From a virus (lineage: Duplodnaviria; Caudoviricetes), in IMG/VR virus record IMGVR_UViG_3300027779_000039, positions 1 through 53,139 of that record: DNA of 53,139 nucleotides; one strand, given 5' to 3'. The first letter of the stretch is position 1; every line of letters starts with the position of its first letter. The notes beneath the pieces are model-generated. The model did not search any database. It was not told where the DNA came from and was given only the letters and a program-made list of their open reading frames with translations. A program made the position numbers and the translations under genes. This document shows, one piece after another, positions 1 through 53,139 of this stretch.

Positions 1-29
1 TTAGTTCCGTTTCTTACTATTGTTTGCAT
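1..29 (-). CDS. 5' end of a gene running off the window (MQTIVRNGT...), directly downstream of the tail fibre
   Basis: Minus strand reads AGGAGAAAACA-ATG; frame open to the window edge. Confidence 0.6.
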
Positions 30-48
30 TGTTTTCTCCTTTATGCTT

Positions 49-3000
49 TTAAGCCTTAATTAATATTTTATTTGCAGATAAGGCTTTACCTGCTACGACA
101 CTAGGATCAGAAGCAGTTGATGATATCGTACCATCTGTACTTATATAAACATCACTGCCTGCTGTTAATCCTGTATATCCTGATTGTTCTCCGCCCATAA
201 CAACTATTTCTGCTTGCTCATCATCAGCTACTGTTTTAGTTGCTATACCTACAAAATCTTCACTATTTGGGCTTGTAGCTTTAAGTGGATATATGTCATT
301 ATCTCCATCATCTGAGCCATATGTGTGAGCCATGTACCTACCAAGATCAGGGTTGTATGCTAAACTACCCTTTCCTCCTGTTGCCCTACCATCTTCTAAG
401 ATTTTTGCGGTTGCAAAAGTTATGTCAGTTCCTGATATAGTACCTCTTTTTAATGTTTCAAGATTGCTATTAGCAGTATCAGAGTACATAAGTGTTATAA
501 CATTATTACCTTCTGGTACTAGAGTAGCGGCAGAAGAAGGCATTTTACCACCAACGTCTACAAAAGTACCTAAAGAAACATCTGTGCCTGATATAGTGGC
601 TACATTTGCTCTAATAGTATTATCAAAACCTGTTCCTTGAGGCTCTGAATACACCAATAAATGTTTACCACTACTTGAATCAAATGCTAATCTAGGATTT
701 GAAAAAGTATCATTGTTTGCAACATTGCCTGAAATATAAACAGGAGTTCCATAACTTATAGTATTACCAGAAAGAGAACCTACTACAACACGCACACCTG
801 GATTAGTGCTTCCTGCTCTCTGCCATGCTAATAAAAATTTACCCTGTGTAGCATCATAAGATACACTACTTGTACTGATTGATGAAGTATCATCTACAGT
901 TACCTCATCTTGAAAAGCAACTGATTTATTTCCTGCTGTTATAACACCTAGCCTAGAAGCAACAAATAGATTACCGCCACTGTCTTTAAATAAAACTAAA
1001 GCTCTACCACCACCTGCCGCAACAGACGTAACATCTCCAAGATTATCTGATGCAAACACTACGGCTGTGCCTTTAGAATATGTTGTACCACTTATAGCAC
1101 CTATTACCATAGTTCCGTAGTTACTGTTAGCTTTGTCTCTATATATAGTAACAATCATTCCTGTAGAAGCATCATAAGCAGACCTAACAGAATCTCCATT
1201 TGCAGCAATTTCTACTGGATTAGTAACAGTTAAAGAACCATCTGAGGCTTGCGTAAATACATAAGCAGAAAGTTTAGGAGAATCAAGACCATTATTAACA
1301 GTACCTGCGCCTGGAATTGACATAAAATATTTATCTGAGGAAGTATCGTAAAGTAAAGTAGAAATACCTGCCATACCATTATGGTTTAAATCAGTTTTAG
1401 TTCCTACAACCCATTCTACATTACCTGTAGCAGATATTGCTTCTGCATCTCCAGAACTATTTATTATAACTCCTTTACCTACAGTAATTGCACCATTTGC
1501 AGTAGCATGTATGTAGTTATCTTGTTCTTTAGTTAATAGTATTTCAGTAGCTGAGATAGCTTTTCCTAAATAGTGTTCTCCTGTAGCATTGCCTGTTTTA
1601 CCTACAGCACCTGCACCATTTGTATAATAATGATCTTCTATAGTAAGAGAACTATGCCCTTCAGATAAACCACCAGGTATAACTATTTTACCTGTAGCAC
1701 CATCTGATATAGCTGCCGCAGATACTCCTAGATAGTTTCCGTTGTCTAGGCTTGTGGTTGCTGAGGATGTCGTACCAAAAAAAGTAGTAGTGTAAGCTAT
1801 TTTATTACTGTCTCCTGCATCTCCTATAGAAAATAAAACACCCTTACCTGCTGCTCCTGAACCTGAACCTGTATTCATACGATTATCTGAAGAACTAATT
1901 ACTGCTCCGTTTGCTACACTAAAGGAAGAGGCACTAGGAGTTATAATTTTATAAGTTGTATAATCTGAGTTGTCATCATCTCTATAAAGAAAAATAATTT
2001 TATTTGTATCTTCATCAAAAGCTACTTCAAAGTAATTACCGCCAGAATCATTACAATCCCATATATCAGCCTCACCTGCAAAAGTAACAGCATTAGTTCC
2101 AGAATTAATAGAAGCAATAACACCTCTTACTGTTCCTCCTCCATCTCGGAAAGCTAAAAATGTTTTGTTATTTTCAGTATCATAACAACCTGAAACATAA
2201 TTTACATTATCATTACCATTCCATTTTGTTCCTGTACCTGCTGCAATAGTTGGTGAACCTGCTGTGCCACTTGCTTGAAGTACCCAAGCATAACCATCAT
2301 CACCTTGTGCTCCATTAAATGTTGCATACATTGCTCTATCTGTATCAGGGTCATATATTAAACTACCTTTTGACGCATGAGCATTTGTAGCTTCTAATTG
2401 TAATTCACTACTTATTGTATTAACACTACCATTAGCATTAATAGAAGCCGACCTTGCATAAGTTTTAGAACCACTATTATCTCGTGAATAAACCATAAAT
2501 ACTTGGTCTTGTGTAGGTGAGTATTCTATTTTTAAACCTGCACCACTAGTTGCAGATCCTTGTATAGCACCATTGGCTGTTTGAGTAAATGAAGTACCTG
2601 ATATAGTGCCTACATACATATATATATCACCACTACTTGAAAGCCTATAAAGTACATAAACCCTTCCATCACCTGAAGTTATAACAGGGTATGAGTCAAT
2701 AGAATTTCCAGAAATAGCAACAGGAGTTCCCCAAGTAACAGTACCATTAGACCATGTACCTGCTACTATTGAGGGATAATTTGAATTACTTGTGTCTGAA
2801 AATACAACAACATAAGTACCAGAAGTAGCTTCATAAGTACTTTGAGTCCACGCATTTCGAGCTCTATCTCCACCAGTACCATCTATATCTGTTACAGCTT
2901 TTGCAGTTGGACTTGTGTTTGTTGAGCTTGTAGTAGTTTCTGCAACTTGTTGTGCTTTACCTGCAGAAGTAAGTACAACTGGTTTTCTAATAGCTATCGC

Positions 3001-5787
3001 ACCATCTGCGACTCTATCTACAGTTCCGCCACCTGCTTGATCTACCCAATCTAGGGCTAAAGAACCATCAGTTTTAAGAACTTGATCTGCACTACCGTCT
3101 GCATTAGGAAGTATAAATACTTTATTTGCTGCTACAGAATCAGGTGCTTTAAATCCTACATAATGTGCTCCGTTAGCCGCTAACTCTTGGAATCTTAATT
3201 CTGTACCATTTCCTGCACTTGTGCCGTGAGGTGCTAAACTAAGACCTGTTGCAGCTACAACTGCTGTAGTGTCATTACCATCTTCATCATACTCTATGGT
3301 AAAGTTTTGATCTGAGCCTAAAGCTATCTTTTTATCGTCTGCAATATATAAATTACCCCACTCAAGAGAAGTAGTACCTAAATCTGCACCGCCTGAAGCG
3401 TCTGGCACAACAGAAGTTTCTGCTGTAAATATATTTGTTCTAATTCCTGAAGTACCATTATCAATAGCACCAAAACCTGCAGCAATAGAACCTCCGCCTA
3501 AAGCACCTGTAGAAGTAATATTAGTCTGTGCTGCAGTTTGTAATGTACCTGTAATGTTACCAAATATTGCATTGCCTACAGTACCGCTAAATACTTCGGA
3601 AGAATTTGTTGCATCTGGTACAAATGTAAATGCACCTGCAGAATCATCATAACCAAAGAAACCTACTTTAGCTGCACTACCTGTGTGCCATTTAAACTCA
3701 ATGCCTCTGTCTTTATTGTCATCATTAGAAGCATTTCCATCTCCACCTAAAGTAAAAATAGGATCATCAACAGTTACTGTAGTAGAGTTCACAGTTGTTG
3801 TAGTTCCGTTTACAGTAAGATCACCACCTACCGTTAAAGCACCCGTAGTAGTAACAGTGTCTATAAAAGCGTCTTTCCATCTAACACCTGTCGTACCCAA
3901 ATCTACATCGCTATCTGTTTCTGGACCGAATATACCATCAGCTACATATACTTGTTCTGCATTGTTTGCATATAAATGTATTTCGTTTACTGTTTCAAAA
4001 TCAATTTTAGTTTCGTTATCTTCACCAATTTTAATATCTGTTGCAAGTAGAGATGTAACGGTTGTTTGAGCAGCGTTTATTGCTAAGTCTATAGTGTTGT
4101 CTGCTGCTTGATAAGTAGCAGTAATACCTGTTTCGGTGTTTCCTGAAAATAAAGCACCTGCAGTATCTTCTATGGTTACCGCAAGAGTTGTACCATTAAT
4201 AGTAATAGCGTCAGCTTCTAAAGTACCGTGTATAAATGCGTCTTTAAATTGCAGACTACTACTACCTAAATCAATATCAGCATCTGTTACAGGTAAAAGA
4301 GCACCATCTATTAACTTAATTTGGTCTGCTGCACCTGCCCTAAATAAAATAGTATTATCCGTTGCAAAATCTATATCGTTGTCAGAATCTCTACCTACTA
4401 CTAAACTAGTATTTAGTACAGAAGTAATAGCAGTTTGTGCTCCTGATGCTCCTGAATCAGCAGCCCACGATATAGTACCTGAACCATTTGTTTTTAATAT
4501 TTGATTAGCTGTACCGTCTGTTCCTGGTAAAGTTACAGAAGTAGTACCAAAACCTATTGCATCAATGTATGCTGTGCCATCTACATATATATTTTTAATT
4601 TCTTTTGTTGCTGTACCAATGTCTACAGTATCATCTGTTATAGGCTCTAGTATGCCTGCACTTGTTATTTTTAAATATTCTGTTAGTGTGCCATTTAAAG
4701 ATGTAGAGAATACCATAGAAGAATCTTGTGAAGCTCCCGTAGATGTAAAGGAAGCCTCTTTTTTAACTGCTATTTTAGCAGCATCAACTGTGTTTCCGCC
4801 TGTGTCTTCTAAATCAAATCTAAGAGAAGCTATACCTGTTGTGTCTGCAGCGTCACTTTCGTTTCTAATAACCAGACCTACAAACTCTCCGTCAGTATCT
4901 TGTGTAGATAATATTGATGCACTACCTACAGGTTTAAATTTAATGTCTTCCCCAGAACTACCAGTAAAATGATAACCGTTTACATTTATAATACCACCAA
5001 GCTGTGTTAAGTTAGAAGCATTAGTTATAGCGTCATCTACATATACTTTTCTTGCAGCATCGCCATCTGCACTAGGAGCAGCAAGACCTGTAATAGAATT
5101 ACTACCCATAGCTAAGTTACCACTCATAGTAGTGCCTGCAAGGGTATCTATATTAGCTGTACCGTTAATATGAATGTCTTTAAATTGTAAACTTGATGTA
5201 CCTAAATCTACATCGTTGTCTGTGACAGGTTTAATAACGCCATCAGCAAAAGTAACTTGAGCAGTACCTCCTGCAGTAAATGACATTTCATCTGTGCCTG
5301 AGAAGTATAGACCTTGATTTGTATCACCTGTATTTGTAATTACTGGAGCACTTGCAGTGCCGTCAGGTAAAGAAAGTACACCTGCAGATAAAGAAGCACC
5401 TACATGTATTTCAAGAGTATCTACGTATGCAGTGCCATCTATATGTATATCTTTAAATTGTAAAGAACTTGTACCAAGATCAATGTCATTACTAGTTACT
5501 GGAACTATTGCACCGTCTTGTATACGTAGTTGTTCTACAGCAGAAGAAGATACTTGAACAAAGAATCCGTGTCTGTTATTAGATGTGTCAACTACTACTT
5601 TATTTAAAGCATCAACATCTGCTAAAATACCTACATATGAACCTTCAGTAGAAGAACCGTCATGGTTGTGACCTCCACTAAACGCAAATGCCGCTAATAC
5701 TGCATCAAACTCACTGTTGAGTGGGGCTGCTGTAATTGTTTCCCCATCTGCAATACTACTAGAACTCTGTCTCGCATAACCTGCCAT
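49..5787 (-). CDS. Long tail fibre / receptor-binding protein (1912 aa)
   Basis: G/S/T/A-rich; six PxTDxDxDLGTxSLxxKDxxIxG shaft repeats; two related C-terminal beta-rich modules; follows tail genes. Confidence 0.85.
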   Translation of the reverse strand: MAGYARQSSSSIADGETITAAPLNSEFDAVLAAFAFSGGHNHDGSSTEGSYVGILADVDALNKVVVDTSNNRHGFFVQVSSSAVEQLRIQDGAIVPVTSNDIDLGTSSLQFKDIHIDGTAYVDTLEIHVGASLSAGVLSLPDGTASAPVITNTGDTNQGLYFSGTDEMSFTAGGTAQVTFADGVIKPVTDNDVDLGTSSLQFKDIHINGTANIDTLAGTTMSGNLAMGSNSITGLAAPSADGDAARKVYVDDAITNASNLTQLGGIINVNGYHFTGSSGEDIKFKPVGSASILSTQDTDGEFVGLVIRNESDAADTTGIASLRFDLEDTGGNTVDAAKIAVKKEASFTSTGASQDSSMVFSTSLNGTLTEYLKITSAGILEPITDDTVDIGTATKEIKNIYVDGTAYIDAIGFGTTSVTLPGTDGTANQILKTNGSGTISWAADSGASGAQTAITSVLNTSLVVGRDSDNDIDFATDNTILFRAGAADQIKLIDGALLPVTDADIDLGSSSLQFKDAFIHGTLEADAITINGTTLAVTIEDTAGALFSGNTETGITATYQAADNTIDLAINAAQTTVTSLLATDIKIGEDNETKIDFETVNEIHLYANNAEQVYVADGIFGPETDSDVDLGTTGVRWKDAFIDTVTTTGALTVGGDLTVNGTTTTVNSTTVTVDDPIFTLGGDGNASNDDNKDRGIEFKWHTGSAAKVGFFGYDDSAGAFTFVPDATNSSEVFSGTVGNAIFGNITGTLQTAAQTNITSTGALGGGSIAAGFGAIDNGTSGIRTNIFTAETSVVPDASGGADLGTTSLEWGNLYIADDKKIALGSDQNFTIEYDEDGNDTTAVVAATGLSLAPHGTSAGNGTELRFQELAANGAHYVGFKAPDSVAANKVFILPNADGSADQVLKTDGSLALDWVDQAGGGTVDRVADGAIAIRKPVVLTSAGKAQQVAETTTSSTNTSPTAKAVTDIDGTGGDRARNAWTQSTYEATSGTYVVVFSDTSNSNYPSIVAGTWSNGTVTWGTPVAISGNSIDSYPVITSGDGRVYVLYRLSSSGDIYMYVGTISGTSFTQTANGAIQGSATSGAGLKIEYSPTQDQVFMVYSRDNSGSKTYARSASINANGSVNTISSELQLEATNAHASKGSLIYDPDTDRAMYATFNGAQGDDGYAWVLQASGTAGSPTIAAGTGTKWNGNDNVNYVSGCYDTENNKTFLAFRDGGGTVRGVIASINSGTNAVTFAGEADIWDCNDSGGNYFEVAFDEDTNKIIFLYRDDDNSDYTTYKIITPSASSFSVANGAVISSSDNRMNTGSGSGAAGKGVLFSIGDAGDSNKIAYTTTFFGTTSSATTSLDNGNYLGVSAAAISDGATGKIVIPGGLSEGHSSLTIEDHYYTNGAGAVGKTGNATGEHYLGKAISATEILLTKEQDNYIHATANGAITVGKGVIINSSGDAEAISATGNVEWVVGTKTDLNHNGMAGISTLLYDTSSDKYFMSIPGAGTVNNGLDSPKLSAYVFTQASDGSLTVTNPVEIAANGDSVRSAYDASTGMIVTIYRDKANSNYGTMVIGAISGTTYSKGTAVVFASDNLGDVTSVAAGGGRALVLFKDSGGNLFVASRLGVITAGNKSVAFQDEVTVDDTSSISTSSVSYDATQGKFLLAWQRAGSTNPGVRVVVGSLSGNTISYGTPVYISGNVANNDTFSNPRLAFDSSSGKHLLVYSEPQGTGFDNTIRANVATISGTDVSLGTFVDVGGKMPSSAATLVPEGNNVITLMYSDTANSNLETLKRGTISGTDITFATAKILEDGRATGGKGSLAYNPDLGRYMAHTYGSDDGDNDIYPLKATSPNSEDFVGIATKTVADDEQAEIVVMGGEQSGYTGLTAGSDVYISTDGTISSTASDPSVVAGKALSANKILIKA

Positions 5788-7352
5788 TATCTTAACCCTG
5801 CCTCCTGATACTGAATTGCAAAACCAAATATACTATAAGGATTTGCACTGCTTACTGTTACAAAACGTAACAACATAGAATTTCCTGAACCTTGTATTCC
5901 TTGTTTAATAACTGCTTTAGTTGCACCACCATATACAAAACCTGCTGTGTCATACTCTGTTGCGGTGTCTCTATATTCTGCTTTAGCTCCTTCAGATGCT
6001 ATAGTGTAGTCTGTTGGACTAAATACATCTGCATCATCCCAGTCATAATCTGCAGTAACTAAAAAATTATTATCCCCTTCAGGTCTAGTAAATATACTTA
6101 CTTTACTAAACAGTTTTCTTAATTGAGGATTACCAAAATCTAAAAAAGGTGTTTTGTAAGAAGCAAATACATTAGTTCCTCCAAATGTTCCACCTTTTTC
6201 TTGTCTATACACTTTGCCATCATAGTCTCCGTGTAAAACAAATTCATCATCCCCTATAAAACCACTAGTTGCACAAGAAGCTCTAAAACCTCTTATGTCT
6301 CCAAATTCCCACCCTGACCTTTGGTCTGATGTTCTTAATGATCCTATAAATCCTGCTGTGCTTGTTGCACTTAAATTTGATTTGCCAAACATATATCTAA
6401 ACTGTGATTTTTCTTTTATTACTACGCTAGTTAATTGGTCGTATGTAAAATCAATATCTATTAATTGTAAAGCATTTTGTATTGGTTTGGATATTGTAGC
6501 TAACTCAACGTCACCTATTTTTTCTGTAGATTGTAATGTTCTTATACCATCAGGTCCTAAAAACAATACGTCTCCACCAATTTCTATTATGCTATCACTT
6601 GCTAGACACCCTACACTACTTGATACTTCTGCTAAACTAAAATTAGCTGTTGAACTACCTGTTAATTTTTTTATGTCAGTTTTACCAAAGATATAAAGAG
6701 CATCTCTAAATCTCTTTACTCCCATAATGTCAAAACCTACATTAATAACTCCTGCTCCACTAGCAGCCGTAAAATCATTGTCACTATTAGGTGCAGTAAA
6801 TACTAATAATTGAGTAGCTTGACTCATTCCTGCAAAAAACAAATGACTTCTATAGGTTTCTGCAAATTTAGCATTATCTACATCAGACGATCCGTTTAGT
6901 TTTGTCCATGTAGTACTTACTAATCTCATAGGAAAATTAATACCGTCTGTTAGTATTAATGTTTTATTTCCTGTAAAGGAATGGTTTAACGTTCTTACTT
7001 TTCCTATACTAGTAGCAACCTGCCCTGCTGTCAAGCTAGTTGATGCCCAACCTGACCCAGAAACATATTTTAATACATCGTAATCATTTCCTGATGCTTT
7101 CTGTCTAGCTGCATATATAGATTCATCGTATATTGCTAGTCCTAATATTTTTCCTGTTCCTGCAGGAGTATGGTACGTAGAGTCTAAAGATTCATATCCA
7201 CTTACTCTTCTGTAACCACCAAATTGACCTACTTCAAAATTAACTAGTGCTGTAGCAGCTCCTGGTAAATTGTCACTAAGAGCTAAATAGTTTTCGTTAG
7301 TGTACAAACCTCCGCCAGATAATATTTTTGCTACCTGTAACCTATCAGTCAT
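5787..7352 (-). CDS. Tail nozzle / tubular protein B-like (head closure, DNA stabilisation) protein
   Basis: 521 aa, beta-propeller-like composition, between adaptor and tail fibre as in P22/T7-like podoviruses. Confidence 0.7.
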   Translation of the reverse strand: MTDRLQVAKILSGGGLYTNENYLALSDNLPGAATALVNFEVGQFGGYRRVSGYESLDSTYHTPAGTGKILGLAIYDESIYAARQKASGNDYDVLKYVSGSGWASTSLTAGQVATSIGKVRTLNHSFTGNKTLILTDGINFPMRLVSTTWTKLNGSSDVDNAKFAETYRSHLFFAGMSQATQLLVFTAPNSDNDFTAASGAGVINVGFDIMGVKRFRDALYIFGKTDIKKLTGSSTANFSLAEVSSSVGCLASDSIIEIGGDVLFLGPDGIRTLQSTEKIGDVELATISKPIQNALQLIDIDFTYDQLTSVVIKEKSQFRYMFGKSNLSATSTAGFIGSLRTSDQRSGWEFGDIRGFRASCATSGFIGDDEFVLHGDYDGKVYRQEKGGTFGGTNVFASYKTPFLDFGNPQLRKLFSKVSIFTRPEGDNNFLVTADYDWDDADVFSPTDYTIASEGAKAEYRDTATEYDTAGFVYGGATKAVIKQGIQGSGNSMLLRFVTVSSANPYSIFGFAIQYQEAGLR

Positions 7353-8046
7353 TGATTATGTCACTAACTCTAGTATCACGCATTCTAATATATCTATTTA
7401 TTAAGGTAGAACGCATGTAATCTATTCCTTCTTCAAAAGCTCTAGCAGACCTATCTGCTTGCTCTATGTTATCTCTCATCATGTACAAATGATACAACGC
7501 ACCATCTATTAAAGTATTTTTATACTGAGAAGGTACTTCAGGAACAGAGTCTGATGTTTCTAGTTCCGTAGGTGATTTGTAATATGTGTACTTTAATGCA
7601 TACGCTTTATCAGGAGTAGGGCTAACTCCTAATTTGTAATCAGGGGTTAAATAAACATATATAGGAGTATCATAATCTCCTGAATTTCTTTGTTCATCTC
7701 TTGCTTTATGCTTATCTATGTATTCGTCATAAGTTAAAGGTATTAACCTTCTTTCTTCTACGTTAAGTGTGTCATTTCTATCTATAAGTACAGTATCTAT
7801 ATCAACGCTCATAAAGCCTGTAGTTACTGCGTATTCGTTTGTCCCTGCTGTAAGAGTCTGACTAGTAGAACCGTATGCAAAGCTCCACTCTCTATCTCTT
7901 GTAAATATATCTCTTTGTGAACTGTTTATAGCGTCTTTCACTAACGCTTGTACACCTTTAGCTGCACTAAAATTTGAAGCAGTCATTTCTACTTCATTAA
8001 TACGTCTTAATGTTTCGTTTGTTACTGTAAAAAATGTATATGCCAT
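7345..8046 (-). CDS. Head-tail adaptor / tail tubular protein A-like
   Basis: 233 aa; N-terminal NETLRRINE, W-S-F motif, PTPDKAYxLKYxYY typical of podovirus adaptors; synteny. Confidence 0.7.
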   Translation of the reverse strand: MAYTFFTVTNETLRRINEVEMTASNFSAAKGVQALVKDAINSSQRDIFTRDREWSFAYGSTSQTLTAGTNEYAVTTGFMSVDIDTVLIDRNDTLNVEERRLIPLTYDEYIDKHKARDEQRNSGDYDTPIYVYLTPDYKLGVSPTPDKAYALKYTYYKSPTELETSDSVPEVPSQYKNTLIDGALYHLYMMRDNIEQADRSARAFEEGIDYMRSTLINRYIRMRDTRVSDIIND

Positions 8047-8056
8047 ATATTAAATG

Positions 8057-8087
8057 TAGGAGAGGCAAGAAATACTCACCCCTCCTA
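8057..8087 (-). terminator. Hairpin after the capsid/decoration genes (weak terminator or processing site)
   Basis: TAGGAGGGGTGAG-loop-CTTGCCTCTCCTA on the minus strand; short U tail. Confidence 0.5.
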
Positions 8088-8101
8088 ATCCTAAACTAAA
8101 T

Positions 8102-8632
8102 CTATACTAAGTCTCTAGCTGCGACAGTTCTACCTGCTTGTTGGGTAGAAATATCGGCTATGACTGCATAAACTCTAAGCACACCACTAACCATAGCAGT
8201 GTCTGTTGCCGCAACTTTTACGTCAATAGTATCTGCTGCAGTAAGTAGAGCAGTAAATGTATTAGCTGCTGCTGTATTTATTATATTGCCTTGTCCGTTA
8301 GAACCTATAGCAGGATAACCTAACGTAGCCAAATCGGCTGCGTCAAGAATATCGTCTCCTGCTGCAAAATCTATGTCTGCTGTAGGTGTACCACCAGTAA
8401 AAGCGGTAGTTACTTCTGCACCTGCAGTAAGAACAATAGTTTCTGCAGGGACTTCAAGTACTTGAAAAATGTCGCCACTAGCTACATTGGCAAATAAGCC
8501 ATCTGCTACTAGTTTAGCTACATCTAATTCTTTTTCAATTACATAAATTCCCCTTCGGTTACTTGGAAAGTCTGTTGTTGAGCTCGCACTAACGCCTGTA
8601 GTGGAACTAGCTGTTAAATCAAAAGTCGCCAT
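8102..8632 (-). CDS. Virion structural protein, probable capsid decoration/cement protein
   Basis: 176 aa, A/T/D-rich beta protein immediately after the major capsid gene. Confidence 0.6.
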   Translation of the reverse strand: MATFDLTASSTTGVSASSTTDFPSNRRGIYVIEKELDVAKLVADGLFANVASGDIFQVLEVPAETIVLTAGAEVTTAFTGGTPTADIDFAAGDDILDAADLATLGYPAIGSNGQGNIINTAAANTFTALLTAADTIDVKVAATDTAMVSGVLRVYAVIADISTQQAGRTVAARDLV

Positions 8633-8644
8633 GTTTTATCTCCC

Positions 8645-9718
8645 TTACGCTGCGTTATAAACGGCAGTTACAATGCCTTCAGGTCTAAGTATTTTCCTTC
8701 CGTACATCTGCATTCCTCTGACGATGTCAGCGAATGAATCAGGGTCACGGTAAGATTCTACTTTATTGATCTGAGACGCAGTAGCTACTGCTGAACTATG
8801 TCCTGCAACAATAATACCATAGTTAGTAAGCTGATTGCTTGAACCAGAAGTTCCTGGACCAGTGCCAACTGAAGGTAGATTTGCTGAGACATATACGTCA
8901 AAACCATAAATGCTTCCGACTGAAAGACCACTTGTGAGTCCACCTTTTTTTGCGGTGTCATCATTTAATAGTCTAGAGTCTTCGTCTGATAATAGTTCAA
9001 CGAATACTGGGTCGACAACTAAGAACCTGCCTGCTGAATCTACTTGTTGTTGATTCAATAGTCTAGCCATTCTAGAGATTACCTGAAGAGGTGACGCAGT
9101 ACCTGTAGGTAGTGCAGTCGCTCCTGGCATTCTTGGTACTAGAGGGATAGAATGTGTTCCTGCAGAACTAGTAGTGATATTACCGAATGAACCCTTAATG
9201 AGTTGCATTGAAGATAATAATTCATCACTGCCTGCTGTGTCGACAGCTTTAGTTCCTGATACTACGTCATTTGCAGTATCCGCAACTGTATTTAAAGCTG
9301 ATTGTTTGTAACCAGATAGATAGCCAAGAACTTCTTGATCGTACTGATCACGAAGTCTATAACCTGCTCTGTCTGATGCCATACTTTCAAAATTTACATG
9401 AGAGTGAGCTTCCTCAATATCATCCATTTTAAAAGCGAAGTAGTTTGCCTGATCTACAATTAAGCTAAAATCCTCATCGTCTAAGTCTTGTGGTGTGACT
9501 GTAGTACCACGAGAGTAAGCTTTAACTGTTATTTCGGGCTCTTTAATGATACGCACTGTATCACCAAAGTTTGCAATTTCTCCAAAGTAGTCATTATTAG
9601 TAATTGATTCAGCAACTGAACTCTTACGAAAAGCTTGTTGAACCTTTTGACTATAAATAACTGGAGAGAAATTACCATTAGGTAGGTTTGAATAACCTGA
9701 CGCTACTTTAAAAGCCAT
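8645..9718 (-). CDS. Major capsid protein (HK97 fold, P22-like)
   Basis: 357 aa; NFSPVIYS, NNDYFGEI..GDTVRI, FADIVRGMxxYGRKILRPE motifs; strong AAGGAG RBS; follows scaffold. Confidence 0.9.
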   Translation of the reverse strand: MAFKVASGYSNLPNGNFSPVIYSQKVQQAFRKSSVAESITNNDYFGEIANFGDTVRIIKEPEITVKAYSRGTTVTPQDLDDEDFSLIVDQANYFAFKMDDIEEAHSHVNFESMASDRAGYRLRDQYDQEVLGYLSGYKQSALNTVADTANDVVSGTKAVDTAGSDELLSSMQLIKGSFGNITTSSAGTHSIPLVPRMPGATALPTGTASPLQVISRMARLLNQQQVDSAGRFLVVDPVFVELLSDEDSRLLNDDTAKKGGLTSGLSVGSIYGFDVYVSANLPSVGTGPGTSGSSNQLTNYGIIVAGHSSAVATASQINKVESYRDPDSFADIVRGMQMYGRKILRPEGIVTAVYNAA

Positions 9719-9930
9719 CTGTTTCTCCTTTTAATTGTTAGAGGCTAACAAACGATAATTCCACTTGATAAGAGCCGATGCTGAAAATGGGTAGCTATAA
9801 ATAGGACCATAACATCAGGTAGCCTGAGTAGGATTTCATTTGAATGTGGTAGAGTAGAGAATAAAAATATTCTGGTCTACACGAATGTGTATTTGTCTAT
9901 ACATACACAAAAATATTAATTTGTCAAGCA
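9719..9930 (-). promoter_or_regulatory. Capsid gene promoter (TTGACA at 9922-9927) and long structured 5' leader
   Basis: Minus-strand TTGACA followed by AT-rich spacer and imperfect -10; about 180 nt non-coding with hairpins. Confidence 0.55.
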
Positions 9931-9939
9931 GTTAAGGTA

Positions 9940-10815
9940 TTAAGCTCTAGCTGCTCCACTTACATCGTATATAAATTTACCTGAACGAATTGCTTTACTA
10001 ATAGTATCTTCGTTAGCTGAGTATTCTTGAGAAGTCATTTTTGCTACTTCTGATTCTAATATGCTATCTGAACTAGATGCACCATTATCAGGAGAAGAAG
10101 AACTTCTAAGGTTTACTGCTCTTGCAGCATCTTTTTTAGATGGTTTCTTTTTGGTTGTTTTTAATCCCATATCAGCTTTGTACAAATCTATTGCACGAGA
10201 AGCGGCACGAGGATCGTCTTCGTTTTCATAAAGAGCTTTTTGAATGTAATCAGGCTGTTCTTCTGCCCATTCATGGAACTGGGGATTATCTCTAATTTCT
10301 GTAAAATCAGGATGTATTTGTAAAAGTTCCATTTCAGCACGTTCTCTTGTAGTCATTCTTTCTCTTTCTGATAACGAGTTTAATCTTTCTTCAATGTCTT
10401 TGTTTTGTTCTACTGCTTTTTTCATTGCAATAGTTTCTACAATTTTAGCAACATCAGGATACTCAGAAGCCCATGCATCAATTTCTTCATCTGATTTAGG
10501 TAGTTTCATTTCTTTTTTAGTAGCTGACGTTAATTGTTTTTTTAAGTCTGATAATTCTTTATCTTTAGCTTCTGTAGTTTTTTGCATGTGTCTACGCAAA
10601 TCACCATAACGTTTTTTAAATGATTCGTCTTCAGGTCCACTAGAAGGTTGTTCTAATCCTTCTGAGTCTTCAGATTGACTATTTCTTAATTTTATCTCTT
10701 CTTCAGCAGCCAGATCTTGCATAGTAGGCTCTGCTCTTTGGTATCTTATAGGCTTTTGCATTATAGTATCGCCTGTGTCTTCATCTCTTTTTATTACTGT
10801 TTCTTCGTTTGACAT
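9940..10815 (-). CDS. Capsid scaffolding protein
   Basis: 291 aa acidic, coiled-coil; FKKRYGDLRRH and HPDF motifs; directly upstream of MCP. Confidence 0.8.
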   Translation of the reverse strand: MSNEETVIKRDEDTGDTIMQKPIRYQRAEPTMQDLAAEEEIKLRNSQSEDSEGLEQPSSGPEDESFKKRYGDLRRHMQKTTEAKDKELSDLKKQLTSATKKEMKLPKSDEEIDAWASEYPDVAKIVETIAMKKAVEQNKDIEERLNSLSERERMTTRERAEMELLQIHPDFTEIRDNPQFHEWAEEQPDYIQKALYENEDDPRAASRAIDLYKADMGLKTTKKKPSKKDAARAVNLRSSSSPDNGASSSDSILESEVAKMTSQEYSANEDTISKAIRSGKFIYDVSGAARA

Positions 10816-10914
10816 TTACGTCTCCTTGTTGGGGCTACTTAGTTGCCTATTGCTAGGGGTCAGTAGGTAGCCATAAACTAAGCATTGCTGCTTAGGGCTA
10901 AGTAGTTAGTCTAC
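10816..10914 (-). promoter_or_regulatory. Structured leader of the scaffold gene (two GCAA-tetraloop hairpins)
   Basis: CTAAGCA-GCAA-TGCTTAG and CCTA-GCAA-TAGG nested in a GGCTAC/GTAGCC stem next to the RBS. Confidence 0.6.
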
Positions 10915-12942
10915 TTAAATAGTCATATCTGTTCCGTTTAATAACATTAAATTATTTACTACAGGAAGTAGATTACCATAACCTTCCTTAATATAGTAAT
11001 TTTTAGCATCGGGATAAATATCTGCATAATAATTTATTTTTTTTATATTGTCATTAATTTGTTTTAGGCTTAATGTTTTCATATTAGAAATTTGAGGATC
11101 TAATATTTCTTTATCAAAATCACGACCAGGATATGCCTTATCTCTATTAAATAAAGGATTTATACTACTAAATTTAGTTGGGTCGTCAGATGTTAAAATA
11201 CTTTCTTTATAGTTTTGATTATAGTCTAAACTTTTGTTGTACGTATCAGGGTCAAGAGCTTCTAAAACACTTAAAAATTCAGAAGCTTTGTTTAAGTTAG
11301 CAAGTTTCTCATCTACTGATAAAGTAGAATCTGCAGGATTAAAACTAGATACTACCTTTAATACTGCTCCTTCTTTTGACATAGAAGAATCACGATTTTC
11401 TATAGAATCAAACTCATCTTGATAAAATAATTTTTTTGTATTTTCTGCTTCTGCTATGTCTAGAGCTGCATCTGCATCTTGTTTGTTAGATATTCTAGAT
11501 TGAGTATTTAATTTTTCTTCTTCTGAAAGATCATCAAATATAAGACTTTGTAAATCTTTGTCTTTTATTATAGCTTTTACATTAGCTGTATCAAATTTCA
11601 TTATATCCATAAAATCATCATTTCCTGTAAGTATTGATAATCTTTCTCTCATGTCAACAACATTAGATGAAGGAGCTGTAACTATAGTAGTATCAGCCTC
11701 TGGGTATTTTTCCATTCCTTCTTCTGGTCTGCTTCTTGAATAGTCTCCAAATACTACAGTCGTAGCCACATCTTTAGAATCTTTTATTGATTTTTTTGAT
11801 TCTTCTTCTGAAGGAGGGGCTTGCTTTTCTGTTTTTCCTGTTTTTCCTGCTGCATATTCATATGTTTTATCATGTTTTTCTGCTGCAACAAGAGAGTCAG
11901 CAAATGTATTAGTTAAAGTATCTGTAGGTCTTCCAGAGCTAATGCCTGCTCTGTAATCAAATGTTCCGCCAAAGTCTCCGTTAAATCCTGTGTCTCTAGT
12001 ACCTGTAACTGTAACATTTTCAAGACCTCCTCCCCCACTTAGTTTAGGAGTAGAATTAAATACTTGTTTTGTTTGTTCTTGAACATTAAGAGGCGCAGCA
12101 GGCTCACGATTTGTAGGTGCACCGTACAAACTTCCATTAGCTCCGCCCCAAGGTTCTGTAGTTATACCGCCTTGGTTACGACCAGGTATAGTTATTGCTT
12201 TATTTACTCCAGAAACATTATTTATGTACGTATTTAATAATTTATTATTTGCGTATGTAGAAGGGTCGGCTATATAAGGTTTTGCTCCACCGTATCCTTG
12301 ATTATACATAGTAGCAGATTCTATTATAGTAGGTTTTCTTTTATTGTTTCTTTCAAATCTTTTATTTAAATATTCTAAATAATTTAAACTTGCATTTACT
12401 TGCCCTAATTCATCTAATTTATCATAATCTTTTGCAGCCTCTGCCATGTACACATCATGTTCAGGAGTATCTTTTTCAGGGACAGGTTTATATTTTTTTT
12501 GATATACTTGAGAATCTACAAATGCACCTAGTTGTATTTGTAAAGGTCCTTTGGCTGCTTCGTGAAAAAACTGACCTCCACTGGATTCTGCATATAAGAT
12601 AGAATATACATCGGGGTAAGAAACATTTTTATTATCTTTTGTAAAATTTTCTATAGCAGATATAGACTCTGGCTTTAATTTATTTTCAACTTTATAGCTT
12701 CCTTTAAGTGAGGTATTGTTAAAATTTACATATTCATTAAATTTAGTATTGTCTCGTAATTCTGTATCAATAGGTATTTTGGTTTCTATAGCGTCATAAT
12801 TAGGTTCGTTTTCTTTTACAGTGTTTTCTGTAGTCATGCCATTAGCGGCTTGTGGTATCACTGTTCCCCCTTCACGTAAAGACGCAGTAAATCGTTCACT
12901 GTCTTTGTTACGCAAAGAGTTTTGAAAAGCTACATTTTTCAT
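10915..12942 (-). CDS. Virion-associated protein with lytic transglycosylase (SLT-like) domain
   Basis: ILYAESSGG (catalytic Glu), GPLQI and MYNQG motifs in the N-terminal third; 675 aa. Confidence 0.65.
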   Translation of the reverse strand: MKNVAFQNSLRNKDSERFTASLREGGTVIPQAANGMTTENTVKENEPNYDAIETKIPIDTELRDNTKFNEYVNFNNTSLKGSYKVENKLKPESISAIENFTKDNKNVSYPDVYSILYAESSGGQFFHEAAKGPLQIQLGAFVDSQVYQKKYKPVPEKDTPEHDVYMAEAAKDYDKLDELGQVNASLNYLEYLNKRFERNNKRKPTIIESATMYNQGYGGAKPYIADPSTYANNKLLNTYINNVSGVNKAITIPGRNQGGITTEPWGGANGSLYGAPTNREPAAPLNVQEQTKQVFNSTPKLSGGGGLENVTVTGTRDTGFNGDFGGTFDYRAGISSGRPTDTLTNTFADSLVAAEKHDKTYEYAAGKTGKTEKQAPPSEEESKKSIKDSKDVATTVVFGDYSRSRPEEGMEKYPEADTTIVTAPSSNVVDMRERLSILTGNDDFMDIMKFDTANVKAIIKDKDLQSLIFDDLSEEEKLNTQSRISNKQDADAALDIAEAENTKKLFYQDEFDSIENRDSSMSKEGAVLKVVSSFNPADSTLSVDEKLANLNKASEFLSVLEALDPDTYNKSLDYNQNYKESILTSDDPTKFSSINPLFNRDKAYPGRDFDKEILDPQISNMKTLSLKQINDNIKKINYYADIYPDAKNYYIKEGYGNLLPVVNNLMLLNGTDMTI

Positions 12943-13592
12943 TAAATAGGAGCACCTTCAGGCATAGTAGGACCTAATAAACCTTCAGGAGCTTCTTCTT
13001 GTGGGCTCACTAATTGACCTTCTTGATCCATTACATTTAAACCATCAAGAGCATTCTTTCTCATTTTTTCATACTGAGCTAGACCGTGATACCTAACTAC
13101 ATTAGCAGGTACTACAAGTTCTCCTTCAGATAATAAAACGAGTTGATCATCTGCTACTTCTTCTGCAGTTGCACCAGGAGGTGCTACAGTTATCCCTAAG
13201 CTTTCTGCTTCTTGTGCCATATCAGGGGATACAGATCCTGCCCTTTCTTCTGATGGAGGTGGGGGTGGCATACCGCCCATAGGTGACATTGCTATGTTTC
13301 CTTCTGCAGCCTTTCTTATATATGCTCCACCTGATCTTAATTCATTTGCGTTTACCATGTACTTTCCTTTGTTTGCCATTACAGTTCTTCCTGCCATCCC
13401 TTTTTTATTTTGGTCCTTAGCTAATTTATCTAATTCTATAAAAGCGTTATACGAAGCTAGACTTTTAGCATCAGGATTTATTTTTGGACTAACCTTAGTA
13501 TTCATTTTTGCTTTATTAACTAAAGGATTGACTCTAGGTCCTCCTTTATTTTCATCACCTACGGGTGTTATTATATTTTTATTTTCTGCCAT
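12942..13592 (-). CDS. Hypothetical head-region protein
   Basis: 216 aa; VADDxxxLLSEGExVVPANVVRYHG motif; between portal and scaffold. Confidence 0.6.
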   Translation of the reverse strand: MAENKNIITPVGDENKGGPRVNPLVNKAKMNTKVSPKINPDAKSLASYNAFIELDKLAKDQNKKGMAGRTVMANKGKYMVNANELRSGGAYIRKAAEGNIAMSPMGGMPPPPPSEERAGSVSPDMAQEAESLGITVAPPGATAEEVADDQLVLLSEGELVVPANVVRYHGLAQYEKMRKNALDGLNVMDQEGQLVSPQEEAPEGLLGPTMPEGAPI

Positions 13593-13593
13593 A

Positions 13594-13815
13594 TTATTTC
13601 TCCTTTGCTGACTGAATAGCTTCTTCTCTTATTGTTAAAAATCGTTGAAGCTCTTGAATTGATCCCTGTAGTATATGTATCTTACAATGATCTACCTCTC
13701 TATAAAGATTCTTTGTTTGAGAATCTATCCTGTTTTTAACATATTGAGAGAGGGCTTCAAGATGCTTAGGATCGTTTAAACACGGTAATAATTTTCTAGC
13801 TGTTTCTTTTATCAT
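13594..13815 (-). CDS. Small hypothetical protein after portal
   Basis: 73 aa; IxxLQG motif; overlaps portal stop. Confidence 0.65.
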   Translation of the reverse strand: MIKETARKLLPCLNDPKHLEALSQYVKNRIDSQTKNLYREVDHCKIHILQGSIQELQRFLTIREEAIQSAKEK

Positions 13816-15890
13816 TGTATTCCTTCATTGCTTCCAACAGGAGGTGCGGAAAATCCTTCCATACCAGGCTCAGGTGCTCCACCTGGTCCTATGTTACCAT
13901 TACCTGTTTGAGCAGGATTAGTAGAAGCAGGTATACCGCCTCCTTCTGGTGCTGTTGGTTGAGGTGCTTGTTCAGCAGGTCCTGCAGGCATCATTCCTGC
14001 AGCTTTCATAACTTCTGCTTGTCTCACAGCCTCTCTTTCATCGTTTACAAATTTCTCAGCATCAAGATCAAATGCATGAGCAATCTCTCTTAATATTACA
14101 GGAAACTTTATAAAAGGTGCTAATGTAGGAGAACTGCCTATCTGCATAAGTTGTATAAGTCTTTGACTTCTTACTTCATTACGCATAAGACTTTCTGTAC
14201 CTCTAGCCTTTACTTCTATATCGCCTTTTATTTCTGGATCATAATCAAACTGTTGATTAAAAGCGTAAAAGGCTTCTCCTAATGGCTGTAGTAAATAGTC
14301 ATCAATATTTTTAATAACTGTTTTAATAGATAACTGAGCAGCACCCATTAGCATAGATATGCCTGATGCTGTTCTACCTACTCCAGTAACTCCTGTCTGA
14401 CCATGTGAGAAAGAAGGTATTCCTGTAGCTTCATCTGCAAGTACCCTAGCCTTATCAAACATCTGCATGTTTTGATTTGACACATTAGGATAACTAGTAG
14501 CAAATAAAGACTGACCAGGTGCTCCACCTTGCCTTCTAAAAATTTTACCAGGATAGAGCTCTAAGTCCTGCCCTGGTACGAGATTAGTTTCGTCAATCTC
14601 AAATATAAGATTTCCTGCTAACACAGCGTTGTCTACCGCCATACGCATAAAACCATTCATTAGTTGCTGAGTGTCTGCCATATTTTCTGCTAGACCTACT
14701 CCATAAAAACTATATGGATTTAACTCAAAAGGAGCAGCAAAATAAGGAATCCTATTAGGAACGAAAGGGTTAATCGCCAATCTAAGGATTTTACCATTGC
14801 CAACCCAGGCATTAATTTGGACTGTATCCATGTCAGAGTATTCGTCAGGAATATCAAGACCTGCATCTTCTGCAATATCTTTATCAATATTTCCCCAATA
14901 CTCGTAGACTTCAAACCTATCCACACTATAACTTTTTGTATCTTCGTCTTCAACTTGTGTCTCCCACCATTTACGGACATAATTAGTGCCCATTTCTATA
15001 CATTCATCAATGGCATCGCCATCAAAAAAAGGTCTTTTCTTTAATCCCCTTAAATCTGAGTGAGACAGTTTATGTCTTTGTATTACATACTCAGCTTGTT
15101 CCATGTTCTTAGCATCTGGGTCAGGGTAAAAATTCCAGACTGAAACAAATTCTAATTTAGGTACAGTAGTAATACTAGGATTGTATACTACTTTACCATC
15201 TTCATCTTCTTCCCAATTAGGGTATTCTTTATCTACTGCAAAAGGACCTTTAAGAACTCCTGTACCAAATAAAGACATCTCAAATGCGGCTGACCTTAAA
15301 TGTTTAGAAGCAGAAGATTCTTCTAGTTGATCTAGTATTCTTTTTTCCATTCTTTTAGCTGCATCTTCTGCAGGATGAAAAGTTATAGCTGTAGGAGTTA
15401 CCCCTTCTCCTTCTTTTAAAGCTAAGTCATTTTGTAAGTATTCTAAATTACCTAAGCGATCTTCTAAAGTTTTTTGCGTATCTCCAGGTTCTAAGTCTTT
15501 ACCATCTCCAGGAAAACCGTAGGCAGAAGTCAATCCTTCTGGCTCATTAGGATCAAAGTGCACAGCTTCAGCAACTCCTTCTGGTATACGAGTAGAACTA
15601 ATGCCTAGGGGAAATCGTTGTCCTGCAAATAACACATCTGTTATCTGACCAAATGCAGCGATTACTTTTGTTTTAGTTACTTTAATAAATATCTGACTTT
15701 TTTCTGTATCAGTAAATTGATTATCTGTACCGTAGATTCCTCTATAGTTTTTATAAGAACTTATCCATCTAGTTTCTTGATCTCTTCTAGCATCTTCTGA
15801 TTTTGTAAATGCACTTAGTACATGAGTAGATAGAGCATGTTCTTTATCATCTAGTAATAAATCTTCTATTTCTAATTCTTCGTCTTCCAT
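13812..15890 (-). CDS. Portal protein
   Basis: 692 aa; FGTGVLKGP, FYPDP, YGVGLAENM, TASGISMLMGA motifs; P/G-rich tail; follows TerL. Confidence 0.9.
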   Translation of the reverse strand: MEDEELEIEDLLLDDKEHALSTHVLSAFTKSEDARRDQETRWISSYKNYRGIYGTDNQFTDTEKSQIFIKVTKTKVIAAFGQITDVLFAGQRFPLGISSTRIPEGVAEAVHFDPNEPEGLTSAYGFPGDGKDLEPGDTQKTLEDRLGNLEYLQNDLALKEGEGVTPTAITFHPAEDAAKRMEKRILDQLEESSASKHLRSAAFEMSLFGTGVLKGPFAVDKEYPNWEEDEDGKVVYNPSITTVPKLEFVSVWNFYPDPDAKNMEQAEYVIQRHKLSHSDLRGLKKRPFFDGDAIDECIEMGTNYVRKWWETQVEDEDTKSYSVDRFEVYEYWGNIDKDIAEDAGLDIPDEYSDMDTVQINAWVGNGKILRLAINPFVPNRIPYFAAPFELNPYSFYGVGLAENMADTQQLMNGFMRMAVDNAVLAGNLIFEIDETNLVPGQDLELYPGKIFRRQGGAPGQSLFATSYPNVSNQNMQMFDKARVLADEATGIPSFSHGQTGVTGVGRTASGISMLMGAAQLSIKTVIKNIDDYLLQPLGEAFYAFNQQFDYDPEIKGDIEVKARGTESLMRNEVRSQRLIQLMQIGSSPTLAPFIKFPVILREIAHAFDLDAEKFVNDEREAVRQAEVMKAAGMMPAGPAEQAPQPTAPEGGGIPASTNPAQTGNGNIGPGGAPEPGMEGFSAPPVGSNEGIQ

Positions 15891-15901
15891 AATATATCCC
15901 T

Positions 15902-17494
15902 TTAATAACCAAATGACTCATCAAATGGTTGCCATTTTTTTATTTGCTGACTTGCATCAAACCCAAATAAAGACCTTGGCACTGGTCTAGACATTACGCC
16001 ATAACGCAATGCGTCATAGCCATGATCATAATCTATTTTAGTATTAATATCTTCTGGATTATTTTTGTCTAAAGGTAGTTGAGGTAGTTCTGCTATTAGC
16101 TGTGTACAGTTCTCAAAAAACTCTATTCCTGTTTCACCCATTTCTTCATCTAGTCTTAATAATCTATGCAATTCATTTTTACCTGCTATCCTACTTCCTT
16201 TACTTCTATCGGAAGGTCGCCATCTACATCCTTTAAGAATCATTGCTTCTGCTATACTAGGTCCTGTTTGACCTCTTTGATGCCAACAAGATGAATCTAA
16301 TATTCCGTATGCTATGTTGTCGTCTGCTTGTCTTTCAATATTTAATATAACATCAGCAAGTTCGTCTGCAGTTTTTTTACGTACATACAGCTCTCTGTAT
16401 ACAATAATATGACCATCGGGTCTAGCTGCCATCCACAAAACTACTGACCAAGAACTATATCCATAATCACATGATCTAAATCTTCTCCACGAGGAAGGTA
16501 TATTATAAGGTTCTACTACATGGATGTCTCTATTGAACTCTCCAAATGCAGCTCCTTCTGCTATGTCCCATGAACCTTCTAGAAGTTGCTTTCTTTGTAC
16601 TTCTGGTAAAGATAAAAGATTAGCTTCGTATTCACCTGACTCAGATAGGTATGGGTTATCTGTTAGTTTAGCAGGTATAAACCTTCTTTTAAACAGAGAC
16701 TGTCCTGCTTTCTTATGGGCTTTTGGATATTTAAGAACATTACCTGATTCTATATCCGTTGCATCAAACGATTTATTATAAGGAGAAGGATTAATAAACA
16801 TCTTCTTAACCCACATATGCCCTGGTCCACCAGGATTGCTTGTAGCTCTCATATGTATAGGTAACGAAGAATCAGTTGTTCTAAGTCTTGACCTTAAATA
16901 GTCCCAAGCGTAAGGAGTAGGATACTGAGTTAATTCATCTACACCTATCCAAGTAAACGCTTGTCCTTGGTATCTTAATACATCTTTGTCTTGTTCTAGA
17001 TATGTCATCCATATCCTAGCACCTGAAGGGAATGTCCATAAAGACTTTCTTTCGCTCCAATGAGCACCTTTAAATACTTGAGGGTACATAGTCTGACTCT
17101 TTTGTACCAACTCTCTTAATTCATCATTTGTTCTACGAATAATTAAAGCAGAGTGATTACCATTACCACAATACCTTAATACATCTGCTAGTAATGCGTA
17201 GGACTTACCACCGCCTGCTGCACCGCCATATAAAACTTCTCTTTCACTTGATGCTAAAAACTCTGTCTGAGGACCTTCGTTAGGTTTAAATATTATAGGT
17301 CTTTCTTCACTAAGCTCTTCTTCAATAGTCTCTATCTTTTTTTCAGCATAAGCTAGTTTTATTTTAGCTGACTTTTTTGCTTTCTTTGCTACGGTAAGTT
17401 TCTGCTTCTGCAATGAGATCTTCTTGCGTTTCTGTCCTTGCCTTGGCTTTGGCACGTTCCCATCTGATTCTAGCTGCTCGTCTTCTTTTTTCAC
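15902..17494 (-). CDS. terL: Terminase large subunit
   Basis: Walker A YGGAAGGGKS, Walker B WIGVDELT, coupling motif ATSNPGG, C-terminal nuclease DYG...DHGYDALRY. Confidence 0.95.
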   Translation of the reverse strand: MKKEDEQLESDGNVPKPRQGQKRKKISLQKQKLTVAKKAKKSAKIKLAYAEKKIETIEEELSEERPIIFKPNEGPQTEFLASSEREVLYGGAAGGGKSYALLADVLRYCGNGNHSALIIRRTNDELRELVQKSQTMYPQVFKGAHWSERKSLWTFPSGARIWMTYLEQDKDVLRYQGQAFTWIGVDELTQYPTPYAWDYLRSRLRTTDSSLPIHMRATSNPGGPGHMWVKKMFINPSPYNKSFDATDIESGNVLKYPKAHKKAGQSLFKRRFIPAKLTDNPYLSESGEYEANLLSLPEVQRKQLLEGSWDIAEGAAFGEFNRDIHVVEPYNIPSSWRRFRSCDYGYSSWSVVLWMAARPDGHIIVYRELYVRKKTADELADVILNIERQADDNIAYGILDSSCWHQRGQTGPSIAEAMILKGCRWRPSDRSKGSRIAGKNELHRLLRLDEEMGETGIEFFENCTQLIAELPQLPLDKNNPEDINTKIDYDHGYDALRYGVMSRPVPRSLFGFDASQQIKKWQPFDESFGY

Positions 17495-17735
17495 TTAAAT
17501 CCTTTTTAGTTATTCTGTATAAAGATACATGAGATATATCTCTACCGCTTCTACTTGATAACCATTTAGCTACTTCTCTGTAGCTTGATCCTTTTAAGTA
17601 CTCTTTAGCTTTTTCTAATAGCTCCATTTCTTCTGGTACTATTTCTAATAAGTCTTTTGAGCCTTCTACTAACTCCCATCCAAAAGGTATAGTTGAGGAA
17701 GTTCTTCTTTTATATTTATTCGTCTGTTCCGTCAT
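17364..17735 (-). CDS. Putative DNA-binding protein (HTH-like) between TerS and TerL
   Basis: IPFGW...SYREVAKWLS...ISHVSL pattern; basic C-terminus; start taken as MTEQ. Confidence 0.55.
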   Translation of the reverse strand: MTEQTNKYKRRTSSTIPFGWELVEGSKDLLEIVPEEMELLEKAKEYLKGSSYREVAKWLSSRSGRDISHVSLYRITKKDLSEKRRRAARIRWERAKAKARTETQEDLIAEAETYRSKESKKVS

Positions 17736-18087
17736 CTGCTTCATCATTTTTTCTTGGTAGTATAAAAATACCTTGAGGAGCTTTAACTTCAATCTTATCT
17801 GTTTTACTAACGCCTATTCTATCTAGTACGTCTTTAGCTGCTGCTAGTTTATCTCTTGTTCCCATTTCTACAGGATCATCAATAACTCCTACTATAGCCA
17901 TTGCTGCTTTCGGTGCGTTAGCTGCTAAAAAATTCTTAGAAGAAGATAAAATTTCTTCCTCACATCCTTTTATTACATCATTAATAGATGTGTTTTTAGA
18001 GTACTCTGCTACATCCATAGCTGCTCTATAGTTTCCTGCTGCTTCTCCAAATAAAGCATTTATAAATATTTTTTGTTTGGGAGTCAT
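17716..18087 (-). CDS. Terminase small subunit (putative)
   Basis: MTPKQxxF...GNxRAAxxxAxYS N-terminus and AAKDVLDRIG motif typical of TerS; upstream of TerL. Confidence 0.7.
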   Translation of the reverse strand: MTPKQKIFINALFGEAAGNYRAAMDVAEYSKNTSINDVIKGCEEEILSSSKNFLAANAPKAAMAIVGVIDDPVEMGTRDKLAAAKDVLDRIGVSKTDKIEVKAPQGIFILPRKNDEADDGTDE

Positions 18088-18088
18088 A

Positions 18089-18430
18089 CTAACCGCCTAT
18101 TACTATTTGTTCTGCTACTACAGTAACTGTTAGATCATTGGCTGATCCTCCTGTAGCTGATATAAGATCACCTGCTTGCAACCCTATAATAATATCATTT
18201 AACCAAAGATACCCATCAGCGGCTACACTTGTAGCTCCTGTAAGAGCAAAATGACTAGTACTAGAAGCATCATATAGTTCTAATTTAACTGTTGCTGCAT
18301 TACTTGCATCCACGTTAGCTACCATAATCTGTCTTACAATAGAGCGATGGTTGGAGGGCGTAGTATATACTGTAGTTCTATTGGTGTTAGCCAATAATAC
18401 AGATGATGTTACTAATAACCCTCCTTGCAT
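18089..18430 (-). CDS. Hypothetical beta-rich (probably virion) protein
   Basis: 113 aa; TVYTxP...IxVANVD...LxAGD pattern. Confidence 0.6.
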   Translation of the reverse strand: MQGGLLVTSSVLLANTNRTTVYTTPSNHRSIVRQIMVANVDASNAATVKLELYDASSTSHFALTGATSVAADGYLWLNDIIIGLQAGDLISATGGSANDLTVTVVAEQIVIGG

Positions 18431-18432
18431 CT

Positions 18433-18612
18433 TTAGCTTGCTACCATGCTAGAAATAATAATCAATGCTATAAGACCTATACCTAAATATATACCATATT
18501 TATTGTAGTCTCTAGTCATAGCTATTTCTTTCTTAGGCACTAGTTTAGCAACCTTTGCTTTCTTTTCAAACTTAACTTTAGTTACTTCTTCTTTTGCTTT
18601 TGCTTCAGCCAT
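18433..18612 (-). CDS. Small protein with C-terminal transmembrane helix
   Basis: GGAG RBS before MAEAK; YGIYLGIGLIALIIISSMV hydrophobic tail. Confidence 0.6.
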   Translation of the reverse strand: MAEAKAKEEVTKVKFEKKAKVAKLVPKKEIAMTRDYNKYGIYLGIGLIALIIISSMVAS

Positions 18613-18640
18613 ATTCAACTCCTTAATACCCTCGTACTTT

Positions 18641-18739
18641 CTATCTCTTCTTCTTACTAGCCTTTTTCTTTTTTGTCAAGGTCATAAGACCAAAGACACA
18701 TTTTTTACCAGTAGGAGATTTTACTTTTTTATCTGCCAT
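18641..18739 (-). CDS. 32-aa lysine-rich micro-protein (not in ORF track)
   Basis: MADKKVKSPTGKKCVFGLMTLTKKKKASKKKR; tiles between neighbouring genes. Confidence 0.5.
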   Translation of the reverse strand: MADKKVKSPTGKKCVFGLMTLTKKKKASKKKR

Positions 18740-18743
18740 TCTA

Positions 18744-18881
18744 TTACTCGTTGTTGTCTGAAGTTTTAATAGATATATCTAGGTCTTGACCTTTCGGTGC
18801 AGACGCAGTTACAGATATTTGTGACCCTGCACAACCTACTAAACCTAAACTTAATACACATACAATTATTAAAGTTTTCAT
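18744..18881 (-). CDS. 45-aa lipoprotein (not in ORF track)
   Basis: MKTLIIVCVLSLGLVGC|AGSQ: signal peptide II with LVGC lipobox; AAGGAG RBS; ATGA overlap with upstream gene. Confidence 0.7.
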   Translation of the reverse strand: MKTLIIVCVLSLGLVGCAGSQISVTASAPKGQDLDISIKTSDNNE

Positions 18882-19141
18882 TTCTTTCTCCTTTTAACTC
18901 TTTTTCCTGCAGTCTTAGTGCGAGGAAACGACCTATTCTTACTTTTTGAGATAGCTCTAAGATTACTTTTTTTATTATTCTTAGGATTACCATCTTTATG
19001 GTCGATGTCTTTATTGTCACCTTTTTTAACTGTACCTTTAGCTAATGCTCTATTACGTGCAGTATTACGTGACGCTCTTCTTTTCTTTTGCGTAGTAGTG
19101 CCTTGATAATTTTTATATTCTTTTTTATAATTCCTAGGCAT
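18878..19141 (-). CDS. Small HNH endonuclease
   Basis: DIDHKDGNPKNNKKSNLR motif; RNYKKEY N-terminus. Confidence 0.8.
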   Translation of the reverse strand: MPRNYKKEYKNYQGTTTQKKRRASRNTARNRALAKGTVKKGDNKDIDHKDGNPKNNKKSNLRAISKSKNRSFPRTKTAGKRVKRRKK

Positions 19142-19381
19142 TTATTTTTTATTCTTTTTCATAAAATTTTTAATAGTACTTCCATAATCTTCTAGAGATT
19201 GCATAGGGTATTTATCGCCTCTTCCTTTAGCTTCCGTATAATTTTTATAGTCTTTTTTTGAAAGAATTTTTTCTGATACTTTATCATCTAGCTTACTAAA
19301 CCCTTTTTTATATGTAGATGTAATTAACCCAAAAACACTTCTTTTATTTGTAGGCGAATCTATAATTTCTTTTTTTGCCAT
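19142..19381 (-). CDS. Hypothetical basic protein
   Basis: 79 aa ORF tiling with neighbours. Confidence 0.55.
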   Translation of the reverse strand: MAKKEIIDSPTNKRSVFGLITSTYKKGFSKLDDKVSEKILSKKDYKNYTEAKGRGDKYPMQSLEDYGSTIKNFMKKNKK

Positions 19382-19382
19382 G

Positions 19383-19685
19383 TTACTTTCCTATTTTTTT
19401 CTTAGCTATCTTATGTGACGCAGTAAAACTACTGCCTGCCTTCATGGCTTTTCTCATTTCCGTCATATGCTTTGCACTGTGATGCACAGAATGTTTCTTT
19501 AGTGTTGCTACCTGACCTTTAGTTAAAGCTTTAGCTTTCTTTTTTTTCTTTATTACCCCGCCCTTCTTAGCTTTAGGAAAACCGTCTTTCATGTTAGCAT
19601 AGGCTTTATCAGATATAGTAGATTTCTTTTTAGTTCTACTAGTACCTGCTTTCTTTCTTTTATTTATATTTTCATATAATGACAT
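19383..19685 (-). CDS. Highly basic hypothetical protein
   Basis: 100 aa, Lys-rich; SLYENINKRKKAG and HSxHHSAKHM segments. Confidence 0.7.
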   Translation of the reverse strand: MSLYENINKRKKAGTSRTKKKSTISDKAYANMKDGFPKAKKGGVIKKKKKAKALTKGQVATLKKHSVHHSAKHMTEMRKAMKAGSSFTASHKIAKKKIGK

Positions 19686-19985
19686 TTAACACTTCCACCT
19701 TCTTCTTGCTTGTCTAATACGAGAGTTAGGATCATTCTTAGTTTTAGCTGAACTATTCTTTAGTTGTCCTGCTGACCTAGCACAATAAGACTTCCTTCTC
19801 TTCGCTGCTTTACTACCTTTCTTTACTTTACCAGTAACTGCTGTCTTTAACTTAGAACCAGGATTAGCTTTACGATAAGCCTTGACCCCTTTCTTTGTCA
19901 TGCCTGCTCCAGACTTAGTAGGTCTATAGTTAGCCCCTTTACCTTTCGTAGTCTTTCGTATTGGTTTAGACGCTTTTCTTGGCAT
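19686..19985 (-). CDS. Highly basic conserved phage protein
   Basis: Start MPRKAS; RRKSYCARS...DPNSRIRQARRRWKC motif common in marine phages. Confidence 0.75.
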   Translation of the reverse strand: MPRKASKPIRKTTKGKGANYRPTKSGAGMTKKGVKAYRKANPGSKLKTAVTGKVKKGSKAAKRRKSYCARSAGQLKNSSAKTKNDPNSRIRQARRRWKC

Positions 19986-20148
19986 TGTTATCTCTATTGT
20001 TTTGGTTACTGTACCACCACACGAACGCAGCATTTAAAGGTAGAGTAGCAATAAAAATAAACCCATAATCTTTTAAAAGACTTACAAGACCTACATATAA
20101 ACTAACTGCACCCAGAATACATACTACAAACTTTATACTCTCAGTCAT
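19966..20148 (-). CDS. Small two-TM membrane protein
   Basis: 60 aa with two hydrophobic segments. Confidence 0.5.
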   Translation of the reverse strand: MTESIKFVVCILGAVSLYVGLVSLLKDYGFIFIATLPLNAAFVWWYSNQNNRDNNAKKSV

Positions 20149-20268
20149 TACTAATCCTAAAGGGGGTACAAGATATACTCATACCCCCGTGCCTTACATG
20201 CTGTAAAGAATCAATCTGTACCACGATCTCCTCGGAAAAAAGGATACAAGATGCTTTAGAGGGACATT

Positions 20269-20670
20269 CTATTTTTTATCTTTACGAAACGCATGTTTTC
20301 TGGCAAACCATTTAGGTACGCTATATTCCCCCCAAGGTAGCATACCTTCTAAATACATTGCTTCTTCTATCTCAGCAAGGTCAGGCTCGTAGCCTATCTT
20401 GTCTGTGAAGTCTTTATCTGCTTTTATTACTGCCCTAATATAGAATACGGAACTATGTGGCAAATCTATTGCATTGGATGTATCGTCATTTCCATGAACT
20501 AGGGAGTAATAAAACTTCTCTAATAAGTTTACATACATACCCGAATTTATTGATTTGTCAAGTTTTTTATCTATTGCATCCATTTTAAGAGTACGTACTA
20601 CTACATCCCTTTCATCATCAGGCAATTCCCATGCTATTTCCATTAGTTGATCTAGTGTTTTTATATCCAT
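20269..20670 (-). CDS. Hypothetical protein
   Basis: Start MDIKTL overlaps upstream stop (TAATG); PHSSVFYIRA..IEEAMYLEG motif. Confidence 0.65.
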   Translation of the reverse strand: MDIKTLDQLMEIAWELPDDERDVVVRTLKMDAIDKKLDKSINSGMYVNLLEKFYYSLVHGNDDTSNAIDLPHSSVFYIRAVIKADKDFTDKIGYEPDLAEIEEAMYLEGMLPWGEYSVPKWFARKHAFRKDKK

Positions 20671-20873
20671 TACCAGTGCCTTAGTACCCCTGCCACAATA
20701 AAGAAACAGGTAATCCACGTTACCGACCTCTCTGCTATACGCATATAGAGCCCTATCTTAGCATGTCTTTGTCTTAATACAGCAGCTTTAGGTGTATCTT
20801 CATCGTTTTCGCCTATAGGGTACTCTATTGCCCTTGCAACGACCTTTTCCCATGTTCTATACTTAGTGTTCAT
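20670..20873 (-). CDS. Hypothetical protein with C-terminal hydrophobic segment
   Basis: 67 aa, tiled with neighbours. Confidence 0.6.
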   Translation of the reverse strand: MNTKYRTWEKVVARAIEYPIGENDEDTPKAAVLRQRHAKIGLYMRIAERSVTWITCFFIVAGVLRHW

Positions 20874-21084
20874 CGTAGTTCTCCATTAGTACTATAGGAG
20901 TGTCTTCACCTATCCACGCACCTAGTATATTGAAGTCTATCCACTCAACAGACTCATCTTCTTTCATACCTTGTTGTATGAATACGTCTACTAACTTATC
21001 ATAATCGTACACAACTACAGTATCACAGCCACATCTATGACCTAGTCCCACAATAGCATCGTCACATCCAGTCCACTTTTTCAT
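20863..21084 (-). CDS. Conserved small acidic phage protein
   Basis: GxDDAIVG...VYDYDK...EWIDFNIxGAWxGExTP motif; AAGGAG RBS. Confidence 0.75.
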   Translation of the reverse strand: MKKWTGCDDAIVGLGHRCGCDTVVVYDYDKLVDVFIQQGMKEDESVEWIDFNILGAWIGEDTPIVLMENYDEH

Positions 21085-21103
21085 ATTTTTATCTCCTTAT
21101 AGT

Positions 21104-21132
21104 TTGACACATTGAACAAATCATGGTATAAC
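21104..21132 (+). promoter_or_regulatory. Sigma70-type promoter (antisense to local genes)
   Basis: TTGACA-17 bp-TATAAC with extended -10 TG. Confidence 0.6.
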
Positions 21133-21214
21133 TACGTTATCCCCCCTGGGGGGCTATATATATATACTAGGTATACACCAAATTAACACATAGTATATAC
21201 TAAGTAGGTACATA

Positions 21215-21661
21215 TTACTCATGTAGCCTATACTTCATATCACTAAGTGACTCACCTAGCTCTATATCTACATCATTTCTTTCATGTTCATACAATCTAT
21301 CTGCTACTCTATATAAATCTACAGATGTACCTATAGATTTAATGTTATTAGCTTTAGAACTTATGATTTCTACATTACTATTTACATATCCTTTATCTGG
21401 AACTATTCTATCCAAGGTAGGAGACTCTTTAGTAATGCCTTTCTTCTTATTATTCCAATCTAATTTAATCTCAGTGAAGTAAGGACACCTCTCTTTAACC
21501 AAAGGTATCAGTTCTTCCCATACAAGAGTACATGGTACTCCCTTCTTTAACGCCCTAGCCCTTGCCCTACGCACCATAGACTTTAGTTTGTAAGCTACAG
21601 GGTCTTCACGCAACTGTCGTTTCCTATAATCACGCATATATTGTACATTTCTTTTAACCAT
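21215..21661 (-). CDS. HNH / endonuclease VII-like nuclease
   Basis: RARxRA...CP...SPTLDRIVPDKGYVxxNVxIISxKANxIK motif. Confidence 0.8.
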   Translation of the reverse strand: MVKRNVQYMRDYRKRQLREDPVAYKLKSMVRRARARALKKGVPCTLVWEELIPLVKERCPYFTEIKLDWNNKKKGITKESPTLDRIVPDKGYVNSNVEIISSKANNIKSIGTSVDLYRVADRLYEHERNDVDIELGESLSDMKYRLHE

Positions 21662-21667
21662 TCGTAC

Positions 21668-21696
21668 ATTGTATTGAGTATATGAACGATTGTCAA
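21668..21696 (-). promoter_or_regulatory. Sigma70-type promoter at the head of the morphogenesis arm
   Basis: TTGACA-17 bp-TACAAT; ATG of the nuclease lies 7 nt downstream of the -10. Confidence 0.7.
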
Positions 21697-21828
21697 ACTA
21701 AGTAACTATGTATTCCTTAAATATATCTACATGTAGTATGCCAAACTAGGTAACACCCCCTAATTTATAATTTTATGCAGCATCCGTATACACTATACCC
21801 CCCGCAGGGCGGTGGTCATACATACCCC

Positions 21829-22210
21829 GTAGATAAGCGTTTAAACTCAGTGGGTACTGTGTGGCAAAAATGCAACAAAATGATAGTATAATGATAGTTT
21901 TTAGAACGGTTCTAAACTAGGTAGTGTAACATTTTAGCAACTGTGTGTATAATGCAACACTATTTGCGGGGGAATGGGAAATAATAAAAATTATTAATAT
22001 ATTATAAGGGTTTAAACGGTCATACTATTTTAAATCAATTTTAAGAGCCATACAGGACAATTTCTTTAAATGGCTACCCACCTATTCAGAAATCTTAAAT
22101 CAAATTTGTTCTACTTTTGTTCTGATGAAGTTTGTTACATTCTGTTACATTATTTTACTAACTTTTTTTAATTATTTTCTTGACCGTTTAAACTTAAAAT
22201 GCTCTAATCA
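21829..22210. promoter_or_regulatory. Non-coding block A: cluster of host-TF-like boxes ending in the first early promoter
   Basis: ICE 21900-21916; Pho-like 21880-21897; LexA 22108-22122; TGTTACA repeats 22133-22149; 16-bp palindromes; 3x GTTTAAAC. Confidence 0.75.
22180..22208 (+). promoter_or_regulatory. Early sigma70 promoter P1
   Basis: TTGACC-17 bp-TCTAAT with TG extension; spacer contains GTTTAAAC. Confidence 0.6.
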
Positions 22211-22263
22211 AATCAAGGTTAAATCATTAGGGTTTAATCATCAACCAAATAAAGAGAGATTAG

Positions 22264-22623
22264 ATGACTAAATATAACTTAAAAAAAGAAACAGTCTTAA
22301 ACCCAAGTAAAATAAGACTATTAATACATACAGAAAGCCAATTAAAAAATGAACATGTTGGCGGGTGGATAGATGAAATTAAATTCATAAGCCATGAGGA
22401 CAATATATACTCAACTTCTAAAGTGTTCTTAACATATATTAAACCTATAAAAGTAAACGGGGATATGATTGGAAACATTAAATACGATTATGAAATTTCT
22501 CCAAATATGGATAGTGAAAGGGTTAGCTATCCAACTTTTGACGAAGGACACTTCACCTTAATAGAAGAAAAACATACTTTCCATGAAAAGGAAATTGAAG
22601 AACTAAACAACGATAATAAATAA
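22264..22623 (+). CDS. First early gene, hypothetical
   Basis: 119 aa ORF after P1, followed by a hairpin. Confidence 0.65.
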   Translation: MTKYNLKKETVLNPSKIRLLIHTESQLKNEHVGGWIDEIKFISHEDNIYSTSKVFLTYIKPIKVNGDMIGNIKYDYEISPNMDSERVSYPTFDEGHFTLIEEKHTFHEKEIEELNNDNK

Positions 22624-22677
22624 TTATTAATCGGGGAGGGTTTAAACGCTCTCCCCATCAACCACGAGGTAAATACA

Positions 22678-23349
22678 ATGAAAACAACTATTAAAACATA
22701 TGAAACATTAGGCGGTAAATTTGACGCTGTAATCAATGGCAATGAATACCAAATATTTAAGGGAAGTCGTGAAGAATACGGAACAAAAGGCTATAATGAA
22801 TTTCTAGTTCCTTACTTTAAAGAAAAAACGGGCTATGAATTACCGCCTGTTTTTGTATCAATGACTAGTAAATATAGAGAAAACGCTAAAGCATTGGCAG
22901 ACTGTACCACGTATTCAGATAGAATAGAAATATCTTTTAATGCTCATAAAGTTAAAGGTGAGACTGTAGAAGATACCCTTAGATTTTGGGATATTATGGT
23001 ACATGAGGGAATACATGCTTGCGGAATTGGTGGACATAAAAAAGATTTTGCAGACATAGGAAAAAAACTAGGCTTAACGGGTAGCGGTGAAAATAATAAT
23101 ACTTGGACAGCTACAATCTCAACCCCTCAATTAGATGAAACAATATTAAAAACTATTGTAAATAAATTAGGGCTATATCCTCAACATGAATTCAAACAGC
23201 ATTCAAAGAAAAAAGAAGCCGTAAGAAATATTAAAATAGAATGCTCTAATGATTGTGGATATTCTCACCGCTCAAGTATGAAAAATTTTAACATGCTAAC
23301 TAATACCACGTGCGGTGCATGTGGCGAGGGTGAACTAATAACCGCTTAA
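22678..23349 (+). CDS. SprT-like zinc metalloprotease with C-terminal zinc ribbon
   Basis: HEGIH (HExxH) then GHKKDF; CSNDC...CGAC; GAGGT RBS. Confidence 0.75.
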   Translation: MKTTIKTYETLGGKFDAVINGNEYQIFKGSREEYGTKGYNEFLVPYFKEKTGYELPPVFVSMTSKYRENAKALADCTTYSDRIEISFNAHKVKGETVEDTLRFWDIMVHEGIHACGIGGHKKDFADIGKKLGLTGSGENNNTWTATISTPQLDETILKTIVNKLGLYPQHEFKQHSKKKEAVRNIKIECSNDCGYSHRSSMKNFNMLTNTTCGACGEGELITA

Positions 23350-23363
23350 ATTAAATCAACAAG

Positions 23364-23391
23364 GGGGTAGTTTAAACGCTACCCCTATTTT
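23364..23391 (+). terminator. Hairpin/terminator with GTTTAAAC at its apex
   Basis: GGGGTAG-TTTAAACG-CTACCCC-TATTTT. Confidence 0.55.
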
Positions 23392-23409
23392 AAAATAAGG
23401 ATTAATACA

Positions 23410-23613
23410 ATGAAAACAATACAATTAAAATATAAAGAAAGTTATGGTAATAAAAGATTTTACCCTGACTGTGACTATTCACAAAACCTTTTACAATTTG
23501 TAAGCTATAATAAAAAATGTTTTACACTTGAGGAGTACCAAGTTCTAAAAGGTTGCCTAGGTTTTGATGTAATAATTAATAATGATATAGAGGAGGGTTT
23601 AAACGGTGAGTAA
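23410..23613 (+). CDS. Early hypothetical protein
   Basis: 67 aa; KxSYGNxRFYP motif; AAGGA RBS. Confidence 0.7.
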   Translation: MKTIQLKYKESYGNKRFYPDCDYSQNLLQFVSYNKKCFTLEEYQVLKGCLGFDVIINNDIEEGLNGE

Positions 23614-23704
23614 CACAACGACAGAAGCAACGACAACACAAAAAATAATTTGTATAATGTCCTTAATCTTTTCAATAATTTATTTTTTATTTTTAAGATA
23701 GGTA

Positions 23705-23733
23705 TTGACAACAACGAATTAAAAAATTAATAT
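23705..23733 (+). promoter_or_regulatory. Early sigma70 promoter P2
   Basis: TTGACA-17 bp-TAATAT preceded by an A/T tract. Confidence 0.6.
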
Positions 23734-23759
23734 AAACTAATAACAACGAGGTAAATAAA

Positions 23760-24146
23760 ATGACTAAAATAAAAACAATAAGAGATAATAGCGGTACTGA
23801 TTACGACGGTACTATTGATGAGCCGTTTAGACAACGAAGGGTATTTGAACCGAAAAATAAAATAAGATTTCTTGGGACGACTAAAACATGGCGGGATAAG
23901 ATAAACGGTCAGACGTATTTTTCAACTAACGTTGAAGACATTGAGCGAGATGTTAATTACCTTTTCCCTATTACCAACGGCTATGGTGACCAATCAGAGT
24001 ATAACGTCAAGAGGGCGTTAGAGATTGACGACAGCGAGATAAGATTTATTAAAATTCCTAATTGTAAAAAGTCAGAAGTTAAAGAACACGGACAAGGACA
24101 AAAGGAAAATTACTTTTCCGACTTAGGATATTACTACCAAGATTAA
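23760..24146 (+). CDS. Early hypothetical protein
   Basis: 128 aa; WRDKINGxTYFS...YGDQ motif; GAGGT RBS. Confidence 0.7.
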   Translation: MTKIKTIRDNSGTDYDGTIDEPFRQRRVFEPKNKIRFLGTTKTWRDKINGQTYFSTNVEDIERDVNYLFPITNGYGDQSEYNVKRALEIDDSEIRFIKIPNCKKSEVKEHGQGQKENYFSDLGYYYQD

Positions 24147-24177
24147 ACAGGTAAGCGTTTAAACAGTTACCTCCCCC

Positions 24178-24217
24178 TCCCCTCTAGTGTTATGGTTGGC
24201 ACTAGGGGGGTTTTTTT
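24178..24217 (+). terminator. Rho-independent terminator
   Basis: CCCCTCTAGTG...CACTAGGGGGG followed by T7. Confidence 0.85.
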
Positions 24218-24219
24218 GT

Positions 24220-24870
24220 GCCTAAAATTCTAGGCGTTTAAACGGACAGACTACCTCATTAAATCTTAGGCGTTTAAACGGGCAGATTATGACAGTAATA
24301 ATGATAGTATCGTGATAGTTTTTGTTCTCCTTTTGTTCTATGTATATATCAGAGAGTTTAAACGAGGTGTGTATAAGTGTTGTATTTATACCACGTTGTA
24401 TTTATGCAACAGAAATTAAGTGTTGTATTTATATCACGTTGTAAATATATCACGTTGTATTTATGCAACACAGATAGATTAGAATAGTTCTAAAGTATAG
24501 TTGCGAATGATTCTTAGAATAGTTCTAAAGTATAGATTAGAATAATTCTAAAGTAGATAAGCGTTTAAACGTTCTGTTACAATCTGTTACAATAATTTAT
24601 TAAAGTAGTTATTTTAGGGGTTTACAGGTTTTAACGGTCATAGAGCGTCATACAGACGATTTAAGCCTTTTGGCTACGCTAGTATCTAAAAATCCTAAAT
24701 CAAATTTGTTCTCTCTTTGTTCTCTTTTTTCCCTATATACATTATATATATAAAAAAACATTTTTTACTGAGCGTTTAAACGACTGATAAAGTTTGTTAC
24801 ATTGTGTTACAATTCTTTACCGAAAATAATTTATTTTTTTGTTGACGGGTTTATTTAAAAATGCAAAAAT
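24220..24870. promoter_or_regulatory. Non-coding block B: dense tandem array of host-TF-like boxes ending in early promoter P3
   Basis: 5x GTTTAAAC, Pho-like triplet, 2x LexA, 5x 16-bp palindrome, 3x ICE, Fur-like, 2x TGTTACA pairs, TTGACG at 24842. Confidence 0.8.
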
Positions 24871-24917
24871 ATAAACACAGTCAATAATGATTGCAAATTT
24901 TTAGAGGTAAAAATAAA

Positions 24918-25184
24918 ATGATTAAAATATATGAACATGATAAAAAAGTATTTAATATGAGAAAAGAAATAAACATAAATAAATATAAAGCTGAAGAAGG
25001 CGAGGTAAAAGAGTATCAAGAATTTTTTGTAGAACTTGACGCAAAAGAGATACAGACACTTTGTCAGTTAATAGGTTTAACAATGAACAAAGGAATAGAG
25101 TTGGAAAACTTATACAAAAAATTATCAGACTTTAATAATCATACTAATCAAGAAGATTGTAGGCTTGAGTTATACACAGGCTAA
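24918..25184 (+). CDS. Early hypothetical protein
   Basis: GAGGT RBS before MIKIYE (downstream of the track start). Confidence 0.65.
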   Translation: MIKIYEHDKKVFNMRKEININKYKAEEGEVKEYQEFFVELDAKEIQTLCQLIGLTMNKGIELENLYKKLSDFNNHTNQEDCRLELYTG

Positions 25185-25210
25185 CTGTTTAAACGAGGAG
25201 GAGAAATAAA

Positions 25211-25465
25211 ATGTTTATAATAAATCAAACTATGGGTAAAACAATCTCATATAGAAATTGGGGAATAACAACCACAATTCGTAAAGGTAAAAAATACTGG
25301 ATAATTGTGGAGGATTGTTTCGGTCAGTATGAAGAATATTGGCAATTAATTGACACATTAAAACAAGCTAAAAATTTAATAGATTTTTATGAAGAAAAAA
25401 AGAAACTTAATGCTGATGGTTATGAAGAAGAGGAAGTTTTAGAGTTAGACTGGTTGGTGGAATAA
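25211..25465 (+). CDS. Early hypothetical protein
   Basis: 84 aa; GAGGAG RBS. Confidence 0.65.
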   Translation: MFIINQTMGKTISYRNWGITTTIRKGKKYWIIVEDCFGQYEEYWQLIDTLKQAKNLIDFYEEKKKLNADGYEEEEVLELDWLVE

Positions 25466-25466
25466 A

Positions 25467-25892
25467 ATGTTAAAATCTAAAAAATTAAAATTTAAAAAAT
25501 TACCATATGAAGCAAGTTATAAAACTTTGTTAAAAAGATTTCCTGAAATTAATATTGACCAAGATGATGATTTGGGTGATGAAACTTTTCACAAAGCCAT
25601 GAATGGTGCAAAGCCTTATTGGGTTGATATAAATGGACATTTTTATGAAAGATACGGTTTGTGTTGGGATAATGATTGTCCTGTGGCAGGATATTCACAT
25701 ATTGTATGGGGTAGTGATAATAGAGATAGTCATGTCCAAATTTGTGCAAAGTTTATATATTTAATTACAGAACATTTTAAAGATTGTCATTTTATTACAC
25801 CAAGAGACATTGTTGATTGGGGTGTAGCCCATAAGCCTATAAGTGATGAAGAAAGATATTGGACAGATTATTACGAAAATATTGGAAAGTAG
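25467..25892 (+). CDS. Early hypothetical protein
   Basis: 141 aa, tiled. Confidence 0.65.
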   Translation: MLKSKKLKFKKLPYEASYKTLLKRFPEINIDQDDDLGDETFHKAMNGAKPYWVDINGHFYERYGLCWDNDCPVAGYSHIVWGSDNRDSHVQICAKFIYLITEHFKDCHFITPRDIVDWGVAHKPISDEERYWTDYYENIGK

Positions 25893-25915
25893 TTTAAACA
25901 ACGAGGAGAAATAAA

Positions 25916-26284
25916 ATGAAAAGTTTAATAGAAACAATACTACAAACAGCAGTAGATAAGGGCTATGAGTATGCTCTAATAGAGCCATACGACAGAACAA
26001 CAGAACTTAAAAGAACTAATGATGTATCGTTAGGTTTTGCAAATGCAAAAAATAAATGTCAAGGCATACATAATTATGACGAGATTATTATAGAGTTTTG
26101 GCACAAGGAAGAACACATGGGCAATCTTTATTGGACTAATGGGAACGATGACGCAGAACAAGTTTCTGATTACCATTGTAGATTAGATGACGAAGATAAT
26201 TTAGGTCTTGACACTATAATAAAACAATGGGAAAAAGACTTATTAAAAATAACACAACCCAATAATTCTGAAGCATGGAACTAA
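25916..26284 (+). CDS. Early hypothetical protein
   Basis: 122 aa; GAGGAG RBS. Confidence 0.7.
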   Translation: MKSLIETILQTAVDKGYEYALIEPYDRTTELKRTNDVSLGFANAKNKCQGIHNYDEIIIEFWHKEEHMGNLYWTNGNDDAEQVSDYHCRLDDEDNLGLDTIIKQWEKDLLKITQPNNSEAWN

Positions 26285-26307
26285 GGGTTTAAACGAGGAA
26301 AAGAATA

Positions 26308-26559
26308 ATGAGAAAGGCTAAATTTATAGAACTACAATATACAACACACGCTAGTTTAGACTTAGGGGAGGAGGGTATAAACCCTGATGACATTAAATCT
26401 ACATTCTTTAAGTGGGGTATGGCAGACATAGAACTTAAAGACGGGACTAAGCACACTATACATCTTAATCACCATGAGGTAGACTGTAAGTACCACGAGA
26501 AGGGGGGTGTCTATGATGATGATTACGAAAAAATTGAAGTGGATTGGTTTGAAGAGTAA
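26308..26559 (+). CDS. Early acidic hypothetical protein
   Basis: 83 aa; GAGGA RBS. Confidence 0.7.
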   Translation: MRKAKFIELQYTTHASLDLGEEGINPDDIKSTFFKWGMADIELKDGTKHTIHLNHHEVDCKYHEKGGVYDDDYEKIEVDWFEE

Positions 26560-26582
26560 GAGTTTAAACGAGGAGAAGGATA

Positions 26583-26732
26583 ATGGATAAAGAGTGGCAG
26601 ACATTTATAGAAGAAGTCTATGAGATAGCTTTTGGAGACAACGCCTTTAACAGAGGATTTGATTCAGAAGAAGTCGTAACTAAACTAAAAGAATTTTCAG
26701 ACAACGCACACAAATGGGAGGAGAACGTTTAA
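26583..26732 (+). CDS. 49-aa early protein (not in ORF track)
   Basis: MDKEWQTFIEEVYEIAFGDNA...; GAGGAG RBS; stop lies inside a GTTTAAAC. Confidence 0.65.
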   Translation: MDKEWQTFIEEVYEIAFGDNAFNRGFDSEEVVTKLKEFSDNAHKWEENV

Positions 26733-26749
26733 ACGATATGAGTAAAGTA

Positions 26750-26803
26750 TGTTACATGGTGTTACAAAACTTTACTTGCATTATACTAATACTAATATAA
26801 AGT
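26750..26803 (+). promoter_or_regulatory. Promoter with upstream TGTTACA-N3-TGTTACA repeat
   Basis: Repeat 26750-26766; TTGCAT-16 bp-TAAAGT. Confidence 0.45.
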
Positions 26804-26826
26804 CAAATTAACAACGGAGAAATAAA

Positions 26827-27156
26827 ATGAATATATTTAAAAAACTATTTAGTAAGGAAGCAGACTTTAGTGGAGAAGGTTATTCTGAGCCTAGAGATAA
26901 GTATAGACTAGGTAGACAAGCAGTTAAGGTCTATAACTATATGCACAACAACGGGTGGAAGAGTTTAAACGCCATAGCTAAAGCTACTGGAGAACCTTCA
27001 CCATCTATATCAGCACAGCTTAGAAACTTTAGAAAGCCTAGCTTTCAACCTGTAGACGCTATCTATGAAGTAGAGAAGAGATATGTACCTAAAGGGGTAT
27101 GGGAATATAAGTTGATAGTAGTGCCTAATAAAACTATGTTTAAGAAGGTTATATAA
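26827..27156 (+). CDS. Winged helix-turn-helix DNA-binding protein
   Basis: KVYNYMxxxxWKSLxAIAxxTGxPxPSISAQLRNFRK helix pattern, then beta wing (VEKR..GVWEYKL). Confidence 0.7.
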   Translation: MNIFKKLFSKEADFSGEGYSEPRDKYRLGRQAVKVYNYMHNNGWKSLNAIAKATGEPSPSISAQLRNFRKPSFQPVDAIYEVEKRYVPKGVWEYKLIVVPNKTMFKKVI

Positions 27157-27447
27157 GGAGTTAGGAAAGAATTAATTTGGTTGGGAAAGGCGGTGAGAGT
27201 CCGTGGTGTAACCCTTAAACAAAGGAGAAAACCCATTAAAAGTATTCCCCAAGAGATTACCTATCAATGCCAAGTTATAAAAAATTATAGTACCCATTGT
27301 CTTAGATACATTATTTCGTTAAGTTGAGGGACATTGTCTTCAATGCAGAGAGGATACAGAGGCTGAGGTTGAGACTCGTATAATGGTGGGCTAAGTTAGT
27401 AGTTAAAACAGTTGCATGCCTAGACTACAAGCTATAAAATAAATAAC
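27157..27447 (+). ncRNA. Candidate structured non-coding RNA
   Basis: About 290-nt gap in a gene-dense arm; T-loop-like hairpin GCGG-TGAGAGT-CCGT and several long-range stems. Confidence 0.4.
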
Positions 27448-27470
27448 GTTTAAACGCATAGGAGAATAAA

Positions 27471-27629
27471 ATGCAATTAATTAAACCAAATACAAGATTT
27501 TATACAAAGAGTACGCCTAGATGGTTAAGAGAATTATGGGGGTATCATTCACACGATAGTAAGCCCGTTACAATGCCTAAGTATAAGTTTATGGAGAAAT
27601 ACCTTGACAGAGAAGAAGACACCAGATAA
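27471..27629 (+). CDS. 52-aa early protein (not in ORF track)
   Basis: AGGAG RBS; MQLIKPNTRFY... Confidence 0.6.
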   Translation: MQLIKPNTRFYTKSTPRWLRELWGYHSHDSKPVTMPKYKFMEKYLDREEDTR

Positions 27630-27735
27630 GCCTAGAGTAGTAAGAGAGTTGCAAGGAACTTACACAAGAGTAAAAGAAGATAAGACTAAGTACAATAGAA
27701 AACGTTTAAACAATGAGGAGAAAGATGATGAGTAA
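27604..27735 (+). CDS. 43-aa peptide with DKTKYNRK motif (not in ORF track)
   Basis: TTG start after GGAG; MTEKKTPDKPRVVRELQGTYTRVKEDKTKYNRKRL... Confidence 0.45.
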   Translation: MTEKKTPDKPRVVRELQGTYTRVKEDKTKYNRKRLNNEEKDDE

Positions 27736-27880
27736 AGAAAAATTAACAATGGGAGAACTACTAGACAGGCTAGACGCAGAGTTTTATGACGTAGATTTAA
27801 CAACGCATGACAGTCCTACAAAAGGAACAGTAGCAGTAGTACATTTTTATGAGGATAAACTTGATGAGGAGGAAGAATAA
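27725..27880 (+). CDS. 51-aa acidic early protein (not in ORF track)
   Basis: GAGGAG RBS; MMSKEKLTMGELLDRLD... Confidence 0.6.
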   Translation: MMSKEKLTMGELLDRLDAEFYDVDLTTHDSPTKGTVAVVHFYEDKLDEEEE

Positions 27881-28059
27881 TGGCACAGTTTAGTATAAGT
27901 TTTAGTTTAACAAGAGACAATGACTTAAAAAGTGATGATGAGTCGTGGTTTGATAAAGAACATATATCTAATGAAATTAAATCATGGTTAGAGGATTTAG
28001 ATTTTAAGGTTGAGGCAATAGAAATAAAGGATAAAAATGAAGTACGTTTATATTATTAG
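27880..28059 (+). CDS. 59-aa acidic early protein (not in ORF track)
   Basis: TAATG coupling; MAQFSISFSLTRD... Confidence 0.6.
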   Translation: MAQFSISFSLTRDNDLKSDDESWFDKEHISNEIKSWLEDLDFKVEAIEIKDKNEVRLYY

Positions 28060-28099
28060 AGGATTTAGATTTTAAGGTTGAGGCAATAGAAATAAAGGA
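27988..28099 (+). repeat. Perfect 44-bp direct repeat (27988-28031 and 28056-28099)
   Basis: TTAGAGGATTTAGATTTTAAGGTTGAGGCAATAGAAATAAAGGA twice. Confidence 0.9.
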
Positions 28100-28189
28100 G
28101 AAAGATGATGAGTAATTGGCAGATATTTGAATTATCAATAGGCATAGTATGTATTGCTATATTGTGGAACATATAAAAGGAGAAGAATA

Positions 28190-28357
28190 ATGAACGCCAA
28201 CGATTTAAGTAGTGCTTTGTGCGATATGTATGACGTTAAACGTGCCTTGAGAACGGAAGTTCTGTTAGCACCCAAAGATAATGAAGGTACTGAAACTACC
28301 ATTGGTGAATGTATTGATGACGTTATTGAATTTCTTGAAACTTTGGAGGGGATATAA
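28190..28357 (+). CDS. Small hypothetical protein
   Basis: AAGGAG RBS before MNANDL. Confidence 0.6.
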   Translation: MNANDLSSALCDMYDVKRALRTEVLLAPKDNEGTETTIGECIDDVIEFLETLEGI

Positions 28358-28551
28358 TGGACATAGTATTAAATGAAGATTACTGGGATTGTGAATGCTT
28401 ATCAAATTACATTCATAGTAAAAAAAAATTAGAGTGTAGTAAATGTAATTCTTTAGCAGATGAACAACCTGATAGCCGACAAGAGGAGGTAAAATATTAC
28501 AAACCCATGACTTTAAAAGAAAGAAACTACAGAAAGAAACATAATTTATAG
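28357..28551 (+). CDS. Small Cys-rich (zinc ribbon-like) protein
   Basis: YWDCEC..NYIH..CSKC..QPDSR motif. Confidence 0.7.
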   Translation: MDIVLNEDYWDCECLSNYIHSKKKLECSKCNSLADEQPDSRQEEVKYYKPMTLKERNYRKKHNL

Positions 28552-28561
28552 GAGAAGTATA

Positions 28562-28714
28562 ATGGCTAAAAAACAGATACAAGGAAAGAATAGAAAGAAG
28601 ACTACTAAAGCTATGTCTCATACGGGAGGCAACAGTAGACCATTAAAAGATATATACTTTGATGAGGTATCACACAAATGGTTTAAACGCCCTATAAAAA
28701 TAGAGGAGGCATAA
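28562..28714 (+). CDS. 50-aa basic protein (not in ORF track)
   Basis: AGGAG RBS; MAKKQIQGKNRKK... Confidence 0.6.
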   Translation: MAKKQIQGKNRKKTTKAMSHTGGNSRPLKDIYFDEVSHKWFKRPIKIEEA

Positions 28715-28715
28715 G

Positions 28716-28913
28716 ATGAGTACATACAGAGACATAATAAGAAAGATACTATACTTTGAAGAACTAGGGACATTGAGCCTAGACCAAGAGATAACAGAAG
28801 AAAGTTTAAACGACCTAAGAGAAGGTATGATACATTTCGCACCTAACAACGTGCCTTACAATGATGACAGGCAGATGAACATAGACGATTACCTAGATAA
28901 AAAAGGAACATAA
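28716..28913 (+). CDS. Hypothetical protein
   Basis: 65 aa; GAGGAGG RBS. Confidence 0.65.
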   Translation: MSTYRDIIRKILYFEELGTLSLDQEITEESLNDLREGMIHFAPNNVPYNDDRQMNIDDYLDKKGT

Positions 28914-28914
28914 C

Positions 28915-29208
28915 ATGGACAAGAAAGCAATACTAATGGCAATAGCCAGTAAAGACGATATAGAGCATATAACAGACGCTATAATGAAGTTTGTAGATAA
29001 GACTTCAGCAGAGGTAGGAGTAGATAGAGAAGACGTTGCTACAAGTTCTCTAGTAGCTTTACTATTATACTATGTAAAGAACTCTTCAGAAGATAAGGCA
29101 GTAGCCGTAGGTAATTTAATGAGTTTATTGAGTAGTGTGTTTATAATAACTTCTACTGCTACTAATTGGGTAGAAGTACAGGAAGAACCTAGTGGGGGTA
29201 TTAACTAG
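28915..29208 (+). CDS. Hypothetical protein
   Basis: 97 aa; AAGGA RBS. Confidence 0.65.
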   Translation: MDKKAILMAIASKDDIEHITDAIMKFVDKTSAEVGVDREDVATSSLVALLLYYVKNSSEDKAVAVGNLMSLLSSVFIITSTATNWVEVQEEPSGGIN

Positions 29209-29291
29209 GTTATATATAGTGTAGCCCCCCACGGGAGATGCGTGTAGCATATAACCTAATTTTAATGTTGTCAAATTATAAGGAGATAAAA

Positions 29292-29483
29292 ATGGCAGAT
29301 ATAAATATACAGACAGAAGAAATAGTAAATGAAGTTTTAGACGAAGCAAGAGATACCATTATCCAAAGGGGAGGTCAGGAGTTGGAGTGGTCATACCATG
29401 CGGACACAGACTTAAAAAAGATTGTTGTAGTGTTTGCTACTAACAAAGAAGATGACGAAGAACTATTAACGAAAGGAATGTGA
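29292..29483 (+). CDS. Small acidic protein
   Basis: AAGGAG RBS before MADINIQ. Confidence 0.65.
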   Translation: MADINIQTEEIVNEVLDEARDTIIQRGGQELEWSYHADTDLKKIVVVFATNKEDDEELLTKGM

Positions 29484-29484
29484 T

Positions 29485-29748
29485 ATGAGAAATACGTTTA
29501 GTAACTTTTCTGAACACAAGCAGTATCTTGTAGGCTTAATACACCGATTACTGTTTAGTGTAAAAAGAAAATCTAGGACAGTAAAGTACATAAAAAAATA
29601 TCTTAGGTATGAGGTTGAAGAATACAAAGAGTTAGATAATAGTAGTATTCACGATTTTGATGATATTATATGTGCGGGTAGACGAGAATTAGCAGAAAGT
29701 TTATTAGAAGAATTAGAGAGGTGGGAACATGGTCAAAAAAGATTCTGA
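29485..29748 (+). CDS. Hypothetical protein
   Basis: 87 aa, tiled. Confidence 0.6.
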   Translation: MRNTFSNFSEHKQYLVGLIHRLLFSVKRKSRTVKYIKKYLRYEVEEYKELDNSSIHDFDDIICAGRRELAESLLEELERWEHGQKRF

Positions 29749-29968
29749 AGAAACTATGTATACGATAGCAAGACAAGACCTTGCCCGCATAGAAGAATAT
29801 GAGGTGCAATGGATAGAGTTCTTTGGTTGTTGGGTAAGGTTAGAAAGGTCGTCAGAGACAGGGCAATCCGTTATGATTACTGTACACAAAGATGAAGATT
29901 CAGATTACATAGGTAAGTTAGTAGTTAATAATGAGTGTTTAAACCCCAAGGAGATAGCAGATGAGTAA
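29729..29968 (+). CDS. Hypothetical protein
   Basis: 79 aa; GAGGT RBS. Confidence 0.6.
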   Translation: MVKKDSEETMYTIARQDLARIEEYEVQWIEFFGCWVRLERSSETGQSVMITVHKDEDSDYIGKLVVNNECLNPKEIADE

Positions 29969-30185
29969 AAAATTAATATATACTTTTCACGGAGAGAATC
30001 ATCATTGTGATGAGGTAGAGTTAGATAGTTTTTTAGATAGCTTTAATAACCATGCACCCGAATTTTTTGAGAACATTAGAGCATTCTCTTCTAAAAAAGA
30101 TAGAGATACTTTTGCTACTAGAGAGACAGAAAGAGACGCAGAAGTTACTGAACGTTTAAACGCTATACTAAACAGAGGATTTTAA
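29961..30185 (+). CDS. Hypothetical protein
   Basis: 74 aa; AAGGAG RBS. Confidence 0.6.
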   Translation: MSKKLIYTFHGENHHCDEVELDSFLDSFNNHAPEFFENIRAFSSKKDRDTFATRETERDAEVTERLNAILNRGF

Positions 30186-30977
30186 TTGAGGGCTACAGAA
30201 AGACTTCATCAAGCTATACAAGAATTAAATTTAGAAGATGAGGCTACACAGAGACTTGATTGTGTCGAGTGTGGGAAAAGAAATACCCTTACTGTAACTA
30301 GGATAGACGGGAAGATATTATGGAATTGTTATTCTGCTTCTTGTAGTATTGGAGGAGTGACTGATGCAGAATACTCTAGGGAAGATGTTACTAACAAAGT
30401 ACATCTCGTACCTAAAGAAAAAGAAGACAAGCCTTTTGTAGTACCTGATTATTTTGTAAGAGATGTAACGAGAAGTAGTGACTGTTTAAACTACATCAAT
30501 GAATTTAATTTTATGTCTGTTTATGATAAGAACCCAGAAAGATTTATGTATGATGTCAAAGGAGATAGATTAGTTTTTATGACAGTATATGATGGTGTTG
30601 TTGTGGGTGCAGTTGGAAGGGCATTGAAGTACGGGATTAAATGGTACAGGTACGATACTTGTCACACGCCTTTTATTATACAGGGCGGAGACTCTATTGC
30701 TGTAGTTGTAGAAGATTGTACTTCAGCATGTGTTGTAGCCACTGTGGGAACAGGGATAGCCTTGTTAGGTACTAATCTTTTGACTGAGCATATACAATAT
30801 CTAAAACCTTATAAGAACCTTGTAGTAGCTTTAGATAGAGACGCTACAGATAAAGCCATTGACATACAACGTAAGTTAGCTATTCATGTAGACAGATGCA
30901 AAGTTCTTATTTTGGAAAGGGACTTGAAGTACGAGAACGAAACAAGTATTAAAAATTTATTAGGAGAGATGATGTAA
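30186..30977 (+). CDS. DNA primase (Zn finger + TOPRIM)
   Basis: CVEC...NCYSASC zinc-binding domain; VVVEDCTSA, ALLGT, VALDRDA TOPRIM motifs. Confidence 0.9.
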   Translation: MRATERLHQAIQELNLEDEATQRLDCVECGKRNTLTVTRIDGKILWNCYSASCSIGGVTDAEYSREDVTNKVHLVPKEKEDKPFVVPDYFVRDVTRSSDCLNYINEFNFMSVYDKNPERFMYDVKGDRLVFMTVYDGVVVGAVGRALKYGIKWYRYDTCHTPFIIQGGDSIAVVVEDCTSACVVATVGTGIALLGTNLLTEHIQYLKPYKNLVVALDRDATDKAIDIQRKLAIHVDRCKVLILERDLKYENETSIKNLLGEMM

Positions 30978-31222
30978 TGGCATTTAGAAAAAAGATTATA
31001 CCAAGAAATTCTAAGAATAGAGGAATAAGATTAGGAGTAGATTTTAATGACATAGTAGATGATGAGACTGCAGGAGATTGGTCGCAGATATGTAGTGACT
31101 GCCAGAGGAAGCATAATTTTCACAAAGCTAAGTTAGATGAATATAACATTGACAACGAGACTATATGCGGTATAAGAAGATGCGACAACATAGCAAGTTT
31201 GTTTATTACTTTTGATAGATAG
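30977..31222 (+). CDS. Small Cys-containing protein
   Basis: WSQICSDC...ICGIRRC. Confidence 0.65.
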   Translation: MAFRKKIIPRNSKNRGIRLGVDFNDIVDDETAGDWSQICSDCQRKHNFHKAKLDEYNIDNETICGIRRCDNIASLFITFDR

Positions 31223-31246
31223 CGTTTAAACATAGAGGAAAATAAT

Positions 31247-32476
31247 ATGACAAGTATGCCTAAAGAAATATTAAAAAAGTATGCGACTAACCATGACTTT
31301 CACAATCAAGTAGTAGATAGATTAGATGACACCATGTTTTCTAATGGGTTGTTAAAAGTTAAACATGCGGTAGATGACGCATATAAAAAGTATAAGGACA
31401 AAGACCTAACGTTGACTGATATTGCTATGAATTATATAGCTACGTTCCCGTCAATAACAGTAAGCCAGAAAGATTCTATAATGGCAGACTTTGAGGTAAT
31501 TAAAAAACTAAACGATATAGATGATGATATAGCATTTGACATGGTCTATAAGATGTCTCTTCAATCTCAGGCACAGAAAGTTGCTCAACAGTCTATAAAG
31601 ATAATGCAAGGCGACCACTACGACTCTACCTCGGTAATCAGGGCTACTGAAAAACTTAGGTCTATGGCGGATAGAGGGAAAGAAAGCGAGCTTAGAGCAT
31701 CTAACGACATGGAAGAATTGTTTGATGAGTTAGACCAAGAACATCACTACACTTTTCATATACCTAGTTTAAACGACAGGGTAGGAGGAATAAGCAAGGG
31801 AATGTTTGTTGTTGTAGGAGCTAGACCTAACGTAGGTAAGTCAGGGTTTGCTCATTCTATGATAGCCTCTCCAAAAGGTTTCTTAGACCAAGGTGCTAAA
31901 TGTATTATGTTTACTAATGAGGAGAAGGCTCAAAGACATATGTTAAGAATGGTTACTGCCTCATGCCAAGAAAGAATATCTTATGTAAAAGAATACAAGC
32001 ATAGGTTTGTAGATAAATGGAAAAAGAAGTCAGAGAATTTACATATATTTGATTCTAGTAGCTTGACATTCGGAGAGATTGAGGCAATAGTGGAGAAAGA
32101 AAAGCCTGATGTAATAGTCATAGATATTTTAGATAAGACTCAGATAGGCGGAACATTTGCTAGAGACGACCAACGACTAACGAGTTTATACGCAGAGAGT
32201 AGAGACTTAGCTAAAAGACAGGAGTGTGTTGTGTTTGGTATGTGCCAGTTATCCGCAGAAGCATCAGGTAAGATTATATTAAACGATTCTATGCTGTCAG
32301 GCTCAAGAACAGGTAAGGCAGGTGAGGCGGATTTAATTGTTTTAATTGGTAAGGAAGAGACAGAAGAAGGTGATACCAATATGAGATGGATTAACATAGT
32401 AAAGAATAAAATTACAGGTCAGCATGGAAACTTTGCAGTTATGTTTGACCATTTAACAGCATCTTACATGGACTAA
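31247..32476 (+). CDS. Replicative SF4 (DnaB-like) helicase
   Basis: Walker A GARPNVGKS; NEE; VIVIDILD; QLS; KNKITG. Confidence 0.92.
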   Translation: MTSMPKEILKKYATNHDFHNQVVDRLDDTMFSNGLLKVKHAVDDAYKKYKDKDLTLTDIAMNYIATFPSITVSQKDSIMADFEVIKKLNDIDDDIAFDMVYKMSLQSQAQKVAQQSIKIMQGDHYDSTSVIRATEKLRSMADRGKESELRASNDMEELFDELDQEHHYTFHIPSLNDRVGGISKGMFVVVGARPNVGKSGFAHSMIASPKGFLDQGAKCIMFTNEEKAQRHMLRMVTASCQERISYVKEYKHRFVDKWKKKSENLHIFDSSSLTFGEIEAIVEKEKPDVIVIDILDKTQIGGTFARDDQRLTSLYAESRDLAKRQECVVFGMCQLSAEASGKIILNDSMLSGSRTGKAGEADLIVLIGKEETEEGDTNMRWINIVKNKITGQHGNFAVMFDHLTASYMD

Positions 32477-32492
32477 GGTGTTTAAACGTATA

Positions 32493-32625
32493 TCTCCGTC
32501 TTATAACTTGGGATGGAGAAGCGACTGAGCCTAGTCTATATGAGAAAGAATTGTCCCTCCTCTGGATTACTCTCTCATACTTTAGACGATTGTGTTACCT
32601 CGTACAATCTATTAAGCTCAGTCGC
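32493..32625 (+). ncRNA. Structured RNA element (hairpin plus three-way junction) in the DNA polymerase leader
   Basis: Perfect 10-bp stem GCGACTGAGC/GCTCAGTCGC enclosing two further stems. Confidence 0.6.
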
Positions 32626-32643
32626 ACTCATTAAGGAAACAGT

Positions 32644-34797
32644 ATGTATAATAATAAAGTAGTAATAGACATAGAGAATAAAGTTACTGATGGTAACCCC
32701 TCTCCTTATCATACCGATAACTATTTGGTATGTGTAGGTCATGCCTCTGTAACAGACAAAGTTAATAACGTTACAGTCACATGGTTTAAACACAATGAGT
32801 ATAAAGATTCTTCGGTCAATGACTTCACAGACTTACAAAAAGTGTTAGATGGTGCAGACCTATTGATAGGACACAATATAAAATATGATATGTCATGGTT
32901 GTATGAGTGTGGCTTTACTTACAATGGAGACTTGCATGACACTATGACAGGAGAGTATCTTCTTGCTAGGGGAGAAAAGTTAGCATTATCTTTAGCTGAG
33001 TCATGTAAAAGAAGAGAAGTTACATTAAAGAAGTCTGAACTTATTGACGGGTACTTTGAAAACAAAATAGGTTTTGAAGCCATGCCTATAGCTTTAGTAG
33101 GCGAGTATAATAAATATGATATAATATCGTGTGGTGAACTTTACTTAGAACAAGAAAGACTATTTCATACGGATGAATACAAATCTATTCTACCCATTAT
33201 TTTATTAACTAACGAGATGACTAAAGTCTTAATAGATATAGAACGTAACGGGATAGCTATTGACGTAGATGCGTTGGAGAAAGTTAGATTAACATACAGC
33301 AATGAAAGAACGTTTAAGTCTGCAGAAAATAAAGAAGTAGTAAAAGAAGTAATGGGAGACAGACCTTTTAATCTAGCTAGTCCAGAACAGATGTCTGAAA
33401 TAGTATGGTCAAGAAAAGTAAATGATAAAAATGAATGGGCTAGAGTATTTGGCATAGGAGCTAGGGCAGGGGGAACGAGTAAGTACAAAAAACGTATACC
33501 AAAGAGTAGTTTAAACGACATAGTTAAAGCACATACTACTATATCTAGGAAAACAGAAGTCAAGCAATGCAGAACTTGTAGAGGAGCAGGCACTATATTT
33601 CGTAGAAAAAAAGATGGTACTCCTTACTTAAAGCACCCTAAATGCCAGTCGTGTAGAGGTACGGGATACACTTATAAGAAGCTACAGGAAGTAGCAGGGT
33701 TTAAGTTTTCTCCTACATCAGTAGACCAGATAACCGCTAATGGGTTTGCTACTGATAAGGCTACCTTTGGAAGTTTAGCAGAGATAGCGGAGGCACAAGG
33801 TCTAGACAAAGCACACAAATTTTTGACTAACTCTCAAAGAATAAATGCTCTTAATACTTACATCAATTCTTTTTGTAAGGGCATACAGCAAAATGTTTAT
33901 GATAACGGCATACTACATCCTCAAATAAATCAGGTGCGTACTTCAACAGGTAGGCTATCTTCGTCTAAGCCTAACTTTCAAAATCTACCTCGTGGAGGTA
34001 CGGCTAGAGTTAGAAAAGCTATAGTGTCAAGATTTAAGGGAGGAAAAGTTCTTGAAGGAGACTTTGCTCAGTTAGAGTTTAGAACTGCTGTATGGGTAGC
34101 GGATGACCCTGTAGGAAGAAAAGAAATAGACAATGGCTTTGACGTACATGCACATACTGCTAAAGTACTGACAGAAGCAGGGCAAGAGACATCAAGACAA
34201 GAGGCTAAGTCCCGAACATTCAGACCTTTGTATGGGGGAATGTCTGGCTCTCCTGCAGAAGTAGCTTATAACATATCTTTTATGAGTAAATATAGTAGTA
34301 TAGGAAAATGGCATAAGACTCTTCAAGAAGAAGCTATAGCTACTAAAAAAATTACTACTCTAACAGGCAGACAGTTTGTATTTCCAAAAGCATCTAGGAC
34401 ACGAGCAGGCTCTACCTTTGCCACACAAATTAAAAATTATCCTGTGCAGTCCATTGCCACCGCAGAAATAGTTCCTTTAGCATGTATATTATTTAAGGAA
34501 GTATTAGACTCAAAAAAATATAAATCACTTATCATTAATACAGTGCATGACAGTATTGTTGTTGATGTGCATCCTGATGAGATAGATACTATACCTTTTG
34601 AACTAAGAAAGGCTATGCTACGAGTCCCTGAAAGATTGCTATCTCAATTTAATCTTACTTTAGACGTTCCTATGGGAGTGGATTTAAAGATAGGAGATGA
34701 TTGGTTAGACATGGAAGAGATACTAGATGAACCGAGAAGACATGTTTTCAAAGTGGAGAAGGGAATTGTACCAGTACAAGAAAGCCCATCCATATGA
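32644..34797 (+). CDS. polA: Family A DNA polymerase with 3'-5' exonuclease and inserted DnaJ-type zinc finger
   Basis: DIE / GHNIKYD / YNKYD exo motifs; DFAQLEFR, RQEAKSRTFRPLYG, TVHDS pol motifs; CRTCRGAG and CQSCRGTG. Confidence 0.95.
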   Translation: MYNNKVVIDIENKVTDGNPSPYHTDNYLVCVGHASVTDKVNNVTVTWFKHNEYKDSSVNDFTDLQKVLDGADLLIGHNIKYDMSWLYECGFTYNGDLHDTMTGEYLLARGEKLALSLAESCKRREVTLKKSELIDGYFENKIGFEAMPIALVGEYNKYDIISCGELYLEQERLFHTDEYKSILPIILLTNEMTKVLIDIERNGIAIDVDALEKVRLTYSNERTFKSAENKEVVKEVMGDRPFNLASPEQMSEIVWSRKVNDKNEWARVFGIGARAGGTSKYKKRIPKSSLNDIVKAHTTISRKTEVKQCRTCRGAGTIFRRKKDGTPYLKHPKCQSCRGTGYTYKKLQEVAGFKFSPTSVDQITANGFATDKATFGSLAEIAEAQGLDKAHKFLTNSQRINALNTYINSFCKGIQQNVYDNGILHPQINQVRTSTGRLSSSKPNFQNLPRGGTARVRKAIVSRFKGGKVLEGDFAQLEFRTAVWVADDPVGRKEIDNGFDVHAHTAKVLTEAGQETSRQEAKSRTFRPLYGGMSGSPAEVAYNISFMSKYSSIGKWHKTLQEEAIATKKITTLTGRQFVFPKASRTRAGSTFATQIKNYPVQSIATAEIVPLACILFKEVLDSKKYKSLIINTVHDSIVVDVHPDEIDTIPFELRKAMLRVPERLLSQFNLTLDVPMGVDLKIGDDWLDMEEILDEPRRHVFKVEKGIVPVQESPSI

Positions 34798-34882
34798 CAG
34801 AATTACGTTGCCAAAAATGTCATGGCACAAAGACGGAGAAAATATAGTGCTTAAAAAAAGAAATAAATATTAGCATTATAAT

Positions 34883-34910
34883 TTGACATTTATTAAAAAT
34901 AGAGTATAAC
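34883..34910 (+). promoter_or_regulatory. Sigma70-type promoter
   Basis: TTGACA-16 bp-TATAAC upstream of an AGGAGG RBS. Confidence 0.65.
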
Positions 34911-34937
34911 TCTATAACACTTTAACAGGAGGTCTAT

Positions 34938-35810
34938 ATGACTACAGAATTAACATTAACAGAAAACACTTTGCCTTTTTCACAGGCTATGGAAGCATTA
35001 GGGATTTTTGATGAGCAGACATCAAGCTCCATGATAAACCTTCCTAGACTATCAATAAATAATAAGACTAGGTCTGCAACAGGCTCGTCTATACCAGACG
35101 GCACAGTTAAGATTGACCACCCTAAGTACGGTGTCGTTTACGCTGAACAGGCATGGATAAGAGTATTTCAACAGAGATTCTTTTACCAGAGATACGATGA
35201 AAACGCTATCTTCCAGACCAAAGAAGGTAAGGACATGCGAGGAAGGTATGTAAATCGTTCTGTATTTGTTCGCAATCCGTATGATGATGCCTTAGACGAA
35301 TTAGGTACTATGAATTGTGGTAAGACTAAAATAGATGATTGGGATACTGCTTCGGACACAGAAAAAGAATGGTGGAGAGGATCTAAGAGATACAGAGTAT
35401 TGTTTGGTCTTTTGCGTGTAGTAGATGCAGTAAAAGAAGGCAATGGTGAAAAGGTATCTTTTGAAAACTTCCCAGTAATGTATCAGATAGGTAGTAAGGA
35501 CACGTTTAAACAGTTCGGTAACGCTCTATCTGAGATGGCAAAAAGCAAAGTAGCCCCTTACAGTAGAGAACTAAAGTTTGAGATGGAGTATAAACAAACT
35601 CCCGCTATTAGTTGGTACATAGTTAATCCTACCATTGAAAAAGAAGCATTAGAACTTACTGAAGATGATTTAGCTACTAATAAAGTATTTAATGAATACA
35701 TCCTAACTCACAGCGAGATGGTAAGACAGAAAGCGTCAGAGGCTTCTAAGAAGATTTTAGATGCTGATGTAGTACTTGGTGCAGAAGAGTTCATAGAAGT
35801 AGCAGTATAA
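34938..35810 (+). CDS. Putative ssDNA-binding / annealing protein
   Basis: 290 aa between polymerase and exonuclease; LPRLxIN and DxxGxxNCGK motifs; own promoter; acidic end. Confidence 0.55.
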   Translation: MTTELTLTENTLPFSQAMEALGIFDEQTSSSMINLPRLSINNKTRSATGSSIPDGTVKIDHPKYGVVYAEQAWIRVFQQRFFYQRYDENAIFQTKEGKDMRGRYVNRSVFVRNPYDDALDELGTMNCGKTKIDDWDTASDTEKEWWRGSKRYRVLFGLLRVVDAVKEGNGEKVSFENFPVMYQIGSKDTFKQFGNALSEMAKSKVAPYSRELKFEMEYKQTPAISWYIVNPTIEKEALELTEDDLATNKVFNEYILTHSEMVRQKASEASKKILDADVVLGAEEFIEVAV

Positions 35811-35811
35811 C

Positions 35812-36666
35812 ATGAATGATAACTTAGCAAAGATATTTGCCTACCTAGAAAAAGCTAGTGCAGATAACTCTACCATGTCAGACGATATTGTAGAAGAAGC
35901 AGGTGAGTATTTTAAAAAGGCTTTAAAACGACAGTTTAATCCTGAGAAGAGGGTGTTTAAACTACGACCCTCTAATTTAGGCAAGCCTCTATGTCAGCTA
36001 CAGATGGATTCTATGGGAGCAAAGAAACAACCCCATGATTCTACCTTTAAGATGCGTATGATACTAGGAGATACAATAGAAGCTATCTTTAAAGCAATAT
36101 TAAAAGCTTCTAACGTACCTTTTGAAGACAGCGAACAGGTAGAGATACAAATAGGAGAACACACCTTAACAGGTGAAACCGATTTATACATTGACGGAAA
36201 AGTAGATGATGTTAAATCTTGTTCTGCTTGGGCATACAGAAATAAATTTTCATCTGATGCTAATATGAAACACCATGATACGTTTGGTTATGTAGACCAA
36301 TTAATTATGTACGCTAAAGGCTCTAACAAAAAGATAGGTGGTTGGTGGGCTATTAATAAAGCCACTGGAGAAATGACCTACTTAGAGTTAGAGCTTTCTG
36401 ATGAAGAAAAGGAAGAGCGTTTAAACGTTATAGAATCTAAGATAGAAGCTATAAAAAATAAACTTCCTTTTAAACGTAATTTTGAGGCGGTTGAAGAAAC
36501 TTTTAGAGGTAAGAAGACAGGTAATAAACATCTTAATAAAACGTGTGGTTTTTGTGAATACAAGCACTCTTGTTGGGATGACCTTACACATAAACCTCAA
36601 CCTGCTTCTTCTGCTGTTAGCCCCCCTTGGCATTATTATACTGAACTTTCCGAGGCTACAGCTTAA
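35812..36666 (+). CDS. PD-(D/E)xK (Cas4/RecB-like) exonuclease
   Basis: LRPSNLGKPLCQL, GExD...DDVKS, YVDQL..Y, CGFCEYKHSCW. Confidence 0.85.
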   Translation: MNDNLAKIFAYLEKASADNSTMSDDIVEEAGEYFKKALKRQFNPEKRVFKLRPSNLGKPLCQLQMDSMGAKKQPHDSTFKMRMILGDTIEAIFKAILKASNVPFEDSEQVEIQIGEHTLTGETDLYIDGKVDDVKSCSAWAYRNKFSSDANMKHHDTFGYVDQLIMYAKGSNKKIGGWWAINKATGEMTYLELELSDEEKEERLNVIESKIEAIKNKLPFKRNFEAVEETFRGKKTGNKHLNKTCGFCEYKHSCWDDLTHKPQPASSAVSPPWHYYTELSEATA

Positions 36667-37025
36667 TGGCAAAGAAGCCCCTTAAAATAAGGGATGGCGA
36701 GATTAATATTCGCCTTACCCCTAAAGCAGACGAAGATGGAGACTGGATGCATGAGACTTTTATTACCTGTAATCCGTCTGCTAATATCCCTACTGATGCT
36801 TACGAGCATTACATTGACTTGGCTCGTGCTATGGTTGGTTTTAGTTATGTCGCATCTGATGAACTTATTGACCTACATACCACATTTTTTGATAAAGCAG
36901 TTGACGGGAAAATAACAGGAAAAGAAGGAGATATGATATGGAATTCCATAGATTTTGAACTGGAAGAACCTGTTGTGGAACGAAAAGGAAACGTAGTACA
37001 CGTGGACTTTACCAAAGAAGAGTAA
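36666..37025 (+). CDS. Hypothetical protein
   Basis: 119 aa; C-terminal GNVVHVDF motif. Confidence 0.7.
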   Translation: MAKKPLKIRDGEINIRLTPKADEDGDWMHETFITCNPSANIPTDAYEHYIDLARAMVGFSYVASDELIDLHTTFFDKAVDGKITGKEGDMIWNSIDFELEEPVVERKGNVVHVDFTKEE

Positions 37026-37139
37026 TAGTCTTTTTTAGGTCAGCGTTAGGTGTAATCATACTTAACACTTTCTTTAATTTATTAATAGTTTATAGTGACA
37101 CAAATGAAAATATCTTTGTGTTCGGGAGAGAAAAACTGA

Positions 37140-37385
37140 ATGAAGAAGCTTACAGCATCGAAGTTTGATGATGTGAATTATCCACAACATTATAATGAAG
37201 GAGGCATAGAAGCTATAGACGCAATAAAAGCTTCTATGTCATCCTTAGAATTTAAGGGGTACTTAAAAGGCAATGCCCTAAAGTATATGTGGAGATATAC
37301 TTATAAAGATAAGCCTGTAGAAGATTTAAGGAAAGCTAAATGGTATTTAGAAAAGTTGATAGAGTCTAATGAAAACACTAGCTAG
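37140..37385 (+). CDS. DUF3310 (SaV / T7 gp1.7-like) protein
   Basis: VNxPxHY..GIEAID..GYLKGNALKYxWR..K..EDLRKAxWY. Confidence 0.9.
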   Translation: MKKLTASKFDDVNYPQHYNEGGIEAIDAIKASMSSLEFKGYLKGNALKYMWRYTYKDKPVEDLRKAKWYLEKLIESNENTS

Positions 37386-37548
37386 AATAATCATTGACAT
37401 AGAAGTTGACCCAGAAGTATACGTCATGCCTGTAGACAACGACATTGAAGAAGAGATGTCTGATATTATTATTAACACTTTTTACGAACTAGAAGGAATA
37501 GATATTGCAGATGTCACCACAACGCAAAAAATACAACGGAAGAAGTAA
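37369..37548 (+). CDS. 59-aa acidic protein (not in ORF track)
   Basis: MKTLARIIIDIEVDPEVYVMPVD...; fills the gap between neighbours. Confidence 0.6.
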   Translation: MKTLARIIIDIEVDPEVYVMPVDNDIEEEMSDIIINTFYELEGIDIADVTTTQKIQRKK

Positions 37549-37711
37549 TGTTGCTCCCCTTAGAATACAATACGAAGAAGGGCAGAGAGCATTTTACAAT
37601 GGTAAGCTAAGGAATCCTTACCCTAGTTATCACATGAGACATAAGGAATGGGAGCGAGGATTTAACCTTGCATATTTTAAAAACAAAAGTAAATTAAGAA
37701 GGCAACGATAA
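37511..37711 (+). CDS. Small basic protein, Rmf/CrpP-like motif
   Basis: YEEGxxAFxxG..NPY......EWERGF. Confidence 0.55.
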   Translation: MSPQRKKYNGRSNVAPLRIQYEEGQRAFYNGKLRNPYPSYHMRHKEWERGFNLAYFKNKSKLRRQR

Positions 37712-39672
37712 TGGCTACATACGACTTAACTAAACAAGTTTCTAATACAATAGAACTACCCACAGACTACCAAAGTTTTATTCATGTTTCTAGGTACGCT
37801 AGATGGATAGACGAAGATAACCGAAGAGAATCCTGGAACGAGACAGTTACTAGATATTTTGATTATTTAACTAAACGTTTAAAGGAACAAAATAAATATA
37901 CATTAGAGATAGGTTTACGAAAAGAATTACAAGATGCTGTCCTTAACCTAGAGATAATGCCTTCTATGAGAGCCTTGATGACTTCTGGTGTAGCACTAGA
38001 TAGATGTAATGTAGCAGGATATAACTGTTCTTATCTTCCTGTAGACAGCGTTAGGTCTTTTGATGAGTGCCTTTACATACTTATGTGTGGCACAGGTGTT
38101 GGTTTTTCAGTAGAAAGAAAGTATACAAAACAATTACCTACAATTAATGAATCCCTTGAAGACAGCGAGACTACTGTAGTTGTAGGAGATAGCAAGGCAG
38201 GTTGGGCTAAAGGCTATAAAGAATTAATACATCTACTATACTCTGGTCAGATACCTAGTTGGGATTTATCTAAGCTAAGACCTGCAGGAGCTAGGCTTAA
38301 AACATTTGGTGGAAGATCAAGTGGTCCAGACCCTTTGGATGATTTGTTTAGATTTACTGTAGGCATATTTAAAAATGCAGTAGGTAGACAATTAAAGTCT
38401 ATTGAGTGTCACGACCTTATGTGTAAGATAGGCTCTGTAGTAGTAGTAGGTGGAGTAAGACGTTCTGCACTTATTAGTCTATCTGATTTACAAGATCAAG
38501 AGATGGCGTTAGCTAAATCAGGTGAATGGTGGAGCAACGAAGGTCAAAGAGCATTGGCTAATAACTCCGTTTGCTACAAAGAAAAACCTCCTATAGGTAT
38601 CTTTATGAGAGAATGGCTTACATTGTATAATTCTAAATCAGGTGAGCGAGGCATATACAATAGACAATCTGCCGTAGAAAAGTCATTAGAGAATGGTAGA
38701 CGAGATTCAGAACACGACTTTGGTACTAACCCTTGTAGTGAAATTATACTAAGACCTTATCAATTTTGTAATCTTACTGAGGTAGTAGTTAGATCAGATG
38801 ACACTATGGCTACTCTAATTAAAAAAGTAGAGCTTTCTAGTATACTAGGAACATTCCAATCTACTTTAACTGATTTTAAATACCTTAGAAAAATATGGCG
38901 AGACAACACAGAAGAAGAAAGGTTGTTAGGAGTCTCATTAACAGGTATCATGGATTCAAAATTACTCAATGGAGCAAACGACCCTCATTTAGAAACAAGG
39001 TTAAAAGACTTAAAAAAGATAGCAGTACAAACTAATAAAGAATATGCAGAGCGTTTAAACATACAGCAGTCTACTGCAATAACATGTGTCAAGCCTTCTG
39101 GTACGGTTTCTCAATTAGTTGATTCAGCATCAGGTATACATGCAAGACATTCCCCTTATTACATTAGGACTGTTAGAGGAGATAAGAAAGATCCTTTAAC
39201 TAGGTTTATGATTGAGAAAGGAGTGCCTGCAGAAGATGATATAACACAACCAGAAAACACTACAGTCTTTAGTTTTCCTGTGCAATCACCTGATAAAGCA
39301 GTTACCCGTGACGATACCTCTGCCTTAGAGCAGTTAGATTTATGGCTACACTACCAAAAGTTTTGGTGTGAGCATAAACCTTCTGTTACTATTACAGTAA
39401 AGGAAGACGAGTGGCTAGACGTGGGAGCGTGGGTGTATACTAATTTTGACAATGTTGCAGGAATATCTTTCTTGCCTCACTCAGACCATACATATAAACA
39501 AGCACCCTATCAAGATTGTTCTAAAAAAGAGTACTTAGAATTATTAAAAAAGATGCCTAAAAAACTTGACTGGAAAGATTTAATAGATTATGAAGTAGAA
39601 GACAGTACAAGGGGTGGACAAGAATTAGCTTGCTCTGCAGACTCTTGTGAAATTGTAGATATAGGAGTTTAA
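37711..39672 (+). CDS. nrdJ: Class II adenosylcobalamin-dependent ribonucleotide reductase (monomeric type)
   Basis: MPSMRAL, YNCSY, GTGVGFS, GGVRRSA, TNPCSEI, CNLTE, KPSGT, C-terminal ACxxxxCE; no beta subunit gene. Confidence 0.92.
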   Translation: MATYDLTKQVSNTIELPTDYQSFIHVSRYARWIDEDNRRESWNETVTRYFDYLTKRLKEQNKYTLEIGLRKELQDAVLNLEIMPSMRALMTSGVALDRCNVAGYNCSYLPVDSVRSFDECLYILMCGTGVGFSVERKYTKQLPTINESLEDSETTVVVGDSKAGWAKGYKELIHLLYSGQIPSWDLSKLRPAGARLKTFGGRSSGPDPLDDLFRFTVGIFKNAVGRQLKSIECHDLMCKIGSVVVVGGVRRSALISLSDLQDQEMALAKSGEWWSNEGQRALANNSVCYKEKPPIGIFMREWLTLYNSKSGERGIYNRQSAVEKSLENGRRDSEHDFGTNPCSEIILRPYQFCNLTEVVVRSDDTMATLIKKVELSSILGTFQSTLTDFKYLRKIWRDNTEEERLLGVSLTGIMDSKLLNGANDPHLETRLKDLKKIAVQTNKEYAERLNIQQSTAITCVKPSGTVSQLVDSASGIHARHSPYYIRTVRGDKKDPLTRFMIEKGVPAEDDITQPENTTVFSFPVQSPDKAVTRDDTSALEQLDLWLHYQKFWCEHKPSVTITVKEDEWLDVGAWVYTNFDNVAGISFLPHSDHTYKQAPYQDCSKKEYLELLKKMPKKLDWKDLIDYEVEDSTRGGQELACSADSCEIVDIGV

Positions 39673-39673
39673 T

Positions 39674-39916
39674 ATGACTAAAAAACGTGCAAGAACAGAT
39701 GATGGAAAATTTATTGGTGATGATCCTTCTACACCTGAGAATGAAGCATTTACAGATATACAGCCTGATGTGCCTCAGAACTACGTAGTTGACTTAGAGT
39801 TACTTAATGAAATAATTAATATCTTAGGGCAGTTAAATTACAAAGCGGTGTTTCAAACTATGGAAAAACTTAGAAAACTTCCTGCAGTTAATCTTACCTC
39901 AGAAGAAGATAAATAA
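39674..39916 (+). CDS. Hypothetical protein
   Basis: RARxxxGKFIGDDPSTPENEA motif; AGGAG RBS. Confidence 0.7.
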   Translation: MTKKRARTDDGKFIGDDPSTPENEAFTDIQPDVPQNYVVDLELLNEIINILGQLNYKAVFQTMEKLRKLPAVNLTSEEDK

Positions 39917-40377
39917 TGCTTAGTTTACTAGGTTCTTTACTAGGCTTTGGTAGTAGCTTTATGCCAAATGTTTTAGGTTTCTTTGAAAAGAAACAAGCTA
40001 ACAAACAAGAGTTGTTAATGCTAGAAGCTAAAGCCAAGTATGCCTCAGAGCTTAGTAAACTAAAATTACAAGAGATAGATGCTCAGGCAGACATAGAAGA
40101 AGCCAAAGGTATATACGCACATGCAGAAGCCTTAGCTAAATCTAATCAATCTAAATTTATAGGTGCTTTACAGGCTTCTGTTAGACCTGTAATTACTTAT
40201 GCTTTCTTTATGCTGTTTGCTTTTGTAAAAGGTGCGTATGTAATTATAGCCGTACAAGGCGGTGAAGATTTCTTAAAGGCAATACTAACAGCATGGGATG
40301 ACGAGACAATGGCATTATTTGCGGCTGTCATGGCATTTTGGTTTGGTAATCGTGCAATCAGCAAGTGGAGAAAATAA
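39916..40377 (+). CDS. Putative holin (3TM/GTA-holin-like)
   Basis: Hydrophobic N-terminus, coiled coil, SVRPVITY..TM..FWFGNR motif. Confidence 0.65.
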   Translation: MLSLLGSLLGFGSSFMPNVLGFFEKKQANKQELLMLEAKAKYASELSKLKLQEIDAQADIEEAKGIYAHAEALAKSNQSKFIGALQASVRPVITYAFFMLFAFVKGAYVIIAVQGGEDFLKAILTAWDDETMALFAAVMAFWFGNRAISKWRK

Positions 40378-41066
40378 TGGTAGACATTAGACCACCTGTA
40401 GAATTTAAAGAAATGGGAGAAGGGCATAGTATGCTTATGCCTTTCGGACCACACATAGTGTATTCAAGAATGCCAGAAAAAGTTATTAAATCTTTGAATG
40501 CATACCATGATGCAAAAATACAACAAAAGAAAGATAAGGCACTAGACCATTCTAAACAGTTAGTAGGCAAGGTTACTCAAGAGTTCTTAATAGATGACGA
40601 ACAGATAGGCAGGAATGCAGATTTTTTTAATAGTGCATTTGGAGCGTATCACCAGTTTTATCTACAGAGACAGCATCAAAAATTAAAAGAAGGTGCTAGG
40701 ATAGGTATACAATATCACTCTGCATGGCTTGTAAAACAATACGCAGGTGAATTTAATCCTGCACATATACATACCGAATGTCAGCTATCTTGTGTAGGCT
40801 ATCTAAAAGTCCCTGACTTAAAAAAAGAAGATGAAGAAGACCCTAAAAAACATTATCCTTGCAGTGGTAACATAGAACTATTTCACGAAAGCTCTAACTA
40901 TTACCATGTAGGTAATATAAGAATACGACCTGCTGTAGGTGACTTTATTATATTTCCTTCTTATCTTACGCACACAGTATACCCTTTTAAAGCAGACGAA
41001 GAAAGAAGATCATTTAGTATGAATGTATCTGTAAAAGTAGATTTAGGAGAAGATAAAGATGAATGA
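40377..41066 (+). CDS. 2OG-Fe(II) oxygenase (TIGR02466-like)
   Basis: W...GEFNPAHIH..LSCVGYL..IIFPSYLxHxVYP..RRSFS. Confidence 0.85.
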   Translation: MVDIRPPVEFKEMGEGHSMLMPFGPHIVYSRMPEKVIKSLNAYHDAKIQQKKDKALDHSKQLVGKVTQEFLIDDEQIGRNADFFNSAFGAYHQFYLQRQHQKLKEGARIGIQYHSAWLVKQYAGEFNPAHIHTECQLSCVGYLKVPDLKKEDEEDPKKHYPCSGNIELFHESSNYYHVGNIRIRPAVGDFIIFPSYLTHTVYPFKADEERRSFSMNVSVKVDLGEDKDE

Positions 41067-41331
41067 AGAAGAACTTAAAACAGCAATGATTAAGACACCT
41101 CCCGCACCTGTACAAGCACAAAAGAAATCCTGGTACAATGATGCTGAAGGTTTTGACAAGTGGAGAGTGTTTCCACGTTTATTAATAAGTCTGTATGGAT
41201 TAATGTTTTACAAATCAGCTATGTGGTTTATGACATTACCAGACCCTACTAATTCTCAATCAGCTTTTGTGTCTGTTATTGTAGGTGCAGGTGCAGCTTG
41301 GTTTGGTCTTTATGTAGGAAATAAGAAATAA
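41059..41331 (+). CDS. Two-TM membrane protein (holin-like)
   Basis: DKWRVFPRLL..WFMxLPDPT..VSVIVGAGAAWFGLY. Confidence 0.65.
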   Translation: MNEEELKTAMIKTPPAPVQAQKKSWYNDAEGFDKWRVFPRLLISLYGLMFYKSAMWFMTLPDPTNSQSAFVSVIVGAGAAWFGLYVGNKK

Positions 41332-41513
41332 TGGACAAAGAAACAGTAAATAAAATAATTGGGTCTAGTACTCCTGTAGTTAAATTAAAAAAAGAAATAA
41401 AACAAATTATTCCATACCTCTATAAGTATAGAGATGTGCAACAAGGATCTAAATGTAGAGAAGTTATTACTGCAAGGATACATAAAATAGAAGATTTACT
41501 ACGAGACGTTTAA
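41331..41513 (+). CDS. Hypothetical protein, last gene of the plus arm
   Basis: 60 aa; TAATG coupling. Confidence 0.55.
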   Translation: MDKETVNKIIGSSTPVVKLKKEIKQIIPYLYKYRDVQQGSKCREVITARIHKIEDLLRDV

Positions 41514-41842
41514 ACACCTACCTATACGCATTAAAAAAGGTCATGTAAGCCCTATATGCTATATAAGCTTAATACAAGCTCATACAGACAAATTAAGGGT
41601 TTTATGACCTTTCCTATTTAACTATATATAAATCTTTCTTAGAACTCATCTATGAGAACTTTTTATTAAAAAACCTATTGAATTTTCTATATGACTCGTA
41701 AGAGGCACACTATTAAAGTAATTATGGAACTACTCCCTATAATATACGGCATCGACTATCTCCTGTGCTATAAACACAGTTATACTCAATTTTAAATATT
41801 AATCAAATCAATTAATGTAATGTATACTATTTACGTTATGAA
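41514..41842. other. Convergent intergenic region between the two arms
   Basis: About 330 nt, AT-rich; inverted repeat AAAGGTCAT/ATGACCTTT; third CATACAGAC copy. Confidence 0.6.
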
Positions 41843-42109
41843 TTAATTAGCTAAAGGGTTGTCGTTATTACCCACATTGTCTACTCGGTTTTCTGTTCTG
41901 TCTAATCTTTTTTCAAGATTTCCTACTCGTGTAGATAGAGTAGCAATAGATTCTTGTAGAGGTGCAATATTTACAGCCTTAATCTTCTTCTTCTCTATAT
42001 TGTCTAATCGTAAATTAAATTGACCCCACGTATAGAAGCCTCCTCCTATCGCAGTGATAACGCCTATGATAGTTATGTACTGCTGTAGCTTTCCTATTAT
42101 GTTTTTCAT
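41843..42109 (-). CDS. Membrane-anchored coiled-coil protein
   Basis: N-terminal TM (ITIIGVITAIGGGFY), heptad region, NPL terminus. Confidence 0.7.
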   Translation of the reverse strand: MKNIIGKLQQYITIIGVITAIGGGFYTWGQFNLRLDNIEKKKIKAVNIAPLQESIATLSTRVGNLEKRLDRTENRVDNVGNNDNPLAN

Positions 42110-42111
42110 GT

Positions 42112-44226
42112 TTATCTCCTTTCTAAAAATATCCCCATTGGCTGAGAATCCATTATAGTATATAGAGTGTTTAAACTGCTATTGACTAAATCTCCATATG
42201 CTTCGCCATTGTCCCTCAACATAGCACTTGCATATATTTGTGTAGGCTGATACCAGTTTGTTTGGTCTGGTATATTAGCCTGTGAATAATCACTAAAATT
42301 AGGTACGTAATTCATGTAGGCAATTAAATTAGATTGTCCTTGAGAATCATACTCACCTGATTGTTCTTGTTGAACCTGTGACGCTTCCTGTTGTACTCTT
42401 ATATTATCACTAACTATTTCTTCAGCTATTTGTTCTGCTTCAGAAGAAGTAACCATAGTACTTGTAACACTTTCAATCTGATTGTCCATTGTTGTTATTT
42501 GAACTTCTGCCATTACCATTGATGGAGTATTATCCATAGTAGGCATAGGAAGTATATCAATAGATTGTAATACAGTATTAGTCTGTACTTGAGATGCAGA
42601 TATTTGTGCTGATATGCTAGGTGAGTTAGATACAGATACTGCTCCCATACTGCCTGATGATGTCACTACATTACTACTTCCTGTAGATACCGCACCAGAG
42701 TTATTGTTCTGTGAAGTTTGAGTACTAGATGATATGCTAGAGTTCACAACATTTGAAGTACTGTTAGTATTAAATGTCACTATGTTTCTTACTGTGTTTC
42801 TTCTTTCTGTTCTTCTAGGTCTATCCTCAGTCCTTTCATCTTCTTCTGCATTCTCTTCATCAAATATTTCTTCTAGTTCTTCTTCTCTTTCTTCTTCAGC
42901 TTCTTCTAGCTCTTCTTCAGCTTCTTCTCTTTCTACTTGTTCTTCACGTTCTTCTACTTGCTCTTCTTGTATCTCTTCTTCTGTATGCTCCTCAAAGTCC
43001 TCAAACTGGTCTTCCCAATTTTCTTGGTCCATCTCATCTTGGAAGTCAAAATGTTCATCCATGTGTTGAGCAAACTCTTCAAACTCATCTTCCGTCATTC
43101 TTATATCTTGTAGATCTTCTATACTAGGCAACTCTATTAAGTCAGGAATAGTTAGTAAAGTATCCCCTTCTAGAGATTCAAAGTCTATAAATATTAAGGT
43201 TTCTTCATCACCGCCCATAGTAAAGTCCCTATCAGCAAATAAATTAAAATTATTAAAGTTATCTTCATGGTCTTCTGTGTCCGTTATATCATACTCAAAA
43301 TAGCTAATGCTAATATTCCCATCATCGTCAGTACCGCCACCATCCCTAATATCAGCACCCGTAAAAAAAACAGATGTTCCTGTATAAGTTTCTTCATCAT
43401 TGAAACCATAAAATTCCTCCTCATTATCATAACCTAACAACATAGCATCAGATACACCTGAGCCACGTAGATACTCTTCGTCTTCAAAACCGTCTTCAAA
43501 TTCGTTGTCTAACTCATATATACTACATAGCTCACTGAAGTCTCCATCTATTAAGCACTCAGAAGAAAGATTACTAAAGGACTCATCTGTTTTGGTTGTA
43601 ACAGACCAGTCTGTAGCTAGTTCGTAGCTAGTGCTACCTGTGTCTACATAGCGTAAATGTGTTAAAGATTGTGTGTTATTGCCTTGCATACCTATTGTTA
43701 TATTATGATTAGATATGTCTATCTTATCGTACCTAAACTCTACAACATTACTTGTTTCATACAAGATAGCCTCAAAAGAATTTAAGTTTCCTGACCTGCT
43801 GTACTCTTGTGCATTGTACCAACCTACTACAAAGTATTGGTCTGTTGCGGAAGTTTCTCCGAAAGTTTGTATGTAGGGGTTTTGAGTGCCTCCAGAGTTA
43901 ATTAAATCAGTCCATAAAGGCATGATTGAAAAGTTAAAACCTGATGCAGGAAGAGTTTCTGACATGTAGTTTCTATAATTATTAACAGAGAAGTTAGAAT
44001 TAAATGTAAGAAAGCCGTTCATAGATATGTTTGCTTGGGTGTAATCGTTACCGTAATGTGTAAAGCTAAAACCTAAGTCTTTCATCCCAGACATCTGATC
44101 GTCTTGAAGGTTTAGAGCAGTGCCTGTGTTTTGGATATTTAAAATTGGATCAGTACCTGTTGTGAATACAGGAGTGTTGGCTTGTGCCGAAATGCTAAAG
44201 AGTAATAAGAATACTAATCTAAGCAT
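42112..44226 (-). CDS. Secreted protein: NIDO-like beta domain, very acidic linker, S/T/Q-rich region
   Basis: Signal peptide ..SAQA; LGFxFxxYGxxY..ISxNGFLTF, PLWTDL, NSFEAILY motifs; poly-Glu tract. Confidence 0.7.
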   Translation of the reverse strand: MLRLVFLLLFSISAQANTPVFTTGTDPILNIQNTGTALNLQDDQMSGMKDLGFSFTHYGNDYTQANISMNGFLTFNSNFSVNNYRNYMSETLPASGFNFSIMPLWTDLINSGGTQNPYIQTFGETSATDQYFVVGWYNAQEYSRSGNLNSFEAILYETSNVVEFRYDKIDISNHNITIGMQGNNTQSLTHLRYVDTGSTSYELATDWSVTTKTDESFSNLSSECLIDGDFSELCSIYELDNEFEDGFEDEEYLRGSGVSDAMLLGYDNEEEFYGFNDEETYTGTSVFFTGADIRDGGGTDDDGNISISYFEYDITDTEDHEDNFNNFNLFADRDFTMGGDEETLIFIDFESLEGDTLLTIPDLIELPSIEDLQDIRMTEDEFEEFAQHMDEHFDFQDEMDQENWEDQFEDFEEHTEEEIQEEQVEEREEQVEREEAEEELEEAEEEREEELEEIFDEENAEEDERTEDRPRRTERRNTVRNIVTFNTNSTSNVVNSSISSSTQTSQNNNSGAVSTGSSNVVTSSGSMGAVSVSNSPSISAQISASQVQTNTVLQSIDILPMPTMDNTPSMVMAEVQITTMDNQIESVTSTMVTSSEAEQIAEEIVSDNIRVQQEASQVQQEQSGEYDSQGQSNLIAYMNYVPNFSDYSQANIPDQTNWYQPTQIYASAMLRDNGEAYGDLVNSSLNTLYTIMDSQPMGIFLERR

Positions 44227-45239
44227 ATTTTATGTGTGGGATACTTCTTACAGAAATCTTTTTTCTTATACGCCTTAAATTCATGAGAAGAGATTTCTTT
44301 CTTTATATCATCCCAATCAGGTCTATCTTCTGGATTCTCTGCCCAAGCAGCCTTAGCTTCTGCACCAATCTTGCCTTTATACGGACAGGGAGTTCCTGCC
44401 ATTTCCATAGCTAAATGCACTCTTTTATCTGCACAAAGCATAGCAACTGCTGCCACTTTCATTCCCATATCGTATAGACCCTTTGATAATTTTAGTCTTT
44501 CGCAGTTATCATCTCGTACACTTCTACCTGTTGATACACCAAAGAACTGCGTCTGTACTGCAGAACTAGCACCTGTGGTACACAAGTCTTGGCTGTAACT
44601 CATTATAGATGGTGCTATAGCACTTGGTGGTGCTGATTTAATTCTTTGTGTTACCTTTTGCGTAGAATCATTACGAGATACACTAGTATTATTGTTATTA
44701 GAATTGTTGGTATTTACGTTGGTATTAGAATTAACATTAGTATTATTAGCATCTACAGTAGAATTACTAGTGCTATTATTGGTGTTAGTATTCACGTTTG
44801 TGTTATTAGAATTATTATTATTTGTATTGTTTGATGTGTTAGTATTGGTATTTAAGTTTGTGTTTGTGCCTACAGAGGTACTAGATATGGTACTATTGTT
44901 AGTAACATTTTGAGTTTGGGTTATATTTGATGTTACATCAGATGTGCTATTAGTTGTATTGTTGTTGGTATTATAATTAGTGTTTGTAGCATTTGTAGTC
45001 TGGCTTATACTAGTTTGATTAATGTTAGTATTGTTGTTAGTATTTGTTCCAGTACTAGTTATGGTGTTGTTATTGGTATTTACGTTTGTATTTGCATTGG
45101 TATTATTAGAAGTTACGGTACTAGTAGTGGTGTTAGTTATGTTTGAGTCTTCACCAAATAGATTATTAGGTACAACAAGAGTTGCAACTAGTGCTACAGA
45201 TACTATTCCTACTGCTATATCTTTTATAAAGTTTTTCAC
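44214..45239 (-). CDS. Secreted protein with long Asn/Thr low-complexity stalk and Cys-rich C-terminal domain
   Basis: Hydrophobic N-terminus; about 150 aa N/T repeats; PPSAIAP..DLC..NCERLKL..GMKVAAV..LC..AGTPCP. Confidence 0.75.
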   Translation of the reverse strand: MKNFIKDIAVGIVSVALVATLVVPNNLFGEDSNITNTTTSTVTSNNTNANTNVNTNNNTITSTGTNTNNNTNINQTSISQTTNATNTNYNTNNNTTNSTSDVTSNITQTQNVTNNSTISSTSVGTNTNLNTNTNTSNNTNNNNSNNTNVNTNTNNSTSNSTVDANNTNVNSNTNVNTNNSNNNNTSVSRNDSTQKVTQRIKSAPPSAIAPSIMSYSQDLCTTGASSAVQTQFFGVSTGRSVRDDNCERLKLSKGLYDMGMKVAAVAMLCADKRVHLAMEMAGTPCPYKGKIGAEAKAAWAENPEDRPDWDDIKKEISSHEFKAYKKKDFCKKYPTHKICLD

Positions 45240-45261
45240 TGTTGCCTCCTCTTGCTTGTAA

Positions 45262-48200
45262 TTATTTATTTATACCATATTTTTCATAATCTTGTAATAA
45301 TTTATTTTTCATTTGTTGTTCTAGTTCTTCAGAGTTGTACCCATCTCTAGATAACTCATCTATTACTCCTTCACTTTCTAGTCTTAATCTTTTTTCTTGG
45401 CTCATACTTCTTATAATATTTAAATTATCATATAGGTTGTCGTCACTAAATCTATTAGCAAATCTAGCTTTTAGATGTTCTCTAGCAGAGTTTCTTATAT
45501 TGTATATAGCTGTATCTCTCCAGTACTCAGCCTTTTGATAATCATTCATATTTTTATATTCGGGGCTTTCTATATAACTTCTGTGCCCTTTTAACCCTAA
45601 ATCTATTAATTCCTTATATGCAAAAGATAAAGAAGGACTTTCATCCCATCGTACTAAATCTTGATATTGAAAATTTAATCTATCAAACTCAGCATGTTCT
45701 GGTGTTTTAGGTTTTTTGACTAAAAATCCTGTAATCTGACTTAAAATAGGACTTTCTTTTCTTTTTACACCTTCTCTAAAAGGATCTTTTGCAGGAAGCA
45801 TATCTTCAAACGTTCCTTTTCCTCCTAAAAATACTCTAAGAGGCTTAGGCATTTTAGCTTTTAACGGACCTGAAAAAGTATCAAATTTTGTGTCTCTACT
45901 TATTTCTTCTGTTTCATCCCATATAGAATATAAATCTTGTGTTTCAGCAAAAGGTGTCATAAATCCTGAAAAATAATTTCCTCCAAATTTAGCTAAAGGT
46001 GAAAAAGTTTGTTCAAGATTAGTAAACAATCCTCCTGAATCGTAAGTACTGTCTATTCTTGTAGACCCTGTTTTTACAAATAACTCATCCATAAAAGTAG
46101 CAACAGTTCCTACTCTTGCTTGAGTCCCTATACCTGCTCTAACTGCTTCTCTCCAAAAATCTTTAGCACTTTTATACGCTCTAGGTCCTTTAGTCTTTAT
46201 TACTTCTTTTTCTATTTCAGCTATAGGAACTCCATCAGCTATACGTTCTTGTATCTCTTCAAAAGAAAGAGCTCTTGATGAAGACTCTAAATGATTTCTT
46301 ATAAAGTAATCTGCCCAAAATAAATACGGAGCAACGTTAGGACCTATAGTACCTAAGCCTTGAGTTTCGCCTCTTTCATTTACTAATTCATCCCATTTCT
46401 CTCCTGCGTATTCGCTTTTTCTTGCTAATATAGCTGCCCCAAACATCATTGTTCCTACCGCTCCTTTTCCTATGTCTGAGTAGTCTTGATACGTTTTTTT
46501 AGTATTTTTATCTGCTGCTTTATAAAGTTTTCTTTTAACTATTTTAGAATACAGTGCATCACCTAATCCTATAGGACTGTACTCTATTTGAAACTTTAAA
46601 GAATTATAAAGAAATCTTGGAAAGGCTACAAAACCTGTACCAATAGCAGGGGTTGACAAAGCATCTACAAGAGGTTTTGCAATAGTATCAAATGTTGCTT
46701 TAATAGGACCTACAGATTCTGAGGCAGACCCTCTTGATCCTACACGACCTTGAAACGTAAAATCTAATGCGTCATCTATAGCTCTTTCTATAAAAGTATC
46801 ATCACTTAACCATAGTTGTTTATCAGTAAGACCATTATCCATAAAGTCTTTCCATGTTTTATATTTACCATTTTTTCCTACAATGTTTGCTCTAGTTAAT
46901 TGTCTTTCTAGTGATCCCATAAAAGCCATTCTTCTAAATAGATGTTCTTGTGTTCTATTCATTACGTTTACGGTATCGGCTAAATTTTGAACACTTTTTG
47001 TAAAAGGGGTAGAATTTTTACCTAAAGCATGGCTTATTTCAGAGTAGTTAGTAAATAAATTATGATAATGAAGTTTGTCTACGTTTGTTAATATTTCTTC
47101 AATAGCTGATCCCGCTTCACCATTGTTTATTAAATGTTTAAACATTGCAAAAGAATCAGACATTCTTACAGATCTAGTGTTTTTAGTACCCTGATAAGTA
47201 TTTACAGCATATGCTATGCTATTATCTATTAATCTAGCACCTGCATCCATAGGAAGTCTGCCTACTACAGACATAAAATTACGTACTGCTGTTTTAGGTT
47301 GAGATACCATAAGAGCTCTTCTAAAGTTGTCAGATACTCTTATAACCTCAAAATAAGGATTTCCACTCGCAGCAGCTTTTTCTAATTTAATTCTATCTCT
47401 TTCCGCTTGCTTTATAGAATAAGTAGTATTTTCTCCTATCTTTCTTGTATCTATTATTTGATTTGTATAAGTAATTTTTTCTCCAGGTCTGCCTGAAACT
47501 TTATCAAAAGAAGCAGCACCTTTTTCTATTTCTTTAGAAAATTTATTTATTTTTTGTGTAAAGTTTCCCCACGATCCTAATAGTTTACCTGCATCAGATA
47601 TAGAAGACCACCACATGTATCTAAAATCATCTATTCCTATATCGTATTTATCCATAGTTTTTTTAAAAGAACCTAAATCTAAAGGATTATTACTAGACTC
47701 GTCTAAAGCTAAAAATATTTGACGAGTAACAGAAGCTTCCTCATGTATTTCAGGAAGACCTGCTTTTTTAGCTTTAGCATTTAGTTTAGCTGCTTCTTTT
47801 TTTGTTGTAGGACCAAGTTTAAAATTATTAGTCTGCATAACTTCATCCATAGCGTACACTAAATTATCATTTATTTCAGTTTTAATTTGAGCTCTTGTGT
47901 AATCTGTTAGTCCTTCACCTATAGCACTGTCTATTATTTCTTTACCTTTTCCATCTATGTTTTTCCATAAATTATCACTTTCTTCTGCCATTTCTTTTGT
48001 TAATGTTGCTATTCTTTCTTTTGCACCAGGATTATTTAACAAGTATTCCTGTTTATTGTTGTTTATTTCAATAGCTCGTGCACCATTTTTATTTATAGTA
48101 TTTGCTGTAACATTTGCTGCTTTTCTAGCTTGCCATACTGCTAAAGGATATGCTATACCTCCTGCAAAAGCAGAAGAAACTCCACCTACAAAAAGAGCTT

Positions 48201-48972
48201 CAGGCATAGAAAAAGCCTCTCTTGTTTGTAAGTCTATATCTTTTCCTGCTGTTTCTACCCCTTGCATACCTAAATTAGTAACAGTGCCTATTGCTCCTTC
48301 TACTCCTGCAGCAATCCCTAATTGTCGCATGCCATATTTTTTAATAGCCTCTTCACTAGCAGTATCTATAAGTTTATTTGTTCCTTTTTTAGTTCCTGTT
48401 TTGTACGCACCTTTTTTTACAACTTCTTTAGCTGCTACTTTTCTAGCCTCGTTTTCAGCAAATTCTTTTATAGCTTTTTTACTAGGTGCTTTTCCTAATT
48501 GTTTTGTTTGAGCTTTTACAAATTGTTTTATAGCTTCTTGGGTAAGTTTACTTCCTGTCATCTGAGCACCTTTACCAAATCCACCAGTAAATACAGATCC
48601 CCATAAAGAAGGAGATTTAGCTAAACCTTCTAAATAATCTCCAAATGCTGTAAAACCAGATTCTGATCCACCATAACCTTCGTAAGAATCAAAAAGGTCA
48701 CGAGACTGTCTATAGTTAAGAAGTCTATCTTCTTGTTTAAAACCATTTCTTTCTTCAGTATCTCTTACATAAGATAAATCTCTAAATACAGTAAATTCAT
48801 TACCTATATCAAAAGTACGATGATGCTCTAAGAATTTTGCAGTAGCTTCTTTGCTATCTTTAATTTTAGAAGAAGTTTTTTCTCCATATACCATATCAAT
48901 AAAAGGTCTTATAACACTGTCTTGAGCCTCATCTGTAAGAAGGTATTCGTAAGTAAATTTTTTTTCTGCCAT
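45262..48972 (-). CDS. Large internal virion (ejection) protein
   Basis: 1236 aa, helical; last of the core-protein block, like T7 gp16 / P22 ejection proteins. Confidence 0.65.
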   Translation of the reverse strand: MAEKKFTYEYLLTDEAQDSVIRPFIDMVYGEKTSSKIKDSKEATAKFLEHHRTFDIGNEFTVFRDLSYVRDTEERNGFKQEDRLLNYRQSRDLFDSYEGYGGSESGFTAFGDYLEGLAKSPSLWGSVFTGGFGKGAQMTGSKLTQEAIKQFVKAQTKQLGKAPSKKAIKEFAENEARKVAAKEVVKKGAYKTGTKKGTNKLIDTASEEAIKKYGMRQLGIAAGVEGAIGTVTNLGMQGVETAGKDIDLQTREAFSMPEALFVGGVSSAFAGGIAYPLAVWQARKAANVTANTINKNGARAIEINNNKQEYLLNNPGAKERIATLTKEMAEESDNLWKNIDGKGKEIIDSAIGEGLTDYTRAQIKTEINDNLVYAMDEVMQTNNFKLGPTTKKEAAKLNAKAKKAGLPEIHEEASVTRQIFLALDESSNNPLDLGSFKKTMDKYDIGIDDFRYMWWSSISDAGKLLGSWGNFTQKINKFSKEIEKGAASFDKVSGRPGEKITYTNQIIDTRKIGENTTYSIKQAERDRIKLEKAAASGNPYFEVIRVSDNFRRALMVSQPKTAVRNFMSVVGRLPMDAGARLIDNSIAYAVNTYQGTKNTRSVRMSDSFAMFKHLINNGEAGSAIEEILTNVDKLHYHNLFTNYSEISHALGKNSTPFTKSVQNLADTVNVMNRTQEHLFRRMAFMGSLERQLTRANIVGKNGKYKTWKDFMDNGLTDKQLWLSDDTFIERAIDDALDFTFQGRVGSRGSASESVGPIKATFDTIAKPLVDALSTPAIGTGFVAFPRFLYNSLKFQIEYSPIGLGDALYSKIVKRKLYKAADKNTKKTYQDYSDIGKGAVGTMMFGAAILARKSEYAGEKWDELVNERGETQGLGTIGPNVAPYLFWADYFIRNHLESSSRALSFEEIQERIADGVPIAEIEKEVIKTKGPRAYKSAKDFWREAVRAGIGTQARVGTVATFMDELFVKTGSTRIDSTYDSGGLFTNLEQTFSPLAKFGGNYFSGFMTPFAETQDLYSIWDETEEISRDTKFDTFSGPLKAKMPKPLRVFLGGKGTFEDMLPAKDPFREGVKRKESPILSQITGFLVKKPKTPEHAEFDRLNFQYQDLVRWDESPSLSFAYKELIDLGLKGHRSYIESPEYKNMNDYQKAEYWRDTAIYNIRNSAREHLKARFANRFSDDNLYDNLNIIRSMSQEKRLRLESEGVIDELSRDGYNSEELEQQMKNKLLQDYEKYGINK

Positions 48973-48975
48973 GGA

Positions 48976-49641
48976 TTATCCTCTATCCCCACCTTGATTT
49001 TCGCCTTGATCTTCGCCTTCTATAATTCCTGTAACTGCGTTTGCTCCACGGTCTATTAACCCATCAGTAATGCCTTTTACTAAATTATTAGGAGCACCAA
49101 TAATGTCAATAACTTTATCTGCGTTAAGTTTTCCTTTTGAGAGTCCAAGATTTTTACCAAAGAAATTTAATAAATTTGTGGTAGTTGCTACTCCACTTGT
49201 TAGAACTGTCGTAGCTACATTTAGAGGACTAGTAACATCTAAATATAATTTACCTAGCTCTGCTGCGTTATCTACTTCGCCTACTAAATACTCTGATGCT
49301 TTATCTTTTGCCTTATCAAACAAAGAAGGTTTTTTTATTAAAGATCTGTCTGCAACAGTCTCGTCAGTAGAAGTTTTTAAATTAGTCTTTATCTCGTCTT
49401 TAAGAAGTTTTTTTCTTTCTGTATCTGCATAGTTATACATTTTATCATGTTCTTCTTCTCGTTCTTCAACAGACATAGAACGATCTCCTGCTAAGTCTTT
49501 TTCCATCATATTAGAGTCTTGTATACTAAAATCATAAGAATCAAGTCCGTAGCTGTTACTTCTACCTCCTAATCCTCCAAATCCTCCAAAGCGAGATCCT
49601 CCGCCTCGTGTTCCTATAACTACTGTTTCATCTATTGCCAT
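48976..49641 (-). CDS. Hypothetical (possible internal virion) protein
   Basis: 221 aa, tiled. Confidence 0.55.
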   Translation of the reverse strand: MAIDETVVIGTRGGGSRFGGFGGLGGRSNSYGLDSYDFSIQDSNMMEKDLAGDRSMSVEEREEEHDKMYNYADTERKKLLKDEIKTNLKTSTDETVADRSLIKKPSLFDKAKDKASEYLVGEVDNAAELGKLYLDVTSPLNVATTVLTSGVATTTNLLNFFGKNLGLSKGKLNADKVIDIIGAPNNLVKGITDGLIDRGANAVTGIIEGEDQGENQGGDRG

Positions 49642-51398
49642 TATTCAAGTTCTCCTAACTGTTTTGCATAGCCCATAATAGTACTATATTCTTCCATGCC
49701 GCTAATGCCTTTAATGTTGTTACCTAAAGAAACTGCTTCAGTAATTAATTCTCGTGCTCTTTCTATTTTATTTTGATTTATTTGAACTTTAACATTTCTA
49801 GCAATAGTTTTTATTCTACTTGTAGCTGCTGCAGAATCAACAGCAGAACTTACAACGCTACGTATTGTAGGGTCTTCAGCACTATCGTTACTGCTTTCCT
49901 CAATTGGAGAAACATTAAAGTCTTCTAGAAAAGGATTGTTTTCCATAGAAGATGCAACTTCATTAAAATTTTCAGTGTCAAAAACTTTATTCATAAGGTC
50001 TTGTGCTTGATTAATTTTTATGTTTCTTTCTGATTCTAATTGTTCTTCTGTAAAAGGTACTACTTTTTCAGGTCCTACTTCAGTTTCTACTTTTTCAGGT
50101 TCTACTTCAGTTTCTACTTCAGGCTCTACTTCAGTTTCTACTTCAGTTTCTTCAACGCCTCTCTCTCTTGCTTGGTTAAGTGCATATTTAGTAAATTTTA
50201 ATTTTTTTATGTTTTTTAGTACGTTTTGTGTATCTATCTCAAGAGTGCTTAATTCTGTAAATTCATCTCCATCTATAAGAGACTTATCATATGCATCTAG
50301 TATTCTTGTTTTAACTCTTTTAGTTACCTCGTTCTTTTCTATTCCTATGTCAAGTTTTTTTACTATATCTTCTCTTAAAGTCTTATAATTGGTTGTTGCT
50401 GTACGATCTGCAACTTTAGGTGGATTTAGTAAGAATTTATATTTAGTTTGTATATCTTTTCCAAGGATTGATAGCCCGTCTTGTAGTTCTTGATAATCTA
50501 TTAATATCTCTGATACTTCACCTGCATAAGCTACAGTAGGACCTACCATTACTTTATTAGTTCCACTGTTATCTGCTACAGAACCTATAACTGAAGTACC
50601 TGCATTCATAGCTATTGCAAACCATTCAGGAGCAGCTTCAGATATAAAAATTCTTCCTTGTGAATCTGGGCTAAAATAAGTTTTAAACTTTGTTGTTTGT
50701 AACTCAACATTTTTTGCAAAAATATTAGAAGCAGTTAGATACGCCACACCACTTCCTGATAAATCTCTTCCACTAAATCTTCTTTGATCTCCTTTATATA
50801 CATCTGCTATACCGTACATATTTAAAGCATTTTCTTGACTTCCTCCAAAAGCAGTAGCCTCTCCTGGTGTAATTCCATATTTTCTAGCTACTTGTTCTGC
50901 AGCATAATTAGGATCGTTTTTAAATATTTTTTGAAACATATTTCTGTCGTCTCCAGGTATTTCTTCAGGCTCAGGCTCAGGTTCAAGATTTCTTTCTAAT
51001 TCTCCTTTGTTTAGTACATATAAAGAGTTTCCATTTAAGTTAGATTGTTTATACACGTTTAGTAAATCTTTATAGTTAGTAGTAGCGTAGCCATTATCAT
51101 TTGTTTGATTAAGAAAATTTTGGTCAAGGTCATATGCCATATCATAGGCTACCTTTTCAGATACTGGTTCATTTGTTAGAGGATCAATTACGTTATCTTT
51201 TACCATATCTTGAGCTACTTTTAATAAAACATTATCATATCTAGTAACAGCAGTTTTTTTAAGTTTTAATGCTTCTATATTTTCTTTAGTAGTCTGTTCA
51301 AGAAGACTAAATCCAGCGTCTCTTTCAGTTTTTTGGTCTGCTAATCTATTTCTAACAGCAGTTGTTGTACCTGCAACTAATCCTTTAAGAATACTCAT
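49641..51398 (-). CDS. Putative internal virion protein
   Basis: 585 aa; Gly/Ala N-terminus; E/V/P tandem repeat linker at about 50055-50155. Confidence 0.55.
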   Translation of the reverse strand: MSILKGLVAGTTTAVRNRLADQKTERDAGFSLLEQTTKENIEALKLKKTAVTRYDNVLLKVAQDMVKDNVIDPLTNEPVSEKVAYDMAYDLDQNFLNQTNDNGYATTNYKDLLNVYKQSNLNGNSLYVLNKGELERNLEPEPEPEEIPGDDRNMFQKIFKNDPNYAAEQVARKYGITPGEATAFGGSQENALNMYGIADVYKGDQRRFSGRDLSGSGVAYLTASNIFAKNVELQTTKFKTYFSPDSQGRIFISEAAPEWFAIAMNAGTSVIGSVADNSGTNKVMVGPTVAYAGEVSEILIDYQELQDGLSILGKDIQTKYKFLLNPPKVADRTATTNYKTLREDIVKKLDIGIEKNEVTKRVKTRILDAYDKSLIDGDEFTELSTLEIDTQNVLKNIKKLKFTKYALNQARERGVEETEVETEVEPEVETEVEPEKVETEVGPEKVVPFTEEQLESERNIKINQAQDLMNKVFDTENFNEVASSMENNPFLEDFNVSPIEESSNDSAEDPTIRSVVSSAVDSAAATSRIKTIARNVKVQINQNKIERARELITEAVSLGNNIKGISGMEEYSTIMGYAKQLGELE

Positions 51399-51910
51399 TA
51401 TACACCCCTTGACATTATGCCTATAATAGGCTTATCTTCTACTATTACAGCTTCTTCAACATCACCTTCTATAGTATTTTCTTTTTCATTTTTTATTTCT
51501 TTAAGTCTTCGTTTAGCCTGAGCTAATAAAGGTTTTTTAACTCCTTTATCTACGCCTGTGTTTATATCTACATCTGCTTCTAAACCTATTAATGTTATCA
51601 TGGCTGCTACAGGAAACTCTATCATTTCTCCTATATCAGGATTCCATAAATTACCAAACCACCCTCCTTTAGAAATACTTTTTGCTAATAGTTTTGGAGT
51701 AGCGTTAGCTTCTAAAAGATCTATTATTTTTTCTGTTGTTTCAGGTCGTACTAATAATTCTTCTACGTAATCTAAGACTTGTTGAGGATCAGTCATTTTA
51801 GGAGGCTTATCCCAAGGAAATTTTCCTGGAGTTTCTGTAAGAGATATTCCAGGTAGAGGAGCTTTAAAAGACTCTTTTTTTTCTGTGGTAAGGGTTGCTG
51901 TTTTTTTCAT
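51398..51910 (-). CDS. Conserved hypothetical virion-region protein
   Basis: APLPGISLT..PGxxPWDKPP..WNPD motif. Confidence 0.65.
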   Translation of the reverse strand: MKKTATLTTEKKESFKAPLPGISLTETPGKFPWDKPPKMTDPQQVLDYVEELLVRPETTEKIIDLLEANATPKLLAKSISKGGWFGNLWNPDIGEMIEFPVAAMITLIGLEADVDINTGVDKGVKKPLLAQAKRRLKEIKNEKENTIEGDVEEAVIVEDKPIIGIMSRGV

Positions 51911-51918
51911 TGTGTTTC

Positions 51919-52221
51919 CTATGTAAATGATTTAACCAAAGCTGCTGCAGCCTGTTTCTTTTTTCGTTCTACTGCATTAGCGTAAGAATAATAATTAGCT
52001 ATAAATCCAGGATCAAACTTAGCTAGGTTAGCTGCTTTTCTATTTTGTTTTAAGGGCATGCTAGGAGAGCTACTAAAAAATTTACTGCTTATACCAAAAT
52101 CTTTATAACTCATTAATTGAGATTCATATACTTTTTCTCTAGCTTCTCTTGCTAAATCTGCATCAGTAGCTTTTCCATCATTTCCTGTTAGTTTATCTAT
52201 TGCGTCATTTATCCAACCCAT
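51919..52221 (-). CDS. Hypothetical protein
   Basis: 100 aa; AAGGAG RBS. Confidence 0.6.
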   Translation of the reverse strand: MGWINDAIDKLTGNDGKATDADLAREAREKVYESQLMSYKDFGISSKFFSSSPSMPLKQNRKAANLAKFDPGFIANYYSYANAVERKKKQAAAALVKSFT

Positions 52222-52232
52222 TGCGTTTCTCC

Positions 52233-53138
52233 TTATTCAGTAGGTGGAGGTTTATTATAGTCTATAACAGCACCTATTATATCTCCAATAAGACCTCCTA
52301 TGCCTGATGCTACATTATAATCCATAGTATCTTCAAAGAATTTTTGTTGTATCTCAGATTGCATTATAGCCATAGCTAAATTAAATTTTCTATCTTCATC
52401 ATTTTGTCCTGCATTCCACGCATACGTAGCTTCATCTCTATATTGTTGCCATATATCAGATAAAGCTTGATTAGATAAATTTAATAAGTTTTGAGTGTTA
52501 AATTGATTTTGTGCATTTATGCCTGCAGTATTTAAAGTATTTAACTCTCTTCTAAAATTAACATTTGACTGCTCTATTTCAATAGTATTTTTAGCATTAA
52601 ATTGTTCTCTTTGATTTTGTAATGTAGTATTAAACTGCTCTAAAGCATTTGATTGTCCTGAATTAAATTGTTCCATTGCATTTAATTGAGTAGAATTAAA
52701 CTTTCTAATGTCTGCAGTTAAATTTTCATAGAATTGTTCTACTTGGTTTTCACTAGTTGCATTAAATTGTAGTGCTGCATTTTGAGCTGCTTGATCAGAT
52801 AATAAACCTTGTTGTAGCTGTTGAGAATACAATATAGTAGCTTGTTGATCATTTGTTAGATTAGCTATATTCATAGATAAAAAGTTTTTAGCATTTTCTA
52901 CTTGAGCTGCTTGTCTATTGTTAAATTCTACATTATCCATTTGAGAATAGTTTGCAGCATTTTGTAATACACGAGCCTGATCATAATCTAGGTTATTTAA
53001 GTTTAATGATTCCAATAATTTAGAATTAGAAAATACCCGTGTCTGTTCTGCAGTAAAATCTAGGTTAGCATTTTCAGCATATCTAGATGCTTTAATTATA
53101 TTAACCTGTTGTATATTGTCAAGTTCTTTTCCCTCTAA
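52233..53138 (-). CDS. 3' part of a Gln/Asn-rich coiled-coil internal virion (ejection tube-like) protein, truncated by the window
   Basis: Frame open from the window edge (LEGKELDNIQQ...); repeated QFN motifs; hydrophobic Gly-rich C-terminus. Confidence 0.7.
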   Translation of the reverse strand, partial: LEGKELDNIQQVNIIKASRYAENANLDFTAEQTRVFSNSKLLESLNLNNLDYDQARVLQNAANYSQMDNVEFNNRQAAQVENAKNFLSMNIANLTNDQQATILYSQQLQQGLLSDQAAQNAALQFNATSENQVEQFYENLTADIRKFNSTQLNAMEQFNSGQSNALEQFNTTLQNQREQFNAKNTIEIEQSNVNFRRELNTLNTAGINAQNQFNTQNLLNLSNQALSDIWQQYRDEATYAWNAGQNDEDRKFNLAMAIMQSEIQQKFFEDTMDYNVASGIGGLIGDIIGAVIDYNKPPPTE

Positions 53139-53139
53139 A

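What the first reader, a model, noticed from the sequence alone, without database searches (positions are those of the whole stretch)
21829..24870. Candidate new system: non-coding arrays of host transcription-factor boxes at the start of the early arm
Seen: two gene-free blocks (21829-22210 and 24220-24870) consist almost entirely of abutting multi-copy motifs of at least six classes, and most classes occur in both blocks. Established: several match global-regulator sites (Irr ICE TTTAGAA-N3-TTCTAAA, alphaproteobacterial LexA GTTC-N7-GTTC, Pho box, Fur 7-1-7, OmpR-family repeats). Many copies lie hundreds of bp from any promoter, and block B sits behind a strong terminator, which is hard to explain as ordinary promoter control. 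Inference, three options: (a) a DNA sponge that titrates iron, SOS and phosphate regulators once the genome replicates; (b) a landing pad where abundant host proteins coat, protect or ratchet in the first-injected DNA; (c) a multi-input sensor of host state gating early transcription.
Basis: partly seen in the sequence, partly recalled or inferred. Interest (0 to 1): 0.93.

Follow-up and report, generated by a model that had tools for sequence, protein, structure and literature searches.

The report
Host regulator boxes in phage control regions
Two gene-free stretches at the start of a marine phage's early genes carry binding-site sequences identical to those that SAR11-type bacteria use for their DNA-damage (LexA) and iron (Irr) regulators, mixed with phage-specific repeats, so the phage probably reads, and may disturb, its host's stress state.

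Summary
The window is a near-complete HMO-2011-type podovirus. Both blocks are gene-free and far more repetitive than shuffles (42% against 8% covered by repeated 10-mers).

Two of the claimed host matches pass a direct test against SAR11-type genomes:
- The three GTTC-N7-GTTC boxes are alphaproteobacterial LexA operators. One is identical in 15 of 15 bases to the operator in the host umuD promoter.
- The four TTAGAA-N3-TTCTAA palindromes equal the Irr/ICE boxes upstream of host rubrerythrin and peroxiredoxin.

The Fur claim fails and the Pho claim is weak. The TGTTACA repeat, the 16-bp iterons and GTTTAAAC have no host counterpart and look phage-specific.

- Block A is the divergent late/early junction.
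- Block B is an expanded partial copy, behind a terminator and ahead of the next early promoter.
- Natural variants change spacers and unit number, not box cores.
- The boxes recur in the window's low-GC clades but in 0 of 7 cultured roseophage/SAR116 relatives.

Best reading: a composite control region that co-opts host LexA and Irr. This is a new variant of a known kind (CtrA, LexA and Spo0A co-option). Titration of the regulators remains possible. No binding or expression data exist.

The parts
21668..21696 (-). Leftward sigma-70-like promoter TTGACA-17-TACAAT, facing the late/structural arm
   Evidence: 11 of 12 matches. The TTGACA is kept in the 76%-TerL clade.
21808..21830 (.). Conserved GC-rich junction element (GGCGGTGGTCATA...); role unknown
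   Evidence: found in 9 of 80 TerL loci.
21839..21846 (.). GTTTAAAC copy (context GTAGATAAGC-GTTTAAAC, repeated at 24553-24570)
21880..21897 (-). Direct repeat CTATCAT-N4-CTATCAT (TGATAGT on the + strand); Pho-box-like with 2 mismatches
   Evidence: No host counterpart.
21900..21916 (.). Perfect Irr/ICE palindrome TTTAGAA-CGG-TTCTAAA
   Evidence: In L005 only the spacer changes.
21926..21953 (+). Promoter-like site GTAACA-16-TATAAT, 10 bp after the ICE box
   Evidence: 10 of 12. A natural variant T>G at 21948.
22010..22017 (.). GTTTAAAC copy
22108..22122 (+). LexA operator GTTCTACTTTTGTTC
   Evidence: Identical to the umuD-promoter operator of SAR11-type genomes. The exact word is in 7 of 301 sampled Alphaproteobacteria, and the reversed control in 0.
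22133..22149 (+). TGTTACA-N3-TGTTACA direct repeat, 30 nt upstream of the -35
   Evidence: In L005 and L101 the same repeat sits 9 nt from the -35. Absent from host-type genomes.
22180..22208 (+). Early promoter as read by me: TTGACC-17-TCTAAT with TG; GTTTAAAC (22186-22193) lies in its spacer
   Evidence: Sequence. The scan did not list it because position 2 of the -10 is C.
22264..24146 (+). First early operon of four genes (119, 223, 67 and 128 aa); the 223-aa product is a putative SprT-like metalloprotease
   Evidence: No Pfam family. phrog_6361. Atlas lead to SprT-like clusters.
23705..23733 (+). Internal promoter-like site TTGACA-17-TAATAT
24179..24210 (+). Intrinsic terminator: 14-bp stem followed by a T run
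24236..24243 (.). GTTTAAAC copy (TAGGC-GTTTAAAC-GGRCAGA unit 1)
24272..24279 (.). GTTTAAAC copy (unit 2)
24301..24318 (-). Second CTATCAC-N4-CTATCAT repeat
24324..24338 (+). LexA-type box GTTCTCCTTTTGTTC
   Evidence: One base differs from the host umuD operator.
24356..24363 (.). GTTTAAAC copy
24377..24472 (+). Five 16-bp iterons (GTTGTAWWTATRYCAC), two of them ending in TGCAACA
   Evidence: One extra unit in run X3. Not enriched in host-type genomes: 42 sites against 70 for the control.
24478..24494 (.). ICE box ATTAGAA-TAG-TTCTAAA
   Evidence: The 15-mer is identical to the host peroxiredoxin doublet.
24513..24529 (.). ICE box
   Evidence: This 35-bp unit is missing in runs X3 and X6.
24536..24552 (.). 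ICE box ATTAGAA-TAA-TTCTAAA
   Evidence: The natural variant A>G at 24545 falls in the N3 spacer.
24563..24570 (.). GTTTAAAC copy
24575..24591 (+). TGTTACA-N3-TGTTACA repeat; its second unit reads TGtTACAAT, an extended -10-like word
24708..24722 (+). LexA-type box GTTCTCTCTTTGTTC, with the same AAATCAAATTT flank as box A
   Evidence: (family D8).
24774..24781 (.). GTTTAAAC copy
24795..24811 (+). TGTTACA-N3-TGTTACA repeat, 30 nt upstream of the -35
24842..24870 (+). Early promoter TTGACG-17-AAAAAT with TG, ahead of the gene that starts at 24918
26750..26766 (+). Fourth TGTTACA-N3-TGTTACA repeat, outside the finding

Best explanation
The blocks are the control regions of the phage's early arm.

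Layout:
- Block A is the divergent junction between the leftward late/structural arm and the rightward early arm.
- Block B is a partly duplicated, expanded copy. It lies behind a terminator and in front of the next early promoter.

Each block mixes three layers:
1. Sigma-70-type promoters.
2. Operators of two host regulators: three alphaproteobacterial LexA boxes and four Irr/ICE boxes.
3. Phage-lineage-specific repeats that probably bind phage proteins, such as an activator and perhaps a replication initiator. These are the TGTTACA direct repeat kept in helical phase with early promoters, the 16-bp iterons, the CTATCAT repeat and GTTTAAAC.

Proposed working (inferred): host LexA and Irr bind the incoming genome. 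They tune the firing of the early and late promoters, or of an origin, to the host's DNA-damage and iron/haem/oxidative state.

Shown:
- The repeats are real.
- The boxes are identical to host operators.
- Box cores are conserved while spacers and unit numbers vary.

Inferred: binding, the sign of the regulation, and the host (a SAR11-type alphaproteobacterium).
For: Phage type and host range
- HMO-2011-type by DNA polymerase (about 40% identity). 29 window ORFs match the SAR11 phage HTVC033P.
- All 11 cultured members of the group infect Alphaproteobacteria (PMC9038755, passages).

LexA
- 5 of 5 SAR11-type genomes encode LexA and carry GAAC-N7-GAAC directly upstream of lexA.
- GTTCTACTTTTGTTC lies between the -35 and the -10 of a Peptidase_S24 (umuD-like) gene in G002, G004, G005 and G013. 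GTTCTATTAATGTTC lies before recA.
- The phage box at 22108 equals the umuD operator in 15 of 15 bases.
- The exact word occurs in 7 of 301 sampled alphaproteobacterial genomes, and its reversed control in 0 of 301.

Irr
- The ICE consensus is TTTAGAA-N3-TTCTAAA, and P. ubique has Irr with a predicted rubrerythrin target (PMC1698941 and PMC2864753, passages).
- In the five genomes the word occurs 4-6 times each (control 0-2). It stands singly before rubrerythrin and doubly beside a Redoxin gene.
- The phage has 4 copies in 53 kb.
- ICE doublets in cell genomes are alphaproteobacterial in 79 of 120 rows, by my reading of the record titles.

The phage itself encodes neither regulator
- No FUR or LexA DNA-binding family in six frames.

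Constraint on the boxes
- Relatives at 89% identity change only the spacers.
- 0 of 32 listed natural substitutions in the blocks hit a specified core base, where about 8 are expected. One falls in an ICE spacer.

Natural controls
- Pelagiphages HTVC027P and HTVC022P have 0 ICE sites and 1-2 LexA-like words each.

Recurrence
- ICE in 5, plus one site with 1 mismatch, and GTTC-N7-GTTC in 3, of 9 junction-bearing relatives.
- A near-ICE box about 50 bp upstream of the early promoter of HTVC033P.

Phase of the TGTTACA repeat
- The repeat-to--35 distance is 30 nt in both blocks and 9 nt in L005 and L101, a difference of two helical turns.
Against: - There are no binding, transcript or start-site data. 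No RNA run holds the stretch.
- The host is not established.
- The LexA boxes centre about 65 and 127 bp upstream of the nearest predicted -35. The block-B ICE boxes lie about 290-360 bp upstream. These are not classical repressor positions.
- 0 of 7 cultured HMO-2011-type isolates (six roseophages and HMO-2011) carry an ICE site with at most 1 mismatch. Their GTTC-N7-GTTC count (12) does not exceed the control (16). The feature is therefore lineage-specific.
- 41 of 120 genome rows with ICE doublets are not alphaproteobacterial. One viral ICE-doublet lineage resembles Flavobacterium phages. The palindrome alone therefore does not name Irr.
- The promoter-like count in the region is only about 2 sd above shuffles.
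Confidence: 0.5

Rival explanations
1. Decoy or sponge. The boxes serve mainly to sequester LexA and Irr as the genome multiplies. This would de-repress the host SOS regulon (recA, umuDC) and the iron/oxidative regulon for the phage's benefit.
For: - The host regulons are tiny: 3-4 recurrent LexA operators and 4-6 ICE words per genome. A few tens of phage genomes would outnumber them (inference).
- The boxes lie far from predicted promoters.
- Unit number varies between natural strains.
- Infection of HTCC1062 by another pelagiphage raises recA, lexA, umuDC and irr (PMC12753301, passages).
Against: - That phage, HTVC027P, has 0 ICE sites and only 1 LexA-like word. Its effect therefore needs no sponge.
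- Seven boxes per genome is modest.
- In other phage lineages the ICE doublets sit directly at operon starts, as operators do.
- Nothing tested here separates this reading from ordinary regulation.
Confidence: 0.15
2. All motif classes, including the LexA-like and ICE-like ones, are operators or iterons for phage-encoded proteins. The likeness to host sites is coincidence or mimicry.
For: - Four classes have no host counterpart: the TGTTACA repeat, the iterons, the CTATCAT repeat and GTTTAAAC.
- About 40 early ORFs have no known function.
- ICE-like doublets also occur in phages and genomes outside the Alphaproteobacteria.
Against: - One box is identical in 15 of 15 bases, spacer included, to a conserved host SOS operator.
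- The ICE 15-mers are identical to host sites.
- The phage has no FUR or LexA DNA-binding domain.
- The 48 viral contigs with ICE doublets fall into at least 5 lineages with no shared neighbouring gene; the largest shared family covers 8 of 48.
Confidence: 0.13
3. Block B, and perhaps block A, is chiefly the replication origin. The iterons bind a phage initiator beside an AT-rich stretch, and LexA and Irr modulate origin firing rather than transcription.
For: - Five tandem 16-bp iterons whose number varies by whole units.
- An AT-rich run at 24728-24767.
- The cumulative GC-skew minimum lies at about 21-22 kb.
- Related words (GTTGYAWWTAT) recur in the junctions of the 76%-TerL clade and of HTVC033P.
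Against: - No initiator gene was identified.
- No DnaA or IHF words lie in the blocks.
- The skew change coincides with the switch in gene direction.
- The AT-rich run lies about 260 bp from the iterons.
Confidence: 0.1
4. Landing pad. Abundant host proteins coat, protect or pull in the first-injected DNA.
For: Only the position at the start of the early arm.
Against: - The physical genome ends are unknown; the record is linear without end repeats.
- LexA and Irr are low-abundance, specific regulators, not coating proteins (established knowledge).
- Block B is internal.
Confidence: 0.03

Closest known systems
CtrA-site arrays in large intergenic gaps and terminal repeats of alphaproteobacterial phages (Mascolo et al. 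2022, PMC9437464; passages read)
   Same: - Dense, positionally skewed clusters of host transcription-factor sites in non-coding regions of alphaproteobacterial phages.
- Independent evolution in several lineages, with turnover of sites between close relatives.
   Different: - Here the factors are LexA and Irr, not CtrA. TTAA-N7-TTAA is not enriched: 1 site in the blocks and 5 in the window.
- The sites are mixed with phage-specific repeats.
- The phage belongs to the HMO-2011 type.
- No EMSA data exist.
LexA co-option by phages and other mobile elements (Fornelos et al. 2016, as cited in PMC9437464; the examples CTX, 186 and GIL01 are recalled, not read)
   Same: Host SOS operators on a phage genome couple phage gene expression to DNA damage.
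   Different: - The known cases are mostly temperate phages with a box overlapping one promoter.
- Here no integrase or repressor was recognised among the 25 plus-arm ORFs and the large ORFs scanned.
- There are three boxes, 65 bp or more from the predicted -35 elements.
Irr / iron control element regulon of Alphaproteobacteria (Rudolph et al. 2006; Rodionov et al. 2006, PMC1698941)
   Same: The same 7-3-7 palindrome. The SAR11-type host sites before rubrerythrin and peroxiredoxin were confirmed here.
   Different: - The sites are on a virus.
- They are about 19 times denser than in the host genomes.
- They are arranged as a tandem array of 35- and 23-bp units.
- I found no report of ICE boxes on phages in two library searches.
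Spo0A sites of Bacillus phage phi29 (as cited in PMC9437464); NtcA and PhoB boxes of cyanophages (recalled)
   Same: A virulent phage carries several sites for a host global regulator that gate the lytic programme according to host physiology.
   Different: Different factors and hosts. Function has been shown there and not here.
Iteron-type origins (lambda ori, plasmid iterons; recalled)
   Same: Tandem 16-bp direct repeats whose number varies by whole units.
   Different: No initiator gene or adjacent unwinding element has been shown.

Membership tests
Alphaproteobacterial LexA operator | Direct repeat GTTC-N7-GTTC | tested here: met
   Three boxes in the blocks.
Alphaproteobacterial LexA operator | Same word used upstream of SOS genes in the candidate host lineage | tested here: met
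   - 15 of 15 bases identical to the umuD-promoter operator in G002, G004, G005 and G013.
- lexA and recA operators are of the same form.
- 7 of 301 sampled genomes hold the exact word, against 0 of 301 for the reversed control.
Alphaproteobacterial LexA operator | Overlaps or abuts a promoter that it represses | tested here: inconclusive
   The boxes centre 65 bp or more upstream of the predicted -35 elements. No transcript data.
Alphaproteobacterial LexA operator | Bound by LexA | not testable with these tools
   Needs EMSA or DAP-seq.
Irr iron control element (ICE) | Palindrome TTTAGAA-N3-TTCTAAA | tested here: met
   One perfect site and three at 13 of 14 bases, all in the blocks.
Irr iron control element (ICE) | Host lineage has Irr, with ICE before iron or oxidative-stress genes | tested here: met
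   - P. ubique has Irr (PMC2864753, PMC1698941; passages).
- ICE stands before rubrerythrin and beside a Redoxin gene in SAR11-type genomes.
Irr iron control element (ICE) | Specific to Irr-bearing hosts | tested here: inconclusive
   79 of 120 genome rows are alphaproteobacterial by title and 41 are not.
Irr iron control element (ICE) | Bound by Irr | not testable with these tools
   Needs EMSA or DAP-seq.
Fur box (7-1-7 TGATAAT-N-ATTATCA; motif recalled) | Inverted 7-1-7 match above chance in the blocks | tested here: not met
   12 sites with up to 3 mismatches against 9.4 expected. One lies in the blocks, in an AT run.
Pho box (CTGTCAT-N4-CTGTCAT; motif recalled) | Direct 7-bp repeats with an 11-bp period that match the consensus | tested here: inconclusive
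   Two copies with 2 and 3 mismatches.
Pho box (CTGTCAT-N4-CTGTCAT; motif recalled) | Counterpart sites in the host regulon | tested here: not met
   CTRTCAT-N4-CTRTCAT with up to 1 mismatch: 4 sites against 4 for the control in five genomes, all inside coding ORFs. The pst loci themselves were not examined.
OmpR/PhoB-type response-regulator site (TGTTACA-N3-TGTTACA) | Direct repeat with a 10-11 bp period upstream of a promoter | tested here: met
   - 3 of 4 copies precede sigma-70-like promoters.
- The spacing is 9 or 30 nt.
OmpR/PhoB-type response-regulator site (TGTTACA-N3-TGTTACA) | Host regulon uses the same word | tested here: not met
   0 exact sites and 2 with one mismatch in five SAR11-type genomes.
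Iteron-type replication origin | At least 3 tandem direct repeats of 15-22 bp | tested here: met
   Five 16-bp units, and six in run X3.
Iteron-type replication origin | Adjacent unwinding element and a cognate initiator gene | tested here: inconclusive
   An AT-rich run lies about 260 bp away. No initiator was recognised.
Host-factor site arrays of alphaproteobacterial phages (as for CtrA) | Skewed, intergenic clustering of high-quality host-factor sites | tested here: met
   All 4 ICE sites and 3 of 4 LexA-type words lie in 2.6% of the genome.

The most novel reading that the evidence does not exclude
The arrays are a trap for the host's two smallest stress regulons. Replicating phage DNA gathers the few LexA and Irr molecules of a streamlined SAR11-type cell onto the blocks. 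The first early operon, which lies between the two blocks, encodes a putative SprT-like protease of the DNA-dependent kind that removes DNA-bound proteins. Together these would switch on recA/umuDC and the iron/oxidative genes for the phage. ICE arrays in at least five unrelated marine phage lineages would then mark a widespread viral grip on bacterial iron sensing in the ocean.
Probability: 0.1. Interest if true: 0.85.

Novelty: new variant of a known kind. Interest (0 to 1): 0.62.

Why it matters
HMO-2011-type phages and pelagiphages are among the most abundant viruses in the sea, and their gene regulation is essentially undescribed. The two main papers on the group that I could search do not contain the word 'promoter'.

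Sequence-level evidence that such a phage carries its host's own SOS and iron-regulator operators gives a concrete, testable link between infection and two factors:
- iron limitation, a master variable of ocean productivity;
- DNA damage, for example by sunlight.

The scan of viral contigs shows ICE arrays in 48 contigs of several lineages. Use of Irr by phages may therefore be common and unreported. It would extend the known set of host regulators that phages co-opt (LexA, CtrA, Spo0A, NtcA, PhoB).

Tried and rejected
- Nucleotide search of 21000-26000 against cultured phages: no match.
- Rfam on 21500-25000: no family. tRNA scan: none.
- Pfam and PHROGs on 25 early-arm proteins and 2 leftward-arm proteins next to the junction: no DNA-binding family. 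PDB sequence search of the 223-aa protein: nothing useful.
- CtrA, DnaA, IHF and GANTC words are not enriched in the blocks.
- Fur 7-1-7: rejected.
- The TGATAGT repeat in host genomes: nothing recurrent. The tool's reversed control is void there, because the word is its own mirror image.
- LexA-like words near the ICE doublets of other viral contigs: 5 in 48 kb against 15 in 333 kb. Four of the five come from one lineage, so this is not a general pairing.
- The 64%-TerL clade has a higher GC content, and its GAAC-N7-GAAC hits lie in coding sequence.
- ORF 19686-20033 is 92% identical in protein to HTVC027P gp52 but only about 80% in DNA. It is a conserved small basic protein and not evidence of recent exchange or of the host.
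- No RNA holder was listed for the stretch, so nothing can be said about expression. The laid runs are contigs only, so there is no information on transcript starts.
- The taxonomy of genomes reached through loci is not shown by the tool. 'SAR11-type' therefore rests on one record title (Candidatus Pelagibacter MAG) and, for the others, on low GC, small size and shared gene neighbourhoods.
- PMC3725092, the HMO-2011 paper, is not held. Supplements of PMC9038755 (host predictions and subgroup lists) could not be seen and may bear on the host.

Full report
**What the window is.** The 53,139-base window is a whole IMG/VR virus record, linear, with a CheckV completeness of 94%.
- It is an HMO-2011-type podovirus. 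Its DNA polymerase is 38-42% identical to those of roseophages CRP-212 and CRP-3, pelagiphage HTVC033P and HMO-2011.
- 29 of its ORFs match HTVC033P.
- Capsid, portal and terminase genes lie on the minus strand from 49 to 21661. Primase, helicase, polymerase and ribonucleotide reductase genes lie on the plus strand from 22264 to about 41500.
- Block A (21662-22263) is therefore the divergent junction between the late and early arms, where cumulative GC skew is lowest.
- Overall GC is 35.0%. The published group paper treats the low-GC subgroups (31.9-35.4%) as likely pelagiphages, and all 11 cultured members infect Alphaproteobacteria (PMC9038755, passages).

**The observation.** Both blocks are free of credible genes, and a 14-bp-stem terminator at 24179-24210 precedes block B.
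- Exact repeated 10-mers cover 41.7% of the 1,373 bases, against 7.9 +/- 3.0% in 200 dinucleotide shuffles. Repeated 12-mers cover 23.8% against 0.7%. 'Almost entirely motifs' is thus too strong, but the repetitiveness is real.
- The motif classes are:
  - GTTTAAAC, 8 copies in the blocks;
  - TTAGAA-N3-TTCTAA, 1 copy in block A and 3 in block B;
  - GTTC-N7-GTTC with the longer form TTTGTTCT-N3-TTTGTTCT, 1 and 2 copies;
  - TGTTACA-N3-TGTTACA, 1 and 2 copies, plus one at 26750;
  - CTATCAT-N4-CTATCAT, 1 and 1 copy;
  - a 16-bp iteron, 5 copies, in block B only;
  - TGCAACA.
- 22071-22222 and 24671-24884 are 70-79% identical (families D1 and D8). The right part of block B is therefore a duplicate of the right part of block A, early promoter included.
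- Promoter-like sites found by the scan:
  - leftward TTGACA-17-TACAAT at 21696-21668;
  - rightward GTAACA-16-TATAAT at 21926-21953;
  - TTGACA-17-TAATAT at 23705-23733;
  - TTGACG-17-AAAAAT at 24842-24870.

  By my own reading there is also TTGACC-17-TCTAAT at 22180-22208.

**Test of the host-regulator claim: LexA.** A scan of bacterial genomes for ICE doublets gave me handles to five streamlined, low-GC alphaproteobacterial genomes. One is titled Candidatus Pelagibacter; the others are single-cell or metagenome assemblies of 1.0-1.6 Mb.
- All five encode LexA.
- All five carry GAAC-N7-GAAC between a TTGACT -35 and the lexA start.
- GTTCTACTTTTGTTC fills the spacer of a TTGAAA/TATAAT promoter of a 137-aa Peptidase_S24 (umuD-like) gene in three of them and in a further sampled genome.
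- GTTCTATTAATGTTC precedes recA.
- The phage box at 22108-22122 is the same 15-mer as the umuD operator, spacer included. The other two phage boxes differ from it at one and three positions.
- In 301 sampled alphaproteobacterial genomes the exact word occurs in 7 and its reversed control in none. In a 44%-GC genome it stands before lexA itself.

**Test of the host-regulator claim: Irr.** The ICE consensus is TTTAGAA-N3-TTCTAAA. P. ubique has Irr with one or two predicted sites, one of them at rubrerythrin (PMC1698941 and PMC2864753, passages).
- In the five genomes TTAGAA-N3-TTCTAA occurs 4-6 times each, against 0-2 for the control. It occurs once before a Rubrerythrin gene and twice in the divergent region beside a Redoxin/AhpC gene.
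- TTAGAATAGTTCTAA, present twice in block B, is the very word of that host doublet.
- The phage has 4 such sites in 53 kb, about 19 times the host density.
- The phage encodes no FUR-family and no LexA DNA-binding domain in any frame.
- Two other pelagiphages of the same GC content have no ICE site and only 1-2 LexA-like words.

**What is not host-derived.**
- TGTTACA-N3-TGTTACA: 0 exact and 2 one-mismatch sites in the five genomes.
- The iteron word is not enriched there: 42 sites against 70 for the control.
- The CTATCAT repeat has no recurrent counterpart, and the four near-matches lie inside genes.
- A classical Fur box is not present above chance.
- The TGTTACA repeat behaves like an upstream promoter element. 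In relative L101 it lies 9 nt before TGGACA-17-TATAGT and before TGGACT-17-TAAGGT. In L005 it lies 9 nt before the -35. In both blocks of the window it lies 30 nt before the -35, because of a 21-bp insertion, so the helical phase is kept.
- GTTTAAAC is a genome-wide feature of the early arm: 35 of its 38 copies lie between 21839 and 41508, often just before a ribosome-binding site but also inside genes. It is lineage-specific. There are 23 copies in a 93% relative, 13 and 6 in 82% and 81% relatives, and none in the 76%-TerL clade.

**Conservation and turnover.**
- Two contigs about 89% identical to the window keep every box of block A, while the ICE spacer (CGG to CCA) and the LexA spacer change.
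- Contigs from four other marine metagenomes show one extra 16-bp iteron, the loss of one 35-bp ICE unit, and 40 listed substitutions. Of these, 32 lie in the blocks. None hits a specified base of any core (about 8 expected), and one falls in an ICE spacer. Sixteen further rows were not shown, and the sites are not independent.
- Among the 80 TerL-anchored relatives, 9 hold the junction anchor. ICE is exact in 5 of them and has one mismatch in 1. GTTC-N7-GTTC is present in 3. Within the 76% clade one genome has the ICE box where another has none, and the reverse holds for the LexA box.
- HTVC033P has TTTAGAATCATTCTAtt about 50 bp before its early promoter.
- Against generality: six cultured roseophages and HMO-2011 have no ICE site with at most 1 mismatch, and their LexA-like words do not exceed the control.

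**ICE arrays elsewhere.**
- A scan of IMG/VR for two ICE words within 4-34 bp found 48 contigs with GC of 25-63%.
- Almost none share proteins with this phage.
- They fall into at least five groups with no common neighbouring gene; the largest shared family covers 8 of 48.
- The doublets usually sit at the head of an operon, in one group 17-66 bp before the terminase gene. That group's terminase is 60.6% identical to that of pelagiphage Baldr, and Baldr itself has one perfect site.
- One group weakly resembles Flavobacterium phages.
- 41 of the 120 genome rows with doublets are not alphaproteobacterial by title. The palindrome is therefore not exclusive to Irr hosts.

**Mechanism.** The best-supported reading is a composite control region. 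It combines host RNA polymerase promoters, phage-specific elements that probably bind phage proteins, and co-opted LexA and Irr operators that couple the programme to DNA damage and to iron/haem status.
- What argues for ordinary regulation is the operator-like placement of ICE doublets in other phages, and the ICE box 10 bp before the promoter-like site at 21926.
- What argues against a simple repressor model is the distance of the LexA boxes (65 and 127 bp) and of the block-B ICE boxes (about 290-360 bp) from the predicted -35 elements.
- A titration effect is quantitatively plausible because the host regulons are so small. The one relevant transcriptome shows SOS and irr genes up during HTVC027P infection (PMC12753301, passages). 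That phage, however, has no such boxes.
- An origin function for the iterons cannot be excluded.

**Comparison and novelty.** Co-option of host regulators by phages is established for LexA and for Spo0A (phi29). It is also established, as dense arrays in intergenic gaps of alphaproteobacterial phages, for CtrA (PMC9437464, passages).
- New here are the use of Irr/ICE boxes and their combination with LexA boxes and phage-specific repeats in a duplicated module. Their presence in an abundant, apparently lytic marine phage lineage is also new.
- Library searches for 'iron control element' with 'bacteriophage', and for 'pelagiphage' with 'LexA', returned no report of this (listings, plus passages of two papers).
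- The HMO-2011-type papers that I searched never mention promoters.
- I rate it a new variant of a known kind, with interest about 0.6.

Noticed in passing
window 21839-41508 (35 copies), plus 13774, 42169, 47136: GTTTAAAC occurs 38 times against 1.6 expected, almost only in the plus-strand early/replication arm. It often lies 3-12 nt before a ribosome-binding site or in the loop of a hairpin, but also inside genes. Its flanks are asymmetric (G favoured after it). Copy number falls quickly with relatedness: 23, 13, 6, 2, 0.
   Followed up: partly
window 22678-23349 (+): The largest protein of the first early operon has an HEGIH motif and a C-terminal Cys cluster. Language-model look-alikes are phage clusters partly annotated as SprT-like (score 0.97; PF10263 on 14-21% of members). 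Pfam and PDB sequence searches are blank.
   Followed up: partly
L107-L154 (48 IMG/VR contigs): Tandem or paired ICE-like palindromes (usually TTAGAAY-N-RTTCTAA) occur in at least five unrelated viral lineages with GC of 25-63%, mostly at operon starts. In one 43%-GC lineage three ICE boxes alternate with a second repeat (GGTTGTATCGCC).
   Followed up: partly
L160-L279 (genome contigs): ICE-like doublets also occur in Bacteroidota, Verrucomicrobiota, Bacillota and Bdellovibrionota genomes (41 of 120 rows by title). This suggests other regulators with a similar 7-1-7 site.
   Followed up: no
window 22150-22179 compared with L005: A 21-bp insertion or deletion between the TGTTACA repeat and the -35 keeps the helical phase. 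Both blocks of the window have 30 nt there, and relatives have 9 nt.
   Followed up: partly
L005, L008, L009, L012, L013, L098, L101: Contigs of close relatives tend to end in or beside blocks A and B, as expected if the duplicated modules break short-read assemblies.
   Followed up: no
window 21780-21830; L030, L046, L048 junctions; HTVC033P 51600-51900: A GC-rich element (CCCCCC...GGCGGTGGTCATA...CCCC) is conserved at the junction across clades. It could mark a packaging site or a genome end.
   Followed up: no
L030 and L046, about 5300-5900 upstream of TerL: The 76%-TerL clade lacks GTTTAAAC. It has another recurring word before its early genes (TAGATA..TGTTCC..TTTGTG..).
   Followed up: no
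window 19686-20033 (-): A small basic protein is 92% identical to gp52 of the unrelated pelagiphage HTVC027P, while the DNA is only about 80% identical.
   Followed up: partly
window 21215-21661 (-): The first gene of the leftward arm looks like an HNH-type endonuclease by eye (recalled motif). It has no Pfam match, even at E up to 10.
   Followed up: partly
window 35257-35271: A fourth GTTC-N7-GTTC word (GTTCTGTATTTGTTC) lies inside the 290-aa gene at 34938-35810.
   Followed up: no

Follow-up and report, generated by a model that had tools for sequence, protein, structure and literature searches.

Several kinds of dispersed sites and DNA-acting proteases bear comparison with the locus described here. 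The stoperators of L5-type Cluster A mycobacteriophages are dozens of dispersed, short, lineage-specific sites that lie mostly in short intergenic gaps and are read by a phage protein; they are asymmetric 13-mers, oriented with transcription and present in both arms, and are bound by the immunity repressor of these temperate phages. The global operators of IncP-1 plasmids are dispersed short palindromes (the KorA site, GTTTAGCTAAAC, and the KorB sites) that are read by the plasmids' own global regulators, while the promoter-early stem-loops (PeSLs) of T4-type phages are repeated intergenic elements at the cassette junctions of hyperplastic early regions. SPRTN has been reported to be a DNA-dependent protease of DNA-protein crosslinks. 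We know of no sequence-specific site array for SPRTN. ArdC of the conjugative plasmid R388 is described as combining a DNA-binding domain with a metalloprotease domain, the latter with Spartan and IrrE as its closest structural homologues, and as being required in the recipient if type I restriction is to be overcome; the establishment module in which it was tested is located within the leading region of R388 (PMC7213743).

The DNA analysed here, a stretch of 53,139 nt referred to as the window, is nearly the whole genome of an HMO-2011-type marine podovirus, in which two divergently transcribed arms meet at 21.7-22.3 kb. It contains 38 exact matches to the 8-base palindrome GTTTAAAC, which are the very positions listed in the initial annotation with none missed, and 35 of them lie in the + strand early/replication arm (Table 1). 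No other 8-mer of the window comes near it in over-representation. Counted on both strands it occurs 76 times compared to 3.53 expected under an order-2 Markov model, a 21.5-fold excess, and 100 dinucleotide shuffles yielded a mean of 1.60 copies (sd 1.34, maximum 6), with none reaching 38. The enrichment of more than 10-fold claimed at the outset is thus borne out, and a recount gave the same split of 20, 13 and 3 copies along the arm. The runners-up in the word ranking are the octamer's own extensions, TTTAAACG/CGTTTAAA. One-mismatch variants occur at background, TTTTAAAC being the sole one with at least four copies in the window (4 copies, 1 in the arm).

Table 1 Coordinates of the GTTTAAAC array and associated features in the window
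Feature	Position	Strand	Details
Array of 35 exact GTTTAAAC copies	21839..41515	.	Spans the + strand early/replication arm; exact match
Arm GTTTAAAC starts, part 1	21839, 22010, 22186, 22640, 23370, 23597, 24157, 24236, 24272, 24356, 24563, 24774, 25187, 25892, 26287, 26562, 26727, 26963		
Arm GTTTAAAC starts, part 2	27448, 27704, 28681, 28804, 29937, 30154, 30484, 31224, 31767, 32480, 32784, 33509, 35504, 35955, 36419, 39053, 41508		
Divergent intergenic region between the two arms	21662..22263	.	3 GTTTAAAC copies: 21839, 22010, 22186
Leftward sigma-70-like promoter, predicted	21696-21668		TTGACA-17-TACAAT; consensus match only
Rightward sigma-70-like promoter, predicted	22176-22204		TTGACC-17-TCTAAT, GTTTAAAC copy in spacer; consensus match only, by eye
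Hairpin with GTTTAAAC at apex	22633..22656	+	GGGGAGG-GTTTAAAC-GCTCTCCCC; 30 nt upstream of SprT-like start codon
SprT-like zinc metalloprotease gene	22678..23349	+	Second gene of early arm; 223 aa, HEGIH ... GH motif
Hairpin with GTTTAAAC in loop	23364..23385	+	Directly after SprT-like stop codon; also scored terminator-like on - strand
Non-coding stretch, 770 nt	24147..24917	.	6 GTTTAAAC copies plus other repeat families
Isolated GTTTAAAC copy	13774..13781	.	- strand structural arm
Isolated GTTTAAAC copy	42169..42176	.	First gene of right-hand - strand block
Isolated GTTTAAAC copy	47136..47143	.	1236-aa - strand gene

The enrichment persists in a codon-preserving control, so codon use does not explain it: the + arm genes hold 15 copies, compared to a mean of 1.98 in 1000 synonymous-codon shuffles (sd 1.17, maximum 6). 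The - arm genes hold 3 copies against 1.73 expected, and since the flanks of the three isolated copies also do not fit the arm consensus, these are probably chance occurrences. Twenty of the arm copies are intergenic or at a gene boundary. The remaining 15 are intragenic, as xGT-TTA-AAC (11 copies) or xxG-TTT-AAA-C (4 copies), and selection maintains those in the polymerase, helicase and reductase genes, in agreement with the earlier remark that copies persist inside genes. Relatives retain the octamer, but at shifting codons and sometimes with amino-acid changes; in the DNA polymerase gene the codons occupied by the site vary between lineages, and among the accompanying substitutions are KDLEDI to SSLNDI and QGLDKA to KGLNEA. 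Of 10 window sites that were compared, most are retained in motif-rich relatives at ~84% nucleotide identity, and one-mismatch remnants are seen in L006 and L008-L010. Because of the Markov and codon-shuffle excesses, the background level of one-mismatch variants, the shifting codons and the retention in motif-rich relatives, the sites are under selection, and the sequence data support reading the arm copies as an array of recognition sites rather than a by-product of composition or codon use.

Of the 35 arm sites, 25 have A at -3, 19 have G at -2, 16 have C at -1 and 22 have G at +1. The flank preference noted in the initial annotation is therefore real, but it is of moderate strength and is borne by the intergenic copies, whose flanks are asymmetric along the direction of transcription; 10 copies deep within long genes show none. 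Twelve of the 35 end 13-32 nt ahead of a start codon, directly 5' of a Shine-Dalgarno sequence. Unlike stoperators, the octamer is symmetric, restricted to one arm of an apparently lytic phage and common to unrelated phages. The outer bases of the KorA site resemble it, but KorA and KorB sites exceed it in length, are much less numerous and have helix-turn-helix repressors as their readers, and a KorA/KorB homologue was not found in the window. PeSLs are ~60-nt units of stem-loop plus promoter without an exact common octamer, whereas only 3 of the 38 window copies are in hairpins and, as above, many arm copies are intragenic. The octamer has the sequence of the PmeI/MssI type II restriction site and shares with an enzyme target the exactness of recognition; in the published work found on GTTTAAAC, the site is used in cloning. 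Restriction palindromes are normally avoided by phages. Here, by contrast, the site is enriched, and the window has no recognised gene for a site-specific nuclease, a restriction enzyme or a methylase.

The SprT-like protein encoded near the start of the array belongs to PHROG 6361 (annotated function unknown) and ends in a C-terminal four-cysteine zinc ribbon. The window's own protein reaches no Pfam threshold and matches no ArdC family. Its G008 homologue matches Pfam SprT-like PF10263 (34.6 bits, cut-off 25.6), as do 44 of 60 family members; H109, E110, H113, H120, C189 and C212 are invariant residues. The AlphaFold2 model (pLDDT 86.5) has human SPRTN (6mdx) as its top, albeit weak, PDB fold match (E 0.026, prob 0.72). 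SPRTN/Spartan (6mdx/6mdw) and the window protein are both HExxH zinc proteases with an adjacent zinc-binding subdomain, but the phage protein is a small early-gene product. ArdC, as described in the excerpted text of its report, has a comparable gluzincin HExxH protease domain with Spartan/IrrE-type relatives and binds DNA, as the window protein may; both are encoded by mobile elements in DNA that is established first, and ArdC counters host restriction in the newly entered cell. The differences are that ArdC has an N-terminal single-strand-DNA-binding domain in place of a C-terminal zinc ribbon, and that the same text reports no specific-site array (PMC7213743). The SprT-like protein is the candidate trans partner of the array.

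Beyond the window, unrelated phages of 32-67% GC show regional enrichment of the octamer, with 39 copies in 9.3 kb of L138 (46% GC) and 49, 33, 25, 32 and 23 copies in G006 to G010, respectively; in G009 (61% GC) 19 of the 32 lie in the first 10 kb. Among eight motif-rich regions compared by BLAST, a method that a small fast-evolving reader adjoining the SprT-like gene would escape, the SprT-like gene was the sole cluster found in all 8, and all other clusters spanned 2. It was present in 12 of 29 motif-rich and 1 of 91 motif-poor loci (Fisher p = 5.5e-8), and the octamer was the top 8-mer in 7 of 9 loci found with profile A3. In 80 viral loci picked solely by the presence of the SprT-like gene, it was the top 8-mer in 49, compared to 1 of 80 terminase-selected controls (p = 2.4e-18), although the loci are phylogenetically non-independent, near-identical rows being present and clustering of labels on the tree being expected among kin. 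Between -8 and -2 kb these loci have 0.03-0.12 copies per kb; the figure is 0.50 in the last kb before the gene, and then 1.65, 1.33, 1.08, 0.60, 0.50, 0.36, 0.41, 0.32 and 0.37 in successive kb from the gene start. Thus, the density jumps at the SprT-like gene and falls off downstream, a polar gradient anchored on the gene and not on the contig end. The gradient initially described for the window, whose array is polar and confined to the early arm, is of the same kind.

In 47 of 74 viral loci a copy of the octamer falls within the SprT-like gene itself, where conserved F-K codons or a V-stop spell it out, and this holds even where the GC content is 51-58%. In an independent collection of 80 loci from bacterial genomes, with a median GC of 63% and many of them on contigs that are small or labelled as plasmids, there are 186 copies compared to 4.2 expected, and 59 of these loci have a copy in or at the SprT-like gene. 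There are exceptions to the association: from -0.3 to +6 kb, no site is present in 15 of the 90 family members, mostly high-GC actinophage-type and YuA-type members (Arthrobacter phage Elezi, Bordetella FP1, Pseudomonas PSA20). The HMO-2011-type contigs G002-G004 have 0-1 copies and no SprT-like match, and since the helicase is present they cover at least part of the early/replication region. The motif-poor close relatives L006, L016 and L018 are contigs that stop short of the arm start. The motif-rich L014 has no detectable SprT-like gene in the 8 kb upstream of its polymerase, though this contig may end before the gene.

Our preferred reading, held tentatively and at somewhat less than an even chance, is that GTTTAAAC is a positively selected cis-acting site, the array of which delineates the early arm and is linked in function to the SprT-like/zinc-ribbon protein. 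The restriction of the sites to one arm and their statistical link to the SprT-like gene are observed; binding, proteolysis and the target of the protein we infer. The protein would be among the first early products and would recognise the octamer on double-stranded DNA, probably via the zinc ribbon, and would thereby be concentrated on its own gene and the DNA immediately downstream. Tethered there, the protease could attack proteins on the incoming early region, such as host restriction/defence complexes, silencers or roadblocks, possibly making it an establishment or anti-defence protease akin in function to plasmid ArdC, which by analogy provides a precedent for the protection of incoming DNA. 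The number and density of sites would count and their exact position would not. Being absent until made, the protein would not protect the very first DNA entering. The co-occurrence of the array with a phage-encoded SprT-like gene at its start goes beyond the initial annotation, and our literature search found no paper describing an octamer array plus SprT-like module. As the pairing recurs across many phages and plasmids that are not related to one another, it suggests a DNA-site-plus-protein module that has yet to be described.

Less probable, but the most serious competitor, is a different reader that covers the early arm or obstructs it, serving as an arm-wide transcriptional roadblock or silencer in the manner of stoperators or IncP global operators; it could be a conserved protein of the host or a small regulator of the phage, and the SprT-like gene would then be no more than a frequent first gene of such modules. 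That the core is an exact palindrome would suit a protein binding DNA as a dimer. One copy (22186) falls within a promoter spacer, others in L247 immediately precede -35 boxes, and others again separate a stop codon from the following Shine-Dalgarno sequence; the sites are free in position and show high turnover, as they should if what matters is how many roadblocks there are. Yet in the BLAST comparison the motif-rich regions of unrelated phages have no other gene in common. A candidate winged-helix protein at 26827-27156 has the helix-helix-helix-strand-strand topology in a low-confidence model (pLDDT 47), but has only 7 close homologues and is undetected in the motif-rich L014. No repressor or integrase, and no recognisable DNA-binding family including GntR, was found in a Pfam/PHROGs scan of 58 ORFs (50 covered by Pfam, 20 by PHROGs, 12 by both, with some small ORFs outside the scan), which leaves the host HutC/GntR regulator proposed in the initial annotation unsupported; the virion protein suggested there likewise found no support. 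Enrichment of the octamer extends over phages and plasmids that range from 32 to 72% GC and come from different bacterial phyla. This argues against a host-specific reader; a host protein in that role would need to be conserved all the way from Actinobacteria-type hosts to those of Proteobacteria type.

It is improbable that the site acts as RNA. Early transcripts would then use GUUUAAAC, in some cases placed within a hairpin loop just 5' of the ribosome-binding site, as a signal for processing, stability or translation, and the SprT-like zinc ribbon might be what reads it. A palindrome is present in the transcript from either strand, and the copies ahead of start codons, the transcription-aligned intergenic flanks and the hairpin apices (3 of 38 copies in the window and 4 of 32 in G009, compared to ~2% of random positions) are in keeping with this. 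However, 88-96% of copies lie outside hairpins, those at 21839 and 22010 are upstream of the predicted rightward promoter, and all copies, including the deep intragenic ones, share just the symmetric 8-base core, a palindrome that RNA recognition would not need. More doubtful still is a role as recombination linkers or site-specific nuclease targets, in shuffling of early cassettes or recombination-dependent replication. Mosaic breakpoints between the window and L003/L005 coincide with the motif, the homology setting in precisely at 27448 and immediately past the copies at 26287 and 31224; L003 has an extra segment of ~180 nt bounded by a pair of copies in place of the window's single one; between strains the early arm is hypervariable (depth falls and contigs of 4 runs break near 21790), and a Cas4-type exonuclease is encoded at 35812-36666; but mosaic joints survive at gene boundaries anyway, evolvability is weakly selected, and neither the selected polymerase, helicase and reductase copies nor the lack of a recognised site-specific nuclease or methylase gene in the window fits such a role. 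Early arms in podoviruses commonly enter first, and the polar gradient peaks at the early-arm start, as a ratchet or pause signal in DNA entry, or a Chi-like signal against exonucleases from the leading end, would have it. We consider this the least likely reading, as the gradient is anchored on the gene, the octamer accompanies the SprT-like gene on bacterial plasmid-type contigs too, and its core is symmetric, unlike known Chi sites, which are asymmetric.

The 770-nt non-coding stretch downstream of the SprT-like gene also contains iterons, TGTTACA doublets, TTTGTTCT doublets and a 21-nt triple repeat, together with a strong terminator-like hairpin at 24179-24210, and by its sequence is possibly a regulatory or origin region.

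The window spans a whole IMG/VR virus record, labelled "linear" and 94% complete, with a gene cut at its right end. Its + strand gene block (22264–41513) coincides with the interval of the octamer array (21839–41515), and the - strand remainder carries the terminase, portal, capsid, tail and lysis functions. This two-arm layout is also found in Pelagibacter phage HTVC033P, and the window DNA polymerase shares 38–42% identity with its counterparts in Roseobacter CRP phages, HTVC033P and Puniceispirillum phage HMO-2011; because of these two features, the window phage is assigned, from its sequence, to the HMO-2011-type marine podoviruses. Its ribonucleotide reductase gene and 35% GC fit uncultured subgroup X as described in the accessible portion of the HMO-2011-type paper (PMC9038755), in which lysogeny genes are reported absent from subgroups IV–X. 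Among the window ORFs compared with Pfam and PHROGs, none matched a repressor or integrase family. The two very large proteins of the window, of 1912 and 1236 aa, gave no PHROG, Pfam or PDB sequence match, and the closest clusters to them in a protein atlas were unnamed viral proteins only.

The early arm is hypervariable among strains and the structural arm is conserved: assembled contigs from four different public runs all stop at about 21783–21790, the depth of related strains falls across the early arm (window ~21.8–28 kb) and several contigs connect far-apart early-arm points through foreign inserts. The contig breaks near 21790 in the four runs fit the start of this strain variation and have no bearing on physical ends.

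The octamer GTTTAAAC occurs in 38 exact copies in the 53,139 bases of the window, against a mean of 1.6 and a maximum of 6 in dinucleotide shuffles, and every one of the 38 lies where the initial annotation, which had claimed a more than 10-fold enrichment, had placed it. It is the most over-represented 8-mer of the window (21.5-fold against an order-2 Markov model), while its one-mismatch variants are at background. Thirty-five copies fall between 21839 and 41515. A codon-preserving model had been proposed at the outset as a check on the enrichment, which persisted under this control: when synonymous codons were shuffled within genes, the + arm genes held 15 copies against 1.98 ± 1.17 (maximum 6 in 1000 shuffles). 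In the - arm genes there were three against 1.73, so that chance could account for the three copies outside the arm. Together, the order-2 Markov model and the synonymous-codon shuffles rule out a composition or codon artefact as the cause of the enrichment.

The copies occupy several kinds of position, which are collected in the table with the other features of the window. Some of the copies that precede start codons fall within the 3′ end of the preceding gene, and two hairpin-borne octamers flank the window SprT-like gene. Intergenic copies have the flanks TARGC-GTTTAAAC-G, which are absent around copies deep in genes; the symmetric 8-base core is the common denominator of all copies. This symmetry suggests that duplex DNA would be recognised by a dimer.

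Positions and classes of octamer copies and other features of the window
Feature	Position	Strand	Number or description
Very large protein	49–5787	-	1912 aa
Very large protein	45262–48972	-	1236 aa
SprT-like gene	22678–23349	+	223 aa; predicted zinc metalloprotease plus zinc ribbon
Intergenic or gene-boundary octamer copies			20 of 35 arm copies
Octamer copies ending 13–32 nt before a start codon			12 arm copies; between preceding stop codon and Shine-Dalgarno
Octamer copies in two long non-coding stretches	21662–22263 and 24147–24917		9; stretches with other repeat families
Octamer copies providing a gene's stop codon			2
Intragenic octamer copies			15; two reading registers, both avoiding internal TAA
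Octamer copies at hairpin apex in the window			3
770-nt non-coding stretch	24147–24917		several repeat families besides the octamer
Terminator-like hairpin	24179–24210		strong
~20-nt iterons	about 24370–24475		four to five; core GTTGTATTTAT
21-nt unit	about 24478–24560		three repeats
TGTTACA direct doublets	22128–22150, 24577–24595, 24795–24812, 26750–26770		~11 bp spacing
Candidate winged-helix protein	26827–27156	+	109 aa, basic, pI 9.9; predicted helix-helix-helix-strand-strand, pLDDT 47

When IMG/VR was scanned with a 14-base version of the motif, giving 120 loci, some contigs unrelated to the window proved to be very rich in the octamer. One of these, L138, has 39 copies in 9.3 kb at 46% GC and actinophage-like genes (WhiB, sigma factor, amidoligase, glutamine amidotransferase and glycosyltransferase), and further octamer-rich contigs hold 49 (G006), 33 (G007), 25 (G008), 32 (G009) and 23 (G010) copies. 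In the octamer-rich records the copies are regional rather than genome-wide. All-against-all comparison identified one protein family common to the octamer-rich regions, that of the SprT-like protein encoded by the second early gene of the window. Among the 120 loci, the SprT-like gene was present in 12 of the 29 motif-rich and 1 of the 91 motif-poor ones (p = 5.5e-8), and GTTTAAAC was the top 8-mer in seven of nine loci found by a profile of the motif-rich copies.

The association was then approached from the gene: 80 viral loci were picked solely for their family member, with search patterns derived from database representatives and without regard to the motif; these loci are the nearest relatives of the motif-rich copies, some being near-duplicates. 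Forty-nine of them had GTTTAAAC as top 8-mer, 58 had at least three copies and 8 had none, over a GC range of 32–72% (33–67% for the motif-rich loci). Among terminase-selected controls it was the top 8-mer in 1 of 80, the sole control locus with a SprT-like gene (p = 2.4e-18). Octamer density is 0.03–0.12 per kb from -8 to -2 kb relative to the gene start, 0.50 in the last upstream kb and 1.65 in the first kb of the gene, and decays to about 0.35 per kb at +5 to +8 kb. The gradient noted initially in the window thus recurs in the gene-selected viral loci, where it is anchored on the SprT-like gene and runs along its transcription. Of 74 loci, 47 have the octamer within the gene itself, where it falls on conserved F-K codons and on the stop codon; this in-gene octamer is kept at 51–58% GC, where its codons are disfavoured. 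In 80 bacterial-genome loci (median GC 63%, many Sphingomonadales, some plasmid-labelled) there were 186 copies against 4.2 expected, with a copy in or at the gene in 59. GTTTAAAC is a selected, exact, symmetric DNA word, regional and with a polar gradient, and in unrelated mobile elements it is tightly coupled, statistically, to a single early gene.

The HMO-2011-type contigs G002–G004, which cover at least part of the early/replication region because a helicase is present, have no SprT-like family member and 0–1 octamer copies. A quick tree of 90 family members comprised 51 motif-rich rows, 24 with some copies and 15 with none, the last concentrated in high-GC clades; because kin share labels, such clustering alone is not evidence of co-evolution. 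Cultured carriers include Dinoroseobacter phage vB_DshS-R5C and Pseudanabaena phage Pan1, and the distant cultured homologues in Bordetella phage FP1 and Pseudomonas phage PSA20 are accompanied by no octamer copies.

In the SprT-like protein, an HExxH...H zinc site precedes a four-cysteine ribbon. The zinc site of the window protein reads VHEGIHA...GGH, and the residues H109, E110, H113 and H120 do not vary among 60 aligned members. The window protein had no Pfam match even at E ≤ 1; the G008 homologue matches PF10263 (SprT-like) with 34.6 bits against a cut-off of 25.6, and 44 of the 60 aligned members match it at E ≤ 0.01. The AlphaFold2 model of the window protein has a pLDDT of 86.5, and its top PDB fold matches, 6mdx and 6mdw (human SPRTN), are weak (E 0.026, prob 0.72, TM 0.26–0.31). 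The family is large, with 3209 cluster representatives at E ≤ 0.001.

Among relatives with 70–100% polymerase identity GTTTAAAC is still the top 8-mer; it is not in relatives at about 42% polymerase identity, nor in HTVC033P, where 50,000 of 53,075 bases held no copy and no analogous word. A replacement palindrome was searched for in the motif-poor relatives and none was found. Within the polymerase gene the octamer lies at codons that differ between lineages, and its presence accompanies amino-acid changes; these two features indicate that it has been gained repeatedly under selection for the DNA word itself. Most of ten window sites compared are kept by motif-rich relatives at about 84% nucleotide identity, and the relatives L006 and L008–L010 have one-mismatch versions at compared sites, as expected if constraint had been lost there.

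How the octamers are used is a matter of graded probabilities. Tentatively, we favour a reading in which the SprT-like protein would read the octamer and work on DNA-bound proteins. In a bolder and less probable version, the Spartan-like protease of these phages and plasmids would be a sequence-specific reader on GTTTAAAC arrays: the element would write octamers into its own first-expressed or first-entering DNA, its own protease gene included, and the protease, loaded on the arrays, would proteolytically strip or destroy host proteins engaging that DNA. It is also possible, if somewhat more doubtful, that another reader uses the octamers, which would then act as a roadblock or silencer. For one such reader, a host HutC/GntR regulator, GTTTAAAC does fit the GT-N-TA-N-AC signature cited in the initial annotation, but no GntR match was found by Pfam in the 50 window ORFs scanned, and the octamer recurs across mobile elements of 32–72% GC; a host HutC/GntR reader is not supported. 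The candidate winged-helix protein of the early arm, whose gene has an octamer within the putative recognition region and TGTTACA doublets upstream, was set aside as a reader for its few homologues (7 close ones in a 5.8-billion-protein collection), its low-confidence model and its poor fit to the motif distribution. Promoters of a phage RNA polymerase were likewise rejected, as no polymerase gene was found and no fixed -10 follows the motif by eye; sigma-70-like promoters are present in the window, where the promoter-like count is not elevated (71 against 76.8 in shuffles).

That the octamer is an RNA-level signal we regard as unlikely. A -1 frameshift site, T_TTA_AAC, was rejected: of the 15 intragenic copies 11 have that register, but another 20 lie between genes, and the copies within SprT-like genes use the other register. 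A hairpin-loop element was rejected as well, since a flanking stem of at least 5 pairs is found in only 4–12% of copies in eight of ten sets and in none in the other two. Some mosaic joints between the window and its relatives L003 and L005 coincide with GTTTAAAC, and a role as recombination linker is improbable. An entry signal, which the initial annotation had considered, is likewise improbable.

Known systems of short words differ from the array in several respects. Cluster A stoperators, suggested initially as a precedent, are asymmetric, oriented with transcription, present in both arms and read by the immunity repressor of a temperate phage. Unlike them, the window core is a perfect palindrome with 35 of 38 copies in one arm, flank asymmetry is restricted to intergenic copies, and the scanned window ORFs gave no match to a repressor or integrase family. 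Chi is likewise an asymmetric, orientation-dependent word, recognised by RecBCD/AddAB, whereas the octamer core is symmetric. Unlike the target of a type II (PmeI-like) restriction-modification system, GTTTAAAC is enriched in the phage rather than avoided, and no PmeI-like endonuclease or methyltransferase family was found in the window ORFs scanned with Pfam and PHROGs. By analogy, the nearest functional precedent for the SprT-like protein is ArdC, the antirestriction protein of plasmid R388, which, according to the available part of the report, has a DNA-binding domain and a Spartan/IrrE-like protease domain and must be present in the recipient if type I restriction is to be overcome (PMC7213743). 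The order of domains differs: ArdC has an N-terminal single-strand-DNA-binding and a C-terminal protease domain, whereas the window protein has the protease ahead of the zinc ribbon. No ArdC-type domain was found by Pfam in the window protein or its family.

Stoperators and IncP operators are known cases of scattered sites recognised by a protein of the same element; what is new here is that the sites go with a Spartan-type protease, that the word is identical across phyla and that the gradient is anchored on a gene. In the literature searched, neither the octamer array nor a connection between it and SprT-like genes was described: GTTTAAAC turned up only in cloning or in unrelated contexts, the papers found on SprT-like proteins and phages had nothing on site arrays, and the accessible text of the HMO-2011-type paper makes no mention of promoter, palindrome or terminal repeat (PMC9038755). 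Should the coupling prove functional, a DNA-dependent protease and an exact 8-base mark on DNA would make up a widespread two-part module, used by unrelated phages and plasmids on establishing in a new cell, and the octamer would be a simple sequence tag by which to find the early or leading regions of uncultured phage genomes. We know of no functional test of the bacterial SprT-like protein family, and its more than 3000 sequence clusters would gain a concrete, testable role. Were the protease indeed tethered to the arrays, this would be a cross-phylum establishment or anti-defence system of self-marked DNA, a new anti-defence logic in which the element marks its own DNA as the protease's place of action; among DNA-dependent proteases it would be the first that is targeted by sequence. 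Even with a different reader, an identical selected octamer across elements of 32% to 72% GC is unusual and calls for explanation.

The early arm has other repeats besides. The 770-nt stretch also includes TGTTACA and TTTGTTCT doublets, its repeat-packed part is preceded by the terminator-like hairpin, and it looks like a putative replication origin and/or regulatory hub. Three of the four TGTTACA doublets lie a short way downstream of an octamer, and their second unit is TGTTACAAT or TGTTACAAA, resembling an extended -10 element; the doublets may be promoters or operators of another regulator. A second palindrome, TTAGCTAA / TAGCTA, is mildly enriched in the window (8 against 2.55 expected) and in L014 and L015, and resembles the IncP KorA operator core.

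Several compared loci show features of their own. The group of L138, G006 and G007 (about 45% GC) has the highest density, about four octamers per kb over several kb, and encodes the genes named above for L138 together with a dNMP kinase; such gene sets are known from phages with hypermodified DNA bases. The bacterial contigs L354–L415 (about 63–66% GC; many Sphingomonadales, some plasmid-labelled) have one GTTTAAAC at a constant place inside the SprT-like gene, at the conserved F-K that follows the GH motif (~297 nt from where the match begins), and often 1–2 further copies not more than a few kb away. Upstream of the SprT-like gene or operon, an octamer lies at 27 nt in Escherichia phage vB_EcoM_ECO1230-10 (L333), at about 390 nt in R5C (L334) and at 81 nt in Pan1 (L335); R5C has 3 and Pan1 5 copies in about 18–20 kb, against about 0.01 expected. 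In L287 and L317, a small SprT-like clade, the top 8-mer is ATTTAAAT instead of GTTTAAAC (4 sites each against about 0.1 expected), which may be a specificity variant; ATTTAAAT is also in mild excess in the distant HMO-2011-type relatives L022–L025. The right arm of Arthrobacter phage Elezi (L250, 28000–43471) has a SprT-like gene, a phage sigma factor gene and nine occurrences of GTTTACAC/GTGTAAAC against 0.06 expected; instead of GTTTAAAC, a promoter-like word containing GTTTACAC, TTAGACTGTTTACAC, is repeated upstream of several of its genes.
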